Below, piece by piece: positions 1-64,000 of a DNA stretch of 64,000 nt; positions within the stretch are counted from its first letter, which is position 1, and every line of letters starts with the position of its first letter. Made by a program: the position numbers and the translations under genes. The notes beneath the pieces were generated by a model. The model was given only the letters and a program-made list of their open reading frames with translations. It was not told the origin of the DNA and did not search any database. Where the stretch lies: the IMG/VR virus record IMGVR_UViG_3300027573_000779, positions 1-64,000 of that record; one strand, 5' to 3'.

Positions 1-137
1 TACCTTCCCCGAATAGAACTACCTTATAGAGCGAGCCAATAAAGCCGATATAAGGGTGAATGGTAGGAGAATTTAAGCGATAACCATTCGAAATAGCACA
101 CTATCAAAAGCTGAATGACAGCCTGGAAAGACAGGCA
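1..137 (+). ncRNA. 3' end of a large structured ncRNA truncated by the window edge (ROOL-like by recalled resemblance)
   Basis: Non-coding stretch with stacked hairpins CCTTATA/TATAAGG, GAATGGT/ACCATTC and GCCTG-GAAAGA-CAGGC, followed by T/A runs. The family name is from memory and needs an Rfam check. Confidence 0.4.
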
Positions 138-178
138 TCTTTTAAACTTTTTAAAAAAAAAAAAAAGACGGTCAAATT

Positions 179-2848
179 TTATCTACTATTGTATGTAAGC
201 ATCGCTGGTGAAGAGTTTAACGTTTGATACTTGCTCCAAATTGTAATTGTATATTGCGTCTTTCTTGTAATTAAGTCAACATAACTGTATGAAGTACTAT
301 TAGCCGCTAGTGTCGCGTCTACTTCAAGAGTGGTTTTCCCTTTCACTTTAGAAACAATCCTCAAACGATAACCCTCCTCCCCTGTGGAATTGTCTGTCCA
401 ATTTATGAGCAAACCATTTCCAGTTCTTACTACTCTAAGGTTGGTCGGAGGATTTAATATAACCGTTGGCGCGTTAGTAACAGTTATTGTTGCGTCTAAA
501 CTAATCTTTACGCCACAGTTATTAGTAACTATAGCCTTGTAAACTCCCGCGTTAGTGCTATTAGCCGTGAAAGTATAGTCATCATCGCCTTGAGCAACTA
601 ACACATTATCTTTATACCATTCATAGGCTAACGGTGCGGTTCCAGTTGCACGAACGCTTAAAGTATTAGTAGTCCCAATCAACATTGTTGCAGATTGTGG
701 CTGCACCGTAATAACTGGCGCGTCACAAGGCGGAGGCGGAGGCGGAGGTTCTGAACCATCAAACACCGTGACATAAAACCACCCCTTAACATTGAAATAT
801 TTACCTTTAAAAGTTACATTGAATTCATAGGTGCCGGGATTAGTATAAGTAAAACTGCCATAAGGCACTGAAATAGACTTTAATAAACCTGTATCCAATG
901 GGTCGATAAATATCATTACCGGACCATAAGGTTCTACGCTCCCTGAAAAATCATAATTTAAAGTAAAAGGAGCAAACCCGGACTGTTGGTCTATCTTTAT
1001 ATCGATGTTCGGAGCAACCGTTGTAGAGTTTGTTTCGGCACCAAATCTGATATATTTATAGTCAGAATAAAATATCTCTTTTAAAGGAGTCTCAACTATA
1101 TGGTAACCAACAACACTTCTGTTAGTCTGTGTATTAAGATATCCGAGAGTATTGCGAGAACAATTAGTAATACTCTCAAACGTAAAATATGTCACACTTG
1201 CCACTCCTCCCAACACACCAATTATATGACTTACCCATAACTGTTGAGGAGCGCCTTCTGTAAGACAAAGCCCTATACGGGGTAACATTAACAGTGGGTT
1301 GGGGTCGGGAATAACAATAGTCTCCATTGTGAAAACACTGGGAGAAATCTCAGATTTGAAAATATTTATTCCTATTTTCTTTTGTGTAGCTCCTCCCTTG
1401 CCATCTAAAGCTGTAACTGTCACTCGGGCGACGAAATCTATAACATATTTTGGAGCAATAAAAGAAACAGAATTTAAAGTCGTTTGGAAAAAGTTATCAA
1501 TAGATGATATAACAACTCTAACAGGGTCTCCATTAGGGTCAGTTGCCGTAGCACTAATAGAAACGTTTTCTCCTGCCATTACATTTTGAGTAAATTGCAC
1601 GTTCAAAACAGGCGGATTATTCGGTTGCGGATTAAGTATAAACGGATTAATTAATGCCTTTCTAACATTAATTTTACCACCGGTTTGACTCTGTGTAGCT
1701 GGAGGGTCAGTTAAAATATCATAACTATCAGGATGTAAAATAGCATCCCGTAGTTGAGTCGCCGTTAGATTAGGATTAACTGACAAAATTAAAGCTGCAA
1801 GCCCCGCAACGTGAGGAGTAGCCATTGAAGTACCATTTAAAATTCTATATCCGTTAGTGTTTCCCAAGGACACACTATTGGTTGGCACGGTGCTTAAAAT
1901 ACCAACACCGGGGGCAGCAATATCTACATTAGCATAACCATAGTTTGAAAAGGACGCTTTTTTATTATTAATGTCAGTTGCCATAACAGTAATAACACTG
2001 TTATTTGTAGCTTCCGCTGGTGAGTAATTATTAACATCAATATTAGCAGAAGAATTTCCCGCAGCAACAATAGAAGTAACACCAGCGTCTTCTAATCTTT
2101 TAAATGCCTCAGACGTGGCACTATCTATAGCTGAACCACCGCCCCAAGAATTACTGGTCAACCGAAAATTAATTCCGCGAGTTTTCTTAAGTTCAATTAT
2201 CTTATCGTAAAGTAATATCGCGTCGCTTCGACTACCAGAACCACTTGAACCAAGAAATTTAAATCCAGCAATCTTTACCTTCCAATTAACTCCTACTACA
2301 CCAATTCCGTTGTCTCCAACCGCACCTATAGTTCCAGCGCAGTGCGTTCCATGTCCATGGTCATCAATAACTCCCTCAGTTAAAACTCCTAGCCTAGCTG
2401 TCCACCCGTGAGCACCCGTTATTGGGTCGGTCCAAACGTTTGCAACCAAATCAGGATGTTCTGTCCAAAGCCCAGTGTCTACTACAGCCACAATAATATC
2501 TTCTCCTCCTGTGCTAATATCCCAACCTAAAGGAGCTTCAATATTTGGCATCCCCCAAAGTTCGGAATAACGAGGGTCATTAGGGATTGCATCTAAAGTT
2601 ATTTCTTGGTCTGGCTCCAAGAATTCAAACTTGTCAGTTGCTAAAAGTCTTTCAATAACATCGGGATTATTAAACTCAAACCTATGAATATCAACATATT
2701 GTAAATGTTGAGATTTTCCATTATTTCCTTTAACAAGACCTTCTATCTCGTCTTTATCCTTGTTGTTTTTTAATTTACCCAACCAAACTTCGCCATTTAG
2801 ATTGAGCGCTAAAAAGAGAACTAATATACAGTTAAATACTTTTCTCAT
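179..2848 (-). CDS. Secreted S8 subtilisin-like serine protease with C-terminal Ig/PKD-like, Pro-rich linker, Ig and FN3 domains
   Basis: Signal peptide; catalytic motifs VVDTG, HGHGTHCAG, NGTSMATPHVAG; oxyanion AAGN; C-terminal PPTNLRV...WTDNS FN3 pattern. Confidence 0.93.
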   Translation of the reverse strand: MRKVFNCILVLFLALNLNGEVWLGKLKNNKDKDEIEGLVKGNNGKSQHLQYVDIHRFEFNNPDVIERLLATDKFEFLEPDQEITLDAIPNDPRYSELWGMPNIEAPLGWDISTGGEDIIVAVVDTGLWTEHPDLVANVWTDPITGAHGWTARLGVLTEGVIDDHGHGTHCAGTIGAVGDNGIGVVGVNWKVKIAGFKFLGSSGSGSRSDAILLYDKIIELKKTRGINFRLTSNSWGGGSAIDSATSEAFKRLEDAGVTSIVAAGNSSANIDVNNYSPAEATNNSVITVMATDINNKKASFSNYGYANVDIAAPGVGILSTVPTNSVSLGNTNGYRILNGTSMATPHVAGLAALILSVNPNLTATQLRDAILHPDSYDILTDPPATQSQTGGKINVRKALINPFILNPQPNNPPVLNVQFTQNVMAGENVSISATATDPNGDPVRVVISSIDNFFQTTLNSVSFIAPKYVIDFVARVTVTALDGKGGATQKKIGINIFKSEISPSVFTMETIVIPDPNPLLMLPRIGLCLTEGAPQQLWVSHIIGVLGGVASVTYFTFESITNCSRNTLGYLNTQTNRSVVGYHIVETPLKEIFYSDYKYIRFGAETNSTTVAPNIDIKIDQQSGFAPFTLNYDFSGSVEPYGPVMIFIDPLDTGLLKSISVPYGSFTYTNPGTYEFNVTFKGKYFNVKGWFYVTVFDGSEPPPPPPPCDAPVITVQPQSATMLIGTTNTLSVRATGTAPLAYEWYKDNVLVAQGDDDYTFTANSTNAGVYKAIVTNNCGVKISLDATITVTNAPTVILNPPTNLRVVRTGNGLLINWTDNSTGEEGYRLRIVSKVKGKTTLEVDATLAANSTSYSYVDLITRKTQYTITIWSKYQTLNSSPAMLTYNSR

Positions 2849-2878
2849 ACAAAGGCAATTACACCTAAGTATGAGAAA
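2841..2878 (-). promoter_or_regulatory. 10-bp perfect hairpin sequestering the protease start codon, with a GTGTAA motif in the loop
   Basis: TTTCTCATAC (2841-2850) and GTATGAGAAA (2869-2878) are a perfect inverted repeat; the stem contains ATG AGA AA; the 18-nt loop carries GTGTAA on the minus strand. Confidence 0.6.
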
Positions 2879-2904
2879 GAGTGTAAAGTTTATTTACAGA
2901 AAAT

Positions 2905-2981
2905 TGGTACTCCCGTTGGGACTTGCACCCAAATTTGTCTACTTAGAAGGTAGATGCCTCATCTATTTCGGCCACAGGAGC
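2905..2981 (-). tRNA. tRNA-Arg(UCU) with non-canonical elbow (A18, G55)
   Basis: GCTCCTG/CGGGAGT acceptor, TCTAC-CTTCTAA-GTAGA anticodon arm, TTGGG-TGCAAGT-CCCAA T arm, encoded CCA, A20. Confidence 0.92.
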
Positions 2982-3003
2982 ATTTTACTGAGGTTGGCAG
3001 TCT

Positions 3004-3951
3004 TTACTCTGATAAAGCACTAATAGTGTGTAAGCCCCTACGATTCGCGAACAAAGACCAATTCATGCCATCGGAAGAGGTTAGTACTTGTAGTGGTGCG
3101 CCCCCTGCGGCCCCATTGCGCCACCATAAAAGATTATTTACCGCACTACTACCCAATGGTTCTCCTCGTAACACAAGCCAATGTGTGCCGACTGGACACG
3201 CAACATTTGGCATAGGGAAAACTGTCTTACTCACAATAGCATTCGATAAACTAAACGTGTCCATATGAGGCATACTTGAGATAGCTACAGCAACAGATTC
3301 ACCAAGCTGAGTAACGGGATTAGTGCCGCCTAACCAAATAGACGCGTAAACCTGTCCCTGTAGACCGCCTACACTTTGAAGCGCCGCTGTGAGTTCACAT
3401 ATAGCGGTGTTGTTAGTCCACACAAAGGGCGTTGCAGCATACTTCCTTGAAGATACATCAAGCCATCGAGTATAACCAAAACCACTATTTGTTGACATGT
3501 TCATTAATACTTCATCACATGTGACTACTGGGGGAGGAGGATTTGTGACGGGTGGAAGGTCATTTGTGTAAATAATAGTGATAGTATCTGTATACTTGGT
3601 GACGCGAAGGTTGGGAGGTTCTTCGGGAAGATTCGGTGGAGGAGGAGGAAGAGGCGTATTATAAACGACTTCGTTACTGAAATCACTCTCCATATTTTCA
3701 TTATTGGCAGCAGTAGCAGTAAAGTAGTAGGTGCGACCAGCAAGAAGGCCGTCAATTGAACCTAAAAGGACATTTCCAACATTAAGTTTGTTGGTATAAA
3801 ACCCGCTAGTGCCACCGGAATATAAATAATACGAAACTACATTCGTGTCAGGGCTAGGGTCCCACGCCAAAGTAACGGTCCCCGCATAGACAGAGAGGTT
3901 AATGAGAACAAGAATTACGATTGTTTTGATGCCGAGTTTGATTTTTTTCAT
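3004..3951 (-). CDS. Secreted FN3-domain protein with Pro-rich linkers and an unknown C-terminal beta domain
   Basis: Signal peptide, VTLAWDPS...YYFTATA...ESDFSNEV FN3 pattern, PPPPPP linker. Confidence 0.8.
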   Translation of the reverse strand: MKKIKLGIKTIVILVLINLSVYAGTVTLAWDPSPDTNVVSYYLYSGGTSGFYTNKLNVGNVLLGSIDGLLAGRTYYFTATAANNENMESDFSNEVVYNTPLPPPPPNLPEEPPNLRVTKYTDTITIIYTNDLPPVTNPPPPVVTCDEVLMNMSTNSGFGYTRWLDVSSRKYAATPFVWTNNTAICELTAALQSVGGLQGQVYASIWLGGTNPVTQLGESVAVAISSMPHMDTFSLSNAIVSKTVFPMPNVACPVGTHWLVLRGEPLGSSAVNNLLWWRNGAAGGAPLQVLTSSDGMNWSLFANRRGLHTISALSE

Positions 3952-4018
3952 TTTTTTAGGTGTGTTAGTGTCTCATTTTGAGGCACAAGTGGAAAAAAAG
4001 ATTTTCATTTCTATCAGT

Positions 4019-4024
4019 TTACAC
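4019..4024 (-). promoter_or_regulatory. GTGTAA motif (putative phage late promoter) upstream of the FN3 gene
   Basis: GTGTAAACTGATAG on minus strand; the same hexamer recurs in intergenic positions at 2859, 19382, 35485, 43847 and 45005. Confidence 0.4.
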
Positions 4025-4054
4025 GAACCTTGGGTTGAATACAAGGAAAAAAGA

Positions 4055-4128
4055 TGGTGGGGCCGCTCGGTAACTCTCCGAGTTCAAAAATTTAAAAGAT
4101 TTTTGCTTCAATTTAAAGCTTCGACCCC
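4055..4128 (-). tRNA. tRNA-Lys(UUU) with fully rewired elbow (A18, U19, A54, G55, A56, U58)
   Basis: GGGGTCG/CGGCCCC acceptor, AAAAT-CTTTTAA-ATTTT anticodon arm, CTCGG-AGAGTTA-CCGAG T arm, ACCA end. Confidence 0.9.
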
Positions 4129-4132
4129 ATAA

Positions 4133-4384
4133 CTAAGTTTTTTTTATTAACCAACCAGTGTTAATAGTGTTGCTTTGAAAGCCGTTCTGCCATTTTACTG
4201 TTGCATATTCTCCATAGAGATAATGGTTGTTTTCTAATCGTAAACCTAATATTTCACCTGTTAGGTTTTTTTGGTGGATTTCTTGGTATTGTTCTTTATT
4301 AATCTGACAGCCATCATATAACTTATGCGCACCCTTGGGTTCTAACTGAACCGTATCTCCTACTTGAAGTCCTGATTTATCCAT
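4133..4384 (-). CDS. Hypothetical protein
   Basis: 83-aa ORF in gene-dense minus-strand array. Confidence 0.6.
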   Translation of the reverse strand: MDKSGLQVGDTVQLEPKGAHKLYDGCQINKEQYQEIHQKNLTGEILGLRLENNHYLYGEYATVKWQNGFQSNTINTGWLIKKT

Positions 4385-4618
4385 GATTTTATTTTGTAAG
4401 CGTAAATTTTAAAAAATTTATTAAAATCAATGGTTCCTCTAGGTTAGATACTCTGTTTAAAAATCTACTTGGCTCTAAGGTTAGTTGGAGGTAACGGTAT
4501 ACTGGGTATGCGAACAGTGGCATACGGACTCTTGCCTTGTAAACGTTATACTCAGCTTCCATTCGTCACTCTTTAAATGATGGGGTTCTAGCCCAACATC
4601 TTTAATAGTTTGAAATTC

Positions 4619-5722
4619 TTAATTCTTCAAAACCTGATACAATAATTTCTTTCTATCTTCTGAATCTAAACCCTTACCGTCCAACAGTTTAAACACAAAA
4701 GAAGCGCGATTTGTATTTCCGTATGCTTTAATAACTTCAAGCGCCTGTTCTTTTCGAGTTGGTAAATGCGCCAAACGACTGGTCACAAAAGTATTCATGC
4801 CTTGAATAATCTTTGCAACCTCTTTTGAACCGTCACAAATCCGCGATGCATCCCCTCTACATTGATTCCATAGCTCCCAATCAAATTGAGAAGTAATATT
4901 AGCTTCAAAGGTTCGATATTCAGGTTCACCTTGCGCAAACCACACATCCACAACTTTATCGAAAGAAGACAAAGCTTCCTTCATTCTGTGCAAGCTCAAA
5001 TACCACAAGGACTTACATTTATGGATTGCTTGACCGTCTTTAGAATAAACACAAACGCCCTCTTTGCCTTTCCATGTCTCGACATCAGTCATTAAAGCTT
5101 CAACTGAAGAAAATTGATAAGTAGAAGGTCGCTTAAATTCTAATGCTTTCGCAACTTCATCGAGTCTTTCCTGAGACCATAAAGTATAATCTAAATGTTC
5201 AACAACTCCAACCAAAATCCAATCGGGCTGTTCACCATAATTTAGAATGATTTTACGAGTAGGGGACACCCATTCAAAGAGCCAAGACTTTTTGCCCCAA
5301 TCTTTAATTGAATTATAAATCAAGTCAATTTTGTATAAAAGGGCTTGTTTAAAAACTTCAATCTCGTGCGCATTTTCTAAATCTTCAACATTTGAAGTGC
5401 CCCGAGTCCGAATGATATGTTTGCCTTTATACTTGGAAACAATCAACAGTGAGCCGTCTACTTTCTCAACGATAGTGGTCTTGTTAAGAGATTTTGGCAC
5501 TGGAAAGTGTTCTAGATTCTCGCCCCAATTCACAAATTTAGGAAAACCTGCCGAAACTAATTCTCCATCGTTATTCCAAAGGCTAGACCGCAATATCTTG
5601 TTATCTTGAGTCCACTTACATCCAATATGTTGGGGTTGGATTAACCACAATTGTTCCCCATCCAAAACATGCTGGTGAATCATGAATTGGGCGCGGTCAA
5701 TTAAATCTAAGTCAATTTTCAA
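4619..5722 (-). CDS. T4 Rnl1-like RNA ligase (nucleotidyltransferase)
   Basis: Motif I EKVDGSL, RTRG, LFEW, EGVCV, KCKS. Confidence 0.82.
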   Translation of the reverse strand: MKIDLDLIDRAQFMIHQHVLDGEQLWLIQPQHIGCKWTQDNKILRSSLWNNDGELVSAGFPKFVNWGENLEHFPVPKSLNKTTIVEKVDGSLLIVSKYKGKHIIRTRGTSNVEDLENAHEIEVFKQALLYKIDLIYNSIKDWGKKSWLFEWVSPTRKIILNYGEQPDWILVGVVEHLDYTLWSQERLDEVAKALEFKRPSTYQFSSVEALMTDVETWKGKEGVCVYSKDGQAIHKCKSLWYLSLHRMKEALSSFDKVVDVWFAQGEPEYRTFEANITSQFDWELWNQCRGDASRICDGSKEVAKIIQGMNTFVTSRLAHLPTRKEQALEVIKAYGNTNRASFVFKLLDGKGLDSEDRKKLLYQVLKN

Positions 5723-5732
5723 TCTGGTTGCT

Positions 5733-5760
5733 ATTATAGCAAGACTTTTTAGAATGTCAA
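5733..5760 (-). promoter_or_regulatory. Sigma70-type promoter TTGACA-N16-TATAAT (extended -10)
   Basis: TTGACAttctaaaaagtcttgcTATAAT upstream of the RNA ligase. Confidence 0.7.
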
Positions 5761-5937
5761 ACGATTGGTCTCCAAAACACTTTTAAAATAGTTTGTTTTT
5801 ACCCCAAGCACCCATTCTTTGTAGTGTTTTTCTATCTCAGGAATTTCCTTAGGGGGACGTTGGGGCCAGCGAGCTTCAAAAGATGGATTTTGAACAAACA
5901 AAAAGGAAATTAACAATCCGGCACCTAAAAAATTCAT
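5749..5937 (-). CDS. Small hypothetical protein with N-terminal hydrophobic segment
   Basis: ORF track; abuts neighbours. Confidence 0.5.
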   Translation of the reverse strand: MNFLGAGLLISFLFVQNPSFEARWPQRPPKEIPEIEKHYKEWVLGVKTNYFKSVLETNRLTF

Positions 5938-6149
5938 AAACAGTCTGATTTAAGATAACCGGCCTCTTCTAGTCTGAGTTTAAGAAAATAAGGCAAACTT
6001 AGACTAAGATACCCATCTTCTTGCATATTATGCCACTCTAAAAGTATTTCATTAATTTTTCTTGTGATTGCGTCCCACGTTTGAGGGTTTTCCATAACTT
6101 TAGTTACACTAAATTCTCCCCTCAATCTCCACGCGGAGCGAGGGGTCAC
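5934..6149 (-). CDS. Hypothetical protein
   Basis: ORF track; 4-nt overlap with next gene. Confidence 0.5.
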   Translation of the reverse strand: MTPRSAWRLRGEFSVTKVMENPQTWDAITRKINEILLEWHNMQEDGYLSLSLPYFLKLRLEEAGYLKSDCL

Positions 6150-6271
6150 GCCACCCGTTCAATTAGAATACATTGACTTTTGGACAAGAACAGATGTCGT
6201 AAATTGGAGACAGAGCCTACAGCTAAGTAGGCAAAACATCTCATGAGAACGTCTCTTCTCTGTCAATGATA

Positions 6272-6742
6272 CTAACTACCTACTCTCTCATTCGTCCCAT
6301 CCCAAACAAACTCTCCATCTTCGCCGACAAGTAGATGTTTGCCACACCCACAACAATAAGTCAGTCCATAGAACTTTGGATTTCTACTATAAGTTTCGGC
6401 TATGGCTTGACCCATATAAGTTATCGCCCCACAGCCTTTGCCTATTTTATTTAACTCTTCCTGTGTCCAGAACTTACCTAGGGCGGCAGTATTCGGCGGA
6501 TACTCCTCATACTTAGCATAACCAAACTCATCATATAACTCATGCTCCTTAGCAGTAAGGTCGCGTAAGGGATACTTCGGGCCAGCGATGCCTACGTGTT
6601 TGTAGCTCGTCCTGACTGGTCGCACGAACCCTTTAGCCTTCTCTTCTTCAGAGAGTACTAAATATACCTCGCACGGAGGAACGGATTGTTTATCTTCTCC
6701 ACCGCGACAAATGCGCGGGTCATTAGGGTCTGTAGTTAGCAT
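6272..6742 (-). CDS. Conserved-type phage hypothetical protein with Cys cluster (putative Zn-binding)
   Basis: HVG...CG...TYCCGCGKHL Cys motifs. Confidence 0.65.
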   Translation of the reverse strand: MLTTDPNDPRICRGGEDKQSVPPCEVYLVLSEEEKAKGFVRPVRTSYKHVGIAGPKYPLRDLTAKEHELYDEFGYAKYEEYPPNTAALGKFWTQEELNKIGKGCGAITYMGQAIAETYSRNPKFYGLTYCCGCGKHLLVGEDGEFVWDGTNERVGS

Positions 6743-6800
6743 AATTTAAAACTTTGTTTTCCTTTATGTATGGATTTTTGTTGCTGTTGGCACCTTTAAA

Positions 6801-6894
6801 TTGCGGCTACTGCATGGAATTCCACCCACGCCGGATGTTACTCACGGTCCAATTTTCAAGACTGGTGCGACAATGTATCATTCGCCTAGTAGCC
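6801..6894 (-). tRNA. tRNA-Ser(UGA)-like gene with aberrant D/T arms and 3' GCAA instead of GCCA
   Basis: GGCTACT/AGTAGCC acceptor, CCAGT-CTTGAAA-ATTGG anticodon arm, long variable arm, G73; T loop TG-GAAT. Confidence 0.7.
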
Positions 6895-6917
6895 AAAAGG
6901 GGTATGAGAAATGGATT

Positions 6918-7607
6918 TTAGACAGACGCTGGAATCAATTGTGACTTTGCTGATTTTTGTCTATAATAAAACTCGCGACGGAATTGCCGTTGTTTTTCCA
7001 TCCACTGCGGGTTGGAGCTTAGTCTATGATACTTAGCATATCTTCTGCATTGTGTTCGGCAAAATCTCTTACGTCTATCAGACGAACTAAATGGCCTCTC
7101 ACACCAATCGCAATGCCGATAATCTGCAACAGCCGTCCGCACAGTCTTTCTTCGCCTTTGAACGTTTGCAACGCGATACAACCGCTTACATTCGTTGCTG
7201 CAAGTTTTCCGCCGATGCCCGCCGCCCGCCGATGAGAACTCAAATATCTCATGACAGATAAGACATTCCCGCATCAAAGTCTTGTGTGGTTTAGCGCGTG
7301 GAAAAGGCTTTACTATTCTCTTTAATGCAGCAGAGTAAAGCGTATTAACCTGCTTCCACTTTTCGGGGTCTCCACCGTTAGCTTCATGATACCGCGTGGC
7401 TAAGACTTTCCATCGCCGCTTAACCAAATCCAGTAAGGTTTGTTCTTCGCCGGTCCAAGCGCCCAAAATATGTCTTACGCCGGGACGATATCGCATCTCA
7501 GCATCGCTAATACCTAAAGCGTGAAGTCTCCAGCGCAGGCCGCGTGCTCGCTGACCACTCCAGTTGCGCTTGGTGGGCGGCGCTTGAGTTATGATTAACT
7601 CAGACAT
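6918..7607 (-). CDS. Degenerate J-domain-like segment plus two CxxC...CxxxC zinc-finger repeats
   Basis: RWKVLATRYHEANGGDPEKWKQVN resembles J-domain helices II-III with HPD changed to HEA; CLICHE/CSNEC and CDWCE/CRTQC. Confidence 0.55.
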   Translation of the reverse strand: MSELIITQAPPTKRNWSGQRARGLRWRLHALGISDAEMRYRPGVRHILGAWTGEEQTLLDLVKRRWKVLATRYHEANGGDPEKWKQVNTLYSAALKRIVKPFPRAKPHKTLMRECLICHEIFEFSSAGGGHRRKTCSNECKRLYRVANVQRRRKTVRTAVADYRHCDWCERPFSSSDRRKRFCRTQCRRYAKYHRLSSNPQWMEKQRQFRREFYYRQKSAKSQLIPASV

Positions 7608-7990
7608 TACTTTCTTTTAAGAGATTCGGCTTCTGCGTGAACTTTTGTATCATTAGAATCAACTAAAAGGGTTGGAGCGTCTTTAAATTTTTTTCGATAG
7701 GCGGCACAGTTTAAAAAACCTTCATATTCTGCTCTAGTACTTCTTTCGTCGTCCCAATAAGGTATTAGTGTCCAATAAGGCTCAAACCCCATATGATACC
7801 AATACATAGGAATAATTTTAAACCAATACCGACGAATACAATACTGGTCGCCTTTTCTAAGGAGTTGAATGTTTGATGTCATTCTTTCACCAATGTAATA
7901 AAACACAGCAATTAAAAACACACTTACAAATACAGTCATTACAACAAAAAACACAAGTAATACGGGTAAAATTTGAATCATTTCGCACAT
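7607..7990 (-). CDS. Hypothetical membrane protein
   Basis: N-terminal TM helix. Confidence 0.55.
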   Translation of the reverse strand: MCEMIQILPVLLVFFVVMTVFVSVFLIAVFYYIGERMTSNIQLLRKGDQYCIRRYWFKIIPMYWYHMGFEPYWTLIPYWDDERSTRAEYEGFLNCAAYRKKFKDAPTLLVDSNDTKVHAEAESLKRK

Positions 7991-8181
7991 CCAAGAACGC
8001 TCGTAGCTTTAGGTAAAAACTTGTCTTGGATAAAATTTAAAATTTCAACGCCCTGCTCCCAAGTTATAGCGCAGGGCTTTCTTGGCACGATTCGGTCAAG
8101 TCCAGTAATTAGCTCCCGCAACTCCTTAACTTCCGCCTGAAGTTGTTCTATCTTCTCGTAAAGGTCATTTGTATCTGTCAT
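7978..8181 (-). CDS. Small hypothetical coiled-coil protein
   Basis: ORF track; heptad-like N-terminus. Confidence 0.5.
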   Translation of the reverse strand: MTDTNDLYEKIEQLQAEVKELRELITGLDRIVPRKPCAITWEQGVEILNFIQDKFLPKATSVLGCAK

Positions 8182-8186
8182 GTTGT

Positions 8187-8411
8187 TTATATAGGATTCA
8201 ACTTCTGCCTAACTTTTTCTTTTTTCTTTTCTTCTTTGTCTAGAGAAAGGAATTTAAACTTTGAATACCTATTTGTAATCAAAGAACCTAAAGTATTATA
8301 AAACTCTTTGGCACACTTTCGAGAACAAAGCCCACGGTTGTCTTCCTGCCCCTTTTTTGTCTGAAATCTTAATGGAACCTTTTTGGTGCAACCTAAATTC
8401 ATGCATTTCAT
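8187..8411 (-). CDS. Small Cys-rich hypothetical protein
   Basis: CMNLGC...CSRKC. Confidence 0.5.
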   Translation of the reverse strand: MKCMNLGCTKKVPLRFQTKKGQEDNRGLCSRKCAKEFYNTLGSLITNRYSKFKFLSLDKEEKKKEKVRQKLNPI

Positions 8412-8418
8412 TAAAAAT

Positions 8419-8496
8419 TGGCGTTCGTGGTCGAACTCTCATCGACTAGGCGTAGGGTGAAAACCTACCTGCTCGAAATACTTTGCATTCACGAAC
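8419..8496 (-). tRNA. tRNA-Glu(UUC) with A18, U19, G55, A56
   Basis: GTTCGTG/CACGAAC acceptor, GTAGG-TTTTCAC-CCTAC anticodon arm, GTCGA-TGAGAGT-TCGAC T arm, GCCA end. Confidence 0.9.
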
Positions 8497-8719
8497 AATA
8501 TGGTTTCGGCTGTCCTAAGACAATGTTGGATTTGGCCGATAGCTCCTGCCATGCCCACAACACCCTAAGCAGTTGAACTTCACGTTCTGTTGGCTTGAGT
8601 TGCTCCAGTGTTGGGGCCGAGATAAACCCTCGTGGTGATTCCTTCTCAGTCACGGCTTCTATGTCTGTCATAAAACTAAACAGAAGACCAGTTTTTTCCC
8701 AATTCAAACATCGCCTCAA
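8489..8719 (-). CDS. Hypothetical protein
   Basis: ORF track; true start probably downstream of the annotated one. Confidence 0.4.
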   Translation of the reverse strand: MRRCLNWEKTGLLFSFMTDIEAVTEKESPRGFISAPTLEQLKPTEREVQLLRVLWAWQELSAKSNIVLGQPKPYCS

Positions 8720-9050
8720 GCTGTTTGGGCGAAATAAGCTTTCGCTTTACTTCTACATAATGATTTGATTTGCTATCTGGATTTGCATAACCAACTTCTC
8801 TTTCAATACCAATAATTGACGCGGTATAAACTCCGTCTGAAGAAGCTCTTTCAATAGCTTTCTCAAGAACGTCACTGCGTTTCTTTTCTACGTATTTATA
8901 AAGAAAATGACAAACGCCTAAATTACCTACAAGTTCAACTCTCCGTTCAATGAAATATTTGTTGTATGTTTTTGCCGCTTCTACAGGTTTAATAAACAAT
9001 CCAATAAACGGAAGTGACGCTAATAGATTGATAAAATTCCTTCTTTTCAT
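8676..9050 (-). CDS. Hypothetical protein with twin-arginine (Tat)-like signal peptide
   Basis: MKRRNFINLLASLPFIGLFIKPVEAA. Confidence 0.6.
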   Translation of the reverse strand: MKRRNFINLLASLPFIGLFIKPVEAAKTYNKYFIERRVELVGNLGVCHFLYKYVEKKRSDVLEKAIERASSDGVYTASIIGIEREVGYANPDSKSNHYVEVKRKLISPKQLEAMFELGKNWSSV

Positions 9051-9061
9051 AAAACAATAGA

Positions 9062-9307
9062 TTAATAATATTGCTGTAAGTATTCCTTCACGGCTTTAAG
9101 CAGCTTTTTTGAAGGCTTATCAATCATTTTTACCTCAATATCAACAAAAGGTTTTAAAAGCTCTGGAATCCTATCTAGTTCGAGCACAGTATCAGAATAG
9201 TCAAGATGCGAAACTGGCACTCCATCTTTGACTAAAACTAGAATTTCGCCAAAATCTTCTAATCCTTCATAATCACAAGTGTTATCAATATATTCAATCG
9301 TTACCAT
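9062..9307 (-). CDS. Hypothetical protein, paralog of 9294-9563 (start revised to MVTIEY)
   Basis: Aligns end to end with the upstream ORF (MVxIEYIxNTxDxxGLExF...KPSKKL). Confidence 0.65.
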   Translation of the reverse strand: MVTIEYIDNTCDYEGLEDFGEILVLVKDGVPVSHLDYSDTVLELDRIPELLKPFVDIEVKMIDKPSKKLLKAVKEYLQQYY

Positions 9308-9563
9308 CGCTATAACCTTCTTTTTTAAGATATTCTTTAATGAGCTTAACCAACTTCTTAGACGGCTTTTCAATCTTGTGAACTTCAACATCGATTCCAA
9401 AGTGCTTTAACACTCTTGGAAGAACATGCATATCAAGCGCATCGTTATTAATAAGATAAAGATGGTCAATGGGTTTGCCACCTTGTATAAAAATGGTAAT
9501 TTCGGGAAATCCCTCTAAACCATCAACATCATAAGTGTTGCCTATGTATTCTATTTTAACCAT
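9294..9563 (-). CDS. Hypothetical protein, paralog of 9062-9307
   Basis: Sequence similarity to neighbour. Confidence 0.65.
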   Translation of the reverse strand: MVKIEYIGNTYDVDGLEGFPEITIFIQGGKPIDHLYLINNDALDMHVLPRVLKHFGIDVEVHKIEKPSKKLVKLIKEYLKKEGYSDGND

Positions 9564-9569
9564 ATGTTT

Positions 9570-9776
9570 TTAAAATTGGTAACCCTTCTCTAGAAACTCA
9601 AAACAAATTAAACACAAATGTTCTTTAGGTGGGTCGGGCTGGCAATCTTTATGAGCAATACCTATCTTTTTTGATTCACAAATTTTTGAACTAGAAACGC
9701 CACAATAAGTCTTTCCGTTTGGTGTAAGCAAATGCCACTTGTCGTTTCCCACAACCTTGTATATTGACATAAACAT
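9570..9776 (-). CDS. Small Cys/His-rich hypothetical protein
   Basis: WH...YCG...C...CLIC. Confidence 0.55.
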   Translation of the reverse strand: MFMSIYKVVGNDKWHLLTPNGKTYCGVSSSKICESKKIGIAHKDCQPDPPKEHLCLICFEFLEKGYQF

Positions 9777-9779
9777 AAC

Positions 9780-9936
9780 TGATGGATGTAATCAGATTCG
9801 AACTGATACCACGCCCTTATTAGGCGTTAAAGCTATTTCATCAATCTGCTACTAGGCTTACAGAGGATATCATGGTCTGCTCTCCACAAACTAACTACTT
9901 TAATCTTTACGATTGCTACCGTTACAACATACACCC
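9780..9936 (-). ncRNA. 157-nt tRNA-like RNA with alanine identity (G3.U70, A73) and a ~90-nt insert replacing the anticodon arm
   Basis: GGGTGTA/TACATCC acceptor, TTGT-AACGGTA-GCAA D arm, ATCAG-TTCGAAT-CTGAT T arm, 3' ATCA. Confidence 0.75.
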
Positions 9937-9942
9937 ACAAAC

Positions 9943-12135
9943 TCACAAGTATTTCGACAAAATCATATCTGTCTCAAATGGAGTCGTTTCAGCCGAAAAA
10001 ACCACGTCTGCCTTCTCTGATTTATTTACCAACTTTCCGCGACCTTCTGCGTGCATAGAAAGCAAATCAAACAGATTGGGTTTAACAAGTTTGCACATTG
10101 CCTTACAAACCAAGCTAGTACTCTTTGAATTTGCGACCGCTGCATTTACAAAGTTTGGATTAGATTTCATTGACAAGTCTAACCATACTACTTGCCGCTC
10201 TTTAACATCAATCAGTAATGGTAGAGCTACCGCTGTATCAGCCGTAATGTCAATTTTGTTTTTGACAGTTCGAGCCTCAAAAATTTCACCTGAATTGGGT
10301 TTTTTGCGACCCATCCAACCCGCAAAACATTCTGGCAAATCATGATAAGGTTGTCCAGTATAGCAACGAACACTCATTACAATATAGCGTCCGTTTTGTT
10401 CCATTACATTACTCATTGGAATGTCAATGAATTCCGCTGCTCCATTAGGGGCATTAGTAATATCCCCACTGTGAGCGCCGCCCATATCCTTGAGATTATA
10501 ATACGCAATATCAGTTATGCGTTCAAAGTCTTCGCCAAGAATGGTGGCTGTTAAATCAATATCTGTTCTGCTTTCTCCGTTTTTCCACCAAACAAAGAAG
10601 CGAATGGTGTCGTAATCCCCATCCAAAGGAATCTTGGAACCTCTTACTAGGGTCTTAAGAGCTTTGGACGCACTACGTTGTGAAAACGGAACCTTATAAT
10701 TCTTTAAAGCATCATCAAGATACACGTTACCCAAAGGCTCTAGTTCCGAAAAGCGAGCTACTAAAACATCTCGTGCTTCTTTCACCACTGAATCACAAAA
10801 AGTCTGATTTAAGGGTATAGGAGCAGTATCCAATACTTTAATTTTGGCCAAGTTCCCCTTAGGGAATACAGCATGAAAATCATTTTGATTGCGTTCTTTG
10901 AAATGAGTAAACACCTGAAGCAAAACAGGAGTAGAAACTTTTGAAGCTACGTCTGAAAAACACCCTAATAGTTTCTTGCGCTCTTTGTCACTAGACGCAA
11001 GCCTAAAGATATGGTCCAGCCTTCGGGCAAAATCTCCCGGTCTAGTCCTAAGAAGTTCTACACTCTCTTTTAAATCTCCTTCTAAAAGAGATTTTTCGAC
11101 TTTTGAGTTGAAAGTGACAATTTTGACGTTATCACGTAATTTTGAAAAAGCAGCGAAAGTTACCGGAAACTGTTTCTTATAGTCGCCGGGATGAAGAACT
11201 TCCCCAAGCCTTATCCAACGTTCATCATATTTAACCATTTCTTCGGCTAAACTTGTTTTGCAGGACTCAAGAAGTCCCAACAAAAACTTCCTTTTTCCTC
11301 TTGGAATTTTGATAAACTTGGTCGTATCCGCAAGTGACACGTCTCCTCCGCACAAAGCGGCAGCTAACCTCAATACATCCGTAGGGGTCTTTACATACTT
11401 CTCTAAGATTTTAGCAGAAGTTGTAAAAGAAATCATCCCACTCGCCACAACCGCAAGTTGTTCTTTGTGGGAAATAGTTTCTGGCAGCAAACGAACGATA
11501 TCGTTTTGATAATACGCAATAAAACTTAAAACAATCTCTTTGTCGGACGCTGAGATAGAAGATTTAGCTTGTACTAAAGAAGTAAAAATGGACTCAAAAT
11601 CATTTATGTCGCCAAGTTCAATAGTGTCAAGTTTAACAGGTTCAGCTAACGGCAACCTTTCTTTCTTCTCGTAAGTGGGAAGCCAAGTATCATCTATTAA
11701 ACCTAAATCCTTGAGCCAAAAAGTCCAGTAATGGCGAATCGCATTAGAGTAAAGCTCAAACTCGCTCATATCCATTACTTGTTGGGGGAAATTTGGATAC
11801 ATTGGCCTGAAAGCCCTATGCGCTCCCCGCATTGTCTTCAGAACAGGAACAACTTCTGCATAAAAATCAGACAGTTGAGACTCAGTCAAGCGACTAAGAG
11901 CCTTAAAAAGAGTTGGACTGATGACATAACCTAGACTTTCAAGGTTCTTATCAATGGTCCCAACAAGCAAATCATTGTCCGAGCTTCTGCCTAATGGGGG
12001 AATAACCTTTAAACGCTTCTCTAGATAGATTTGAGTTACGTTCAAAGATTGCGGCACCTTGGTAACAATCGGCACTTGAGTTTTAGTTATTGCCGCCACT
12101 GGCCGTCTGATTGTTCTTCTAGTCGTTGTTCTCAT
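9943..12135 (-). CDS. Large helical (TROVE/Ro-like) protein with C-terminal TerD-like domain
   Basis: C-terminal IRFFVWWKNGESRTDIDL...HSGDITNAPNGAAEFIDI TerD-like motifs; the N-terminal RPGDFARRLD helical region is Ro-like by recalled family resemblance. Confidence 0.7.
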   Translation of the reverse strand: MRTTTRRTIRRPVAAITKTQVPIVTKVPQSLNVTQIYLEKRLKVIPPLGRSSDNDLLVGTIDKNLESLGYVISPTLFKALSRLTESQLSDFYAEVVPVLKTMRGAHRAFRPMYPNFPQQVMDMSEFELYSNAIRHYWTFWLKDLGLIDDTWLPTYEKKERLPLAEPVKLDTIELGDINDFESIFTSLVQAKSSISASDKEIVLSFIAYYQNDIVRLLPETISHKEQLAVVASGMISFTTSAKILEKYVKTPTDVLRLAAALCGGDVSLADTTKFIKIPRGKRKFLLGLLESCKTSLAEEMVKYDERWIRLGEVLHPGDYKKQFPVTFAAFSKLRDNVKIVTFNSKVEKSLLEGDLKESVELLRTRPGDFARRLDHIFRLASSDKERKKLLGCFSDVASKVSTPVLLQVFTHFKERNQNDFHAVFPKGNLAKIKVLDTAPIPLNQTFCDSVVKEARDVLVARFSELEPLGNVYLDDALKNYKVPFSQRSASKALKTLVRGSKIPLDGDYDTIRFFVWWKNGESRTDIDLTATILGEDFERITDIAYYNLKDMGGAHSGDITNAPNGAAEFIDIPMSNVMEQNGRYIVMSVRCYTGQPYHDLPECFAGWMGRKKPNSGEIFEARTVKNKIDITADTAVALPLLIDVKERQVVWLDLSMKSNPNFVNAAVANSKSTSLVCKAMCKLVKPNLFDLLSMHAEGRGKLVNKSEKADVVFSAETTPFETDMILSKYL

Positions 12136-12151
12136 TTTTTTTATAAAAGTA

Positions 12152-12213
12152 AGCGGAAACCGGTAAAGCTGGATTTTAGGATAAATTTAGAAGGAAGCTC
12201 TACCATAGCCGCT
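12152..12213 (-). ncRNA. Y-RNA-like hairpin, copy 2
   Basis: AGCGG/CCGCT closing stem, GGTAGAGCT/AGCTTTACC inner stem, conserved GAGCTTCCTTCTAAA. Confidence 0.6.
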
Positions 12214-12222
12214 CGATTTAAC

Positions 12223-12291
12223 AAACCGGGAACCACAAAAGCTGGTTTCATTCCAATAGATTTTAGAAGGAAGCTCTTATATAGCCGGTTT
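12223..12291 (-). ncRNA. Y-RNA-like hairpin, copy 1
   Basis: AAACCGG/CCGGTTT closing stem, AAGAGCT/AGCTTTT inner stem, same GAGCTTCCTTCTAAA core with different stem sequence. Confidence 0.6.
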
Positions 12292-12319
12292 GAAATTTCA
12301 AAATTCATCAACTGTCTGT

Positions 12320-12347
12320 ATCATACCAAATCTTTTCGAAAAGTCAA
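12320..12347 (-). promoter_or_regulatory. Sigma70-type promoter TTGACT-N16-TATGAT driving the hairpins and the TROVE-TerD gene
   Basis: TTGACTtttcgaaaagatttggTATGAT. Confidence 0.65.
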
Positions 12348-12357
12348 CAGGAAAAAA

Positions 12358-12444
12358 TGGTCCGAGAAAGGGCGCTCGCATCCCTACGGTATTTCTACAC
12401 CAGTTCCCAAAACTGGCCCGGTACTGTTTACGGTCTACTCTCGG
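12358..12444 (-). tRNA. tRNA-Pro(UGG) with an extra variable arm, A18 and G55
   Basis: CCGAGAG/TTCTCGG acceptor, CCAGT-TTTGGGA-ACTGG anticodon arm, 14-nt variable region with GTA-GAAA-TAC hairpin, T loop TGCGAGC, ACCA. Confidence 0.82.
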
Positions 12445-12466
12445 TTTCAAAAGCACAAAAAATACG

Positions 12467-12775
12467 CTATTTTAAACTCAATAATCTTTTACAACATTCA
12501 TCAATGGGATTAGCAGCTTGGGCTATCTCTGGATGACGTTCAATTAAAATTGCACAACAAAGTTTCCATTCTTCAACATGACTGCCGCCTAACATTTCTA
12601 GTTCTCGAACTATTCCTTCAAACTTAAGACAGTCATTAAGCCAAGCATTACATAAAAGGTCGCAATAATCAATTGAATACCCCGCTTCCTTTACAAGCTC
12701 GAAAATCATATCCAAAGGAAGTCCATGAGTGTCTTTTAGCTGAAAAACACCTTTGAAGAGTAGTTTGTCTTGCAT
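12467..12775 (-). CDS. Stand-alone fragment resembling the alanyl-tRNA synthetase tRNA-recognition helical domain
   Basis: GVFQLKDTHGLPLDMIFELVKEAGYSID matches the AlaRS AFxLYDT(Y/H)GFPxDLTxxIxxExGxxVD motif. Confidence 0.65.
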   Translation of the reverse strand: MQDKLLFKGVFQLKDTHGLPLDMIFELVKEAGYSIDYCDLLCNAWLNDCLKFEGIVRELEMLGGSHVEEWKLCCAILIERHPEIAQAANPIDECCKRLLSLK

Positions 12776-12820
12776 AAAATGGAGTTAAGCGGATAATACC
12801 TTGTAACCCCAAAAAAACCT

Positions 12821-12988
12821 AATCCTAAAAATGAACCGAATCCCGATTCTCCACGGTCATTTTCCGCATCCCTTTCAGGGATAACCCTTTTCGGGCTGCT
12901 ACCAAACGGATGTTTTAATTTAATTAATCGTATCTACTGATGGTTTCGCTATTAATCCCATCTGTATTTAAACTACATTTTTAGGACT
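12821..12988 (-). ncRNA. Unnamed ~168-nt structured RNA immediately 3' of tRNA-Gln
   Basis: 13-bp closing stem AGTCCTAAAAATG/CATTTTTAGGATT; internal hairpins GATGG/CCATC, GCCC-GAAAA-GGGT, ATCCC-TGAAA-GGGAT. Confidence 0.55.
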
Positions 12989-12996
12989 AAGTAAAT

Positions 12997-13070
12997 TGGC
13001 AGGCACAGTTGGTTACGCTCCAACGCCCCATGGTCCAAAGCCACGTACGCTACTATTACGCCATGTGCCA
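12997..13070 (-). tRNA. tRNA-Gln(UUG) with A18, A54, G55, U58 and a U1.U72 mismatch
   Basis: TGGCACA/TGTGCCT acceptor, CGTGG-CTTTGGA-CCATG anticodon arm, GTTGG-AGCGTAA-CCAAC T arm, GCCA. Confidence 0.9.
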
Positions 13071-13076
13071 ATTGTT

Positions 13077-13592
13077 TTAGAACGACAATCCAATGCCAAA
13101 ACTATACCTTAGACCATCATCACCTTCACTCACCCAATCCCAATTGAGACCAGCATAAATAAAAGCATTGTCAGAGGTATAATACTGAAGATAAGCCTCT
13201 GGCCCAGTGCGCCAAATTTCATCATCGTCACTATACATTATGCCTCCAGACCAGCCAGTATTCAGATAGATAGTGTCATTCCAAATATGCCATGACCAGT
13301 CCGCAAACAGGTCTGTATTGCCAGCAAAGGAAGGCTCCCAAAAAAGCCCCTGAGCCACACCCAACCAAATCTCGGGTCTTGCTTTAAAGGGGTTTACTGA
13401 TAAAGAAAGGTCTAACCCAAACAGGGACTCTCCTTTAATCTCTGTGCCGGAACCGCCCAAAGTAAACTCAACTCCTCCAGCTTGTTTTCCAGAACTTTCA
13501 AGCTCTGTTGCTAAAGCGAAGTTGGTTGTTTGAGCATTAACACTAAGCAAACAGCTTAGTCCAATAATTAACAGTGTTAGTTTGTGTTTCAT
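13077..13592 (-). CDS. Small outer-membrane beta-barrel-like protein
   Basis: Signal peptide, alternating aromatic/Gly beta strands, C-terminal YSFGIGLSF with terminal Phe (BAM-type signal). Confidence 0.7.
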   Translation of the reverse strand: MKHKLTLLIIGLSCLLSVNAQTTNFALATELESSGKQAGGVEFTLGGSGTEIKGESLFGLDLSLSVNPFKARPEIWLGVAQGLFWEPSFAGNTDLFADWSWHIWNDTIYLNTGWSGGIMYSDDDEIWRTGPEAYLQYYTSDNAFIYAGLNWDWVSEGDDGLRYSFGIGLSF

Positions 13593-13597
13593 TAAAA

Positions 13598-14656
13598 TTA
13601 ATCAGAATTCATGGGCGCAATCATCGAAAAAATCACCATCTTACAAAGCACCATAACTTGCTGTTTTGTGAGATTGTTCCCAGTAAGGTCAATTGTGACT
13701 TTAGAAGATGTTGTTGTGTCGCCTTTTAGAACATCTTTATACTTCATTGTGCCAACCAAGGCTGGAAGGGTAGTATCGGTTTCAAAAAAGTCAGATTCAT
13801 CACCTTCAGAAGCTGTAAAAACCGCGTTTTCTGATGGAGGAGGTTCGTTAACTCTGATATCAAACTGATATTCCCCTTCTCCTGTTACTTTTCGGTTGGG
13901 CGTTTCAACCCACCGAATATTCCCGCTCAAACGGTCAATCTTCACTGTGTTATTAACCACATATTGAACAGTAATATTGTTAAAGAACCATGAAAACTTG
14001 TCGTAATCATAGAGAGCTTCGCCATTGACAGTTACAGGCTGATACATTTGGATAGGGCCAGCCGCTATTACATGCTGGCGAAACTCCATTTTATCATATC
14101 TTTTTAAAGCCACTGTCATAATCTTTCCGCCAACTTTGCGCTTGATATTGACAGTTTCCCTTTTTAGAGTTTCCATCCAATTTGCAGGGCGAGCTAAGGG
14201 TTTTCCTACGGTAATACCAGCAAATTTGCTATCAAACCCCACCGCATTACCTCTAGGCAAAATACTCATTTGAACCGCGCCTGAATCATAGCGATAAGTC
14301 CCATCTTGGTCAATCCCAACCTTACCAAATATCCTGCCTACGTTAACTGATTGCGCCGGATTTTTAGGATTAACCACATCACAAGCTACATCAAATTCCA
14401 ATGATTTAGCTTGTTTTATTGTGCCACCTGTCCAGCCACCCATAATTAAAGGGGTGTCTTTTATGCTTCCTTTAAAAACCGCTGAATTGGACACATTAAT
14501 ATTCAAAGTATAAACATCTTTAATCCCTACTGCTTGGGGCGTTATTCGTGAGTTATACTGAATATCCATTTCGCCCTTAATGAAAGTCGGCGTATTGGTT
14601 TGTGCTACCACTTGGAACGCTAAAAATGCCAAGCAAGCACCCAGTTTTAGTTTCAT
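13598..14656 (-). CDS. Secreted/periplasmic beta-rich hypothetical protein
   Basis: Signal peptide MKLKLGACLAFLAFQVVA. Confidence 0.65.
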   Translation of the reverse strand: MKLKLGACLAFLAFQVVAQTNTPTFIKGEMDIQYNSRITPQAVGIKDVYTLNINVSNSAVFKGSIKDTPLIMGGWTGGTIKQAKSLEFDVACDVVNPKNPAQSVNVGRIFGKVGIDQDGTYRYDSGAVQMSILPRGNAVGFDSKFAGITVGKPLARPANWMETLKRETVNIKRKVGGKIMTVALKRYDKMEFRQHVIAAGPIQMYQPVTVNGEALYDYDKFSWFFNNITVQYVVNNTVKIDRLSGNIRWVETPNRKVTGEGEYQFDIRVNEPPPSENAVFTASEGDESDFFETDTTLPALVGTMKYKDVLKGDTTTSSKVTIDLTGNNLTKQQVMVLCKMVIFSMIAPMNSD

Positions 14657-14779
14657 CTATTGTGTTTCTTCTGTTTGAGTTGTGTTTTCTGTGTTTTGGT
14701 CGTTGTTCCCTGAAGTTACAACATAGAGAAGCAACAACACCCCAAAAATCAACACTGAAGCAATGATTTTAAACTTCAT
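14657..14779 (-). CDS. 40-aa single-TM protein absent from the ORF track (MKFKIIASVLIFGVLLLLYVVTSGNNDQNTENTTQTEETQ)
   Basis: Manual translation; the TAG stop directly abuts the ATG of the next gene. Confidence 0.6.
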   Translation of the reverse strand: MKFKIIASVLIFGVLLLLYVVTSGNNDQNTENTTQTEETQ

Positions 14780-14809
14780 AAAGCAATTCTATCAAGTTTT
14801 TTTAAAAAG

Positions 14810-15574
14810 TCAACCAGTGATTTTAGAGCGCGAAGTTGAAAGATTTTGTAAAGCCTCCTGTTCAGAAAGCCCTTTTAATTTTTCATCAAGAACGTTTTTG
14901 CTCCCTTTTTTGTTCTTATCGTCATCCAATAAGGCTATTTCAAGGTCCGCAAACGATTGATTGAGTTTGATTTGAACACTTTCTAGGGCAGTTTCAATAC
15001 AAATCTTATCAAAAGTGTCCCCTTCAATTTCTCCTGCCGCTTCGTTCATAGCCGCCGCCGCACAAGCCATCTTCCATTTCTTTTCTGTGCGTTTGATTGT
15101 CTCCGCAAAGTCCTGAAGAGTTACTTGGGCATCCTGATACACCCCTTGCCGATGTTCAAGCAATTGTCTCATTTTGGCCAACCGTTCTTTATAAACATCA
15201 GCGTCTTCAAGCCCGTCCTTCACGTATTGTTTAACTTGGTCCGCAAAAGTTAAAACCTGTGCCGAAAACTTACTAATATTTTCTTTATATTGGGCGAGCG
15301 CGTCTTGTTTCTTTATATACTGATTTTGTAATGTTTCAACGGGGTTTTTAGCGGACTCAGCTTTTAAGGCTTTTATACGCCAGTTTGCCATCTTCATTGC
15401 AAAGTATGGCAGAAAATTGATAATTCCCCAAGATATCCCGCCAGCAACCAAAAGACCAAATAATCCTTGAATGCTTAAAAAAACAAATGGAGCTACAAAA
15501 ACTCCTAGCACCCCAAGACCAATTACCTTCACTAATAATTCTATCCGTTTTCGTTTTTGTTCTAGGTCAGTCAT
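14810..15574 (-). CDS. Two-TM protein with long coiled coil (PspA/IM30-like architecture)
   Basis: Two N-terminal TM helices followed by ~170 aa of heptad helix ending KKWKMACAAAAMNEAAG. Confidence 0.55.
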   Translation of the reverse strand: MTDLEQKRKRIELLVKVIGLGVLGVFVAPFVFLSIQGLFGLLVAGGISWGIINFLPYFAMKMANWRIKALKAESAKNPVETLQNQYIKKQDALAQYKENISKFSAQVLTFADQVKQYVKDGLEDADVYKERLAKMRQLLEHRQGVYQDAQVTLQDFAETIKRTEKKWKMACAAAAMNEAAGEIEGDTFDKICIETALESVQIKLNQSFADLEIALLDDDKNKKGSKNVLDEKLKGLSEQEALQNLSTSRSKITG

Positions 15575-15948
15575 ATGTTTTGTAAAGATTTATATTTAAG
15601 TCTAATCAGTTCATCTAACGCTTTGCTTTGAACAATGGTTCCAGTTTCCCATCTTTTAACGCTTGCTACGCCAACATGTAAAAAACGCGCAAATTCTATT
15701 TGGGATAAATCTAATGAATTTCGAATTGCCAAAATCTCTTTTCCTGTTAAGAGATTTTGTTTTAGTCTATAAGCATCTACCGTATTCTTTCTTAATTCGT
15801 CTGCTTGTTCAAAGGTCACAGTTTTATATCCACACATAGTACATTCTTCGGCAGACGTAACAACTTCAAACTTTTCCCCATGAAACTCTTGTAAAATTGG
15901 GGCCTTCACTGTTTTAAACTCAGTATTGTTACAATCTAAACATATCAT
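15571..15948 (-). CDS. MqsA-like antitoxin (zinc ribbon + XRE HTH)
   Basis: CLDC...HGEKFEV...CTMCG zinc ribbon; IRNSLDLSQIEFARFLHVGVASVKRWETG HTH. Confidence 0.8.
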   Translation of the reverse strand: MICLDCNNTEFKTVKAPILQEFHGEKFEVVTSAEECTMCGYKTVTFEQADELRKNTVDAYRLKQNLLTGKEILAIRNSLDLSQIEFARFLHVGVASVKRWETGTIVQSKALDELIRLKYKSLQNI

Positions 15949-15953
15949 AAAAT

Positions 15954-16045
15954 TGGCACGGAGTACAGGTAACGCTCCTGTATAACGGAATGATTACCGT
16001 ATGAGGGTTTGGAATCCTCTGCCTTACTTGTCGAGCCAACTCCGT
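15954..16045 (-). tRNA. tRNA with Trp anticodon (CCA) on a long-variable-arm (class II) body; A18, A54, G55, U58
   Basis: ACGGAGT/ACTCCGT acceptor, GAGGA-TTCCAAA-CCCTC anticodon arm, ACGG/CCGT variable arm, ACAGG-AGCGTTA-CCTGT T arm, GCCA. Confidence 0.85.
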
Positions 16046-16049
16046 GTTG

Positions 16050-16074
16050 GGGCGCACCATTGCAAGGTGCGCCC
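16050..16074. other. Perfect 9-bp GC-rich hairpin in the tRNA-Trp 5' leader
   Basis: GGGCGCACC-ATTGCAA-GGTGCGCCC. Confidence 0.6.
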
Positions 16075-16251
16075 TCAGCGCATCAGTTTTTAACTTAACT
16101 TATGATAAAAAGGTCTATAAAATACCTCTTATAGACAAGAGAACTATCAATTCACTCCCAATAGCAAGGATACCTTTTGAATGCCGAAAAAGGTTCTAAA
16201 CGTGTTGGATTTTTAATTTAAGGATAACGCACCCAACTAACCTAAATTAAC

Positions 16252-16497
16252 CTAAATTTTGGGTCTGCCGTAAACCGAAGGGCCTCCGGTGTCTTTTTGT
16301 TCAATTGCTAAAGACCCCTTGGAAACAAACTCTACTTGTTGTTCGTCAAAGAATTCAGCGCGAGCTAAAGTCCCGTCTTTTGCTAGTTTTTGTGGGGTAA
16401 TTCCAATATGAACACACCCATTAAGGTATTCTGTCCGACTGGAAAACACGCCCTTGAACCCGCTGATTTTATCCTTAACAATGTCACCTAGTTTCAT
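16252..16497 (-). CDS. Conserved-type phage hypothetical protein (start revised to MKLGDIVKD)
   Basis: KLGDIVKDKISGFKGV...RTEYLNGCV pattern; the longer upstream extension is low-complexity. Confidence 0.65.
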   Translation of the reverse strand: MKLGDIVKDKISGFKGVFSSRTEYLNGCVHIGITPQKLAKDGTLARAEFFDEQQVEFVSKGSLAIEQKDTGGPSVYGRPKI

Positions 16498-16625
16498 TTT
16501 GTTATTTGTTTTGTTTTTTTGTTTTGTCTGAAATTTACCCCAAAACACACCCTTAAAGCCCCGCATTTTCATTTGTTAGTTGTTTTTGCTCAAATTCGCC
16601 CCAAAAAAGCATAACAAGCCTTTTT

Positions 16626-16826
16626 GGGGGAAGACTCCTATTTACCTTACTCAACCCCTACTTCCGGCTCAGGGTCTTTCATCCGCCCTTCCCTGCTAGT
16701 CTTTCTATGTACGGGCAGAACACTAAGTATTTTAGTGAACTGTTGCGATACATCGCCTCACGGCTCGCTCCATCGTCATCCTACTCACACTCGGTAGAAG
16801 TATTTTCGTCGGATACTAGCAACCTC
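16626..16826 (-). ncRNA. Unnamed ~200-nt structured RNA with possible pseudoknot
   Basis: TGCTAGT/ACTAGCA, TTCTAC/GTAGGA, GCC-GTGA-GGC, CACTAA/TTAGTG, TCTGCCC/GGGCGGA, GGGAAG/CTTCCC; no ORF. Confidence 0.6.
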
Positions 16827-16835
16827 AATAGGATA

Positions 16836-17063
16836 TCAAACTTGTTTGTTTAAATTTTTAATAATAGCTCGAACAAGTCTAGGTTCCGCACGAACATATT
16901 GACAAGCCAAACATTCACAGGTCCAATCTTTTTTCTTGTGAAAAGCGTCAATAACATGCATTGTGCCAAGTACGTCTAAACCTACGTTACGAACTTTAGA
17001 TAAAGCTAGTTCTTCTTGTTGTTCTGGTGTCATAAAAAATGGAGCCAAAGATAGGATTTGCAC
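16836..17063 (-). CDS. Hypothetical protein
   Basis: ORF track; CECLAC motif; start may be at the internal MTPEQ. Confidence 0.55.
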   Translation of the reverse strand: MQILSLAPFFMTPEQQEELALSKVRNVGLDVLGTMHVIDAFHKKKDWTCECLACQYVRAEPRLVRAIIKNLNKQV

Positions 17064-17123
17064 CTACAAATGAGAATTCACAAAATTCTTCCTGTTCTAG
17101 TTGAGGCACTTCGGCAATAAAAC

Positions 17124-17199
17124 TGGAACGGTAGACAAGATTCGCACTTGCGTAAAGGTTGGTTGGAAGCCAACTGCCTGACTTCTAGGCTACTACCGC
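17124..17199 (-). tRNA. tRNA-Gly(UCC) with A18 and G55
   Basis: GCGGTAG/CTACCGT acceptor, GTTGG-CTTCCAA-CCAAC anticodon arm, T loop TGCGAAT, U73-CCA. Confidence 0.92.
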
Positions 17200-17215
17200 A
17201 TTGAAAATTCAAAAA

Positions 17216-17299
17216 GGGGTCAGGATACCAATCTGCCTTATTTCATTCGACAGTGACCCTCAAGCTTTCTAAAGGGTCTTCCAACCGGAACCCTGACCC
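17216..17299 (-). ncRNA. Three-way-junction RNA, copy A
   Basis: GGGTCAGG/CCTGACCC; GACCC-TTTAGAAAGCTTGA-GGGTC; CTGTC-GAATGAAATAA-GGCAG. Confidence 0.7.
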
Positions 17300-17301
17300 G
17301 A

Positions 17302-17375
17302 AAAGGACATTAACTGTCTTATTTCATTCAACAGCACCCCTCAGTTTCCAAAGGGGTTCGTTACGAATGTCCTTT
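17302..17375 (-). ncRNA. Three-way-junction RNA, copy B
   Basis: AAAGGACAT/ATGTCCTTT; ACCCC-TTTGGAAACTGA-GGGGT; CTGTT-GAATGAAATAA-GACAG. Confidence 0.7.
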
Positions 17376-17499
17376 AAAATTGAAGAGGGGCAACCTAACG
17401 TCATCAGATAACCCCAATCACTAACGTTGCGTTAATGAGAAGTAAATTAAAACAACCTTGGGATTTCACGAGCGTTCCAATGTCTATCCAAGGTTTACT

Positions 17500-18287
17500 A
17501 AGTCTGAGACTACAACTTAGATTACTAGTCTTTCCGAAGATTATCAAGGCTTTGCGAGCCTCTTTCCTCCGTTATCCTCATAAACCCTTTAATGGCATCT
17601 ATGAACCTAGCATGGCTGCATTTTTACAGGTTGCATTTCCTGCTACCCATCACTCTACTCGATGTTCACTTTCTGTCTAGCTTGCGGCCAGTTAAGGATT
17701 ATTAGTCCAACATGCAGCGAAACAATCAACTAAATCACCCCTTGCGAGGGCAATCCAGTCTCCATTACCTTGCGGCAGGAGAATTAAGCCACTTTCGAGT
17801 GACAGAGGAAACGTCTTTGCTTTTTATATCATAGAACGATATGTTGGGATTACACCAACGCATCTAACAGCGACGTGCGTTTCCTGTCGTTTCATATCCT
17901 TTTGGGATACAAAATGCGACACGCCGCTTGCCTTTCATCTTGCAGACTACTCAACCAGATTACTCGACTTTGGATAACTTTTTAAGGGTTATCCATTACC
18001 GTTTAACCTTGCTATTAAGCCCTTGCTTGCATGGCTTGAACTTAATAACTCCTCTTTGTCCTTAGCTGTCGCTGTTTGGCATGATAATATATTAGATTGC
18101 GAGTCTAATACCCCTACTCACCGATTGGCTCTGTAGGTTTAACTATCCAGCTTCCAGTTACCTCACGTTATCGTAAGGTCTCAGGACTGAGTTTGCCTGA
18201 ATATCCCTTTGGAAAGGGCGCGAGGTTAGTTAGCACCTTCGCCTTTCGCCGTCTTGCGACGGGTTATTTAACGTGGTCAGGCCCACA
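17500..18287 (-). ncRNA. GOLLD-like giant ornate ncRNA (~790 nt)
   Basis: ORF-free, many GNRA-capped hairpins (GTC-GCAA-GAC, CCCTC-GCAA-GGGG, CACTC-GAAA-GTG), 5' loop GCCTGA complementary to TCAGGC, 3' GAGTAG...GATAATC...GAAAGACTAG...GTAGTCTCAG as recalled for GOLLD; located within a tRNA cluster. Confidence 0.7.
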
Positions 18288-18305
18288 AAATCTACAAATT
18301 AAAAT

Positions 18306-18410
18306 ACCTAAGTTCAGGTCGCTCAATATACGGTATGACCGATTGAAACAGTTAGCTATGCTGCTCCAAGTTGCCGGAATGACCCGATTTTATGCCCTCA
18401 ACGCTTAGGT
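18306..18410 (-). ncRNA. Closed ~105-nt structured domain directly 3' of tRNA-Leu
   Basis: ACCTAAG/CTTAGGT closing stem, TTCCGG-CAAC-TTGGAG hairpin; starts 3 nt after the CCA. Confidence 0.4.
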
Positions 18411-18413
18411 AAA

Positions 18414-18490
18414 TGGTCCCTCTGGCCGTGGTTGCAACGGCACTGTCAAGCTTTTAAGGCTCGCGTCTCCTGCTCTTGGACTACAGAGGG
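18414..18490 (-). tRNA. tRNA-Leu(UAA) lacking the long variable arm; A18, G55
   Basis: CCCTCTG/CAGAGGG acceptor, CGAGC-CTTAAAA-GCTTG anticodon arm, 5-nt variable loop, GCCGT-TGCAACC-ACGGC T arm, ACCA. Confidence 0.87.
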
Positions 18491-18495
18491 TAAAA

Positions 18496-18570
18496 TGGTG
18501 CGGAAAGGGAGAAGTCGCACTCCCACCTTAAACTTGGCAAGTTCACGTTCTACTACTAAACTACTTCCGC
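18496..18570 (-). tRNA. tRNA-Gly(GCC) with A18, G55, an 8-nt T loop and A73
   Basis: GCGGAAG/TTTCCGC acceptor, TGAAC-TTGCCAA-GTTTA anticodon arm, GGGAG-TGCGACTT-CTCCC T arm. Confidence 0.87.
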
Positions 18571-19100
18571 ATTTTTAAGGCTTGTCTCGCATTTTTAATC
18601 TCTTCTTCAAAATTTTTAATCTCTTCTTCTAAATCCTCAAACTCTTGATGTGCTAAGATATGACATTTCCTGCAAAGAGTCTTTAAATCTTTAACGGTTG
18701 TATCGTAAAGGTTCCTATAAACCAAATGGTGGGGTTCAACCCTAGAAGGAGACCCGCATTTTTCACAAACCGGATTGAGCTTTAACTTCTCTCTTCTCAA
18801 AGCGAACCAATGTTCCGATTTCAGATACTCGGTTCTATAGTATTCCCTTTTATCATTAACGGGATGTTCCCCACGGATTGGGGTATCGTGATAAACGCCC
18901 AGTGAGCGAGGAATCTTAAACTTAGATTTCAGCCTTCTGTTTATCTTCTTGTTGAAGATTCTCATCCCTTCCCAATCAAACCCTCTCTTCTTTTTTCGTT
19001 TTATAACGCCTTTAGGTAACATAAAGTAATGGGATTTTTTCCCTACCTCCGTTGGTAGCACCAATGTCTCCATTGATACCGGCGTCTCCGAACTTCCCAC
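18561..19100 (-). CDS. HNH endonuclease (true start likely MLPKG at ~19022)
   Basis: CEKCG...EPHHLVY...DLKTLCRKCHILAH. Confidence 0.85.
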   Translation of the reverse strand: MGSSETPVSMETLVLPTEVGKKSHYFMLPKGVIKRKKKRGFDWEGMRIFNKKINRRLKSKFKIPRSLGVYHDTPIRGEHPVNDKREYYRTEYLKSEHWFALRREKLKLNPVCEKCGSPSRVEPHHLVYRNLYDTTVKDLKTLCRKCHILAHQEFEDLEEEIKNFEEEIKNARQALKMRK

Positions 19101-19170
19101 GGCCCGCCTCTACGGTAAGCTTGATTTTCGGCTCAAACTTCTTCCAAAGCCATCCATTCTTACTTTTCCT

Positions 19171-19198
19171 ATGCTATCAAAACTTTTTCAAATGTCAA
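19171..19198 (-). promoter_or_regulatory. Sigma70-type promoter TTGACA-N16-TAGCAT for the HNH/tRNA/GOLLD unit
   Basis: TTGACAtttgaaaaagttttgaTAGCAT, just downstream of a terminator. Confidence 0.6.
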
Positions 19199-19210
19199 CA
19201 CCCTAAAAAT

Positions 19211-19245
19211 TAAAAACCCACTCTTTTGAGGGAGTGGGTCTTTTT
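19211..19245 (-). terminator. Intrinsic terminator (possibly bidirectional)
   Basis: ACCCACTC/GAGTGGGT stem flanked by T tracts on both strands. Confidence 0.75.
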
Positions 19246-19259
19246 CTCACGCAATCTGT

Positions 19260-19370
19260 CTATCTACCCCACCCCCACATACGACTTTCAGTTCTCGGAT
19301 AGACAAAATTATGGAGTAACCCACCTGTTTGGGCCTGCTTGCTTCTCCACATCTTATGAAACACACTCAT
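19260..19370 (-). CDS. 36-aa peptide absent from the ORF track (MSVFHKMWRSKQAQTGGLLHNFVYPRTESRMWGWGR)
   Basis: Manual translation; preceded by GTGTAA (19382-19387) and followed by the terminator. Confidence 0.4.
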   Translation of the reverse strand: MSVFHKMWRSKQAQTGGLLHNFVYPRTESRMWGWGR

Positions 19371-19413
19371 TCTTCTATATCTTACACAAAATTTATAAAA
19401 TTTCTACAAAAAA

Positions 19414-19911
19414 TTACAATTCTTTGCCATCCAACCCCACAAGAGTTGAAACCCTCTTCCAACCATACGTTTTCATCTGTTCTTCATTCATGGTGTCAAG
19501 GCTGGCTTCGGGACTAATCACAAAAATGGAAATATTCTTCTCTCGTATGGTTTTTAGATATTTTTTGACAATAATTTCAAGAGAATAAGCTGATTGTTGA
19601 GCGTATTGAGGGTCGATTCTAAGAACGACCAAGCTGTTAGGTTCAATCTCATCTATCTTGATTATCTTATCTAACTTTAGACCAATTTCAACGTCTGTCT
19701 CTTGTTTAAGCCAACGAATAAATTTATCTTGAACATCCTGTGAGACCCCTTGCCCCTTCATTAATTCTTCGACAGAAGCATATCTTCTCCCGGTAGGTTT
19801 AATTTCTTCTGGATTTTTTAAAGGATGATTATCGTTCAGAGGATTTTCACATCCTACATCGTCATCTTCTGTTGTTCGGCCCATATAAATTCTTTCTTTA
19901 TTATGCTGCAA
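19414..19911 (-). CDS. Hypothetical protein
   Basis: ORF track; follows the PurA-like gene. Confidence 0.6.
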   Translation of the reverse strand: MQHNKERIYMGRTTEDDDVGCENPLNDNHPLKNPEEIKPTGRRYASVEELMKGQGVSQDVQDKFIRWLKQETDVEIGLKLDKIIKIDEIEPNSLVVLRIDPQYAQQSAYSLEIIVKKYLKTIREKNISIFVISPEASLDTMNEEQMKTYGWKRVSTLVGLDGKEL

Positions 19912-21241
19912 CCATCTCTTTTTTCAAGTTTAAAAAAGACATCTTATCGTTTGCCATTTCCCCATAAGATTTAATACCTATAGGGACATTTAACATATCA
20001 GTAAGAATATTAGGAATTGCTTCCCCTTCTACTTTTTCCGATTCACAATTAACTTTACCGAGAGTTTTACCTAGTTCTTCCTGATTAACTAAAAATGACA
20101 TATGGGGTTTTTTAAGTTCCCAAAGTTTTCCATTTAAATTATAGCCAGTGTTAATATACCATGGATTGATTTCATTAATTCTATCACAATGAGAAACCGC
20201 CAAATAATCTACCCCACCGTTAACTTCTAGGGCATATTTTAAAAGGGGAATATCTAACATGCCCGTTCTAAATCTTCCTTGCCATGGACCAGTTGTATTA
20301 GCTGTGTCTTGTAAATTCCAAGGCATTTCAGTTGGAAAAGGTCCTGCGCCGTGTCTGGTGGCATAAATTCTAGTTACACCAATCTCAACAATGTTAGATT
20401 CTAATAACCCCAAGCCAGCTTCATTTAAAACCTTATATACGTTTTCTGTGGTTGTATTACTCCAAGTTGTGTGGGGGTGAAAACCCCATTTTTCATCTAG
20501 TAATATGCCTTGAGCGCCCTCAAAAACAGGATTATTGGAACCTTTTAGCAATTCTGAAACCTGTTGAGCGTCTATGATGTTAATTTTTTTGCTTAATTCC
20601 TGATATTCTTTAGCTATACGGTCAGTAAAACGCAAATCTCTGAAAAACTTAGCATGAGAACCTATAAAATTATAGAAATCAACCCCTTCCCTGTCTAGGC
20701 GCGAAATCATCGCCCTAAAGGTAAGCCAAAGCTTTTCATGGGTAATATCATAATTCTTAAGGTCTTTAACCCGTAAAACATTATCTCTCTTTAAACTGTC
20801 TAAAACTGTTTCTCCAATCCCCACTCCACACGAGCCATGACGATTATTGTTTCTACTCTCTTCTAACATCCTGTTAGCCGCAACATGAAATGGGGTAGTA
20901 ACCAAAGCTCGTTCATCTACATAAATTGATTCAAAGTTTCCCCCTTTGCGCCAAGTATTTGCACTTAAAACCTCTTCTTCTTTTATTAAGGATAAGGGGT
21001 TAAATAAAACGTGCTTAGTGAGTAATGTTTTAACGTTCCGATTGACTAAAGTTCCACTGCCAAACTGAGCAAAAACGTGAGAGTCGCCACTTGAAGTAAC
21101 AACTCTGTGGGCACATTGAGCGCCGCCATTATATCTGATAACTAAATCAGAATTGTTTTGACGGACAAGAAAGTCAACAACACTTCCTTTTGTTTCGTCG
21201 CCGTGTTGCAGACCCACAACTATGAAAACATTTTTGTCCAT
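19901..21241 (-). CDS. Divergent adenylosuccinate synthetase-like protein (start revised to MDKNV)
   Basis: GDETKG, RYNGGAQCAH, FEGAQGILLD, TRHGAGPFPTE, GRFRTG. Confidence 0.9.
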   Translation of the reverse strand: MDKNVFIVVGLQHGDETKGSVVDFLVRQNNSDLVIRYNGGAQCAHRVVTSSGDSHVFAQFGSGTLVNRNVKTLLTKHVLFNPLSLIKEEEVLSANTWRKGGNFESIYVDERALVTTPFHVAANRMLEESRNNNRHGSCGVGIGETVLDSLKRDNVLRVKDLKNYDITHEKLWLTFRAMISRLDREGVDFYNFIGSHAKFFRDLRFTDRIAKEYQELSKKINIIDAQQVSELLKGSNNPVFEGAQGILLDEKWGFHPHTTWSNTTTENVYKVLNEAGLGLLESNIVEIGVTRIYATRHGAGPFPTEMPWNLQDTANTTGPWQGRFRTGMLDIPLLKYALEVNGGVDYLAVSHCDRINEINPWYINTGYNLNGKLWELKKPHMSFLVNQEELGKTLGKVNCESEKVEGEAIPNILTDMLNVPIGIKSYGEMANDKMSFLNLKKEMVAA

Positions 21242-21310
21242 AAATTTGAAAAAAAGGGAGAGGAAAGGCAACCATAACCATTCCTCTCCCGGTGTGCGAA
21301 CCCGAACCAA

Positions 21311-22318
21311 CTAGACTAACTCTACGGAAGAAGCTTTTTTGGATTTCTCCAGTTTACCTTTTACTGTAGCAGTTTTAACAACTGCCGACGAAGGTTTATA
21401 GGCCGAAAGAGCCATACTCGCTCTGTTAATTGCGTCTTTGTCAGCACCAACATCAGCAAGGTCTTTCTTAATGTCATTGATATCATAACCTTCCTCCAAA
21501 CCAATTGTAGAAACAATCAGTTCCACAATATCTTCTGGATTTTTAAGGCGCAAAAGTCTTTGACCAAACATTTTTTTCAAAGGGTCAATAACATTTGAAT
21601 CATTGGTATGTGACGTTTCTGCTGGTATAATCCAGAAAACCTCAAATTTATCACAAAGAGCCTCAAACACTTCGTTTGTTTCAAGATTCTCTTGAAGAGT
21701 GTCACCAATCAGCGTCTTAACTTGCTTCTTATCAACCTGTTCTCTTGGCAATTCGTCGCCAGCAAAGAACAAATATCCCTTCTTGCCGCGCTTATTCACA
21801 CTGTCCAAATCAGTATGATTAGCCATAAAATACATGGCTAGCTCTGCGGATTCATAAATATGCGCACCGCCGCCCCCTTCAAGGTGAATGTGAGCTAGTA
21901 TGTCTGTGTTTTCGCTTCCTGCTTCAAATTGGCCAATTTGGAGAGGAATACTATCGCAAGTTGCGTCTCCATAAGCGCCAAAAAGAATATGAGGGTCAGC
22001 AACATACCCTTTTTTGGTAAGACTGGCCATGAGGTTGTTTAATTTTCCCACAAATTGACGGGGAACACTTGACATTGAGCCGGTTACATCAAAAATAACA
22101 GCAATTGGGAGACTGTTTGGATGAGCGTCACTGTCAAATGACTCACGAATGTTTTTCCCTACCTTGTTAACTTTTGAGGGGTTAAGAAGGTCATGAACCT
22201 TCGAATCAACCGCACCAGAAGCAATATCTGCCGAATATTTAAAATAGTCAGCGCCAGTCCTGCGACAGGTGTCTAAACGGTCAGTATGATAACTATAATC
22301 GTAACTTGAGCTTCCCAT
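21311..22318 (-). CDS. vWA-domain protein
   Basis: IAVIFDVTGSM MIDAS-like motif, EGGGG...YESAEL, FFAGDE. Confidence 0.8.
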   Translation of the reverse strand: MGSSSYDYSYHTDRLDTCRRTGADYFKYSADIASGAVDSKVHDLLNPSKVNKVGKNIRESFDSDAHPNSLPIAVIFDVTGSMSSVPRQFVGKLNNLMASLTKKGYVADPHILFGAYGDATCDSIPLQIGQFEAGSENTDILAHIHLEGGGGAHIYESAELAMYFMANHTDLDSVNKRGKKGYLFFAGDELPREQVDKKQVKTLIGDTLQENLETNEVFEALCDKFEVFWIIPAETSHTNDSNVIDPLKKMFGQRLLRLKNPEDIVELIVSTIGLEEGYDINDIKKDLADVGADKDAINRASMALSAYKPSSAVVKTATVKGKLEKSKKASSVELV

Positions 22319-22352
22319 AAATGTTTTGGTTTGTGAATTATCGTCAATCCCA

Positions 22353-22380
22353 ATCCTACCAAGACTTTTTTAAATGTCAA
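22353..22380 (-). promoter_or_regulatory. Sigma70-type promoter TTGACA-N16-TAGGAT
   Basis: TTGACAtttaaaaaagtcttggTAGGAT upstream of vWA; spacer nearly identical to the one at 5733. Confidence 0.65.
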
Positions 22381-23417
22381 CTCCGGTTCCAAACAAACTT
22401 TCTGAATTTTTTCGGTCCAAAAAGAGCAATCAAAATAGCCTGAAAATCACGATAAAATTCTGTAATGTTTTGTATACGATGAAGATGACTTAGTTGTGCC
22501 GCCTTCATCAAATCCTTAATCGCAGTTGGTAACTTATTGTTGGTCAAATAGTTAAGAATTTTGGACGCCATGTAAATGTCAAACCCAAAATTCAATTCTT
22601 TTTTGTCTTTATATTCAGGGGGATAAAAATCTTTATATTTAGGAACAATTGCTTTTAATTTTGTGCCCTTTTTTCCAGAATAACACCAATCGATAAGCAA
22701 ACCTTCGTGAGTTTCGGGAATTACAAGAACATGAGAAGGAATGATTGCGCCGTGAACATAACCGGAATCATGAGCAGCAATAAGAGCGGATAAAAGTCTA
22801 TTAAACATCCAAGCAGCGTCCCTAACATCAATACCGTCTGGATAGACCCTTTTAATTTCTTCTAAGGAAACGAACTTTGGATTGTAAGGAAAAACATTAG
22901 CCCTTTTAGTGCCGCCATCTTTAATATCTATCCCAAAGAAAGGTTTTAGTATTAACTTAACAATACTGTGCGCTGCAACAGGAGATTTGTAAATTCCATT
23001 TAAAGTATCTAGTTCGGTTTTAAGGAAGACGTTGTGTTTTGGGTCCCGAGACACCTTAACCATAACTTCCTCAGAATTAAAATGGCCCCTATACAAATCG
23101 CAGATGTCCCCATCAGCAAAAATCCCACCAATATCAATATTACCCTTACTAGAAATAATAGTAACGCCGCGACCATCAGTTTCGCGTTTTCCATAAGAAC
23201 CACTCTTAAATTTACACTCAGCTTCCTCTAAAAACTTATTTAATAATATCAGAGCCTCGTGAGCTAAATTCTTATCTGAACATAAATCAGGGTGAGTTTT
23301 TTTTACCCAGTCTCGATAAATTCCTTTTAAATCGCCACTGGTAATATCCCCAAAAATGTCTTCGGCGCAAGTAGCGCTTTGAAGCTGTTTTAAATGCTTT
23401 TTAACGGAAGCAGACAT
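22377..23417 (-). CDS. J-domain-fused Ser/Thr kinase-like protein
   Basis: YRDWVKKTHPD J motif; VMVKVS, LKTE, HGAIIPSHVLV, LIDW kinase-like motifs. Confidence 0.78.
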   Translation of the reverse strand: MSASVKKHLKQLQSATCAEDIFGDITSGDLKGIYRDWVKKTHPDLCSDKNLAHEALILLNKFLEEAECKFKSGSYGKRETDGRGVTIISSKGNIDIGGIFADGDICDLYRGHFNSEEVMVKVSRDPKHNVFLKTELDTLNGIYKSPVAAHSIVKLILKPFFGIDIKDGGTKRANVFPYNPKFVSLEEIKRVYPDGIDVRDAAWMFNRLLSALIAAHDSGYVHGAIIPSHVLVIPETHEGLLIDWCYSGKKGTKLKAIVPKYKDFYPPEYKDKKELNFGFDIYMASKILNYLTNNKLPTAIKDLMKAAQLSHLHRIQNITEFYRDFQAILIALFGPKKFRKFVWNRS

Positions 23418-23613
23418 TAATTTTTTCCATAATAACAGGACATATCAAATTGATATCCTGAGTCGAAAAAAAACTTGGAAATAAGTCTCTAATTTCTTTG
23501 CGTATGTTAGTATCAACGGTATCATCTAAATTGAAATAAATTTCATCTAAAACCTTTTCGTCTAAAATAGAACTAATCCGTTCCCAAACATAATAATAAG
23601 GACTATGTTTCAT
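23401..23613 (-). CDS. Small hypothetical protein, tandem paralog
   Basis: MKHSPYYYVWERISSILDEKVLD resembles 23603-23827. Confidence 0.6.
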   Translation of the reverse strand: MKHSPYYYVWERISSILDEKVLDEIYFNLDDTVDTNIRKEIRDLFPSFFSTQDINLICPVIMEKINVCFR

Positions 23614-23827
23614 TTTCTAAAATATGAATTTCTTCCCTAAGATAAGAATCCATTGAATCGGCATCATCACTCGAAAAATAATCTGGAAACAAGTTGCTAA
23701 TTTTTTTATGAATATCATCATTAACAATATCGATATCGTCCGAGTCAAAAAACTGTCTATCTAAAACCTTTTCGTCTAAAATAGAAGCAATCTGTCCCCA
23801 AACATAAAAAATAGGACTACGTTTCAT
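23603..23827 (-). CDS. Small hypothetical protein, tandem paralog
   Basis: MKRSPIFYVWGQIASILDEKVLD. Confidence 0.6.
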   Translation of the reverse strand: MKRSPIFYVWGQIASILDEKVLDRQFFDSDDIDIVNDDIHKKISNLFPDYFSSDDADSMDSYLREEIHILENET

Positions 23828-24026
23828 TTTCTAAAATTTCTATCATACAAACACAAACGTCTAATTGGTTCGACCGGTAATCTGTTCCAAAAAACTTTTC
23901 TAAAAACAATAATTTGGTTTCCTCACAAACCGTCTTTCTTACTTTATTTAGAATATGTTCTCTGTTTTGTCCAATTATAACACTACAACAAGAACGAAGC
24001 TGATTGGAAACCTGCTCGCTGTCCAT
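23817..24026 (-). CDS. Small hypothetical protein sharing the ILENET C-terminus with its neighbour
   Basis: ORF track. Confidence 0.55.
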   Translation of the reverse strand: MDSEQVSNQLRSCCSVIIGQNREHILNKVRKTVCEETKLLFLEKFFGTDYRSNQLDVCVCMIEILENET

Positions 24027-24032
24027 TTAAGC

Positions 24033-24060
24033 ATGATAAACGGTCTTTTTAAAATGTCAA
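24033..24060 (-). promoter_or_regulatory. Sigma70-type promoter TTGACA-N16-TATCAT
   Basis: TTGACAttttaaaaagaccgttTATCAT. Confidence 0.6.
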
Positions 24061-24107
24061 TACTCCAAAGCCGTAGGGCTTAAACTTTTTTTTAAAAGCA
24101 CCGAGGG

Positions 24108-24296
24108 CTACGAAAGTGACCTAATATCATAAATATCAACATCTTGCAACAAACCGTCGCCTCTTTTTATAAGAAAAGTTTCGACATCCTTCACCTTCAC
24201 AATTTCTCCTGTCCAATTGCCATCTTTAGACACAACCAGAACGGTCTTGTTTAACATTTTTTCGTTTGCCAACAATTTATCAGCTAAGTTTTGCAT
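24108..24296 (-). CDS. Small beta-barrel (SH3/Sm-like) hypothetical protein
   Basis: VLVVSKDGNWTGEIVKV...FLIK. Confidence 0.55.
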   Translation of the reverse strand: MQNLADKLLANEKMLNKTVLVVSKDGNWTGEIVKVKDVETFLIKRGDGLLQDVDIYDIRSLS

Positions 24297-24297
24297 T

Positions 24298-24507
24298 TTA
24301 CAACAGGTCTTTTAGGTCGTTTTTGTTCAGAAACAAGTAATCAATAGTAAATACACTTCCGCTTTTGATTTGAGCGACACAAAGACAAGGATAAGCCGGG
24401 GGTCTGATTTCTTTTTGCTTGGTGTGGGGGGCCAACTCAAAGAAAGCCTCCATCAAACGAAGCAGGACGTTCCAATCCTTTTTATCTTTAAGAATTTTAT
24501 AAATCAT
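24298..24507 (-). CDS. Hypothetical protein
   Basis: ORF track. Confidence 0.5.
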   Translation of the reverse strand: MIYKILKDKKDWNVLLRLMEAFFELAPHTKQKEIRPPAYPCLCVAQIKSGSVFTIDYLFLNKNDLKDLL

Positions 24508-24509
24508 TT

Positions 24510-25100
24510 TTAAATCTTTTCAAAAACCGAATAAGCTCTAATTCGATTTGAAAAACCGCAAATAATCCCAATACATGCAATAAAAATTGAATTTTTTGGT
24601 GGTTTTGGAACCAAGTAATGAATTATGCCTGCCCTTTCTCCTGAATTCATCACATTAAAACAGTTTTTAAGTATCAGACTCGGTGATGGGTAAACATCTC
24701 TTCCTACAATATAATTTTTGGCGTCCTCTGGTGAATAGGGCGGGTCACAAAGATATGCTTTGGGTTTCCATGTTAAAACTTGGTCGTAAGGACTAACGTG
24801 ACCGCATGGGTCTGTATACTTCAAGGGCAAAGGAAACGCTTTTCTAACATCATGTAAAATATCAGGATTGACTTCGGGGTCTAAATCCATTGTTTTATCA
24901 TTTACTCCAAACCCATTTCTATAAGGATAGTCTTTTGCTGCCCCACCACAGACATGAAGAACGGGGTCCTTAATGGTAACGCCCAATAAACGTCTAGCTC
25001 TCTCAGGAAAACCACCTAAGTAAGCGCCGTAATATTTCCTTCCGTTTTTAAGCTTGGCACGAGCTAAAATCCAAACATCTGTAATAGGTCTATAACTCAT
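24510..25100 (-). CDS. Putative amino-methyltransferase-like protein (DPPY motif)
   Basis: VLHVCGG SAM-binding-like motif, MDLD, LCDPPYS. Confidence 0.6.
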   Translation of the reverse strand: MSYRPITDVWILARAKLKNGRKYYGAYLGGFPERARRLLGVTIKDPVLHVCGGAAKDYPYRNGFGVNDKTMDLDPEVNPDILHDVRKAFPLPLKYTDPCGHVSPYDQVLTWKPKAYLCDPPYSPEDAKNYIVGRDVYPSPSLILKNCFNVMNSGERAGIIHYLVPKPPKNSIFIACIGIICGFSNRIRAYSVFEKI

Positions 25101-25357
25101 TTAAAGACCTTTACATTGAGCATATGAATTCTATTACTACAACCTAATGTGGGACAAATAACAAAAAATAATAAACTTGTTGACTTTTCATCATATGTTA
25201 ATTCTTCTTCTTGGGCTTCTACTTCACAACCACAGACAGCACATGTCCCGCTATACGTTGTTGGACTTATTGTCTTTCCTTCTTTGAGTATTTTCATTTT
25301 CTGTCCTTTAAATACCCACAAAACCAAACTACCTAAAAATAAAAACATAGTAACCAC
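25097..25357 (-). CDS. Small zinc-ribbon protein
   Basis: TCAVCGC...ICPTLGC; likely start MKILKEG. Confidence 0.55.
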   Translation of the reverse strand: MVTMFLFLGSLVLWVFKGQKMKILKEGKTISPTTYSGTCAVCGCEVEAQEEELTYDEKSTSLLFFVICPTLGCSNRIHMLNVKVFK

Positions 25358-25484
25358 AGTTTACCAAAACCAAAACACGACAATATATCGTTCGGTGTAT
25401 GCTCTGCAACTTTTTAGATTCCAAACACCAAAAAGATTAAAAATTAAAATAGCAATCATTAACTTAGTATACAAATTCATATGT

Positions 25485-25697
25485 TTATTTCTTTTTAAAT
25501 TTAAAAATTATTTTGTCACCATATTTTTCTTCCAGCGCCCCAATCAAAACACAGGGGCCACAAATCGCTCCCTCAAAAATCAACTGTAATATATCTCCTA
25601 TTGTTATATCTTGCTTTCTAAAATAGAAAATCAATCCAAAACCAATCCAGCCACTTAAAAGATAACTGGCTATTAAAACAATTAACAATATTGTCAT
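25485..25697 (-). CDS. Small two-TM protein, family member 1
   Basis: DITIGDI...GP...DKIIFK motif shared with 27879, 28098 and 28339. Confidence 0.65.
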   Translation of the reverse strand: MTILLIVLIASYLLSGWIGFGLIFYFRKQDITIGDILQLIFEGAICGPCVLIGALEEKYGDKIIFKFKKK

Positions 25698-25948
25698 TTT
25701 TCCACCATTTCCTTAATTTGCTCTACTAGCATAGCAACATCTTCATGTTGCCAATTATAATCTAGTTTTCTGTCCGTTCGCTTAATTAACCCTAAAATAG
25801 ACTTAACTGCGGCATTCCATCCCTTTAAAGCCATTATTTCATCCCTGTTAGTTTTCTCGTTCCAATGAGAATCACCTATAAAAACTTTGTCCCAAAATTT
25901 ATCAAACTGAGTTTCTTTGTCCCAAAATTTATCAAACTGAGTTTTCAT
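25694..25948 (-). CDS. Hypothetical protein with an internal 10-aa duplication
   Basis: KTQFDKFWDKETQFDKFWDK. Confidence 0.6.
   Translation of the reverse strand: MKTQFDKFWDKETQFDKFWDKVFIGDSHWNEKTNRDEIMALKGWNAAVKSILGLIKRTDRKLDYNWQHEDVAMLVEQIKEMVEK
25885..25944. repeat. Perfect 2 x 30-bp tandem repeat
   Basis: CTTTGTCCCAAAATTTATCAAACTGAGTTT x2. Confidence 0.95.
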
Positions 25949-26325
25949 GGTATTAAATCTGGAGTTTCAAAAACATTACCAACTACAGTTACATCTCTAA
26001 CAAAAGACATTCCAGAAAAATTCCAACCACAATGTCTATCTATATCACCGTCATATTCTCCAAACATAACTTCAAAAGTTCTTTTATGACTATTTGAATA
26101 AAATTCTACTAAATCCCCCTCGTAAATATCAACTCCATTTTTATCTTTTAAGCCTGTAAATTGTTGAAAAATAAGGTGTTCTGGAATATCAACGACTTCT
26201 GGCAACTCGCGTCTCTTATAATTAACCACCTTGCCTTCCAAATTAAGGAACATCGCGGCATGTTTATAAATAAATTCCTTTTGCCCTTTGTCCCAAATTC
26301 TAAATTTAAACACTCTAGTTTTCAT
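25945..26325 (-). CDS. YopX family protein
   Basis: FKFRIWD...QQFTGLKDKNGVDIYEGD...VVGNVFETPDL. Confidence 0.9.
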   Translation of the reverse strand: MKTRVFKFRIWDKGQKEFIYKHAAMFLNLEGKVVNYKRRELPEVVDIPEHLIFQQFTGLKDKNGVDIYEGDLVEFYSNSHKRTFEVMFGEYDGDIDRHCGWNFSGMSFVRDVTVVGNVFETPDLIP

Positions 26326-26626
26326 GATTGCCCTCTAACCATTCAACAATGACATCTCCGTGACAACTCAATGGCTTACAGTAACAGCCAAGCCTCTTTC
26401 CTCGTAAGCTTTTAACCATAGCCGCAAAACTTGGATTCTTAACTTGGTCCAAAAACCAACCTTTATATTTTTCAATAGCCTCTTCTCTCGTCGCAACTTT
26501 ATATACAGCTAGGCTATTGTCTAAATGAGAATATGGATTCCCAAATGGAGACCCGCGCCCAATAAATTCGTCATATGCTTCCACCCTTTTGTTGACAACA
26601 AGAGTTTTATTAAGTCTTGTTTCCAT
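26315..26626 (-). CDS. DUF4326 family protein
   Basis: FIGRGSPFGNPY...LRGKRLGCYCKPLSCHGDVI. Confidence 0.88.
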   Translation of the reverse strand: METRLNKTLVVNKRVEAYDEFIGRGSPFGNPYSHLDNSLAVYKVATREEAIEKYKGWFLDQVKNPSFAAMVKSLRGKRLGCYCKPLSCHGDVIVEWLEGNHEN

Positions 26627-26987
26627 ATTTTTCCTCTATCATCTTCCAGTAGTGGTTTACTGGTAACTTTTCTAAGTCATCGTCCCAAGTTCCATCCTTA
26701 ATCATTTGTTCTTTAATGGGTTTTTGGGGCTGTTCGTTTCGGCGCAAACAAACCCACTTAATAACCCCATCACCCTTTTTTTGCTCCCATAAAGCATAAA
26801 GCTTGGGAATCTCTTCAAAGGGCAAGTCTTCTGCGTCAGCACATCCCGCAAACATGTCATTACAACCGACTAGTATATCTGTTTGTATTCTGTTCCTATG
26901 AACTGGGTGAGTATTTATAAGAAACACCCATCCTGCTTCAATAAGTTCGCTCAAAGCCTCTGATTCAGTTGTAAGATATTTATCCAT
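26610..26987 (-). CDS. Hypothetical protein
   Basis: ORF track. Confidence 0.6.
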   Translation of the reverse strand: MDKYLTTESEALSELIEAGWVFLINTHPVHRNRIQTDILVGCNDMFAGCADAEDLPFEEIPKLYALWEQKKGDGVIKWVCLRRNEQPQKPIKEQMIKDGTWDDDLEKLPVNHYWKMIEEKYGNKT

Positions 26988-26997
26988 TTAATCTCTT

Positions 26998-27207
26998 TCA
27001 TTTGTTAAAAAGATTTACAAGCAACCAAGTAATCCACGAACAGGCAGTAACAAAAAGGGCTATTACAAAAGAAATTGCCGTCCCAAGGCCAGACATAATA
27101 CCTGAATCATTCCGCTCGGTAAAAGCTGTAAAAGCAACGCCTGAAAACGCAATAATTGTTATAATGGCTGGAATACACCAACTAGTTAAAGTGAAAGTAA
27201 TATTCAT
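26998..27207 (-). CDS. Small two-TM membrane protein
   Basis: Two hydrophobic helices. Confidence 0.55.
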   Translation of the reverse strand: MNITFTLTSWCIPAIITIIAFSGVAFTAFTERNDSGIMSGLGTAISFVIALFVTACSWITWLLVNLFNK

Positions 27208-27228
27208 TTAATCGCTATTCTTTGTTTT

Positions 27229-27882
27229 TTATAATTGATGAAGAAGTCCTCCGGGTCTTTGTTGCCCCTTTATAGTCTTCATGATTTGTTTATCTATCAT
27301 ATCACCAAGAAGAAGCTCTTTTGCTTTTCTTTTTAAATATTTTCTTCTTTGTTTTGTCGCTTCATACAATACTATACCCGTAGAAGTGCCTAAATTCAAG
27401 CTTTCAATTATCCCACACATGGGAATATTAATGCAACACTCACTGTTATCTATTGCGGCCTGACTAACACCCTGACTTTCGTTGCCGAACCAAATTGCCA
27501 GTTTCTTATGAGTGTAATCCCCTTCCTCTAAAATAACATTCTTTTTACCCTTAAGGTGTGGAGAGGTCACCATTGATACAAACCCTTTACTATTAAGATA
27601 TTTTATACATGAATCGGTGTCGGGATAACACTTAACAAAAGCCCATTTAATAGCAGAAACAGAAATTTTGTTTAAAGAGCCTGTTTCTCTCATTGTCTGC
27701 CAATATGCAGGTAAAAGTCTATACCCATCAACGACATATAGTTTTTGAACTCCTAGAGCGTCAATGTTACGGACCACTGAGCCGATGTTTTCAATCGTCT
27801 TGGGATTTTCCAAAACGGCAATTAAGTTCTTACAGCGTAATTGCTTTGCTCTATCAGCTTTCAGACGAAGATTGGTCTTCAT
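27229..27882 (-). CDS. SpoU/TrmH-family RNA 2'-O-methyltransferase
   Basis: VLENPKTIENIGSVVR (motif 1), FGNESQG (motif 2), IPMCGIIESLN (motif 3). Confidence 0.9.
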   Translation of the reverse strand: MKTNLRLKADRAKQLRCKNLIAVLENPKTIENIGSVVRNIDALGVQKLYVVDGYRLLPAYWQTMRETGSLNKISVSAIKWAFVKCYPDTDSCIKYLNSKGFVSMVTSPHLKGKKNVILEEGDYTHKKLAIWFGNESQGVSQAAIDNSECCINIPMCGIIESLNLGTSTGIVLYEATKQRRKYLKRKAKELLLGDMIDKQIMKTIKGQQRPGGLLHQL

Positions 27883-28097
27883 TTCTTTTTTCCTTTTAAA
27901 ATCACCTTGCTACCGTATCTTTCGAACAAAAACTGCACAAAAGGAATTAAGAGTATCGGCCCCAAAAATCCAGCGAAAAACCCTCCAAATAATTCCTCAA
28001 GTAGAAGGTCTTCTCCATCTAAGTAATGAAGATAAGTGAAGAAAACAATAAGCGCCCAACCACATAAAACCCACCCAATAATAATGTAAAATATCAT
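27879..28097 (-). CDS. Small two-TM protein, family member 2
   Basis: GP motif and basic C-terminus. Confidence 0.65.
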   Translation of the reverse strand: MIFYIIIGWVLCGWALIVFFTYLHYLDGEDLLLEELFGGFFAGFLGPILLIPFVQFLFERYGSKVILKGKKK

Positions 28098-28316
28098 TTA
28101 TTTTTTTCTCCGAAAAATTACTTTGTCATCCAGTCTTATTGACAAACTCATAAATAGAATAATAACCGCAAACGGCCCCATAAAAGAAAACCCACAGGCA
28201 ATCAAAATATCGCCAAGAGTTATTTCGTCGTTTTCCAAGTATTCGGATGCGACTATCAAAGCACAACCTATGCTGCACCAAACAAACACAACAAATATAA
28301 TACCAAGAGTTGCCAT
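28098..28316 (-). CDS. Small two-TM protein, family member 3
   Basis: EITLGDI...GP...DKVIFRRKK. Confidence 0.65.
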   Translation of the reverse strand: MATLGIIFVVFVWCSIGCALIVASEYLENDEITLGDILIACGFSFMGPFAVIILFMSLSIRLDDKVIFRRKK

Positions 28317-28338
28317 AAATTAACTGTAAGACGGGAGT

Positions 28339-28560
28339 TTAGTCGTTGTTTTGCTTTTTTCCTTTAATTATAACTATGTCATCCTCTTCAATTAAGAAGA
28401 ACGCAAGCCAAACCACTAAAACAATAGGACCTAAAACACCGAACAATAAACTATTAATTATTTTTTGTAATGTTATATCAAAACCCTGTATATAATCTTT
28501 ATAAATAAATAAAACTAAAGGAATCCAACCTACTAAGAACCATCCTATAACGTATATCAT
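28339..28560 (-). CDS. Small two-TM protein, family member 4
   Basis: DITLQKI...GP...DIVIIKGKK. Confidence 0.65.
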   Translation of the reverse strand: MIYVIGWFLVGWIPLVLFIYKDYIQGFDITLQKIINSLLFGVLGPIVLVVWLAFFLIEEDDIVIIKGKKQNND

Positions 28561-28775
28561 ATTTCACCTTTCCAACAAATCTTATTTGCGCGTTCAGCAG
28601 CTTTCTTTTTTGAAATATCTTCTTGTATTTTTTTCATACACTTTTTCGCATCTTCTTCCCTTCTCAACGTGCAAAACCCATAGGTCCACGTGTCAAAATC
28701 GTGCCACATTCCAAACTCACGAAACTGAGGAAGATAAACTTCCCGATAAACGTCGTAAAAGATTCTTACTTTCAT
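28557..28775 (-). CDS. Hypothetical protein
   Basis: ORF track. Confidence 0.55.
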   Translation of the reverse strand: MKVRIFYDVYREVYLPQFREFGMWHDFDTWTYGFCTLRREEDAKKCMKKIQEDISKKKAAERANKICWKGEI

Positions 28776-29869
28776 ACCGCGACCTCTCCTTTTATAGCTG
28801 GATGTGGGTCGTAGCCCTCTAACCTAATATCCTCATACTTGAAATCAAAAAGGTCTCGCTTATCGGGGTTGAGCCATAAGCGGGGTAAAGGTTTAGGCTC
28901 GCGGCTTAGTTGCTCATTTACCTGCTCTTTATGATTCTCATAAATATGCAAATCTCCATAGGTATGAATGAAAGTTCCCGGCTGCATATTAACACAATGG
29001 GCGACCATTGCTAATAGGAGACTATAAGATGTGATGTTGAATGGCACGCCTAGGAAAGTATCACAGCTTCTTTGATAGAGTAGAAGATTAAGACGGCGAC
29101 TTGGAACACCCATTCTATTTAAAGCCTCTTCTTGCTCTTGAATAGTATGGTAACCTACTTGGCCCCACGAGCCTTCTTTTTGTTTGTAAGTGGGGTTTTT
29201 AAAAGATAGCTCAAATCTTTCGTCGTGTGTTAGTTCCTCAGTATGAAACTGAAACAAGCAATGGCACGGCGGCAGCGCACATTTCTCGACCCAATAAGGA
29301 TGCCATGCACTTACTATCATGCGGCGGTCATCGGGGTTAGTCTTGAGTTTGTCGAGGACTTTCTGGAGTTGGTCTACCTCTCCCTTCAGTCCTTGTTCAA
29401 CACAATTCTCATAAAAATATGGAAATGCTCGCCACATCCCACCATAAGTTCCTTCGCCTAATTCTCCATGCTCGGCAGCAAATTTTTCGTCATTCTTTAT
29501 TCTCTCTAAGAACTTATCCATAGATAAAGCTCTTCCGTGTTCGTCGCCATCCCATTTAAAAATACCAGTAAGAGTTGGAAACTTTTCAGCATACCTCTTA
29601 TAGGGCCAAGAATTCCAAATATGAACGTCATTATCCACCAAATACTTAATGTTGGTATCTCCCCGTATGAACCATAACAGTTCGTGAACAACGCCTTTAA
29701 ACCACACCTTCTTAGTTGTTAATATAGGAAACTCCTCAAAACTAACAGGAAACTTCGCCTGCTCCCCAAACACTCCTACAGTATTTATCCCCGTCCGGTT
29801 CTTCTTAACCGTTCCCTTTTCCAGAATAGTATTTAAAAGTCTAAAATATTCCTTGTCAGTATTATTCAT
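28772..29869 (-). CDS. thyA: Thymidylate synthase
   Basis: ALPPCHCLFQF, YQRSCDTFLGVPFN, YGDLHIYENH. Confidence 0.96.
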   Translation of the reverse strand: MNNTDKEYFRLLNTILEKGTVKKNRTGINTVGVFGEQAKFPVSFEEFPILTTKKVWFKGVVHELLWFIRGDTNIKYLVDNDVHIWNSWPYKRYAEKFPTLTGIFKWDGDEHGRALSMDKFLERIKNDEKFAAEHGELGEGTYGGMWRAFPYFYENCVEQGLKGEVDQLQKVLDKLKTNPDDRRMIVSAWHPYWVEKCALPPCHCLFQFHTEELTHDERFELSFKNPTYKQKEGSWGQVGYHTIQEQEEALNRMGVPSRRLNLLLYQRSCDTFLGVPFNITSYSLLLAMVAHCVNMQPGTFIHTYGDLHIYENHKEQVNEQLSREPKPLPRLWLNPDKRDLFDFKYEDIRLEGYDPHPAIKGEVAV

Positions 29870-30608
29870 ATTCTGGAATCATCGTAAGTAATTGTTCGTT
29901 TTTTTTAAAATCCCAAGCGCCTTTGGCGACTAATTGTCCTCTTTCATCTTCCGCGCCCGAAAATTCCCTATAAACAATTCGGCCATTTTTTTGACCGTCA
30001 CTTAAATCTCTTGCCCAATTAATACCTATTTCATGTAACATTTCGTGCATATCTGATTGACTTTTCTTATGTAATTGATTAGGTAAAAAATAATATTGTG
30101 CCAACATTGAAATTGAATTTCTAACACAGTCCTGCTGCCGCCACCTAAAATAGTTCATCACTTCAATCCGGTCAGGAATGGTAAAGACGCGACAATCAAA
30201 ATATGCTTGAGTTTGGTCATACCACTGATTTTTTTCATTAAACTGTCTATAAATTCTTCGTTTGTTAAACTCTGCGGTCATTATACTAGCCGCCACAGAA
30301 GTTATCTTTTGTATATTTCCATCAAACCAAGCACAAGAATCGATATTTTCAAAATCAGTCACCAAAATACTTATTTCGTCTGACTGATTATAAGCAAAAA
30401 CCACACCCTGAATATTAGGAAATAAAGCTAATGTAGCCTCATCCAAATCATTCATTAGCCCGTTATCAAAAGGTTTCAGTAACCCTCTGGTATAGGTATG
30501 AAAAGCTTTCCCATCTAAACGAAGGATAGTATAAGTGCGCCGAGGAAGACTGTAACGAGTTCTGTCTTCGTACTGCTCCTTCATCCTTTGACCGAACAAA
30601 TCATTCAT
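29862..30608 (-). CDS. Thg1-like tRNA(His) guanylyltransferase / 3'-5' polymerase (TLP)
   Basis: ILRLDGKAFH, YNQSDEIS, FDCRVF, RQQDCVRNS. Confidence 0.92.
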   Translation of the reverse strand: MNDLFGQRMKEQYEDRTRYSLPRRTYTILRLDGKAFHTYTRGLLKPFDNGLMNDLDEATLALFPNIQGVVFAYNQSDEISILVTDFENIDSCAWFDGNIQKITSVAASIMTAEFNKRRIYRQFNEKNQWYDQTQAYFDCRVFTIPDRIEVMNYFRWRQQDCVRNSISMLAQYYFLPNQLHKKSQSDMHEMLHEIGINWARDLSDGQKNGRIVYREFSGAEDERGQLVAKGAWDFKKNEQLLTMIPEYE

Positions 30609-30832
30609 TTCTTTTCGAAAATATCCCTAATATTTTTAGCCGCTAATTCAAACATCGAAGCAAGCTTAAGCCAGTCTTTAGAATTCATGTTATTGGCTCC
30701 ATATGTGTCTAAATAAAGACACCAACAAGTACAACAAAGAGTTGTTGGTTTGCGCTTTGCCTTATAATTCTTATGATAATCACATTGGGTTGGGTCAAGG
30801 GTGTCATACGTTGAATTTTTCACTTGGTTCAT
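30605..30832 (-). CDS. Small Cys-rich hypothetical protein
   Basis: CDYH...CCTCW. Confidence 0.55.
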   Translation of the reverse strand: MNQVKNSTYDTLDPTQCDYHKNYKAKRKPTTLCCTCWCLYLDTYGANNMNSKDWLKLASMFELAAKNIRDIFEKK

Positions 30833-31196
30833 TCCTCAGACGGTAAAGTTCTTTAACGGTTTTGTCTATATCTCTAAGAAGTTTTTGGACTTCATTAACT
30901 TGATTGTTTGGCAACTGTTTATTTTCAACCAAAATTCGCAACTCATTATATTGAGCATCCAATATATCTAGCTCCTTTTCATAAGCCTCATCAAAAGTTT
31001 CAACTACAATAATATTATCAATTTCGTCCCAGTTTGCTCTATTAAGAGGGGCGTCAGCAGCGACCCACTTCACCCATTTACCCGAAGGAGAAATTTCAAG
31101 TACTTTAACTTCACTTGGGGAAATTTGAGCTTCATTAAATTTAACCAAACAACGTTTACCAAGTGAATCTTTAACTTTTTGAGACATAATTACCAA
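30804..31196 (-). CDS. Hypothetical protein
   Basis: ORF track. Confidence 0.55.
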   Translation of the reverse strand: MVIMSQKVKDSLGKRCLVKFNEAQISPSEVKVLEISPSGKWVKWVAADAPLNRANWDEIDNIIVVETFDEAYEKELDILDAQYNELRILVENKQLPNNQVNEVQKLLRDIDKTVKELYRLRNEPSEKFNV

Positions 31197-31381
31197 ATTC
31201 CGTCTGTATATTCTTGTTTTAGGGCGTGTAAATTATCTTTTATGTATTTCCAAAGGTCCGGGCTAGACTTTTTAAAGTCTTCCTGTGTCCAAAGATAATG
31301 GAAATATGATGCTGGAACATCCTGTAAAAGCTTGCCTCTATGTTTGCCAAAAGGCATTGATGACAAATCATTCAGTTCCAT
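31190..31381 (-). CDS. DUF3820-like small protein
   Basis: MPFGKHRGKLLQDVPASYFHYL. Confidence 0.75.
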   Translation of the reverse strand: MELNDLSSMPFGKHRGKLLQDVPASYFHYLWTQEDFKKSSPDLWKYIKDNLHALKQEYTDGIW

Positions 31382-31406
31382 AAACGTATGGTATTAAGCA
31401 TTTGGG

Positions 31407-32849
31407 TTAAAATGCAAGCGCTAAATCATTATCCCGTAGAGGTTCTTCAATAAAGACCATTGATTCTCTTATTTTATCAAGGCGAGACTTAATAATTTTA
31501 AACTCCTCTAAAACGCCCAAAACTTTCCCTTTATCAACTTCGTCTGACCGCTGATTGCGAGCGGCAAAAAACTGATAGACTTCACTGTTATTAATCTCTA
31601 TGTTATATGTTAACTGCCCGTCTTTTAAAACCCCAAGTAATCTCGAATGTCCGCCAGTAACTCTACTTCCATAACCCCCAATACAATTATGCATAATGGC
31701 CCCCCATTCCTTAAGCTCAAAACTGGTTTTGGGGACTACAATCTGTAAGTTATCTATTTTATATCCATCAATCTTCTCATATTTTTTATCTTTAATGATT
31801 CCAAGCTCGAAATCCTCTTCTTTTGTATACCCTCTGCCCCATTGTTGATTTAAGTGAGTGTGTAGCTCGTCATGAATTTGTGAAAAGCTTCTTGGACGCT
31901 CAGGTAACGTAAAGCCTTGTAAACGCTCTGGACTAACAAAATAATAAACAGTATCAACAAGCATCGCATAAAAAACATCGCACTCTAAAAGACTCTTTAA
32001 TAAAAGTTTCCTGCGGTCTACATTGTAATGTCTTAAAACGCGCCTAAAAGCCATAATAGACTTGGAAATTTGGCTGTTAAAATGAATTTTTTTATGAACG
32101 TGAGTTTTTAAACATCCAAGAATAAAATCAAATGAAACCAATCCTCTTGTAGCCGCGCCAAACTGAAGTTTTTCAACAAGGGCTTGATTAACTGTTTCAC
32201 TTTCAAAAAGAGGATAAATCTCTTTTGATATCTGTTTGCCCGAATTACCAAAAATATCCTCTAAAACATCTTTAAAAGTTTCATTGCGCCCAAGATATTT
32301 AGTAATACTTCCATTTAAATTTGGACACCATTGTAAATCTAAACCCCGAAAACACGGATAAGATGCCTTAAGACAATTGATATAAGGATTTTTATTAAAT
32401 TTAAATTTGATGCCGTTTCTTTTTAAAAAATTTTTTAAAATTTTATTGAAGCGCCACTCAAAAACATTTTTTCCTATATCTGATTTCTTTGATTTCTCTC
32501 CATCATGAACTGTAAATAAAGTGCTAGCCCAAAAATAAAAAGACTGTGGCGAATGAGAATGATTACGAAATCTATCACTTGCTGCAAAATATATCCTCAG
32601 TTTCCCATTCTTTACTTTAAAAATATAACGCTCTAAGTTCTTTACTTTAAAGGGTTGTTTGTCTTGTGAAGCTTGAAACTTAAAAACATTTAAATTGGTG
32701 CCAAAATCATAAAGAAAGATATATTTGGGCATCCTCCTAAATCGTTTTGTTTGTTTATCAAAATAACTCCGCTTAAGTAAAGTATAACGAACTCCCTTTT
32801 CTTTTTGAACAACATACTTAGGGTTGTCAAGTTTGATAGGCTCAATCAT
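31407..32849 (-). CDS. Large protein with C-terminal PcfJ-like domain
   Basis: IHDEL...VPKTSFELKEWGAIMHNCIGGYGSRV. Confidence 0.75.
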   Translation of the reverse strand: MIEPIKLDNPKYVVQKEKGVRYTLLKRSYFDKQTKRFRRMPKYIFLYDFGTNLNVFKFQASQDKQPFKVKNLERYIFKVKNGKLRIYFAASDRFRNHSHSPQSFYFWASTLFTVHDGEKSKKSDIGKNVFEWRFNKILKNFLKRNGIKFKFNKNPYINCLKASYPCFRGLDLQWCPNLNGSITKYLGRNETFKDVLEDIFGNSGKQISKEIYPLFESETVNQALVEKLQFGAATRGLVSFDFILGCLKTHVHKKIHFNSQISKSIMAFRRVLRHYNVDRRKLLLKSLLECDVFYAMLVDTVYYFVSPERLQGFTLPERPRSFSQIHDELHTHLNQQWGRGYTKEEDFELGIIKDKKYEKIDGYKIDNLQIVVPKTSFELKEWGAIMHNCIGGYGSRVTGGHSRLLGVLKDGQLTYNIEINNSEVYQFFAARNQRSDEVDKGKVLGVLEEFKIIKSRLDKIRESMVFIEEPLRDNDLALAF

Positions 32850-32855
32850 ATTAAA

Positions 32856-33260
32856 TTATTTATGATTCTCTATTCTTGCTTCTTCAGTGTCAAAATATTC
32901 ACACCCTACTTCTATCCACTTACCGTCTTTTTTAACTTCAAACTTTAGATTTTCGGGCACTAATGATTTTTCTATGGTTTCTTCTAAGGTTTCCTGTTGG
33001 CTAAGTTCATAAAGCTTCCTAGCAAGCCAAAACTTCATCTTGGGGGTTTCTACCAGTCTTTTAAACGCTTTTCTTAAATTCTGCGCCCGACTTCTTTCTT
33101 CGGTTCCTTGCGCTCGCGCCCCTGATTCTAGATGGTAAATACGACAACAGTTGTCGTGTTTATTCCTATATTGTCCGCCGCTACCGGGACCGCCTGAGAA
33201 CCAACTGATTTCCAAATCCTTCTTACTCAGAAGAGTTATTTTCTGTTGTTCCTGTTCCAT
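32856..33260 (-). CDS. Stand-alone RF-1-domain (GGQ) peptidyl-tRNA hydrolase-like protein (ArfB/PrfH-like)
   Basis: GPGSGGQYRNK...RIYHLESG...ERSRAQN. Confidence 0.88.
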   Translation of the reverse strand: MEQEQQKITLLSKKDLEISWFSGGPGSGGQYRNKHDNCCRIYHLESGARAQGTEERSRAQNLRKAFKRLVETPKMKFWLARKLYELSQQETLEETIEKSLVPENLKFEVKKDGKWIEVGCEYFDTEEARIENHK

Positions 33261-33588
33261 CTAATTTACATATTCCAAAATTATTTTTTGTTCTTTGTTT
33301 TACCCAAGCATCAATATAGGCAATCATAATTTCCATTTTGCGCAAATCTTGTTGGTCCTTTACCACACAATGTTCACCTATAAAACCATAATTTTTTTGG
33401 TCTATTGTCAGAGATAAAAGTGGAACATTATATTTAATACAAACCTTTGTTAATTCAGATTGTATTTCTTTAATTTCGGCGTCGGCGTCAGTTAGAGAAT
33501 CGGTGTCTATAATGCGACCATCAATACATTCAATTTTCATAAGTTTTTTATTTGATTTCAGTAATTGCATACTTCCCTCCAGACGCAT
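33223..33588 (-). CDS. Hypothetical protein, tandem paralog of 33548-33847
   Basis: MKIECIDGRIIDTDSLTDADAEI vs MDIKLRDGSTLNTDKLSDIEAEI. Confidence 0.6.
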   Translation of the reverse strand: MRLEGSMQLLKSNKKLMKIECIDGRIIDTDSLTDADAEIKEIQSELTKVCIKYNVPLLSLTIDQKNYGFIGEHCVVKDQQDLRKMEIMIAYIDAWVKQRTKNNFGICKLDGTGTTENNSSE

Positions 33589-33847
33589 TTATAACAAAAT
33601 CATTAAGCCAAGAGAAAAGAACACCAACTCTTTTTAACTTTCTTTCTTCGAACGCTTTATCATCAACATCAAAATGCTGTGAAATAAAAGGTTTCCTTTC
33701 TCCGTCTGCAAAACTAACTGAATACCAAGGAACGTTATATTTCCTACAAAGATTACCAACCTCTGTTTGTTTTTCTATTATTTCGGCTTCAATATCAGAA
33801 AGTTTATCTGTGTTTAGCGTTGAACCATCACGTAACTTAATATCCAT
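33548..33847 (-). CDS. Hypothetical protein, tandem paralog of 33223-33588
   Basis: Shared N-terminus and CxKYNVP motif. Confidence 0.6.
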   Translation of the reverse strand: MDIKLRDGSTLNTDKLSDIEAEIIEKQTEVGNLCRKYNVPWYSVSFADGERKPFISQHFDVDDKAFEERKLKRVGVLFSWLNDFVINASGGKYAITEIK

Positions 33848-33849
33848 AA

Positions 33850-34257
33850 TTATTTCTCTCCAATCATGTAGGTATAGTCTGGAAAGGCCACTGAAACGCG
33901 CAACTGACCTAATTTCTCTTTTAAAAGGTATGCTAGTTCAAAAGCCAGCCTTCTTATTTCTTCCTTTTCCCTAGGGAACCTAGGATAGTTAATAATTTCA
34001 ACAATAGCCCCAACCTCGCGCCCACCAACATAAACAAACTCCGTTTCTGTTATATTTACACAAAGTCCTTTTTGGTTGCAAAAATTTTCACAAGCCCAAT
34101 TTATCTCCAGTTCAGAATGGACCTTAGGCCCATAAGCCTCTTTGCGACCAACATAAATTTTAGAATAAAAGCTTTCAGCGCCGGTTAGTTGACCAAAATC
34201 TGAGTTAACTTCGAAGGTCATACATTCACAACTTCCCCGTTTAAATGACCAACGCAA
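33850..34257 (-). CDS. Conserved-type phage hypothetical protein
   Basis: EFVYVGGREVGAIVEIINYPRFP pattern. Confidence 0.65.
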   Translation of the reverse strand: MRWSFKRGSCECMTFEVNSDFGQLTGAESFYSKIYVGRKEAYGPKVHSELEINWACENFCNQKGLCVNITETEFVYVGGREVGAIVEIINYPRFPREKEEIRRLAFELAYLLKEKLGQLRVSVAFPDYTYMIGEK

Positions 34258-34739
34258 TTAAGAGAAACTTTGATTCCAAGTAACTGAACCTCTGCTTCAC
34301 AAAACATTGTTTTAGTAACTTTAAAAGACTTTTCCCACTTGGGGTCATCCCACGGCCAGTTCAAATGAAAAACAACCTTGGAAACTCCTGCTTGAATGAT
34401 GGTTTTGGCACAGTCATGACACGGAATTCCTTGAGAATAAAGTGTTGTTCCTATAGTGGAGATGCCATTTCGGGCACAGTTTAAAACTGCATTGTGTTCA
34501 CCATGAACGATGTATTGATACTTGGTTTCCCTATTATCATATCTTTCAAATACATCAAAGACCCCCCTTGGAAACCCATTATAGCCTAAGGAGACAGGAG
34601 TGTTGTTTTTAACGATTACGGCACCAATTTTGGTTCTAGGGTCCTTTGATTTCTCTGCTACTTTATAAACCAACCCCATATAAAGTGCGTCCCATGACAG
34701 GGGGGAAACCACAGTTTGTTGATAGGTTTCTAATTCCAC
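34218..34739 (-). CDS. dCMP deaminase
   Basis: SKDPRTKIGA, GYNGFPRG, VHGEHNA, PCHDC. Confidence 0.93.
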   Translation of the reverse strand: MELETYQQTVVSPLSWDALYMGLVYKVAEKSKDPRTKIGAVIVKNNTPVSLGYNGFPRGVFDVFERYDNRETKYQYIVHGEHNAVLNCARNGISTIGTTLYSQGIPCHDCAKTIIQAGVSKVVFHLNWPWDDPKWEKSFKVTKTMFCEAEVQLLGIKVSLNCVGHLNGEVVNV

Positions 34740-35490
34740 TTTTTATATGGTAGTAAGGTTTTAGGTGAAATGTCAACCTTTAAGAACTTACTTTGTGATA
34801 CAAAGGACACTTGACGGGGACTGTTTATTTTTTAACGAAATAAATAGAGGCGTTAGCGTAGCGAGAGCCTCTAGAATTGTAATCCTTAGAAACGAAAACT
34901 GGCAAGTTTGAGTTTCTCATCTTTTTCTTTGAAATCTTTAACCAAAGTAGAGTTTTTTATCTTAACATTCTGAGGGTTTTCAAACTTTATATTTTCTTTT
35001 TAAAACCCGAAGAATGTACTGGGTGCCGAACTTTCCTTAGAAGCGTAGCGTTTAGCGAAGCTTCTATTTTGTACTCTTTTTTTAATCTATCTTTTCTTAC
35101 CCCCTTGAGGGGGTTGGGGGTGTTAGTTCTTTCATAATTTATAAAGATAATTCCCCTAGACAAAAATAACTAAATCTTCGTTTAGGGGAAAGTAATCACC
35201 AAAAACTTTTAAATCTTTGGTACAGTAGGAGTCCTGTTAAACTGTTTTACGTTTACCATCCTGTCCTTTCGGACACAGCGGGAATTTCGGTCAGCTTCTA
35301 CGATTTACACGTAGCTCCATTTTTCCATTCTGAAAAGAATGTGCCATACCCTCTGCTTCACTCCTGACAGGCTAATCAGAATATCCTCAATTTCTCGGAG
35401 AAGCTCAGGAAACCTTGCTAAATTTATCTTAGCGGCTTAAAGGGGGTCGGACCCTTTATGTTGTTAAAACTTAACTGAAAAACTTTACAC
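34740..35490. other. 750-bp ORF-free, hairpin-rich region (candidate origin and/or ncRNA)
   Basis: Twin AGCGTAGCG-loop hairpins at 34846-34872 and 35039-35065, ACCCCC/GGGGGT, a cluster of short stems at 35240-35460, GTGTAA at 35485-35490 pointing into it. Confidence 0.5.
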
Positions 35491-36018
35491 CTAAACTATT
35501 CGATGTGTACTCCCAAATCCACCCAACCCTCTATCACTTTCTGTAAGTTGTTGAACTTCAACGAAATCCACATCAAAATATTTTTTGAATACTATTTGAG
35601 CGATTGGGTCTCCGGGTTTTATTTCAAGAGTGTCCTGACTGCCAAATATGTTTTCCTGTGCCCAAAGAGTTTTGAACTCTTCAATTGCCTGAATGCCAAT
35701 TAATAATTTTTTAATCGTTTCAAATCCATTCAAGTTAATTAAGACAACGCCAATGTTATCTCTGTAACCAGAATCAATAACTCCAGCCATCACATCAATC
35801 CCCTTTTTTAAGGCGAGTCCGCTTTTAGGTCTTATCATTGCGACAAAACCTTCAGGGAACTCAAACCTCAATCCAATAGGAATCAATTTCCTTTCAAAGG
35901 GTGCAAGTTTAAAATATTCAGGACTGAATAAATCATAACCTGCATCCCCTTGTTTGGCCTTTTTAGGAATGATGGCTTTAGAATTAGTTTTGATGAATTT
36001 GACTTGAAAATCACTCAT
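35491..36018 (-). CDS. dut: dUTPase (trimeric type)
   Basis: GDAGYDL, RPKSG, GVIDSGYR, RGLGGFGST. Confidence 0.95.
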   Translation of the reverse strand: MSDFQVKFIKTNSKAIIPKKAKQGDAGYDLFSPEYFKLAPFERKLIPIGLRFEFPEGFVAMIRPKSGLALKKGIDVMAGVIDSGYRDNIGVVLINLNGFETIKKLLIGIQAIEEFKTLWAQENIFGSQDTLEIKPGDPIAQIVFKKYFDVDFVEVQQLTESDRGLGGFGSTHRIV

Positions 36019-36340
36019 TAACGCAAATGGTTTCTACTGAAGGACTTATATCAATTGATTCAGTCTTTTTATAAATTCTGCTCGGACAGCCGCCAGAAGG
36101 TCTCGTTTTTTCAAGCCTTATCAATGTCCCTTCTTCAACAGCCTTATTAACTTTAAGCTGAATTGACACTGCACTTAGACTTTTGTTTTCGGCGTTTAGT
36201 GAGCTTTCAATATCTTTAACTGAGAATTCTGAAGTGGGCCACTCAATATGAGTTTTCTTGCGGCCAGTTTTTTTATTAATTTTTAAACTATTGTTCATAT
36301 CTTTCAACAGAGCATAAGAAACCCTTGAGTTCTTTGTCAA
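36011..36340 (-). CDS. Winged-helix-like DNA-binding protein
   Basis: FSVKDI...LSAVSIQLKVNKAVEEG...GCPSRIY. Confidence 0.55.
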   Translation of the reverse strand: MTKNSRVSYALLKDMNNSLKINKKTGRKKTHIEWPTSEFSVKDIESSLNAENKSLSAVSIQLKVNKAVEEGTLIRLEKTRPSGGCPSRIYKKTESIDISPSVETICVNE

Positions 36341-36388
36341 TAGGATTTTTGCTTAGAATTTTTCGTTACTTGTAAAGATGATAGGCCG

Positions 36389-36802
36389 ATGACAACTCTT
36401 GATGCAGCATTGAAACTTTACGAATGGTTCGCTGAAAATGATTCATTTAATTTTAAAATAAATTTTAAAAATTTACCAGTTGTATCAGACGAACCTTTTG
36501 TTACTAAGGCAACTTTTCAAACCGCCTTGGATGAAATGGAGAAAGCGGGGTATTTATCCAAAACCATCTTAAATAATGACGAGTATTGGATACTTAAAAA
36601 ACCTTTAGCCGCCATGGACCAAACCCTTAGTCTTAATGGAACCCTTTGTGGAGCTATCGCAAGCGTGATTAATTCTGCTTGTGAACAGCTTAAAGACACC
36701 AAAAACATTTGCAATCCTTTAAATCTTAAAGAAGGCGATATTGAGTTTTTAATGTTTTTACTAAATTTAAAATATAAAGACCAAGAAAATTCTATTGACT
36801 AA
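36389..36802 (+). CDS. Hypothetical protein (first gene of the plus-strand arm)
   Basis: ORF track; divergent from 36340. Confidence 0.6.
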   Translation: MTTLDAALKLYEWFAENDSFNFKINFKNLPVVSDEPFVTKATFQTALDEMEKAGYLSKTILNNDEYWILKKPLAAMDQTLSLNGTLCGAIASVINSACEQLKDTKNICNPLNLKEGDIEFLMFLLNLKYKDQENSID

Positions 36803-36832
36803 ACTACAAAGACATTGCTAAGATTGTCTTAG

Positions 36833-37417
36833 ATGAGTATAGAAATGATTGGCATTACGGGAGTTGCGAGGGCAGGGAAAGACACGCTTTGTAATTACTT
36901 TTTAAAGACTTACCCTAAGTGCCAAAGATTAGCTCTTGCCGACGAACTTAAAAAAGACTTAGATGCTTTTCTAATTGAAAAAGTAGGTATTAGCGCCTTT
37001 ACCAAGGACACCGAAGAGAAGAAGTTAATTAGGGACCTTCTTGTAGCTTATGGGAAGATTCAAAGGGCGCGGACTCAAGGCAAATATTGGACAGGACTAA
37101 TTCAACCAAAAATTCTAACACTTAAAAAAGAAGGATTTTTACCTATTGTTACTGATGTGCGTTACGCTATTTACGCGGAGGATGAATACCAATGGTTAAA
37201 GAACAATAACGGAATGCTTATCCATGTTAAAAGGGTTCAACCTGACGGGACACCAGTGTTGCCCCCCAATCAAGATGAAAGGATAAATGACCCTATTTTG
37301 GAGAAGCTGGCCGATTATAGGGTTGTTTGGCCAACCGTAATAAGCAATGACGAATCAAATCTGGATGTTTCCAAATACGTGCAAGACCAATTAAAAAATC
37401 TTTTAGCTCAAATTTAA
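36833..37417 (+). CDS. Deoxynucleoside monophosphate kinase
   Basis: IGITGVARAGKDT P-loop, LADELK, VTDVRY. Confidence 0.88.
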   Translation: MSIEMIGITGVARAGKDTLCNYFLKTYPKCQRLALADELKKDLDAFLIEKVGISAFTKDTEEKKLIRDLLVAYGKIQRARTQGKYWTGLIQPKILTLKKEGFLPIVTDVRYAIYAEDEYQWLKNNNGMLIHVKRVQPDGTPVLPPNQDERINDPILEKLADYRVVWPTVISNDESNLDVSKYVQDQLKNLLAQI

Positions 37418-37842
37418 TGACGTTTTGGGAAGATACTGACAAGTCAGAAAACATTTTCTATTTTATTCATAAAAATAGAAAGTCAGTGAAACTTAAAAAA
37501 TCCCAATTAACAACTTTAAAAGAATTAAGCAAAAATGCCAACAAAGAATTTGATGAAAATTTACAATGGCACTTTTGTATTATTTTAGCGATGAAGATGA
37601 CTGACCCAAGTTACAGGCACGTTTCATTGACTCTTTTTGAAGTCGAAGGTAAAACCCAACCAATTATTTTACTTGAATCTTTTCCTATCAATCAACCCAT
37701 GGAACTTAAAGCTTTTTTGGCTAGCCCCAAATGTATGTTTGAACAATTTGAAAGTGAGGTTCTGGTCATAGAAGGAGATTACACAATGGACACTTTGACA
37801 AAGGTTATTACAGAATGGCAACTACAAACAAATCAGACCTAG
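37417..37842 (+). CDS. Hypothetical protein
   Basis: ORF track. Confidence 0.6.
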   Translation: MTFWEDTDKSENIFYFIHKNRKSVKLKKSQLTTLKELSKNANKEFDENLQWHFCIILAMKMTDPSYRHVSLTLFEVEGKTQPIILLESFPINQPMELKAFLASPKCMFEQFESEVLVIEGDYTMDTLTKVITEWQLQTNQT

Positions 37843-38411
37843 AACTTATTAAAGAAGTCAAAGAAAAGGGTTGTGATAAGAGCTTCAATGAGCTTAACTC
37901 AAGATATGGAATGCTATGTTATAAAATATTTCATAGATATGCGCAATCTCTAAGAGCAACCGGATTTACTTTACAAGACTTTGATAAGGAAAAAGATTAT
38001 ATTTTGTTTCAATCTATTATAAAATATGATAGTAATAAATCAAAGTTCATCACTTTTGTTGGAAGAAACGTAATGTGGTCATGTAAGAAAAGAATAACTG
38101 AACATATTAAACTCTCAGTTAAGAAATTCGAACCAATTCACGAGCAGGAGATTATAGATGATTCTTGGTCCACCAGTCAGGACAATTCAGAATTCTTTGA
38201 ATTTGTTAACCATACCCTTAATGGCATTAAAGACAAAAGGGTTAAAGAAATTTATGAGATGCGCTATTTTACAGACAAAAAAAGAAATTTACCTTGGAAA
38301 ATTATCGCTGATAAATTTAGAATAAGCATACAACAAACGATTAATCTACACAATTCTGGCCAAAGACTTTTAAAAGAAAAATTTTATGAAAAACAACAAA
38401 CAGTTGGTTAA
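37815..38411 (+). CDS. Sigma70-family RNA polymerase sigma factor (regions 2 and 4)
   Basis: SDLELIKEVKE, KYDSNKSKFITFV region 2, WKIIADKFRISIQQTINL HTH. Confidence 0.8.
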   Translation: MATTNKSDLELIKEVKEKGCDKSFNELNSRYGMLCYKIFHRYAQSLRATGFTLQDFDKEKDYILFQSIIKYDSNKSKFITFVGRNVMWSCKKRITEHIKLSVKKFEPIHEQEIIDDSWSTSQDNSEFFEFVNHTLNGIKDKRVKEIYEMRYFTDKKRNLPWKIIADKFRISIQQTINLHNSGQRLLKEKFYEKQQTVG

Positions 38412-38670
38412 AATTGGTGCGCTATGGAAACGCACGTCCGCAAATGGTAACGAGTTCTTCACCGGGACAGTTACTGTAGATGGCAAACTTCAAAACATCA
38501 TTGCTTTTACCAACAAGCAAAAGACAAGCCACAATCATCCCGATTGGACTGTTTATGAATCAGAGCCGCCAACATATCAAGGGGATAAATCGAGCAAGCC
38601 GACCAAAGCTAAAACCGAGAAGGTAACCGCTCCTGCGGAAGCTCCTGTAGCAGACGAGGTTCCGCTATAA
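38386..38670 (+). CDS. Small OB-fold/DUF736-like putative ssDNA-binding protein
   Basis: KIGALWKRTS...FFTG...NKQK...HPDW and acidic C-terminal tail DEVPL. Confidence 0.6.
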   Translation: MKNNKQLVKIGALWKRTSANGNEFFTGTVTVDGKLQNIIAFTNKQKTSHNHPDWTVYESEPPTYQGDKSSKPTKAKTEKVTAPAEAPVADEVPL

Positions 38671-38672
38671 AA

Positions 38673-39764
38673 ATGTTCACTTTAAACATCCCAATTAACT
38701 CCGTCTCTTTTGGCCAAACCTCAATTGCCATACTTAGGGAATTATATGCTCGCGGCATAGAGCCACATATTTTTCCCATAGGTCCGGTGGATTTAAGTGC
38801 CCAAAAGAATGATGATAGCTTTAATAATAAGGTTAGGACAGGATTAAATTCTGCCTTGTTGAAGCATAATAGAAACATGTTGACAGTCAAACTGTGGCAT
38901 CTTTCTGGAGGAATTGAATCTTTTGGCAACAGTCAGGTTTTGATTACTTTTTACGAGCTAGACAGCCCCACCAAAGAAGAAATCAACGCTTGTAAAAATA
39001 ACACCAAAGTCATCTTCACTTCAAAATATGCTCAACGGACTTTTGAAGACTGCGGTGTAACAAATACAGCTTTCATTCCTTTGGGCTTTGACTCTTATAG
39101 TTTTTATCGAAAAGATAAAGAATATTTCAAAGACAGAACAACCTTTAACTTGGCTGGTAAGTTTGAAAAGCGCAAAAATCACCCTAAAATAATCGCTTCT
39201 TGGGTTAAGAAATTTGGAAACAATCCAAAATATAGTCTTCAGTGCGCAATATATAATCCTTTTATGTCGCCCGAAGAGAACAAAGCTCTTCTTCCGCAAC
39301 TAACTGGAGGACAACGAATTGGAAACATAACCTTTTGCGGAGTTATGGCTACAAATGAAGATTATAACGATTACCTTAATTCTGCTGATATTATGATTGG
39401 AATGTCGGGAGGAGAAGGATTTGGACTGCCAGAGTTTCAATCTGTGGCCTTAGGAAAACATGCCGTTATTATGAATGCTCACGGCTACAAAAGTTGGGCA
39501 ACTGCTGAAAACTCAGTTTTAGTCAATCCGTCAGGGAAAATGCCCGCTTATGATGGTAAATTCTTTGTTCAAAACACCCCTTTTAATCAGGGTAATATTT
39601 ATGATTTTAATGAAGAAGAGTTTATTGCTGGCTGCGAAGCGGCGATTGAAAGAGTGGGTAAAAACAAAGTGAACGAAGAAGGGTTAAAGCTTCAAACGAC
39701 CCATTCAATTAAGACTGTTGTTGATAAGCTTTTAGATGTAATCAATGAATGCGAAAAAAAATGA
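38673..39764 (+). CDS. GT4-family glycosyltransferase
   Basis: GKFEKRKN, EGFGLPEFQSVALG. Confidence 0.85.
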   Translation: MFTLNIPINSVSFGQTSIAILRELYARGIEPHIFPIGPVDLSAQKNDDSFNNKVRTGLNSALLKHNRNMLTVKLWHLSGGIESFGNSQVLITFYELDSPTKEEINACKNNTKVIFTSKYAQRTFEDCGVTNTAFIPLGFDSYSFYRKDKEYFKDRTTFNLAGKFEKRKNHPKIIASWVKKFGNNPKYSLQCAIYNPFMSPEENKALLPQLTGGQRIGNITFCGVMATNEDYNDYLNSADIMIGMSGGEGFGLPEFQSVALGKHAVIMNAHGYKSWATAENSVLVNPSGKMPAYDGKFFVQNTPFNQGNIYDFNEEEFIAGCEAAIERVGKNKVNEEGLKLQTTHSIKTVVDKLLDVINECEKK

Positions 39765-40134
39765 AAAGGGCTTATGGTATTTAGCGGCTCCTTACTCTCA
39801 TAAAGACGATTATATTCGTTACTTGAGAGTGCTTCAAATTAATAAAGTAGCATCTCATTTGTTTGACGAAGGTTATTGGATATTTAGCCCAATTAGTCAC
39901 ACTCATCCAATTAAAGAAGTCTCAGCGCCGGGACAAATAGCCAGAGATGGAAGTTGGGAATTTTGGAAGGAATATGATGAATATATGCTTTCTTTATGTG
40001 ATGGCATTATTGTTTTAATGCTTGATGGATATGAGAATTCTGTAGGTGTGACTGCGGAACACAAATTCGCACGAGAAAATAACATACCGGTTCTATTCTT
40101 TGACCCTTTAACTTATACGTTCCTCACCATTTAA
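39745..40134 (+). CDS. DUF1937-family (nucleoside deoxyribosyltransferase-like) protein
   Basis: YLAAPYSH, FSPISHTH, CDGIIVL, SVGVTAE. Confidence 0.8.
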   Translation: MNAKKNEKGLWYLAAPYSHKDDYIRYLRVLQINKVASHLFDEGYWIFSPISHTHPIKEVSAPGQIARDGSWEFWKEYDEYMLSLCDGIIVLMLDGYENSVGVTAEHKFARENNIPVLFFDPLTYTFLTI

Positions 40135-40141
40135 CTTATAC

Positions 40142-40513
40142 ATGCCCCATTACATCTATCAAAACCCTAAAACCAGAGAAATAAAAGAAGTCGTTCAGAG
40201 GATGAATGAACCCCATATCTATTCTGAAAATGGGGTTAAATTTAACCGTATCTTTACCATCCCTCAAGAAGCTATTGACACAAAAATAGACCCCAATAAC
40301 TCCAAAGACTTTGTTTCTAAAATGGGACGCAAAAGATGCAAGCTCGGAGATATGATGGACGAATCTGCGGCGCTTAGCGAACGCAGAGAAAAAATGATGG
40401 GTAAGGACCCAGTAAAAGAAAAATATTTTGAAAATTACAGTAAAAGAAGAAGAGGAAAACCGCACCCTTCGAAACTTACAAAACCAGAAGATATTTCTGT
40501 TGAAATAGTGTAG
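40142..40513 (+). CDS. FmdB-like protein (zinc-ribbon Cys lost)
   Basis: MPHYIYQNPKTREIKEV...M N-terminus. Confidence 0.55.
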   Translation: MPHYIYQNPKTREIKEVVQRMNEPHIYSENGVKFNRIFTIPQEAIDTKIDPNNSKDFVSKMGRKRCKLGDMMDESAALSERREKMMGKDPVKEKYFENYSKRRRGKPHPSKLTKPEDISVEIV

Positions 40514-40572
40514 TAAAATATTTGTTAAATTTTCTTAAAGGAGATTTAATTTTGTTGTAATTTCATAATACT

Positions 40573-43500
40573 ATGACAAAAACTTTAACTCAGGACGCTA
40601 CCTCTATTAATTTTGAACAGGAAATTTCAAACTATATTTTTGTTAGTCGTTACAGTAGATTTAATGAAAAGTTAGGGAGAAGAGAAACATGGGATGAGGC
40701 AGTTAGTAGGTTGGAAACCATGCACTTAAAGAAATTTAATTATCTTTCAAAGGAGGATAAGGATGAAATTAAGTGGGCGTTTGATATGGTTAGAGCAAAA
40801 CGGGTCGTTCCTTCGATGCGAAGTTTACAGTTCGGAGGCAAAGCAATTGAAGCTCATCAAGCTAGAATTTTCAACTGTAGTGTTCGGCATGTAGATTCTA
40901 TTCGTTCTTTTGCTGAGATAATGTATCTTTTGCTTTGTGGATGCGGGGTAGGTATTGGAGTAAGCAGGTTTTTTCTTCGTCGCTTGCCTGATTTGGTAGA
41001 TGCTAAAGATAAAACTGGAACAGTTGTCACTTATAGTATTGAGGATAGTATGGAGGGGTGGGCTGATTCAGTTGAAGCTCTTTTGATGTGTTATTTTAAG
41101 AATACTCCCTATACAGGTAGGAAGATTTGTTTTGATTATTCTAAAATTAGAAAAAAAGGAACGCCTCTTAAGACTGGAGGAGGTAAAGCTCCGGGTTACA
41201 AAGGCTTAAAAAACACTCATCTGAAAATTAAAGCTCTTCTTGACCATATTATTGAAAATAAAAAACAACTTCGACTTAAATCTATTGATGCTTATGATAT
41301 TTTAATGCATTGTGCCGACGCCGTTCTTTCAGGGGGAATTAGACGCTCAGCTACTTCGGTTATTTTTGATGAAGACGACGAAGATATGATGAATGCTAAA
41401 ACCTCATTTAAAGTAACTAAAAAAAGTGGGTTTGAAGAAGATGGGACCTCTGTTGTTGGTGGAAAGACCTATCAGTTATACAACGGCAAAGTTACTGTTG
41501 ATGGCCTAACCTATTATGTCACTTTGAAAGAATATGAATACGAACAGCTTAAGAAAAGCGGAACAATTAGCTGGATGCATATTCAACCCCAAAGAGCAAG
41601 GTCTAACAATAGCATTTTACTTCTAAGGGATAAAATAACGTATGAGAAGTTCAATGAGATGGTACAAAGAACCCGTCAATGGGGAGAACCGGGATTTGTA
41701 TTTGCTAATCATCCTTGGACCCTACTGAACCCCTGTTTTGAGATAGGGTTTATTCCTATTACCGACGATGGAGTTTGCGGCACCCAGTTTTGTAACCTCA
41801 CTTCTATCAACGGGAAAAAGATTACCTCTTTTCAAGACTTTAAAGAATGTGGCAAGGCAGCTTCATTAATAGGAACACTCCAAGCGGCTTATACTTACTT
41901 CTCTTATCTTTCACAAGCAGCACAGGAAGTAAGCGAGCAAGAAAGTTTATTGGGCGTAAGCCTAACAGGATGGATGGATTCTCCGTCCGTTCTCTTAAAT
42001 GAGGAAAATCAAAGAAAGGTAAGTTCTCTCGTGGTAGAAACAAACAGGATTTGGGCTAAGAAAATTGGCGTAAATCAGGCAGCAAGAACAACATGCGTAA
42101 AACCCGAGGGTTGCGTTTCAGCCGATACTTTAATTTTATCTAATGAAGGTATTTTATATTTAGATGAGGTTGGGGATATTAATGGTAAAGAATGGCAAAA
42201 TCATCAAATAAATATTAGTTCTGCGTTAGATATTAAAGCATCAGATAAATTTTTTGTTAATGGACGCAAAAACGTATTAAAAATTAAATTTAACAGTGGA
42301 TTTGAATTTACTGGAACCCTCAATCATAAAGTTCAAGTTGTCAATAGTCACGGAATAGAATGGAAACAGCTTGATAATTTACAAAAAGGGGATGCTGTTG
42401 TTTACAGAATTGGTGGATACGATAGTGCTTTTGGGTCTTATCAAAAGCTCAAGAAGCCCTCATTTGTATTACATAAAAACTCTCATAACACACAAGAAAT
42501 AATATGCCCCCCTATCTTAGACGAAGAACTTGCTTGGTTCCTCGGTCTTTATTTAGGAGACGGTTCGAATCACGAGAAAGGGATACGTATTTCAGGCAAC
42601 CGAAAAGATGTGTCAGATTTAGATAAAGCGAATAAGATAGTTAATAAATATTTTGGCATATCTTTTACTACTAGTAATTATCAAAAAGATGAATTAGATA
42701 ATAGAATTCAATATTATTTCAATTCAATACAATTGCTTAAGTTTTTGGAAGAGAATGGCCTTTTGAAACCTAAATCTCAAGACATTGAAATCCCTAAGAT
42801 TGTTCGTCAGTCTCCTAAATCTGTAATTGAATTTTATTTAGATGGGTATGCAGCAGCAGATGGATGTGATGAGAGTCGAACTAGGAGTTACCATACTGTT
42901 TCTGAGAAGATGGCAAAGCAACTACCAATAGTTTTAAGAGCTATAGGAAAAGATTGTAAAGTTCGCAAATATAAGCCTTCCAAAGGGTCGTTCGGCACAA
43001 ATGAAAAATATTGGATACAAGAACGAAAGAGCTTAAATGGTAATATAAACAGGAATAGCCGTTTAGATAAAAAAATATACAATATATTAAAGGCAAGCGG
43101 CTACAGTAGCCATTTATATGATGTGGTTGACAATGTTGTTTATGGGGCGAATGAGCCAACCTATGATATTTCGGTTCCAGACGAACATGCCTATATTGCT
43201 AATAGCTTTGTTTCCCACAACACATCATCTTTAGTCCTAGGCACTGCCTCAGGCATTCACCCACATCATTCTAGAAGATATTTCAGAAGAGTTCAATGTA
43301 ACACAGAAGACAATGTGTATAGACACTTTAAAAAGACCAATCCCAAACTTTGTGAGCCTTCAGTATGGTCCGCCAATAAAACAGACGATGTAATTACTTT
43401 TCCAGTCACGGTTTCTGATGAAGCAATGGTTAAAAGTGACCTTTCTGCTATTGAACATTTGGAAATTATCAAATCTGTTCAAAAAAATTGGGTAATTAAC

Positions 43501-43827
43501 GGAACAACCGAAGCAAACAAGAAGGATTTGACTCATAATGTCTCATGCACCGTTATCGTTAAAGATGACGAGTGGGACAAGGTAATCGATTATCTTTATC
43601 TAAACAGAGAGTATTTTGCTGCCGTTTCTCTTTTGCCAGAAACTGGAGATAAAGACTTTCCTCAAGCTCCAATGGAGGCCGTTATAACTCCAGAAGATGA
43701 AGAACATTGGGAGGAAATTATTAGTAATTTTAAGTCCGTAGATTATACCAAACTTAAAGAAGAAGAAGATAATACTGCCCTTTCCCAAGAAGGCTCTTGT
43801 TATGGTGGAGCCTGTCAAATAATATAG
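40573..43827 (+). CDS. nrdJ: Class II (B12-dependent) ribonucleotide reductase containing an intein
   Basis: RSLQFGG, FNCS, NPCFEI, FCNL, TTCVKPEG|T, C-terminal CYGGAC. Confidence 0.9.
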   Translation: MTKTLTQDATSINFEQEISNYIFVSRYSRFNEKLGRRETWDEAVSRLETMHLKKFNYLSKEDKDEIKWAFDMVRAKRVVPSMRSLQFGGKAIEAHQARIFNCSVRHVDSIRSFAEIMYLLLCGCGVGIGVSRFFLRRLPDLVDAKDKTGTVVTYSIEDSMEGWADSVEALLMCYFKNTPYTGRKICFDYSKIRKKGTPLKTGGGKAPGYKGLKNTHLKIKALLDHIIENKKQLRLKSIDAYDILMHCADAVLSGGIRRSATSVIFDEDDEDMMNAKTSFKVTKKSGFEEDGTSVVGGKTYQLYNGKVTVDGLTYYVTLKEYEYEQLKKSGTISWMHIQPQRARSNNSILLLRDKITYEKFNEMVQRTRQWGEPGFVFANHPWTLLNPCFEIGFIPITDDGVCGTQFCNLTSINGKKITSFQDFKECGKAASLIGTLQAAYTYFSYLSQAAQEVSEQESLLGVSLTGWMDSPSVLLNEENQRKVSSLVVETNRIWAKKIGVNQAARTTCVKPEGCVSADTLILSNEGILYLDEVGDINGKEWQNHQINISSALDIKASDKFFVNGRKNVLKIKFNSGFEFTGTLNHKVQVVNSHGIEWKQLDNLQKGDAVVYRIGGYDSAFGSYQKLKKPSFVLHKNSHNTQEIICPPILDEELAWFLGLYLGDGSNHEKGIRISGNRKDVSDLDKANKIVNKYFGISFTTSNYQKDELDNRIQYYFNSIQLLKFLEENGLLKPKSQDIEIPKIVRQSPKSVIEFYLDGYAAADGCDESRTRSYHTVSEKMAKQLPIVLRAIGKDCKVRKYKPSKGSFGTNEKYWIQERKSLNGNINRNSRLDKKIYNILKASGYSSHLYDVVDNVVYGANEPTYDISVPDEHAYIANSFVSHNTSSLVLGTASGIHPHHSRRYFRRVQCNTEDNVYRHFKKTNPKLCEPSVWSANKTDDVITFPVTVSDEAMVKSDLSAIEHLEIIKSVQKNWVINGTTEANKKDLTHNVSCTVIVKDDEWDKVIDYLYLNREYFAAVSLLPETGDKDFPQAPMEAVITPEDEEHWEEIISNFKSVDYTKLKEEEDNTALSQEGSCYGGACQII
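42112..43221 (+). mobile_element. 370-aa intein with LAGLIDADG homing endonuclease
   Basis: Starts CVSADT after KPEG, ends VSHN before Thr; LAWFLGLYLGDGS and FYLDGYAAADG. Confidence 0.95.
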
Positions 43828-43846
43828 GTCTTTTTTAGGCTCTTTT

Positions 43847-43852
43847 GTGTAA
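43847..43852 (+). promoter_or_regulatory. GTGTAA motif (putative late promoter)
   Basis: GTGTAAATACATAAG intergenic, upstream of the membrane gene pair. Confidence 0.4.
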
Positions 43853-43937
43853 ATACATAAGAGCCATGTTAACTATAGAAAGACTTTAATTTTAAAGCTA
43901 TCGTGCAACTTTCGAGGTTGGCGGTAGCTTATTTTTT

Positions 43938-44312
43938 ATGGACGAAAAAATACAACTAGAATTTGAAAACAGAATAGGACAATTGGAAAGTCTTCAGAGT
44001 CAGACACTTAGGATTGTCCAAAAGATTGAGAGGCGTCTAATTGGGGATATTGAAGATGATAAGCCGGGGCTGGTAGATGATTTTAGAGCGGTTCGCAAAA
44101 TTGTTGAGACCTTTGATGGTAAAATGATTCGTCTTGAACAACTTAACTTAGAAGAGAGAATTATCAGCGTTGAATCTTCGGTTACTGATTTAACAAGGGC
44201 TTTTCAAGACGTTAATAAATGGAAATGGGCTATTTGGGGCGGAATTATTGTTTTTGTCTTCTTTGTTGATAAAATTTGGGAAATTGTAAAAGAGTGGTTT
44301 AAAACACCTTAA
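43938..44312 (+). CDS. Coiled-coil protein with C-terminal TM (holin/XhlA-like architecture)
   Basis: Heptad helix followed by WKWAIWGGIIVFVFFV. Confidence 0.55.
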   Translation: MDEKIQLEFENRIGQLESLQSQTLRIVQKIERRLIGDIEDDKPGLVDDFRAVRKIVETFDGKMIRLEQLNLEERIISVESSVTDLTRAFQDVNKWKWAIWGGIIVFVFFVDKIWEIVKEWFKTP

Positions 44313-44315
44313 AAT

Positions 44316-44987
44316 ATGAAAAAAGTTATATTATTGTTTTTAGTTTTTGTAAGTTTGTTTATTGTTTCGTGCAGTTCTTCTATGCGAATTAAGGGAGGTA
44401 AACTGAACTATACTGGCGCAACCGGCACTGTCGCCAATCAAATCCAATCAGAAGACCCAAAAGACAAGACAAGTTTCTCCAGTGAGTCAGAAAAAATCAT
44501 AGAAATGATTATCCCTGCTGGCTCCATTATAGAAGTGCCATCTTTGGTGGGGACTACCAACACACAAAAGATTACTATTATTACCAACATTCCTTTCAAA
44601 GCCACTATTAAAGATAAAGTTAACAGTAGTGCGGGAGGCTCCCAAAAAAACGTACTTGGGGAGACTATCGCGAAGCTGAAAAGCATGAAATGGATAAGTA
44701 TAGTCGGAATGTTTTTGATGCTGTTCGGTGGAGCCTCTATGTTCTGGCCCCCATTGAGAGCGGTTATCGGGAGTTATACGACATCTTTAGTAATAGTGGC
44801 TGGTGGCGTTCTATTATTAATTCTACCAGTAATAGTAGTGGGGAATGAGACTCTTATACTAGCCGTTGTGCTTGGTGCAGTTGGTATTTATTTTCTAGCT
44901 TACCGTTATGGCGGAACCAGCAAAGAAACAAAAATTTGGCGCGACCTCAACAAAAACAATATTGTTGATGAAGGGGAAACAAAGTAG
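44316..44987 (+). CDS. Lipoprotein with three C-terminal TM helices
   Basis: Lipobox IVSC; three hydrophobic segments near the C-terminus. Confidence 0.6.
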   Translation: MKKVILLFLVFVSLFIVSCSSSMRIKGGKLNYTGATGTVANQIQSEDPKDKTSFSSESEKIIEMIIPAGSIIEVPSLVGTTNTQKITIITNIPFKATIKDKVNSSAGGSQKNVLGETIAKLKSMKWISIVGMFLMLFGGASMFWPPLRAVIGSYTTSLVIVAGGVLLLILPVIVVGNETLILAVVLGAVGIYFLAYRYGGTSKETKIWRDLNKNNIVDEGETK

Positions 44988-45004
44988 AAAAATTCCCTCT
45001 CTGA

Positions 45005-45010
45005 GTGTAA
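45005..45010 (+). promoter_or_regulatory. GTGTAA motif upstream of the glycosylation cluster
   Basis: GTGTAATATATAG. Confidence 0.4.
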
Positions 45011-45187
45011 TATATAGTGAGTGTTAAATCAATTAAAGAAGTAGGTCAATAACAACACCGAAAAAGTCCCTCGCCAGATTTAACACATCGATGGTCATAC
45101 TTACGATGATGACCTTTCCCAAATAAACATTAATGGCGAGGCATTTTTATTGGAAATTTCAGTGCTTAAAATTATGATATCCAATAG

Positions 45188-45556
45188 ATGATAGATACTA
45201 GTGCCAAGCCCGAAATAGTTAAAAAAGGTTGGGGCGAAGAAGTAATCATTGTTAATAATGATGAATACTGCGGAAAAATTCTAAAAATAAATGCGGGGCA
45301 CGAATTTTCGTTTCATTTCCATAAACTAAAACTAGAAACTTTTTATGTGCTTAAAGGAATTGCTGCTTTAAAATATCTAGATTTAGCTACCGGAGAAGAG
45401 CTTCAGGCAACTCTACAAAAGGGAGACATTGTTCATATCCCAAGATGCGAACCTCATCAAATTAGTGCCGACTTTGATACCGAAATCATCGAATTTTCAA
45501 CCCATCATGAAGATTCAGACAGCTACAGAATCGCAAAGGGTGACTCCCAAAGGTAG
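45188..45556 (+). CDS. Cupin (sugar isomerase-like)
   Basis: KGWGEE, FHFHKLKLETFYV, PHQ. Confidence 0.85.
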   Translation: MIDTSAKPEIVKKGWGEEVIIVNNDEYCGKILKINAGHEFSFHFHKLKLETFYVLKGIAALKYLDLATGEELQATLQKGDIVHIPRCEPHQISADFDTEIIEFSTHHEDSDSYRIAKGDSQR

Positions 45557-45559
45557 ACT

Positions 45560-46435
45560 ATGATTATTGCAACTTGCGGGGGTATTGGGGACCAAATACT
45601 AGCCTTTCAAGCGGCTAATAGGTTTTGTGCTGAAGGCGGTAATTGTAAGCCTATTATTTACTCATTCTCCAGAAAGGAAGTTTTTGAAGTTTTGTTTACT
45701 TTGTTTGGAAATTATTTCCAGATAAAACATATAGATGATGAAGCTGAACATAAGTTATTAAACGACGAAACTTATAGGAACAAGGTTTTCAAAGACAATG
45801 AATTTGGTTTGGTTTGGCCTGACCTTTTGTGGTCGCACCCATTATCTCTAAAACTTTATGATAGTCACATACAGATAGTTAAACAAATAAGGCTTTTAAC
45901 TAAACATTTAATTCCTGAAAATATTATCTATTTTGGTTTAAATACAACTACTAATGGATATCTTTATAATAATATTGGACAGTTACTTTTAAATACTGCT
46001 AGATTGTTACCAAACCATACAGTTTATTTTCCCAAAATTGATAAATGGAACGCAACGCCCATTAACATAGATTTAGAGTTTGACTTTCCTAAAAACGTCC
46101 ATATTGATACCAATCCAACCTTCCTTAAGAGTCTTGATTATTTAAAGAGAAGCTGTTATGGGGTTTTTGCCGACAATGGCCCTTCTCATATTGCCTATCA
46201 ATTAGGACTGCCCAGACTGGTTTTGGATTCTAGGTTTGGTTTTAATGGGCTTCCATGGGCCGCTCGTTGGAGACAAGACCTTACAGAATCAATTCCTATT
46301 TCTTCCAGTCCTTCAGAAATTGCTAGACTTATTAAAACCAACATTGAAGTCCCCCAAACCTGTCTAATTCCTAGACATACAGTTTTAGTTAATCAAGACG
46401 TAGATTGGAAACAAGTTCTTATAATCAAATACTAG
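45560..46435 (+). CDS. GT9-like glycosyltransferase
   Basis: GGIGDQI, ADNGPSHIA. Confidence 0.7.
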   Translation: MIIATCGGIGDQILAFQAANRFCAEGGNCKPIIYSFSRKEVFEVLFTLFGNYFQIKHIDDEAEHKLLNDETYRNKVFKDNEFGLVWPDLLWSHPLSLKLYDSHIQIVKQIRLLTKHLIPENIIYFGLNTTTNGYLYNNIGQLLLNTARLLPNHTVYFPKIDKWNATPINIDLEFDFPKNVHIDTNPTFLKSLDYLKRSCYGVFADNGPSHIAYQLGLPRLVLDSRFGFNGLPWAARWRQDLTESIPISSSPSEIARLIKTNIEVPQTCLIPRHTVLVNQDVDWKQVLIIKY

Positions 46436-46436
46436 T

Positions 46437-47351
46437 ATGAAAGTTTTAGTTTTAGGTGGATGCGGTTACGTAGGGTCGGCACTTTGTCCTTATTTAAAAA
46501 CTAACGGAATTGAAGTATTTTCTGTTGATTTAGAATGGTTTGGCAATCCAGCGAACATTCCTAATAGAATTTTGGATATGTCTGATATATTGGATATTTC
46601 TCATATAATGCCTTTAGATTATGATGCAATTGTTTTGCTGGCTGGCCATTCAAGCGTCAAAATGTGTTTAAATAATCTTCTTCCAACTTTTAAAAACAAC
46701 GTTCAGAACTTTGTTGAATTGCTTGGCAAGGTTAAAAAGGGCACAAAATTCATTTATGCCAGTAGTTCCAGCGTCTATGGCAAAGTTAATCGTAGTATAA
46801 TGGACGAAAACTGTATTGAGTATGTTTGTAGTAACTATTATGATTTCTCAAAGTTTGAAATCGATAGTTATATGAAAATGAATCAAGACGTTGAGTATTA
46901 TGGTCTTAGGTTTGGAACCATAAATGGCTTTTCTCATAATTTCAGAAACGACATTATGTTGAATTCAATGTATGCGACCGCAATGTCAGACAAAGAAATC
47001 AGAGTTAATAATTTACAAGTAAGAAGACCAATACTTGGAATGTATGATTTATGCAAAGCTATTCTAACTATTCTTAAAAAAGGTTCGTTTGAAAAGCGCG
47101 GAATTTACAATTTAGCTTCATTTAATGGAAGCGTCGATGCTATTTCTCAAAGAGCCGCTAAAATATTAGAGGTTCCAGTTCGTTATATGACCGATACAGA
47201 TGCCTATGATTTTGCCATTTCAACCGGAAAATTTGAAAACACTTTTAAATTTAATTTTGTAGAAACTGTTGATAGTATTTTGTTTAGTATTACAGAAAAC
47301 AAAGATAATTTAGTAATGTCAAATCGTAACCAGCCTAAGTTTTATGATTAA
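46437..47351 (+). CDS. NAD-dependent epimerase/dehydratase (extended SDR)
   Basis: GGCGYVG, ASSSSVYG, YDFSK, LRFGT. Confidence 0.9.
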   Translation: MKVLVLGGCGYVGSALCPYLKTNGIEVFSVDLEWFGNPANIPNRILDMSDILDISHIMPLDYDAIVLLAGHSSVKMCLNNLLPTFKNNVQNFVELLGKVKKGTKFIYASSSSVYGKVNRSIMDENCIEYVCSNYYDFSKFEIDSYMKMNQDVEYYGLRFGTINGFSHNFRNDIMLNSMYATAMSDKEIRVNNLQVRRPILGMYDLCKAILTILKKGSFEKRGIYNLASFNGSVDAISQRAAKILEVPVRYMTDTDAYDFAISTGKFENTFKFNFVETVDSILFSITENKDNLVMSNRNQPKFYD

Positions 47352-48132
47352 AATTGGAGTTACCGCAATTGGTTATAATTGCAACGAACATTTAGCGGCT
47401 GTTCTAAAACCTTGGATGGAACTAAAAGAAGCCTGTCTTTTTGGTAATTTAATTAAGTCTGTTCATATAGCATTTACTCATGGATGCTTTACTGAAACTG
47501 CGCAACTGGGCTATCCAATAATATCCACAGATGGGACTATAGAATACTTAAAAGCTCTTCATGAACTTGGTGATAGTGGAATTGATTTTTTAGACATTAA
47601 AGAAACTCCGCAGCTTGAATATGAGATGTGGACCAATAATTTACCTTATCTCTTTAGTAAAGACATTGATTTGTTGGTAATGCTTAACGCGGACGAACTA
47701 TGGGAGATTAATGAAATTATTAAAGCTGTAACCTACATTAAAGAAACAGAATTCATTGATTATTTTAAAGTTAATTTTAAAAACTATTGTATCGATTATA
47801 ATCATTATGTTTCAGACTTCATAGTCCCCCGTATTTGGTGGGCTAAAAAGAATGGAGGGATTAAAAGGTTTTATCGAGATGACCTGCTTGAATATAATAA
47901 CGGAAAAAGAGATGTGGAGGTTTCCCATAAGGTTATTTCCCCTAATATTATTTTCCCCAAACATTATTCTTGGGTAGGGTCAAAAGAATACCTTCAGCGC
48001 AAATTAGGATTTCAAAAGCTCCGTTATGGCAACTGTTCTTATGCTTGGGATGAAGTTAATGACAGGCTTATGCTGAATGAAGAGTTTTATAAAACTACCG
48101 GATTACCTAAACCAGAGATTTTAAGCGTATGA
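47344..48132 (+). CDS. GT-A-fold glycosyltransferase-like protein
   Basis: LNADELW DxD-like motif; cluster context. Confidence 0.55.
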   Translation: MIKIGVTAIGYNCNEHLAAVLKPWMELKEACLFGNLIKSVHIAFTHGCFTETAQLGYPIISTDGTIEYLKALHELGDSGIDFLDIKETPQLEYEMWTNNLPYLFSKDIDLLVMLNADELWEINEIIKAVTYIKETEFIDYFKVNFKNYCIDYNHYVSDFIVPRIWWAKKNGGIKRFYRDDLLEYNNGKRDVEVSHKVISPNIIFPKHYSWVGSKEYLQRKLGFQKLRYGNCSYAWDEVNDRLMLNEEFYKTTGLPKPEILSV

Positions 48133-49373
48133 GTTATACAACAATAACCAAGTGCCGACTTTGTAAATCAACATCTTTAGATAAAATGTTGGATTTTGGC
48201 GAAGTTCCATTGGCAAATGACTATCCAGAAAAGATAGATTCACCGGTTGAAGCCTATCCCCTTACAGTTTCAAAATGTAAAGGGTGTGGACACGTTCAAC
48301 TAAATGAAACAGTGTCGCCGGAAAGGTTGTTTTCTAATTATACTTATGCCAGTTCAGATTCACCAGCCCTAGTTAAGCATTTTACCGAATATGCAAACAC
48401 GGTAACAAGTAAATTTCGTTTGGGTGATTACTCTCAGATACTAGAATTGGGAATGAATGATGGTGTGCTGCTTGACCAATTTCAGAAGTTGGGACTACTA
48501 CAGCTATTTGGCGTTGACCCCGCTAAAAACATTTGCGAGCTAGCGCAAGAAAAATTAGGGTTTCCAACTAAGATTATAAACGATTTCTTTAATGAGGAAA
48601 CGGCTCTTAAGATGCGAAAACAACATGGGATGTTTGATATTATTTGTGCTAACAACGTCTTTGCTCATGTGGCTGATTTAGATAGTTTTACTAGCGGGGT
48701 GAAAATTTTATTGAGCAAAAATGGGACGTTTATATTTGAAAACGCTTATTTATTTGATACAATAAACAATCTTTATTTGGACCAATTTTATTCAGAACAC
48801 CTACAATATTATGGCATTCTTCCTCTTGTTCAATATTTAGATAAGTTTAAGTTAAAAATCTTTGATATCCAACACGTTAACACTCAAGGAGGTTCTTTTA
48901 GGATATTTGCTTCTCACAAGGACGATACACGAACAGAGCCTATAGTTCAACAATGGATAGACGAAGAGTTGCAGTTTGGTCTCTATAATGAGGACACTTA
49001 TAAAGATTTTAAATTTAGTTTAAATGACCTTCAAGAATCCATGAAAAATACTATGGATTGGATGAAGGAGAACAATTATACTGTTTCTTGTTATGGGTGC
49101 CCTGCAAAATTTGCACTTTTAAGTAAGTTTTTTAACTTTAATCGGGACAATATTCGGTATGTCGTTGACGATTCACCTTTAAAATATGGGAGGTTTTCTC
49201 AGGGTGCGAAAATTCCCATTGTTAATAACCAACATTTTAAAGCCAACCCAACTGATTATACTATCATTTCTACTTGGAATATGGCGGCATCGATTATGGA
49301 ACGAAACCCTAGTTACAACGGGACATGGATAGTTCCTTTACCTGAAATTAAATTTTATGGACCAAAATCCTAA
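48129..49373 (+). CDS. NDP-hexose C-methyltransferase
   Basis: CRLC...PLAN...CKGCGHVQL Zn domain, ELGMNDG, ANNVFAH, YSEH, YGCPAK, DDSPLK. Confidence 0.9.
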   Translation: MSYTTITKCRLCKSTSLDKMLDFGEVPLANDYPEKIDSPVEAYPLTVSKCKGCGHVQLNETVSPERLFSNYTYASSDSPALVKHFTEYANTVTSKFRLGDYSQILELGMNDGVLLDQFQKLGLLQLFGVDPAKNICELAQEKLGFPTKIINDFFNEETALKMRKQHGMFDIICANNVFAHVADLDSFTSGVKILLSKNGTFIFENAYLFDTINNLYLDQFYSEHLQYYGILPLVQYLDKFKLKIFDIQHVNTQGGSFRIFASHKDDTRTEPIVQQWIDEELQFGLYNEDTYKDFKFSLNDLQESMKNTMDWMKENNYTVSCYGCPAKFALLSKFFNFNRDNIRYVVDDSPLKYGRFSQGAKIPIVNNQHFKANPTDYTIISTWNMAASIMERNPSYNGTWIVPLPEIKFYGPKS

Positions 49374-50277
49374 TATAGCATTTTATATTTTAACTTATAA
49401 TAGACCAAACATTTTAAAGGTTTGTTTAGAAACTCTTTTTACCAATACCAATATTAAATATAACGAGGCTTGGCTAATAGACGATGGTTCGCAACCAGAC
49501 TTGAAGCACGGACTTTTAGATTTTAGTATCGCAAACTCAACCGCCTTTCCTATCAATACTCTTATCCATGGAAGAAATTATGGAATTGGTTTTGGGTTTG
49601 AAAGGATATACAACCTAATGCGTCAAAATGATGACTTGGACATTGGTTGCATTATCGAGTCTGATTACGTATGGCGTAAAAATTGGTTAGAAGACGTAGT
49701 GGCAGTTTTCGAAGCTTCACCTTTAACCGTTGCTATAGCAGGGGTATCACATCCAGATATGGTAGATAAAAATAAAACACACGGCACTTTCCCTGAAATA
49801 ATGAAAGAATGTTTTGGTGAAGATTTGACGGCTAGAGAACATCTTTATAAACCTTTTGATTTAAACACATCTGTTGGCTCCGTTAAAGTTCAAGGAGTAA
49901 GTAACTCTTGTGGTTGTCTGATGATTAATTGGAAGAGATTTAAAGAGGTAATAACTACAGTAGATTATCACTATAAATTTAATTATTGGAAAAGAATGGA
50001 CAGAGCTTTTAATAAAGGAATTGCTCATGATACAAGAGCTAATGCTAGCGACGGTCATATGAGTTCTAATATCACTTATTACGGAGAAAAGTATATACTT
50101 ATGCAGGGTGAAGACATTTCTAAACATTTTCCCATGTTGGATATTTGTGACTATAGTATAAGTCAACATATCTGTGGCGGAGGAGTTAATAGTGGACGTA
50201 TGTCAGAAGGAAACACTTTTATTTTGTCTCCAAACTGGAAAGATGAATATATACAAGTAAACCCAAGAAAAATTTAA
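49357..50277 (+). CDS. GT2-like glycosyltransferase
   Basis: ILTYNRP, LIDDGS, IESD. Confidence 0.8.
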   Translation: MDQNPNIAFYILTYNRPNILKVCLETLFTNTNIKYNEAWLIDDGSQPDLKHGLLDFSIANSTAFPINTLIHGRNYGIGFGFERIYNLMRQNDDLDIGCIIESDYVWRKNWLEDVVAVFEASPLTVAIAGVSHPDMVDKNKTHGTFPEIMKECFGEDLTAREHLYKPFDLNTSVGSVKVQGVSNSCGCLMINWKRFKEVITTVDYHYKFNYWKRMDRAFNKGIAHDTRANASDGHMSSNITYYGEKYILMQGEDISKHFPMLDICDYSISQHICGGGVNSGRMSEGNTFILSPNWKDEYIQVNPRKI

Positions 50278-50279
50278 AA

Positions 50280-50684
50280 ATGAACCCAATTCTTAATTTT
50301 GGTCCCGCATATCAAGACGATAGGGGAGTAATTCAAATGGTGGTTGAAGACACGAAGTTCTCTAGTGTATCGGTAATTATAAGTGTTGCTGGTTCAAGTA
50401 GGGCACGGCATTGGCACAAGCAGGATTCTCATATTTGTTTTGTTGTTAAGGGAGAGATTGAATATTACGAACGACCAGTAAACTTAAACATTAAACCAGA
50501 AAAACATATTATTAAAGCTGGCCAACTGTTTTATACTGGACCTTATGTAGAACATGAAATGGTTTTTACTCAGGATACCGAATTTTGGTGTTTTAGTAGT
50601 TTGAGTAGAAAAAACGCGGATTACGAACAAGATACTACTAGGTTTTCTTATTCGTTAAAAGAATTGTATGACAAATCTGTTTGA
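50280..50684 (+). CDS. Cupin (RmlC/WxcM-like sugar epimerase/isomerase)
   Basis: DDRG, RARHWHK, EH. Confidence 0.78.
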   Translation: MNPILNFGPAYQDDRGVIQMVVEDTKFSSVSVIISVAGSSRARHWHKQDSHICFVVKGEIEYYERPVNLNIKPEKHIIKAGQLFYTGPYVEHEMVFTQDTEFWCFSSLSRKNADYEQDTTRFSYSLKELYDKSV

Positions 50685-51723
50685 ACAAGAAAAAGATGAT
50701 TTTAGGTATATAGCTCAAGAGTTAATTGATTCGGGCGACCTGATTAAACTACTTAACAAAACCGTTTTGCTTGTTGGTGGAAGTGGTTTTTTGGGGACTG
50801 CTTTTAAGAAGCTTCTTCTGTATTGTAACGATGTTTTTGACTTAAATTGTAAAATTATCAGTGTCGATAACTATATTAAAGGAACCGTTGTAGCTAGTAA
50901 TGATATTGAGGCTCCAAACCTCATAAATATTACCCACAACATAATCCTTCCAATAAACAAAAAGATATCAAAATACAAGATAGACTATATTTTGAATTGT
51001 AGTGGAAATGCCGCCCCTAAAAACTATTTGACATACCCATGGGAAACTATTGATGTTTCTGTTATAGGAACACGTAATTTGTTAGACTTGGCTGAGATTT
51101 TAAAAATTCCTATTCTAAACTTTAGTAGCTCCGAAGTCCTAGGAACACCACAAGATAAAGATATTCCTACTTCAGAGGATTGTTTACCTTGTTTTAATTC
51201 GACAAACGATAGAGCGCCCTACGATACAAGCAAGTTGATGATTGAAACAATGTCGTTCTTAGCAAAGAAAGAGGGGGTAGATTGTAAAGTGGTGCGCCCG
51301 TTTAACGTGACTGGTTATTTCCATAAAGAGGATTATAGGGTTCTACCTAACTTTTTTGGGAAAGTTTTAAAAGGAGAACCTCTTCAAATTTACAAACCGG
51401 GGACTCAAACTAGAACTTTTTGTTTCTACTCTGACTTTTTAATTGGAGCTTTTAAGGTTCTTTTAAATGATTGTGACCTTATTTATCATATTGGGAATTC
51501 TGACAATGAAATCTCAATGATAGACCTAGCCAACAAAGTCGCGACTCTTTGTAAACATCCCGAATTGGTTGAGTTAGTTGATACTCCCGAAGTTTATAAA
51601 CATGAGCCTAAGCGCAGATGTCCCAGTATAGAGAAGGCGAGGCACGAACTGAGTTACAACCCCAAGGTTAATCTTGACAAAATGCTAAGTAAAATATATC
51701 ATTGGTGTAGAGAAACTTATTAA
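50668..51723 (+). CDS. NAD-dependent epimerase/dehydratase (UDP-glucuronate decarboxylase-like)
   Basis: GGSGFLG, SSSEV, YDTSK, RPFN, QTRTFC, KRRCPSI. Confidence 0.88.
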   Translation: MTNLFEQEKDDFRYIAQELIDSGDLIKLLNKTVLLVGGSGFLGTAFKKLLLYCNDVFDLNCKIISVDNYIKGTVVASNDIEAPNLINITHNIILPINKKISKYKIDYILNCSGNAAPKNYLTYPWETIDVSVIGTRNLLDLAEILKIPILNFSSSEVLGTPQDKDIPTSEDCLPCFNSTNDRAPYDTSKLMIETMSFLAKKEGVDCKVVRPFNVTGYFHKEDYRVLPNFFGKVLKGEPLQIYKPGTQTRTFCFYSDFLIGAFKVLLNDCDLIYHIGNSDNEISMIDLANKVATLCKHPELVELVDTPEVYKHEPKRRCPSIEKARHELSYNPKVNLDKMLSKIYHWCRETY

Positions 51724-52539
51724 ATGAACTTTGGACTCGTTGGCGTAGGGAAATTCGGCAAGAACTACATCAGGACATTACAACAAATTCCTGAAGCCAA
51801 GTTGATTGCTACAGCTTCAAAAACAGGAACCAACTGGGAGGCTCTTCCAGAAGAACTCAGGCAGGTTCCTCATCATTTAACTTATGGAGCGCTATTAGGT
51901 AATGAGGATATTGATACTATCATTATTGCCACTCACCCCGATTCTCATTTTGAAATTGCTCAACAGGCGCTAAGACTAGGTAAAAATGTAATCTGTGAAA
52001 AGCCCTGTATGTTTACTCCAGAGCAATATAGGGAGATAGTGGATATTTTAATACTTAAAAAAGGAAGCGTCCAATTTGTCACCAACTATATTAACTTGTG
52101 GCATAACTGGAACTATAAGGTTCGTACAAATTTTGGCGCAAAGTTTAGTCTTTGGAAGATTGTAAATGCTGGCAATGGCCCACATAGAGAATATTCTTCA
52201 CTTTGGGACTATGGAAGTCACGTGTTTTCAATAATTTTTCATTATTATCCCGAATTTGAACTAAATTACATAACCAAAACTACACTAAATAATTATTACT
52301 TTTCGGGCAAAGCACATTATAGCTACATCCAAGGAATGTTTGGTAGCGGCGCAGAAGAAAGAGAAAACTCTGTTTCAATCAAGGGAACAGACGAAGATTT
52401 TTATTGGAAAGACGACAGAACCGGAAATCCTCTTAAAAATATGATTGAGGGGGTTATGGAGGGTAAAATCTTATCTAATATTAAACTAAGTTTAAAAATC
52501 TCAAGAACTTTAACTGATTGCGAATTTCAAACAATATGA
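51724..52539 (+). CDS. Gfo/Idh/MocA oxidoreductase
   Basis: GVGKFG, HF...GKNVICEKP, WDYGSH. Confidence 0.88.
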   Translation: MNFGLVGVGKFGKNYIRTLQQIPEAKLIATASKTGTNWEALPEELRQVPHHLTYGALLGNEDIDTIIIATHPDSHFEIAQQALRLGKNVICEKPCMFTPEQYREIVDILILKKGSVQFVTNYINLWHNWNYKVRTNFGAKFSLWKIVNAGNGPHREYSSLWDYGSHVFSIIFHYYPEFELNYITKTTLNNYYFSGKAHYSYIQGMFGSGAEERENSVSIKGTDEDFYWKDDRTGNPLKNMIEGVMEGKILSNIKLSLKISRTLTDCEFQTI

Positions 52540-52889
52540 AACTTAAAGTAACTGTAGACGCGGCTTATGCATTTGATATGCTGGCAATTGCTCAAATTAA
52601 AGCAGAAAAAATTGATAGCATAGACGCTAATTGGCGGTTTCAAGACCTCGAAAACGAAATAAGACACCAAATTAGTGAAGAACTGTTTTATAAAATAATC
52701 TTATCTAAAGAATATACAGAAGTTTATAACGCTAATTTGATTGTTTGGGAAATGGTCCGCGATTCAAGAGATAATAAGGTTACTGCTCAAGAGGTAGATA
52801 ATGCTAACTATGACAGACACATTAAAAAAATGAGCTTGCAACACAAGTTTTTCAATAGTGAATTAACAGAGGAAAAAAAGCGTGACTAA
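52518..52889 (+). CDS. Hypothetical protein
   Basis: ORF track; cluster context. Confidence 0.6.
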   Translation: MRISNNMKLKVTVDAAYAFDMLAIAQIKAEKIDSIDANWRFQDLENEIRHQISEELFYKIILSKEYTEVYNANLIVWEMVRDSRDNKVTAQEVDNANYDRHIKKMSLQHKFFNSELTEEKKRD

Positions 52890-53673
52890 GGTAATTGGCT
52901 TAATAACAAGGGATTTGCCGGGAATTGGGGACAAACTTGTTGTAAGTTCCTTTCCTGAAAACATTTATAAAAACACAGGTAATAAAGTTATTGATGTAGA
53001 TAATTGCCGAGTTTTTGATTATAATCCCTATGTTTTAAGACAAGCCGAATACGAGGTTGGAATGCGCCATGAAGATATTTGTGCGCTTTTTAATTATAAA
53101 AATGTTACCAAACCCTTTATTTCGTTTCCTGAAAGAGCGGTGTTGGGTCTAGGTCTAGAGAAGGTTTATCTTCGTAATCCTAGACTTTATGCTTATGAAG
53201 ATGCAACTCAAGAGAAAAAAATTTGCCTTCATAGTTCGGGTAGTTCAAAAGATAGACATATTCCACAGGAAGCCATAGCTAACATTTTAGACCGTTATCC
53301 ATATCACGAAATAATACAAATTGGTTACAAGAAAGATATTCCTCTAAGTGAAAAATTTCCAAGGATTATTGATAGGACTTCAGAAAAGTCTGTTGATGCC
53401 GCTTTTTGGGAAACAGCTTATGAAATTGCTACTTGTGAAATTTATATAGGTATTGATTCGGGGTGGGTTCACATGGCAAACGCCTACAACAGAGTGAGAA
53501 AGAAGATTTTTTTAAATTATGGTGAAGACCTTCTGGAAAACTTTGTTCCTAACGTAATGAATCCTAATCCAAGTTTGCCAGTATTTTCAAATCCGTGGTT
53601 TGACTTTAATTGGGAATACTATAATACATTTAAAAGGGATATTGGTGTCACTAGAAGTTATATCCATATATGA
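52882..53673 (+). CDS. GT9-like glycosyltransferase
   Basis: GIGDKL, YIGIDSGWVHMA. Confidence 0.72.
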   Translation: MTKVIGLITRDLPGIGDKLVVSSFPENIYKNTGNKVIDVDNCRVFDYNPYVLRQAEYEVGMRHEDICALFNYKNVTKPFISFPERAVLGLGLEKVYLRNPRLYAYEDATQEKKICLHSSGSSKDRHIPQEAIANILDRYPYHEIIQIGYKKDIPLSEKFPRIIDRTSEKSVDAAFWETAYEIATCEIYIGIDSGWVHMANAYNRVRKKIFLNYGEDLLENFVPNVMNPNPSLPVFSNPWFDFNWEYYNTFKRDIGVTRSYIHI

Positions 53674-54500
53674 TTGACTTAGTATTTTTTCTTTCAACAA
53701 AGTCGCGTTACGGGCGAACTAATGATTATAAGGTGACTCTAACCAGTTTTTTTAATTTGGTTCAACCAAGCTTTTTTGCTCAAAGGTTCCTAAATCTTAA
53801 AGTTTTTAAAGATGATGACAAACAAGAAGAAGAAATTAAAAGATTTTTTGGCCAGTTTGATTTTAAGATAAACACTATCTATGACTTACGAAAAGGCACG
53901 GATATTGACCGGGACGCTCAAAGAAACGAACTAATCATAGGAACCATCCTTGATGATATTGCCAGTTTTTTTGTTCAATATGAACCTGTTTTAAACGACC
54001 ATGTATTTTTATTAGAGGACGATTCTCCAGTTGTCTTTAATCCAATTCAATCAGTTTGGCAGCAGTTAAGTCATATGATTGACCATTCTTACCGGAGTTT
54101 AGAAGAGAATGTAAATTTACAATCTATTCATTTTGCGCGGAAATCCCTTTTTGGAAAACCCTCTACCACAGAAGAATGGTTGGCTTATCATAAATTTGAA
54201 GTTGATTCCGATGGTTTAATTAAAAATAACTACTTTTATAACTTTCAGCCTAGGCTATGTAGGACCAGCGATTTGACTAAAGCTTGTTCTTTAATTAGGG
54301 GGCAATGGCATCTTTTCAAACATCATCATCCCGAAGAGGGCTTAAAGGTCGCACTTTTAAACTATAATCCCAATGCTACTTGGTGGGCTTTCAATCCAGA
54401 AGACGCTTATTCTGTCCATTTAGGGGAGGAACCGGCGATTCATAAACAGGTATTAGAAAGTGAACCTGAATTAGCAAAACTGTATGACAGTAACCCTTAA
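53670..54500 (+). CDS. GT-A-fold-like hypothetical protein
   Basis: FLLEDD, FQPRL; cluster context. Confidence 0.5.
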   Translation: MIDLVFFLSTKSRYGRTNDYKVTLTSFFNLVQPSFFAQRFLNLKVFKDDDKQEEEIKRFFGQFDFKINTIYDLRKGTDIDRDAQRNELIIGTILDDIASFFVQYEPVLNDHVFLLEDDSPVVFNPIQSVWQQLSHMIDHSYRSLEENVNLQSIHFARKSLFGKPSTTEEWLAYHKFEVDSDGLIKNNYFYNFQPRLCRTSDLTKACSLIRGQWHLFKHHHPEEGLKVALLNYNPNATWWAFNPEDAYSVHLGEEPAIHKQVLESEPELAKLYDSNP

Positions 54501-55209
54501 TAATAAAGAATACATTTTTAACAATAATTTTCAAGAGTATCGTAATCCTCAATGGGAAATAGATGCTCTAAGAGATGTTTTTAAACCTGTTTTTAGAGAC
54601 GGTTTAGTTTTGGATATTGGAGCCGGATGTGGAGATTCAGCACTTGCCCTATGGTCTTTAGCTCAAGATTCCAAGATTGTTTGTTTTGAACCCAATCTTG
54701 AATGTTTTGGTTATCTTAAATCTAATGTAATTGTTAATGGATTAGAGGAACATTTTGATTATCATAATGTAGCCGCTCATAACGATAATTGTTTTGAGGC
54801 GTTCTTTTTTAATGGGCCAAACGGAGGGATTGTAAGAGGTTATAGCGAGGAAGAAAGAGGGCAAATGTTACATAAATTGCCCGTTTGGTGTGTCAACACT
54901 ACAGAATTCTTAGTTAAAAAATATACTCTTCAAACACTATACGAAAAACTGTCTTTTATTAAGATTGATACAGAAGGACAGGATGCTTTCATTTTAAAGA
55001 ACTTAGAACCATTAATTAAGCTTGCTCAACCCACCGTTTTTATGGAGTGGTGGTTTCACGAAAGCCGCAATAAAGATACATTTGAAGCTATACGTGATAT
55101 TGATTATAATGCTTATAATGCAATAACTTATAATTTAGTTACAGAAGAAGATTTTAAAGATAACAAGTGTCAAGATTTGATATTATTACCTAAGAACAAA
55201 AGTTTATGA
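54484..55209 (+). CDS. FkbM-family methyltransferase
   Basis: LDIGAGCG, CFEPN, IKIDTEGQD. Confidence 0.9.
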   Translation: MTVTLNNKEYIFNNNFQEYRNPQWEIDALRDVFKPVFRDGLVLDIGAGCGDSALALWSLAQDSKIVCFEPNLECFGYLKSNVIVNGLEEHFDYHNVAAHNDNCFEAFFFNGPNGGIVRGYSEEERGQMLHKLPVWCVNTTEFLVKKYTLQTLYEKLSFIKIDTEGQDAFILKNLEPLIKLAQPTVFMEWWFHESRNKDTFEAIRDIDYNAYNAITYNLVTEEDFKDNKCQDLILLPKNKSL

Positions 55210-56189
55210 ATATAGCTTATTTAGATTTTAATGATGAATTAGTAGAAAGTTACGTAACTAATTCTAAGGCTGGAGCTTACGGGGGGGGGCGCGTTTTTGC
55301 GTCTATCGCTAAAGAAGCTTTAGATAATTTTTTTATTTTTGCCAATCCAGAATGTTTTAAACATTTAGCTCCCGACGAGAAGAAGAAAAATTGTATTGGC
55401 TTAAATTCCGAACAAAGAGCGCGAATTCGGGCTGGCGAGCCTGTTAAAGATATTATTCCTTTTGCTGAAGAATTTGACCTTTTTGTCCATCATCAAGTTT
55501 GTCATCATGTTAATATTGAAGGACTTAAGGCGAAAGAGTGTTGTTGGGCAGTAGGATACGGAGAGCCTATTCATCCTCAGAACGAACACTTATTACTTTA
55601 TAATAACTTTCAAAGTCCCCAAGTTACAAATCCTGAGACAAAAGTTTATAAAATTGTAATTGGTAAAGAAATTCCTGAGTTCCAAGAATACAATAAAGAG
55701 AATTTTATCTTTCAATGCACCCGACATTGTGAACAATTTAATTCTATTAATGTAGCAATTTTAGCGAAACATTTTGGTGTTCCTGTTTATTTCGCGGGTC
55801 CAATAGGTAGAGATTATCCTTTGCTTCATTATGTCGATAATCAAATGGTTCATTATTTGGGAATCATCTCAGAGGAAACTAAGATAGATTATTTAAAAAG
55901 AGCAAAAATGTCTACTTTTATTCATACTTGGCCCACACCATTTAGCCTTTCTGCAATCGAGGCTTTATCTTATGGTACTCCAATTTTAGCTACTAATGTA
56001 GGATTTTGGCCTAGTTTGGTTAACGGATTGAATGGGGACCACATCGTTAACTTTGCTGAGTTGCCGAGATTTTTTAATAAAGATTATAAACAGTGGGATT
56101 GTTTTGAAAGCGCGTTACCTTATAGTAGCAAAATAATGTTAAATAACTTTACAAATGTATTTGAGGAGATTTTGAATGAAAAAGATTAA
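55206..56189 (+). CDS. GT4-like glycosyltransferase
   Basis: GGGRV, PFSLSAIEALSYGTPILAT. Confidence 0.8.
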   Translation: MNIAYLDFNDELVESYVTNSKAGAYGGGRVFASIAKEALDNFFIFANPECFKHLAPDEKKKNCIGLNSEQRARIRAGEPVKDIIPFAEEFDLFVHHQVCHHVNIEGLKAKECCWAVGYGEPIHPQNEHLLLYNNFQSPQVTNPETKVYKIVIGKEIPEFQEYNKENFIFQCTRHCEQFNSINVAILAKHFGVPVYFAGPIGRDYPLLHYVDNQMVHYLGIISEETKIDYLKRAKMSTFIHTWPTPFSLSAIEALSYGTPILATNVGFWPSLVNGLNGDHIVNFAELPRFFNKDYKQWDCFESALPYSSKIMLNNFTNVFEEILNEKD

Positions 56190-57192
56190 AGTAGTTGGCG
56201 ACCCAAACAATACCCCTTCTTGTAGCAGCGAGATTATCATCTCAAACCTAAACAAAGGATTAAAAAATCTTGAATTATATGATGAAGACGGTGAATTGGT
56301 TGTTTACGACTGTCTGGCTAACGACCACGGACACAAGACTAATTTCATTATTTGCCCCTATGAAACAGCTATCCCTTTTGTGGTTTTATATAATGCAAAA
56401 AACAGGATTTTAATAGGGGTCTCAAATCAAAATCAAGCCTTTTTTAGTCAGGGGGGCTATCCCAAAGAAAAAACCGATGTGTGTCTTTTAGGAGTAGATA
56501 GTGACCTTTGGCGACCGTTTGATAGACCTCAAAACGACAAATTTACTTTTGGAATGATGTGTGACTCCAACACAAGAGCGGCTTACGACGATTTATTGGC
56601 AGCTTTTTCCGGTATTTTTACTGGAGTGAATGACGTTCGTCTTTTTATTAAAGACAGGTGGGCGACTGAGAAGTTTAAACAGCGGGTTAAAGATATCGCT
56701 AAACGGGACAATTTAGATATTGTTTTAGATGATACTCATATAACTGATAAAGAACAAGAAAGAGTTCTCTATAATAATTTAGATTGCCATATCTTTTTGA
56801 ATCGAAGCTCAACTTTCGCCATGACAGTCGCACAAGGAATGGCTATGCAAAAACCCACTATAGTAATGGATTACAGTGGACCAAGAGATTATTGTAACTC
56901 TTTAAATTCATGTTTAGTCAATTATCGTTTAATGCCGATTGAACAACAAACAATTGATTATCTTCAATTTCTAGGATATAGGAATTATCTTTTGACACCC
57001 AACATGACTTCTTTCCGAACAAATCCCCAATGGGCAATTCCAGACATTTATAATATCAAAGAATGCCTTAAAGAAATTTATCAGAATGCAAACTACAGGT
57101 GTGCAATTGCTTACTATGCTAGAGCAACAGCGGAAGCCATGACATGGACAAAATCAGCAGCTACCCTGTATTCAATTGTAAACAAACATTAA
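56176..57192 (+). CDS. GT4-like glycosyltransferase
   Basis: FAMTVAQGMAMQKPTIVMDYSG. Confidence 0.78.
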   Translation: MKKIKVVGDPNNTPSCSSEIIISNLNKGLKNLELYDEDGELVVYDCLANDHGHKTNFIICPYETAIPFVVLYNAKNRILIGVSNQNQAFFSQGGYPKEKTDVCLLGVDSDLWRPFDRPQNDKFTFGMMCDSNTRAAYDDLLAAFSGIFTGVNDVRLFIKDRWATEKFKQRVKDIAKRDNLDIVLDDTHITDKEQERVLYNNLDCHIFLNRSSTFAMTVAQGMAMQKPTIVMDYSGPRDYCNSLNSCLVNYRLMPIEQQTIDYLQFLGYRNYLLTPNMTSFRTNPQWAIPDIYNIKECLKEIYQNANYRCAIAYYARATAEAMTWTKSAATLYSIVNKH

Positions 57193-57193
57193 A

Positions 57194-57694
57194 ATGTCAC
57201 ACAATTTTAATAGATATACAACCTATAGATATTTTGTGGCCGGACTAGTAAAACAGATGGAACCGGATAATGTTTTAGAAATTGGTCTTGGACATAGCAG
57301 CACCGCAAATGAAATTTTAAAAGTTTTAACAGAATTAAACAAAGGTAAATATTATGCTATTGATACAACCCCTCATCTAGAATATTTAGAAAAATTTAGT
57401 GAAAAGTTTTTTGAGATTGCGACGGGACAATCTTCAATTATTATTTCTAAAAACGATTGGCCTAATTTTGACCTTGTTTTAGTTGATGCGACCCATACTG
57501 AAGAGGCAGTTTATGAAGATACCAAAAATTCAATCCCCAAGTTGAACAAAGAAGGATTATTTGTTTATCATGATGCAAACTCTACGCTAGTAATGAACGG
57601 AATTCAACGCGCCGCTAAAGATTATAACCTTGTAACCTTTTATTTCCCTCAATTTTACACCTCTGTTTCTCGCTATGAAAATTCACATGTTTGA
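57194..57694 (+). CDS. Class I SAM methyltransferase (Methyltransf_24-like)
   Basis: LEIGLGHSS, DLVLVDATH, VYHD. Confidence 0.82.
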   Translation: MSHNFNRYTTYRYFVAGLVKQMEPDNVLEIGLGHSSTANEILKVLTELNKGKYYAIDTTPHLEYLEKFSEKFFEIATGQSSIIISKNDWPNFDLVLVDATHTEEAVYEDTKNSIPKLNKEGLFVYHDANSTLVMNGIQRAAKDYNLVTFYFPQFYTSVSRYENSHV

Positions 57695-58709
57695 TGACGA
57701 TGAGCGCCAGTATACAGACCCAACGTATGCTGTCAACCATGGTCCATTTTCAGAAATATCTATACAGTTAAATAAAGCTTTAAAGAAACTAGACGCTTTT
57801 GCGCCGCCAAACTTAGCTGATTGGGTTGGATATAATACAAGTTTAAATTTAAAATTCCAATATCCAAACAAACAAAGTTTTATTATTACAGTGTGGGAGT
57901 GTAGCGCTATTCCTAATCTTTTAGTCTCAATGGCTAGAGATACAAGAATTTTTGGTCTTTCTCAACAAATAACCGAACTTTGGGATAAATACGGAATTAA
58001 TGCCCCTACTGTTTATCCCGGCTGTGATACAGATTTTTGGAAGCCGGTTTGTGAAAAAAACCCCACTTTTACTTTTCTTCATATCAATAGTTCAAACGTC
58101 CGTTCGGGGTTAGATTTAACAATTCAGGCTTTTCATAAGGTGTTTAAAAATTACCCTTATGTTCAATTAGTTATTAAAGACACCAACGATTCTCCACAGC
58201 TTTGCAATAAGATTCGAAAATACATAGATGAAGGCTCACAAATTTTTTACTATTCAAAAAGAATCAGTTATGAGGAAATTCGAAGGCTATACTCTTCTTC
58301 TCACGTTTGTCTAAATCTCTTAAGAAGCACTTCATTTGGCTTACCCCTTCTTGAATGTTCAGCTTGCGGTTGTCTTTGTGTTACAGGAGATACCAAACCC
58401 ACCAATGAAATTATAAAACCAGAATATGGAGTTTTAGTGCCGCCATCTGACGAAGTGGGGCTTGAAGGAATGGCGTCTTATTTAAGTCAGGAGTGGGGTC
58501 TTAGGAACTGCTATCCTGCGCTTCAATACAATGAAACTCCTAAGTTTTGGGACTTTAGTGTTGAAGAATACGCTAAAACATTGGAAAAAATATACTCCAA
58601 TTGGGATACTACTTACAGCAAAATAGACACCAGAACACCCATAGTTGAAAATTGGACTTGGGAAAAAAGCGCAAAAACTTTAATAAATCTTTTAGAAAAT
58701 GGAATATAG
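57675..58709 (+). CDS. GT4-like glycosyltransferase
   Basis: RSGLD, FGLPLLECSACG. Confidence 0.8.
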   Translation: MKIHMFDDDERQYTDPTYAVNHGPFSEISIQLNKALKKLDAFAPPNLADWVGYNTSLNLKFQYPNKQSFIITVWECSAIPNLLVSMARDTRIFGLSQQITELWDKYGINAPTVYPGCDTDFWKPVCEKNPTFTFLHINSSNVRSGLDLTIQAFHKVFKNYPYVQLVIKDTNDSPQLCNKIRKYIDEGSQIFYYSKRISYEEIRRLYSSSHVCLNLLRSTSFGLPLLECSACGCLCVTGDTKPTNEIIKPEYGVLVPPSDEVGLEGMASYLSQEWGLRNCYPALQYNETPKFWDFSVEEYAKTLEKIYSNWDTTYSKIDTRTPIVENWTWEKSAKTLINLLENGI

Positions 58710-59916
58710 TTGGCCTTTAAATACACCACAATTCAGCTTACTAGACAAACTTAAAATAGCGAAGTTCGTTTTAACTGATTCTCGTTGGACACAAGGAAAG
58801 AAAGTTCAGGAATTTGAACAAAAAATGGCAGAATATGTAGGTTCACGTTATGCTATTTTTACTTCAAGCGGCTCTACTGCTAACACTTTGTTAGCAATGT
58901 ATTTAAGAGACCATTGTTCGCCAGAAAGAAACATAGTTGTTTTTCCTTCAACTACTTGGATTACTTCAGTTTCGCCTTTTATCCGAGAGGGGTTTACTCC
59001 TCGTTTTATTGATATCAATCTTGTTAATTTTTCAATGAATTTGACAGAACTGGAAGAATATTTAAAAAAGAACTCTTCTAAAGTGGCCTGTATTTTTATT
59101 ACGTCATTAATTGGGTTTGTGCCTAATATCCAAACCATTAAGGCAATGGCCAAACATTATAATGTAACAGTAATGATGGATAATTGTGAAAATACTTTAG
59201 GGTCTTTTGAAAACAAAAATGTTTCTTCCTTTTTTACTTCAACAACCAGTACATATTTTGGGCACCAATTACAAAGTGTTGAGGGCGGGTTTGTATTTAC
59301 TAACTCTCTAGAACAACATGATTACTTTTTAATGGCAAGGAATCACGGAATGGTGCGGAGTCTTCCAGAATGGCGACAAAAATTTTATACTAATGGAGAA
59401 GTAGATTCGCGCTTTGATTTCAAAATTTTAGGCAACAATTTTAGAAACTCGGACCTTAATGCCTATATTGGTTTACTTGATTTTGCTCGATTGGAAGAAT
59501 ACTCGCAAAAACGAAAATATCTTTATGAAACTTTTGTAAGTAATTCAAGTGAAAAGCTTTTAATTATGCCTTTTGATTTGTTTTCGTGCAAACATGTTCC
59601 TTTTTGCCTACCTGTTATTTTAAGTCCTAAAGCTACCAAATATGTCGATTTACTTCCTGAATTGGTTGTGGAACTTAAAAAGGCATGTGAAGAAACTGAA
59701 ATCGAAACAAGGCCAATAATATCAGGAAACCTGCTCCGACAAACGTGTTTTAAACAATTTGGTTTTAAACCTAAAGATTTTCCTATAAGCGAATACGTTC
59801 ACAAAAACGGTTTTTATGTTGGTCTTTATGCAAATTTGGAGCCTGAGAGAGTTAGGAATTTTGCTATTAAAGTAAGAACGTATTTAGAGCAACAATTAGG
59901 TATAGCAGAGAGTTAA
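58699..59916 (+). CDS. PLP-dependent DegT-family enzyme, ColD-like (His replaces the catalytic Lys)
   Basis: SSGSTAN, DNCE, STYFGHQLQSVEGG, RNHG. Confidence 0.85.
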   Translation: MEYSWPLNTPQFSLLDKLKIAKFVLTDSRWTQGKKVQEFEQKMAEYVGSRYAIFTSSGSTANTLLAMYLRDHCSPERNIVVFPSTTWITSVSPFIREGFTPRFIDINLVNFSMNLTELEEYLKKNSSKVACIFITSLIGFVPNIQTIKAMAKHYNVTVMMDNCENTLGSFENKNVSSFFTSTTSTYFGHQLQSVEGGFVFTNSLEQHDYFLMARNHGMVRSLPEWRQKFYTNGEVDSRFDFKILGNNFRNSDLNAYIGLLDFARLEEYSQKRKYLYETFVSNSSEKLLIMPFDLFSCKHVPFCLPVILSPKATKYVDLLPELVVELKKACEETEIETRPIISGNLLRQTCFKQFGFKPKDFPISEYVHKNGFYVGLYANLEPERVRNFAIKVRTYLEQQLGIAES

Positions 59917-59918
59917 TT

Positions 59919-61022
59919 ATGAACAATAAAACAGTTGTAATCACCGGAGTAACAGGACAATTGGGGTCACTGTTTTCTGATTATTTACTTAAAAAAGGAT
60001 TTAAGGTTATTGGTACAATTAGGCGTTTAAGTGTTCCTAATCATGAGAACATTGAACATATTAAAAATAATGAAAATTTTAAGCTTGAATTAATGGATTT
60101 GGGGGACCCAATTTCAATTAATGGAATCGTTCAAAAATATCAACCAGATTATTTTATTAATTGTGCGGCTAATAGCTTTGTTGGCGATAGTTGGAAATGC
60201 CCTGTCCAACATTTTCAATATAATACTTTAGGAGTACTAAATCAATTAGAATCTATTAGATTATTTTCTCCAAAAACAAGATATATTAATTTAGGTTCGA
60301 GCGAAGAATTCGGAGATGTGCAGTATAGTCCTCAAAATGAAAAACATCCCTTGAGGGCACGAAGTCCTTATGGCGCTTCAAAAATTGCAGCTAGACAAAT
60401 AGTAAAGGTTTATAGAGAAAGTTATAATCTTTATGCGGTTCAGTCATGGTGCTTCAACTATGAGTCGTTTGCTCGTGGGAAACAGTTTATTTCGAGAAAA
60501 GTCACTTGTGGAATAGCAAATATTTGGAACAAGCTTCATCAAAACAAACCGTTTGAAGCTATTGAGCTTGGTAATATTTATGCAAAACGTGACTGGAGCC
60601 ATGCTTTTGATGTAGTAGAAGGTATTTGGAGAATGCTAAATCAGGAAGATTATAATGATGACATTGCATATGAGCTTAGTCTTGAAGTTGTTAATAAATG
60701 GAACTGTTTGGTTAAAAATATTAAAGAATATGTTTTTTCATCTAATGAAACACACACAGTCAAAGAACTTGTTGAGTTAGCTTTTAAAACTGCTAATATT
60801 GAAGGAGTTTGGGAAGGAGAGGGGATTAACGAAAAATATGTTTTAAAATCTAATCCTTCTGTCACTTTGGTTAGAATCAATCCAGAGTTCTATCGTCCTG
60901 CTGACGTGGAACTTTTGTTAGGTGATTCTTCGTTAGTTCGAAAAGAGTTAGGATGGGAGCCTCAAAGGACTTTTAAAACGTTAGTACAAGAAATGGTTGC
61001 TCATGATATCGCTTTATCATAA
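59919..61022 (+). CDS. gmd: GDP-mannose 4,6-dehydratase
   Basis: ITGVTGQLG, AANSFV, SSEEFG, PRARSPYGASK-type motif, FNYES, RDWSHA, YRPADV. Confidence 0.93.
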   Translation: MNNKTVVITGVTGQLGSLFSDYLLKKGFKVIGTIRRLSVPNHENIEHIKNNENFKLELMDLGDPISINGIVQKYQPDYFINCAANSFVGDSWKCPVQHFQYNTLGVLNQLESIRLFSPKTRYINLGSSEEFGDVQYSPQNEKHPLRARSPYGASKIAARQIVKVYRESYNLYAVQSWCFNYESFARGKQFISRKVTCGIANIWNKLHQNKPFEAIELGNIYAKRDWSHAFDVVEGIWRMLNQEDYNDDIAYELSLEVVNKWNCLVKNIKEYVFSSNETHTVKELVELAFKTANIEGVWEGEGINEKYVLKSNPSVTLVRINPEFYRPADVELLLGDSSLVRKELGWEPQRTFKTLVQEMVAHDIALS

Positions 61023-61068
61023 CAATACTTTGACAACAAACTCAAGAAATTGCTAGTCTATTTAATGA

Positions 61069-61467
61069 ATGATTAAAAAGAAAGGTTTTGTTCCCAAAGT
61101 TCCTCTATTAGAAGAGGATGGAACTCAAACGGCCATTTTTCATTCGAAACATACTTATTTAGTTAAAAAATTCCTTAAAAAAGACTCGGATGTTAACTGG
61201 GCAAACGAGATTCGAATAGCTAATATTCTTTTTAAATACAATTCTTCGATGGATTTTTGGGAGTTTTTTGAGTTAGATTTTAAACTTAATTCGCTCGCCT
61301 TTTTTTTAACCGAAAAAGGAAAGCTTTTAGTTAAAAAAGGAGAAAACAATTTTAAATTTTCAAACGTCCAGAAAACAGACACCAAGATAGAAAAGAAGAA
61401 AGTGGGAGAAGATAAGAACATAAACCCACAAAAACCAAAAACTTTATTTGATTTTATAAAACGTTAA
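61069..61467 (+). CDS. Hypothetical protein
   Basis: ORF track. Confidence 0.6.
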   Translation: MIKKKGFVPKVPLLEEDGTQTAIFHSKHTYLVKKFLKKDSDVNWANEIRIANILFKYNSSMDFWEFFELDFKLNSLAFFLTEKGKLLVKKGENNFKFSNVQKTDTKIEKKKVGEDKNINPQKPKTLFDFIKR

Positions 61468-61470
61468 ATT

Positions 61471-62586
61471 ATGGCTCCAAAAAAACAAGAACAAAAACAA
61501 GAAGAACAAATCGATTCAGTAGATAGGGTATTTGCTGAACTTCAAAAAGAAAAAAAAATTTATGGCACTAGGGCAGGAAATGAAATTGTCGCGCAAGAAG
61601 TGATTTCAACTGGGAGTTTTATTTTTGATGAAATTCTTGGGGGCGGTTTTAGGGATTCGGGATGGTCAAGGTTTTATTCTCCTGAAGAATGTGGCAAGAG
61701 CAGTTCTGCGCTTTGTTGGGGTAGAAACTGGCAACAAAAATATCCCGAAGGAGGTTTTGTAATTTATTACAACGCCGAAGGACGTGTTACCAAAGAACTG
61801 ATTGATAGGACCGGAATTGATACAGATTCATCAAAGTTTAGAGTTATAGATACAAATAATTTTGAGGCTATTTTTACAGCCACAGAAAAATTAATTCTAG
61901 AGAATAAAGAAAAACGCAAGTATTTTTTTATCGTTGATTCAACTGATGCGTGTGAACGGGAATTAGATAAAGGTAAAGAATTTGGTGATGCAGATAAAAT
62001 TGCTGGAGGCGCGGCGTTAGTAAGCGCGGCAGGAAAGAGGCTAAGTCTTCTTTTTAATGTTACCGGACATCACCTTTTCCTTTGTTCTCAGGTTAGAGAT
62101 AAGATGGCTAAAGGGCCAATGGCACAAGCGGGAGGAAAAACAGCTAGCGGAGGCAACGCTCCAAAGTTTTATAGTTCGCTTATTTGCGAGATTAAAAGAC
62201 CTTGGTCAGACAGATGGATTTACGAAAATCCTTCAGACAAAGACAGTAAAATTATTGGTAGAATGGTAGAAATCAAACTTGATAAAACGCCAAATGAAAA
62301 AACAGGAGTTACCGTTATGTATCCTGTTAAATATGGGCTGAAGGGTGGCGTTTGGCGTGCCCATGAAGCCATGACTGTTGCTCAAAGCTGTGACATAGTT
62401 AAACAAGCTAAGGCTTGGTATAACATTGAAGAATCATTTTTCGAAGATATGAAAACCAAAGGGATTAAGCTTGATTCTGATAAATTTCAAGGGGAACGGG
62501 CGCTTAGAGATTGTTTTGATACCAATCCAGATTTAGTGGAATATGTTTTAACTCAAGGGAAGATAATCTGGCAGGCCAAAAAATGA
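61471..62586 (+). CDS. RecA/UvsX-like recombinase
   Basis: ISTGSFIFDEILGGG, SPEECGKSS, NAEG, IVDS, SQVR, GGNAPKFYSS. Confidence 0.9.
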   Translation: MAPKKQEQKQEEQIDSVDRVFAELQKEKKIYGTRAGNEIVAQEVISTGSFIFDEILGGGFRDSGWSRFYSPEECGKSSSALCWGRNWQQKYPEGGFVIYYNAEGRVTKELIDRTGIDTDSSKFRVIDTNNFEAIFTATEKLILENKEKRKYFFIVDSTDACERELDKGKEFGDADKIAGGAALVSAAGKRLSLLFNVTGHHLFLCSQVRDKMAKGPMAQAGGKTASGGNAPKFYSSLICEIKRPWSDRWIYENPSDKDSKIIGRMVEIKLDKTPNEKTGVTVMYPVKYGLKGGVWRAHEAMTVAQSCDIVKQAKAWYNIEESFFEDMKTKGIKLDSDKFQGERALRDCFDTNPDLVEYVLTQGKIIWQAKK

Positions 62587-62996
62587 GGCTTTTTAATGTT
62601 AAAGGAAAACTAGTCTATTTAAATGTTAAAAAGTATTTGATAGATTGGGACTCTGCCAGCAGGTCAAAACTGCAAACCAGAGTTAAAAAGTTCCTTAAAC
62701 CGTTTTGGGAAAAACACTTATGTTATGAAGAGTTTCCCGTATATGGCAGTAGATTAAAAGTGGATTTTCTTAATGCTACTAAACGTATAGCCGTAGAGGT
62801 TCAGGGCGTTCAACATGATAACTTTAATGAGTTCTTTCATAAAAACCGGCTTAATTATTTTTTTTCAATTAAGCGCGATGTTAAGAAACTTAACTGGTTG
62901 GAAACGAACAAATTTAAAGTTTTAGAATTTACAGAGGAAGACGTTGAACAATTAACTTATGATTTTGTTTTGCAGAAGTTTGAAATTTATTTATGA
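62583..62996 (+). CDS. Vsr/DUF559-like PD-(D/E)xK endonuclease
   Basis: EEFPV...VDF...IAVEVQGVQH...RD...K. Confidence 0.75.
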   Translation: MRLFNVKGKLVYLNVKKYLIDWDSASRSKLQTRVKKFLKPFWEKHLCYEEFPVYGSRLKVDFLNATKRIAVEVQGVQHDNFNEFFHKNRLNYFFSIKRDVKKLNWLETNKFKVLEFTEEDVEQLTYDFVLQKFEIYL

Positions 62997-64000
62997 CAAC
63001 AGACGAAGGAAAAGAAACAACACCCTTATATTCGATAAGGATAGAAAAACATGTATTAGGCGGGTTAATTAAAAACCCAAAATCGTTAGTAGACATTACC
63101 GGCTTTGTTAAAAGCAGTGATTTTTTTGTTAAACCACACCAAGTTATTTTTGGTGTTTTGGAAAATTTAATTCTAACTAACACCCAGTTCGATGAAGTTA
63201 CACTCGCTCAAAGGATTAATGATTTGGGCGTTAAGTTTAAAGATAATATTAACATCTTTGATTACATTCAAACACTCGCATTTACTCAAATTACTCCCAA
63301 TGGCACCCTAAAGGCCGCTAAAGAGTTAATAAAGCTTCGAATCAAAAGAGAGATTTGTGCTACCGCTGATTCAATCAAAAACTATCTTCACGACACTCAA
63401 GAAGAAGATATTGATAAGATAATTGCTGAAGCTGACGCTATTTATAACAGAAACATTACAAGTTACAGTCTTCAGGATGAGCCGGTAGATGTATTTGAAG
63501 GTCTGGCTGACCTAATCGAAGAGAGGGGAAATTCTCCTATAGATGAAATCGGTTATCCTACTTTGTATCCAGAGTTTAACAGGCTTTTTGGAGGAGTGAG
63601 GCCGGGAAATATTTATGCAATAGTTGCAAGGCCGGGACAAGCAAAGTCAACTATGATAAGCGATATGTGTTATGGCATAGCCAAACTAACACGTTTTAAA
63701 ATTCCGGTTTTAATTCTAGATACTGAAATGAACACGACAGATGTTCGTTTTAGATTAGCTTCATCTATCACAGGGGTACCATTTTGGCATTTAGAAACAG
63801 GTAATTGGCGCAAGAACACAGAAATGTTTCAAAAGGTAAGGACAGTTCTAAAAGACCTAGAAGCGTTTAACTTTTTTCACTATCAAGTAGCTAATAAAAA
63901 CATTGATGAAATTGTTTCAATTATTAGACGTTGGTATTATTTAAAGGTTGGAAGAGGCAATAGATGTATTGTTGCTTATGATTACATTAAACTAACAGGG
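62993..64000 (+). CDS. dnaB: DnaB-like replicative helicase (truncated at the window end; not in the ORF track)
   Basis: Manual translation MTTDEGKETTPLYSIRIEKHVLGGL...ARPGQAKST...LDTEM...YDYIK. Confidence 0.92.
   Translation, partial: MTTDEGKETTPLYSIRIEKHVLGGLIKNPKSLVDITGFVKSSDFFVKPHQVIFGVLENLILTNTQFDEVTLAQRINDLGVKFKDNINIFDYIQTLAFTQITPNGTLKAAKELIKLRIKREICATADSIKNYLHDTQEEDIDKIIAEADAIYNRNITSYSLQDEPVDVFEGLADLIEERGNSPIDEIGYPTLYPEFNRLFGGVRPGNIYAIVARPGQAKSTMISDMCYGIAKLTRFKIPVLILDTEMNTTDVRFRLASSITGVPFWHLETGNWRKNTEMFQKVRTVLKDLEAFNFFHYQVANKNIDEIVSIIRRWYYLKVGRGNRCIVAYDYIKLTG

What the first reader, a model, noticed from the sequence alone, without database searches (positions are those of the whole stretch)
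45188..61022. ~16-kb, 19-gene NDP-sugar synthesis and glycosyltransferase island in a phage
Seen: Gmd, a DegT-family enzyme, two SDRs, two cupins, Gfo/Idh/MocA, three methyltransferases and about eight GT-like genes, placed between the RNR and RecA/DnaB; another GT4 lies at 38673. Inference: builds a complex methylated deoxy-sugar glycan for the virion, DNA or host surface.
Basis: partly seen in the sequence, partly recalled or inferred. Interest (0 to 1): 0.6.

Follow-up and report, generated by a model that had tools for sequence, protein, structure and literature searches.

The report
Phage sugar-building and glycan-assembly gene island
A 209-kb uncultivated long-tailed phage carries a tightly packed 19-gene operon that should make a rare branched, methylated 3,6-dideoxy sugar and assemble it into an oligosaccharide with seven or eight soluble glycosyltransferases. 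It is a real, conserved example of the poorly understood "glycan islands" of large aquatic phages, but what the glycan is attached to remains unproven.

Summary
Window 45188-61022 holds 19 co-directional ORFs with no gap over 3 nt:
- Gmd
- a DegT-family enzyme
- two further SDRs
- two cupins
- a Gfo/Idh/MocA oxidoreductase
- three methyltransferases
- seven supported GTs plus one doubtful
- one unknown ORF

The contig is a complete 208,933-bp phage. It has a lambda-J-type tail tip, a 5468-aa tape measure, DnaE, RecA and DnaB. The island is not a chimera: its codon usage matches the rest of the genome, and the same cassette is syntenic in independent metagenomic phage contigs.

There are three refinements. 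First, the DegT enzyme is a ColD-type 3-dehydratase with the active-site His, not an aminotransferase. With Gmd and a TylC3/TcaB9-type C-methyltransferase it predicts a GDP-linked, C-methyl-branched 3,6-dideoxyhexose. Second, Gmd next to RecA is a lineage-wide anchor, and the cassette upstream of it is hypervariable. Third, the genome encodes no flippase, polymerase, ligase, priming transferase or sugar nucleotidyltransferase.

DNA glycosylation is disfavoured: ThyA is canonical, and no TET/JBP enzyme or C5-methyltransferase was found. The most likely role is carrier-independent cytoplasmic glycosylation of virion proteins (about 0.4). Remodelling of host LPS core is the main rival. This is a new member of a known but functionally untested kind.

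The parts
45188..45556 (+). g1, small cupin (122 aa). Putative epimerase or isomerase acting on an NDP-4-keto sugar.
   Evidence: PF07883 Cupin_2 4.9e-10, with weak PF14667 and mannose-6-P-isomerase C-terminal hits. Homologues at 38-42% sit in the L013 cassette and inside the replisome gene block of L023/L024.
45560..46435 (+). g2, GT-B glycosyltransferase with a GT9 (heptosyltransferase-family) fold, 291 aa.
   Evidence: No Pfam, NCBIfam or PHROG hit. AF2 model from a 17-sequence alignment has pLDDT 86.6. Foldseek: TibC 1.5e-5, WaaC. VIA: WaaF Z 14.6, WaaC 14.3, TibC 13.1. Homologues at 37-44% occur in syntenic phage contigs.
46437..47351 (+). g3, extended SDR (304 aa). Candidate 4-ketoreductase, with or without epimerase activity, for the deoxy sugar.
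   Evidence: PF01370 1.3e-26. Only weak matches to named equivalogs or PDB entries. 49% identical in L017.
47344..48132 (+). g4, GT-A (GT2-like) glycosyltransferase, 262 aa.
   Evidence: No Pfam hit. ESM Atlas feature score 0.98 and structure TM 0.93-0.65 to virus-specific clusters, some of which carry PF00535. 57% identical in L017 and 35% in L009.
48129..49373 (+). g5, SAM-dependent NDP-sugar C-methyltransferase (TylC3/TcaB9 type).
   Evidence: Methyltransf_13 (Zn) 3.7e-19, class I methyltransferase domain, and Methyltransf_14 2.9e-33. PDB: D-mycarose 3-C-methyltransferase 4rv9 1.5e-64, TcaB9 4.6e-49, aligned over the full length.
49357..50277 (+). g6, GT2 glycosyltransferase without a TM segment. 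It is the best-conserved GT of the cassette.
   Evidence: PF00535 1.2e-9. 62% identical in L017 and 52% in L009. Maximum KD19 hydropathy 1.49.
50280..50684 (+). g7, small cupin (134 aa). Putative C3/C5 epimerase for the 4-keto intermediate.
   Evidence: PF07883 1.5e-7 and PF14667 1.5e-5. Faint match to the Cap5F cupin domain, E 0.35. 54% identical in L017 and 40% in L009.
50668..51723 (+). g8, SDR resembling UDP-glucuronate decarboxylase (UDP-xylose synthase).
   Evidence: PDB human UXS1 2b69 2.9e-38, aligned over the full length. NF008872 2.3e-23. Substrate not proven.
51724..52539 (+). g9, Gfo/Idh/MocA NAD(P) oxidoreductase (271 aa). Candidate sugar 3-oxidoreductase or ketoreductase.
   Evidence: PF01408 2e-21. 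UDP-GlcNAc 3-dehydrogenase and inositol dehydrogenase models match only at the N-terminus. PDB hits.
52518..52889 (+). g10, unknown small acidic helical protein (about 117-123 aa).
   Evidence: No family hit. Homologues at 34-35% lie directly beside Gmd in L015 and L025.
52882..53673 (+). g11, unresolved (263 aa). Possibly carries a GT-B C-terminal-like domain.
   Evidence: Only weak hits: TIGR04372 8e-4 and heptosyltransferase I 2e-3. One homologue in 5.8 billion proteins. AF2 pLDDT 47.6. No profile similarity to g2.
53670..54500 (+). g12, GT-A (GT2-like) glycosyltransferase, 276 aa.
   Evidence: ESM Atlas feature score 0.98 to virus clusters. Structure TM 0.65-0.62 to GT2, Glyco_tranf_2_3 and GnT-I clusters. 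40% identical in L017.
54484..55209 (+). g13, FkbM-family methyltransferase. Likely a sugar O-methyltransferase.
   Evidence: TIGR01444 3.3e-16, PF05050 5.3e-8, weak V. cholerae RfbT hit. Absent from L009 and L017.
55206..56189 (+). g14, GT4-type (GT-B) glycosyltransferase.
   Evidence: PF00534 1.9e-6 and PF13692 3.9e-6. 48% identical in L009.
56176..57192 (+). g15, GT4-type glycosyltransferase, paralogue of g17.
   Evidence: PF00534 1.8e-5 and phrog_2170 7e-6. 25% identical to g17, E 2.6e-13. 34-38% identical in L009 and L017.
57194..57694 (+). g16, small class I methyltransferase (Methyltransf_24). Likely an O-methyltransferase.
   Evidence: PF13578 5e-12. Absent from L009 and L017.
57675..58709 (+). 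g17, GT4 glycosyltransferase.
   Evidence: PF00534 6e-15 and PF13692 3.4e-11. 50% identical in L017 and 40% in L009.
58699..59916 (+). g18, ColD-type PMP-dependent NDP-4-keto-6-deoxyhexose 3-dehydratase (DegT fold).
   Evidence: PF01041 1e-46. Best NCBIfam model is RfbH, 9.6e-43. PDB: ColD/WbdK 2gms 1.3e-35, then CDP-sugar E1 dehydrases, with perosamine synthases far weaker. The query His in 'YFGHQLQSVEGG' aligns with the first His of the ColD 'SHH'. That residue is taken to be His188 because the variant entry 3b8x carries Asn there. It is invariant in phage homologues.
59919..61022 (+). g19, GDP-mannose 4,6-dehydratase (Gmd). This is the lineage-wide anchor gene next to RecA.
   Evidence: PF16363 3.3e-93. 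TIGR01472 276 bits, below the 415-bit cut-off because a roughly 22-aa insertion splits the match. All top PDB hits are Gmd (2z1m 3.7e-68), and the SSE and Y-x3-K motifs align. A Gmd homologue lies upstream of RecA, next to it in most loci, in L009-L012, L022 and L024-L027.
38673..39764 (+). Separate GT4-like glycosyltransferase in the nucleotide-metabolism block. Conserved in relatives, so it is a candidate 'core' GT of the same glycan.
   Evidence: phrog_2170 2e-14 and weak PF13692/PF00534 hits. 42% identical in L010 and 51% in L024, with the same neighbours.

Best explanation
The island is a self-contained cytoplasmic glycan factory of a lytic jumbo siphophage.

Shown by homology:
- Gmd (g19) converts host GDP-mannose to GDP-4-keto-6-deoxymannose.
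- The ColD-type PMP enzyme (g18) removes the 3-OH, giving GDP-4-keto-3,6-dideoxymannose.

Inferred:
- The TylC3/TcaB9-type SAM enzyme (g5) methylates a carbon next to the 4-keto group.
- The two small cupins (g1, g7) epimerise the intermediate, and an SDR (g3, possibly with g9) reduces the 4-keto group. The product would be a GDP-linked, C-methyl-branched 3,6-dideoxyhexose.
- The UXS-like SDR (g8) supplies a pentose donor from host UDP-glucuronate.
- Seven or eight soluble Leloir GTs (one or two GT9-like, three GT-A/GT2, three GT4) assemble a hetero-oligosaccharide.
- Two O-methyltransferase-type enzymes (g13, g16) cap it.

No lipid-carrier priming, flipping, polymerising or ligating protein is encoded anywhere in the genome. 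Assembly is therefore proposed to occur directly on a soluble acceptor in the cytoplasm. The most likely acceptor is a set of virion proteins, as in chloroviruses, mimiviruses and mycobacteriophages. That would give a surface glycan whose outer part varies between related phages.

Confidence by layer: about 0.85 that it is a genuine phage glycan-biosynthesis operon, about 0.7 for the Gmd plus ColD 3,6-dideoxy route, about 0.5 for C-methyl branching of that same sugar, and about 0.4 for virion proteins as the acceptor.
For: Enzyme assignments:
- Family scans.
- ColD similarity and the aligned active-site His.
- C-methyltransferase, full-length match to 4rv9 and TcaB9.
- UXS-like SDR.
- Gmd with catalytic motifs.
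- GT folds.

Operon packing.

Native phage DNA: RSCU r=0.977 against controls of 0.957+-0.028. The block g2-g3-g4-g12-g5-g6-g7-g8-g9-...-g15-g17-ColD is syntenic at 37-62% identity in a 179-kb contig (L017). Thirteen of the 19 genes, plus RecA, DnaB and DnaE, are shared with L009.

Lineage architecture: Gmd lies upstream of RecA, adjacent in most loci, in nine related loci, while the cassette upstream differs. In L011 a split PDH-E1-like TPP enzyme, a second DegT and a second 4,6-dehydratase replace the C-methyltransferase block. This fits variable branching chemistry on the same ColD product. Such variability is typical of exposed glycans.

No membrane machinery:
- None of the 19 proteins has a TM-like segment.
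- The only ORF with at least 3 TM-like segments in 209 kb is a 223-aa lipoprotein-like ORF at 44316-44987.
- No Bac_transf priming transferase.
- No NTP_transferase.

Precedent: virion glycosylation by phage GTs is summarised in PMC12619734, citing Freeman et al. 2023. Chlorovirus and mimivirus precedents are from my own knowledge.
Against: - No virion protein was shown or predicted to be glycosylated.
- The island sits in the replication and nucleotide-metabolism block (RNR ... RecA-DnaB-DnaE), not among structural genes. Structural-gene neighbourhood is where I recall mycobacteriophage GTs lie.
- O-antigen and LPS-core GTs of bacteria are also soluble or peripheral. The lack of TM segments in the GTs is therefore not by itself diagnostic.
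- GT9, GT4, 3,6-dideoxyhexoses and terminal O-methylation are classic LPS features.
- The order of action of ColD and the C-methyltransferase, the nucleotide carried by each intermediate, and the substrates of g3, g8 and g9 are inferred, not demonstrated.
- The host is unknown.
Confidence: 0.4

Rival explanations
1. Remodelling of the host envelope. The soluble GT9, GT4 and GT2 enzymes extend host lipid A-core (LOS-type) or a host Und-PP-linked intermediate at the cytoplasmic face of the inner membrane. Host MsbA/Lpt, or host Wzx/WaaL, then export the product. Infected cells would display a new branched dideoxy and methylated epitope that blocks superinfection or stops progeny re-adsorbing to infected cells and debris.
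For: - GT9 is the LPS heptosyltransferase family. g2 matches WaaF and WaaC best (Z 14.6 and 14.3), and a second GT9 gene lies at genome position 74921-76096 (PF01075 1.4e-8).
- 3,6-dideoxyhexoses and RfbT-like terminal methylation are O-antigen hallmarks.
- Core extension needs no phage-encoded membrane protein, which fits.
- The position among replication-block genes would suit an effect that must start before lysis.
- This is the standing hypothesis for the 24 'LPS genes' of P-SSM2 (PMC1079782) and the 22 cell-wall genes of S-SCSM2R (PMC12801897).
- A lambda-J-type tail tip suggests a Gram-negative host (inference).
Against: - I know of no experimental case of a lytic phage building an oligosaccharide on host LPS, and the literature searches here turned up none.
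- No Kdo, heptose or lipid A genes are present here.
- Conservation of 'core' GTs across relatives with GC from 29% to 40%, and so probably different hosts, fits a phage-encoded acceptor better than a host one.
- The host is unknown.
Confidence: 0.27
2. DNA hypermodification. Some or all of the GTs glycosylate a modified base in phage DNA to evade restriction or CRISPR. The island would supply unusual NDP-sugars, as in T4, RB69/DLP3 and the MT-5mYOX-GT clusters.
For: - The island and three further GT genes are embedded in the replication block: RNR, dNMP-kinase-like, RecA, DnaB, primase, DnaE.
- DNA-modifying GT clusters are reported next to polymerases and helicases and can include epimerases and secondary GTs, including GT9-like folds and heptose (bioRxiv 10.1101/2023.12.21.572611).
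- In the independent jumbo contig L013, the ColD/GT cluster also abuts dCMP deaminase, RNR and a UvsX-like gene.
Against: - No enzyme that makes a hydroxylated pyrimidine was found.
- The only ThyA-family gene is canonical. The equivalents of E. coli L143, C146, D169 and N177 are all retained, read against the criteria of PMC13326640.
- No Tet_JBP and no C5 DNA methyltransferase.
- Known DNA glycans have one to three sugars. Seven or eight GTs plus three methyltransferases is far more than needed.
- All island GTs are neutral to acidic (K+R <= D+E). This is weak evidence against DNA binding.
Confidence: 0.08
3. Glycosylation of a host protein or another soluble product. The target could be host flagellin or pilin, which are glycosylated in the cytoplasm by comparable islands in bacteria. 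Alternatively the product could be a cytoplasmic or secreted methylated oligo- or polysaccharide or a small-molecule glycoside.
For: The all-soluble enzyme set and carrier-independent logic are the same as in the best explanation. The block of C-methyltransferase, cupin, SDR and Gfo-type reductase resembles branched deoxysugar pathways of natural-product clusters (TylC3/TcaB9 relatives). The comparison with those pathways is from my own knowledge.
Against: There is no aglycone-forming or export gene nearby, and no flagellin- or pilin-related gene. Nothing specific supports this over the virion reading.
Confidence: 0.1
4. Assembly chimera or very recent capture of a bacterial polysaccharide locus with no phage function.
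For: GC is slightly lower than the genome mean, 0.347 against 0.373. Nothing else supports it.
Against: - Codon usage is indistinguishable from the rest of the phage.
- Strand and packing are continuous with flanking phage genes.
- The same cassette is joined to the same phage genes in independent metagenomes.
- The closest bacterial loci found (Hydromonas, 51-53% ColD identity) share only that one gene.
Confidence: 0.01

Closest known systems
'LPS' or cell-wall-synthesis gene clusters of large cyanomyoviruses (P-SSM2: 24 genes in two clusters; S-SCSM2R: 22 genes including 13 GTs; S-SCSM1). Sources: PMC1079782, PMC12801897.
   Same: Many NDP-sugar epimerase, dehydratase and GT genes are clustered in a lytic aquatic phage of about 200 kb. 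Gmd is often present. No function has been demonstrated. This genome also has a high GT count: 7-8 in the island plus 3 elsewhere.
   Different: The phage lineage is different: a non-contractile tail with a lambda-J-type tip, DnaE and RecA, and not T4-like. Identities to cultured-phage genes are at most 38%. The chemistry also differs. The ColD-type 3-dehydratase has relatives of at most 33% identity in GenBank phage records. The C-methyltransferase matches only seven such records. One of them, Synechococcus phage DSL-LC02, also has it beside Gmd. Here the island is one compact operon at a conserved Gmd-RecA anchor.
Bacterial GDP-colitose pathway (ManB/ManC-Gmd-ColD-ColC) of O-antigen loci, e.g. 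E. coli O55 WbdK/ColD (PDB 2gms, 3gr9).
   Same: A Gmd gene is immediately adjacent to a ColD-type enzyme with the His-for-Lys active site. An SDR is available as the reductase.
   Different: There is no ManB or ManC and no clear ColC orthologue. A C-methyltransferase, two cupins, a Gfo-type oxidoreductase and a UXS-like SDR are added. There is no Wzx, Wzy or WaaL context.
Branched-chain deoxysugar pathways using TylC3/TcaB9-type C-methyltransferases (mycarose, tetronitrose), and the predicted GDP-mannose-derived virenose pathway of Coxiella burnetii (PMC3539893).
   Same: g5 has the same three-domain C-methyltransferase architecture with full-length PDB matches. It is co-located with a cupin, an SDR and a Gfo/Idh/MocA oxidoreductase. 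From my own knowledge, these are the classes used for epimerisation and ketoreduction in those pathways. Like virenose, the pathway starts from GDP-mannose via Gmd.
   Different: No 2,3-dehydratase and no dTDP-glucose enzymes are present. 3-deoxygenation by ColD is not part of those pathways. The product here is predicted, not known.
Virus-encoded virion glycosylation: mycobacteriophage capsid and tail-tube glycosylation (Freeman et al. 2023, as cited in PMC12619734), chlorovirus PBCV-1 capsid glycans, and mimivirus fibril glycosylation clusters (the last two from my own knowledge).
   Same: Soluble virus-encoded GTs act without a lipid carrier. In chloroviruses and mimiviruses the virus also encodes NDP-sugar enzymes (Gmd in PBCV-1), and the glycans include methylated and pentose residues.
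   Different: No glycosylated virion protein is known here. The genes are not in the structural module. Mycobacteriophages use only a few GTs and no sugar-synthesis genes. Membership cannot be tested by sequence.
Phage DNA sugar-hypermodification clusters: T4 alpha/beta-GT, arabinosyl-5hoC of RB69/DLP3 (PMC13326640), and MT-5mYOX-GT clusters (10.1101/2023.12.21.572611).
   Same: GTs and sugar-modifying enzymes lie next to replication genes.
   Different: The defining base-hydroxylating enzyme is absent. The island is far larger than any such cluster.

Membership tests
Phage glycan ('LPS'/cell-wall synthesis) gene islands of large aquatic phages | Lies within a bona fide phage genome rather than host DNA | tested here: met
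   Virus record rated 100% complete. J-like tail tip and DnaE, tape-measure domain. Codon usage matches the genome. Synteny in independent phage contigs.
Phage glycan ('LPS'/cell-wall synthesis) gene islands of large aquatic phages | Cluster of several NDP-sugar-modifying enzymes together with several glycosyltransferases | tested here: met
   Eight sugar-tailoring enzymes (Gmd, the ColD-type enzyme, two SDRs, two cupins, a Gfo-type oxidoreductase, the C-methyltransferase), two further methyltransferases and 7-8 GTs in 15.8 kb.
Phage glycan ('LPS'/cell-wall synthesis) gene islands of large aquatic phages | Modifies the host cell surface (the hypothesis attached to the family name) | not testable with these tools
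   Not demonstrated for any member (PMC1079782, PMC12801897). No host or expression data are available here.
GDP-colitose / 3,6-dideoxyhexose pathway | GDP-mannose 4,6-dehydratase with catalytic S/T-E and Y-x3-K | tested here: met
   All top PDB hits are Gmd (3.7e-68) and the motifs align. The score is below the NCBIfam equivalog cut-off (276 against 415 bits) because of an insertion.
GDP-colitose / 3,6-dideoxyhexose pathway | ColD/E1-type PMP-dependent 3-dehydratase: His replaces the PLP-binding Lys of DegT aminotransferases | tested here: met
   Best PDB hits are ColD/WbdK (1.3e-35) and CDP-sugar E1 (8.5e-27). The query His aligns with the ColD residue taken as His188, identified from the Asn variant entry 3b8x. 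It is invariant in three phage homologues.
GDP-colitose / 3,6-dideoxyhexose pathway | ColC-type bifunctional 5-epimerase/4-reductase | tested here: inconclusive
   g3 is an extended SDR with no specific equivalog or close PDB relative. Separate cupins could supply the epimerase step.
GDP-colitose / 3,6-dideoxyhexose pathway | ManB/ManC supplying GDP-mannose | tested here: not met
   No NTP_transferase family match in the 209-kb genome. GDP-mannose must come from the host.
TylC3/TcaB9 NDP-sugar C-methyltransferases | Zn-binding N-domain, class I SAM domain and C-terminal Methyltransf_14 domain, with full-length similarity to characterised enzymes | tested here: met
   PF08421, PF08242/08241 and PF08484. 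4rv9 1.5e-64 over residues 5-406 and TcaB9 4.6e-49.
TylC3/TcaB9 NDP-sugar C-methyltransferases | Methylates C-3 of an NDP-4-keto sugar | not testable with these tools
   Regiochemistry and nucleotide specificity need an enzyme assay.
Wzx/Wzy- or ABC-transporter-dependent O-antigen or capsule locus | Initiating polyprenyl-phosphate glycosyl-phosphate transferase (WbaP/PglC or WecA type) | tested here: not met
   No PF02397 match. No polytopic membrane ORF anywhere in the genome.
Wzx/Wzy- or ABC-transporter-dependent O-antigen or capsule locus | Flippase, polymerase and ligase, or a Wzm/Wzt transporter | tested here: not met
   Hydropathy scan of all ORFs of at least 100 aa. Only 44316-44987 (223 aa, 4 segments) has 3 or more TM-like segments. 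This was a scan for hydrophobic segments, not a family search for each protein.
Serotype-converting GtrABC modules of temperate phages | GtrA flippase, GtrB bactoprenol glucosyltransferase and a polytopic Gtr(type) transferase | tested here: not met
   No polytopic membrane proteins. The GT2 g6 lacks the C-terminal TM helices of GtrB-type enzymes. GtrA/GtrB families were not searched by name.
Phage DNA sugar-hypermodification clusters | Enzyme creating a hydroxylated pyrimidine: a ThyA homologue with altered specificity residues, or a 5mYOX/TET with or without a C5-methyltransferase | tested here: not met
   There is a single ThyA-family gene with canonical L143, C146, D169 and N177 equivalents (criteria from PMC13326640). 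No PF12851 and no PF00145. A very divergent oxygenase could have been missed.
Phage DNA sugar-hypermodification clusters | GTs adjacent to DNA-synthesis genes | tested here: met
   RNR upstream and RecA/DnaB downstream. Further GTs lie after DnaE.
Virion-glycosylation systems (mycobacteriophage, chlorovirus, mimivirus) | Virus-encoded soluble GTs acting without a lipid carrier | tested here: inconclusive
   All GTs are soluble and no carrier machinery is encoded. Use of host carrier machinery cannot be excluded.
Virion-glycosylation systems (mycobacteriophage, chlorovirus, mimivirus) | Glycan demonstrably attached to capsid, tail or fibril proteins | not testable with these tools
   Needs virions. 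The phage is known only as a metagenomic contig.

The most novel reading that the evidence does not exclude
This uncultivated jumbo-siphophage lineage coats its virions with a viral analogue of LPS architecture. GTs conserved across the lineage (38673-type GT4, a 656-aa GT and a GT9 after DnaE), together with Gmd, lay down an inner glycan. A hypervariable cassette of about 3-16 kb, anchored at the Gmd-RecA junction, writes a strain-specific outer glycan. That outer part would be built around branched 3,6-dideoxyhexoses: C-methyl here, and a two-carbon TPP-derived branch in the relative L011. The result would be a 'phage O-antigen' under diversifying selection.
Probability: 0.25. Interest if true: 0.75.

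Novelty: new member of a known kind. Interest (0 to 1): 0.5.

Why it matters
Large aquatic phages have been known since 2005 to carry clusters of 'LPS-like' sugar genes, and no one has shown what they do. This island is unusually clean to test. It is one operon with a predictable two-step entry (Gmd then ColD), and the expected mass shifts of the nucleotide sugar are -18, -16 and +14 Da. It has no membrane components, and its relatives carry swapped cassettes at the same anchor.

If the glycan decorates virions, complex and variable glycan coats would extend from giant viruses and mycobacteriophages to environmental tailed phages. That would bear on adsorption, stability, grazing and immune recognition. 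If it instead remodels host LPS, it would be the first worked example of a lytic phage rewriting the cell surface.

The enzymes are also of interest for glycoengineering. They include a GDP-linked C-methyltransferase, small cupin epimerases and compact GT9, GT-A and GT4 transferases that would use rare-sugar donors.

Tried and rejected
- Megablast of the island against 50,697 phage records found no match. Close relatives exist only in metagenomes.
- The sigma-70 promoter and terminator scan of 43.5-62 kb was no different from shuffled sequence: 72 against 65.8+-8.1 promoters and 9 against 10.8+-3.7 terminators.
- A k-mer search of upstream regions found a probable early-promoter family (TTGACATTTTAAAAAGAT-like) at 154-208 kb, but nothing shared with the 200-bp gap before the island. 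Expression timing therefore could not be inferred.
- The g11 structure model was unusable (pLDDT 47.6). Profile comparison of g11 with the g2 family was negative.
- Both cupins have only marginal similarity to solved structures.
No read mapping, coverage check or expression evidence was possible, and read laying was not used.
- The Freeman et al. 2023 paper is not held and is cited only through PMC12619734.
- Membership in the 'moraphage' lineage (PMC12619734) was considered and rejected. Those phages have contractile tails and no identified tape-measure gene. This phage has no sheath match, a J-type tip and a tape-measure protein.
- The two Hydromonas loci found with the ColD profile share only that gene with the phage, so they say nothing about host or origin.
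- Foldseek against viral models shows only that GT9-like proteins are widespread in uncultured phages, cyanophages and giant viruses.

Full report
**What is there.** The window is the first 64 kb of a single 208,933-bp IMG/VR virus contig that CheckV rates as complete. It is a phage, on the following evidence:
- a lambda-J-type central tail fibre (phrog_31, 1e-146) and a DnaE-type polymerase
- RecA and DnaB
- a 5468-aa ORF with a tape-measure domain
- no tail sheath
- Hoc-like and Rnl1-like genes and four tRNAs

It is remote from all cultured phages. Megablast finds nothing, and core proteins are at most 32% identical to their nearest relatives.

From 45188 to 61022 there are 19 ORFs on the + strand. 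Twelve junctions overlap and none has a gap over 3 nt. A 200-bp gap lies upstream of the block and a 46-bp gap downstream.

| Class | Position(s) |
|---|---|
| Gmd | 59919 |
| DegT-fold enzyme | 58699 |
| SDRs | 46437, 50668 |
| cupins | 45188, 50280 |
| Gfo/Idh/MocA | 51724 |
| C-methyltransferase | 48129 |
| FkbM methyltransferase | 54484 |
| Methyltransf_24 | 57194 |
| GT2 | 49357 |
| GT4 | 55206, 56176, 57675 |

Three 'hypothetical' ORFs are also GTs.
- 45560 folds with confidence (pLDDT 86.6) into a GT-B protein. Its best structural neighbours are the GT9 heptosyltransferases WaaF, WaaC and TibC, at Z 14.6 to 13.1.
- 47344 and 53670 are GT-A proteins that belong to virus-specific clusters.
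- 52882 remains doubtful, and 52518 is unknown.

The island therefore holds seven supported GTs plus one possible. Three more GT genes lie elsewhere: 38673 in the window, and 72951-74921 and 74921-76096 just after DnaE.

**Chemistry.**
- The Gmd assignment is solid. All top PDB hits are Gmd and the catalytic motifs align. A roughly 22-aa insertion explains the sub-threshold equivalog score.
- The DegT-fold enzyme is not an aminotransferase. Its closest solved relatives are ColD/WbdK (1e-35) and the CDP-sugar E1 dehydrases. It has His where ColD has the residue I take to be His188, identified from the Asn variant entry 3b8x. Aminotransferases have the Schiff-base Lys at this position. The His is invariant in phage homologues.
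- Gmd plus ColD gives GDP-4-keto-3,6-dideoxymannose. This rests on established enzymology of the colitose pathway.
- The 414-aa methyltransferase is a full-length TylC3/TcaB9-type sugar C-methyltransferase (4rv9 1.5e-64). These enzymes alkylate the carbon next to a 4-keto group.
- From my own knowledge, small cupins, an SDR and a Gfo/Idh/MocA oxidoreductase are the classes that epimerise and reduce such intermediates in branched-deoxysugar pathways.
- I therefore infer a GDP-linked, C-methyl-branched 3,6-dideoxyhexose. The order of the steps and the regiochemistry are not shown.
- The second SDR is most like UDP-glucuronate decarboxylase (UXS1, 3e-38), which suggests a pentose donor.
- The FkbM and Methyltransf_24 enzymes are probably sugar O-methyltransferases.
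- No sugar-1-phosphate nucleotidyltransferase exists in the genome. The host must supply GDP-mannose, UDP-GlcA and SAM.

**Not a chimera, and conserved.**
- Codon usage of the island correlates with the rest of the genome at r=0.977. Random 19-gene blocks give 0.957+-0.028.
- A 179-kb metagenomic contig (L017) carries g2-g3-g4-g12-g5-g6-g7-g8-g9-GT-g15-g17-ColD in the same order at 37-62% identity.
- L009 shares 13 of the 19 genes. Its downstream genes follow the same order, from RecA through DnaB to DnaE.

**Lineage architecture.** A second scan seeded with DnaB was combined with the first. In nine related loci (L009-L012, L022, L024-L027), Gmd lies upstream of RecA, adjacent in most. The backbone that follows is RecA-x-DnaB-primase-PD-(D/E)XK-PHP-RNase T-DnaE, and in L022 and L024 a large GT follows DnaE, with the GT9 gene after it in L024.

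What lies upstream of Gmd varies.
- A marine relative, TARA scaffold L029, has only a cupin, two small ORFs and a 315-aa ORF between a class I RNR and Gmd.
- L011 has ColD-Gmd preceded by three GT4-like genes, a GT2, a second DegT, a second 4,6-dehydratase, two SDRs and a split PDH-E1-like TPP enzyme. From my own knowledge, that is the enzyme type that attaches two-carbon branches to 4-keto-3,6-dideoxy sugars (yersiniose-type).
- An unrelated 223-kb contig (L013) combines a ColD homologue with HldE-like kinase and nucleotidyltransferase genes and a GT9 gene, next to dCMP deaminase, RNR and a UvsX-like gene.

The locus is therefore a conserved anchor with a hypervariable glycan cassette. In this phage the cassette has expanded to 16 kb. 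Both O-methyltransferases, g11 and g10 are not shared with L009 or L017.

**Where does the glycan go?** Three observations constrain the answer.

1. No membrane machinery is encoded. None of the 19 proteins has a TM-like segment. Across all ORFs of at least 100 aa in the genome, only 44316-44987 has three or more such segments. That ORF has a lipoprotein-type signal peptide followed by C-terminal TM helices, has no family match and is not conserved with the island. There is no PglC/WbaP-type priming transferase. A self-sufficient Wzx/Wzy, ABC-transporter or GtrABC route is therefore excluded.
2. No known DNA handle is present. The single ThyA-family gene keeps the L143, C146, D169 and N177 equivalents that mark true dTMP synthases, read against the criteria of PMC13326640. 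No TET/JBP and no C5-methyltransferase was found. Known DNA glycans also have at most three sugars.
3. The genes sit in the replication block, not among structural genes. The enzyme families present (GT9, GT4, dideoxyhexose synthesis, terminal methylation) are those of LPS.

Virus-encoded, carrier-independent glycosylation of virion proteins has experimental precedent. The examples are mycobacteriophages (via PMC12619734) and, from my own knowledge, chloroviruses and mimiviruses. The literature searches here turned up no case of a lytic phage building a glycan on host LPS, and I know of none. It remains the untested hypothesis attached to P-SSM2 and S-SCSM2R (PMC1079782, PMC12801897). 'Core' GTs are also conserved across relatives whose GC ranges from 29% to 40%, and those relatives probably infect different hosts. 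That favours a phage-encoded acceptor.

I therefore rank the options as follows: virion-protein glycosylation about 0.4, host LPS-core or LOS remodelling about 0.27, another soluble acceptor about 0.1, DNA about 0.08, and artefact about 0.01.

**Comparison and novelty.** Large sugar and GT clusters in aquatic phages of about 200 kb are a known kind with unknown function. Two things are particular here.
- The chemistry is unusual for phages. ColD relatives in GenBank phage records are at most 33% identical, mostly in Synechococcus phage ACG-2014f. The C-methyltransferase matches only seven such records, mostly huge metagenomic phages, plus Synechococcus phage DSL-LC02, where it also sits beside Gmd.
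- The anchor-plus-variable-cassette organisation occurs in a previously undescribed jumbo siphophage lineage.

I rate it a new member of a known kind, of moderate interest, and experimentally tractable.

**Limits.**
- The host, the expression timing and the acceptor are unknown.
- Read-level checks could not be run.
- Several specificities (g1, g3, g7, g8, g9 and all the GTs) are class-level inferences only.

Noticed in passing
outside the window: genome 115243-131649 (+), locus L004:243-16646: A single 5468-aa ORF carries a PhageMin_Tail (tape-measure) domain near its N-terminus, at residues 121-307 (7e-27), and lies downstream of a lambda-J-like tip gene (85070-89035). No tail sheath was found. 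If tail length scales with tape-measure length as usual, this phage would have an exceptionally long non-contractile tail.
   Followed up: partly
window 40573-43827 (+): The ribonucleotide reductase ORF is 1084 aa, but phage RNRs align to only 57-69% of it, in 2-4 pieces. A weak intein C-terminal splicing motif lies inside it at 43105-43221 (E 1.9e-4, below the cut-off). It is probably a class II RNR interrupted by an intein or other insertion. The relative L024/L029 has a class I NrdA/NrdB pair at this position instead.
   Followed up: partly
window 19901-21310 (-): This adenylosuccinate-synthetase-family gene matches the PHROG annotated as PurZ, the 2-aminoadenine (Z-base) pathway enzyme (9e-78). 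Its best solved relatives are ordinary PurA enzymes (1e-31). Whether the phage makes Z-DNA is unresolved. A dNMP-kinase-like gene (36833) and a DUF1937 nucleoside-deoxyribosyltransferase-like gene (39745) are nearby.
   Followed up: partly
window 28772-29869 (-): The thymidylate synthase has a canonical active site, but it carries an extra insertion of about 46 aa (residues about 212-258) relative to even the long Lactobacillus/Enterococcus-type ThyA.
   Followed up: partly
window 44316-44987 (+): This 223-aa ORF sits immediately upstream of the island. It has a lipoprotein-type signal peptide (…FIVSC), a Ser/Thr-rich middle and three C-terminal TM helices. It is the only multi-TM ORF in the genome, has no family match and is not conserved in relatives. 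It could be a superinfection-exclusion or lysis-related lipoprotein.
   Followed up: partly
outside the window: genome 72951-76096 (+), L001:8951-12096: Two further GT genes follow DnaE: a 656-aa GT4-like protein with an extra C-terminal domain, and a 391-aa GT9-family protein (PF01075 1.4e-8). Both are conserved at 36-53% in L024, and the 656-aa GT also at 51% in L022. Partial homologues of both lie inside the ColD cluster of L013, which links them functionally to the island.
   Followed up: partly
L011:6296-7463 (relative's cassette): A split pyruvate-dehydrogenase-E1-like TPP enzyme (E1_dh plus Transket_pyr) lies next to a second DegT and a second 4,6-dehydratase, upstream of ColD-Gmd. This suggests a two-carbon-branched (yersiniose-like) dideoxy sugar in that phage, in place of the C-methyl branch.
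   Followed up: partly
outside the window: genome about 154-208 kb, '-' strand: A shared upstream motif family (TTGACATTTTAAAAAGAT-like 9-mers in up to 15 upstream regions) precedes many small ORFs. These are probably the phage's early promoters.
   Followed up: no
L028 (IMGVR_UViG_3300012041_000052): A 29-kb contig from another sample encodes a DnaB C-terminus 100% identical to this phage's, so the same phage or a near-identical one occurs in a second metagenome.
   Followed up: no
window 52518-52889 (+); L015:4066-4407; L025:3088-3432: Homologues of the unknown 123-aa protein g10 sit directly upstream of Gmd in two other phage contigs. This hints at a functional link with Gmd.
   Followed up: no
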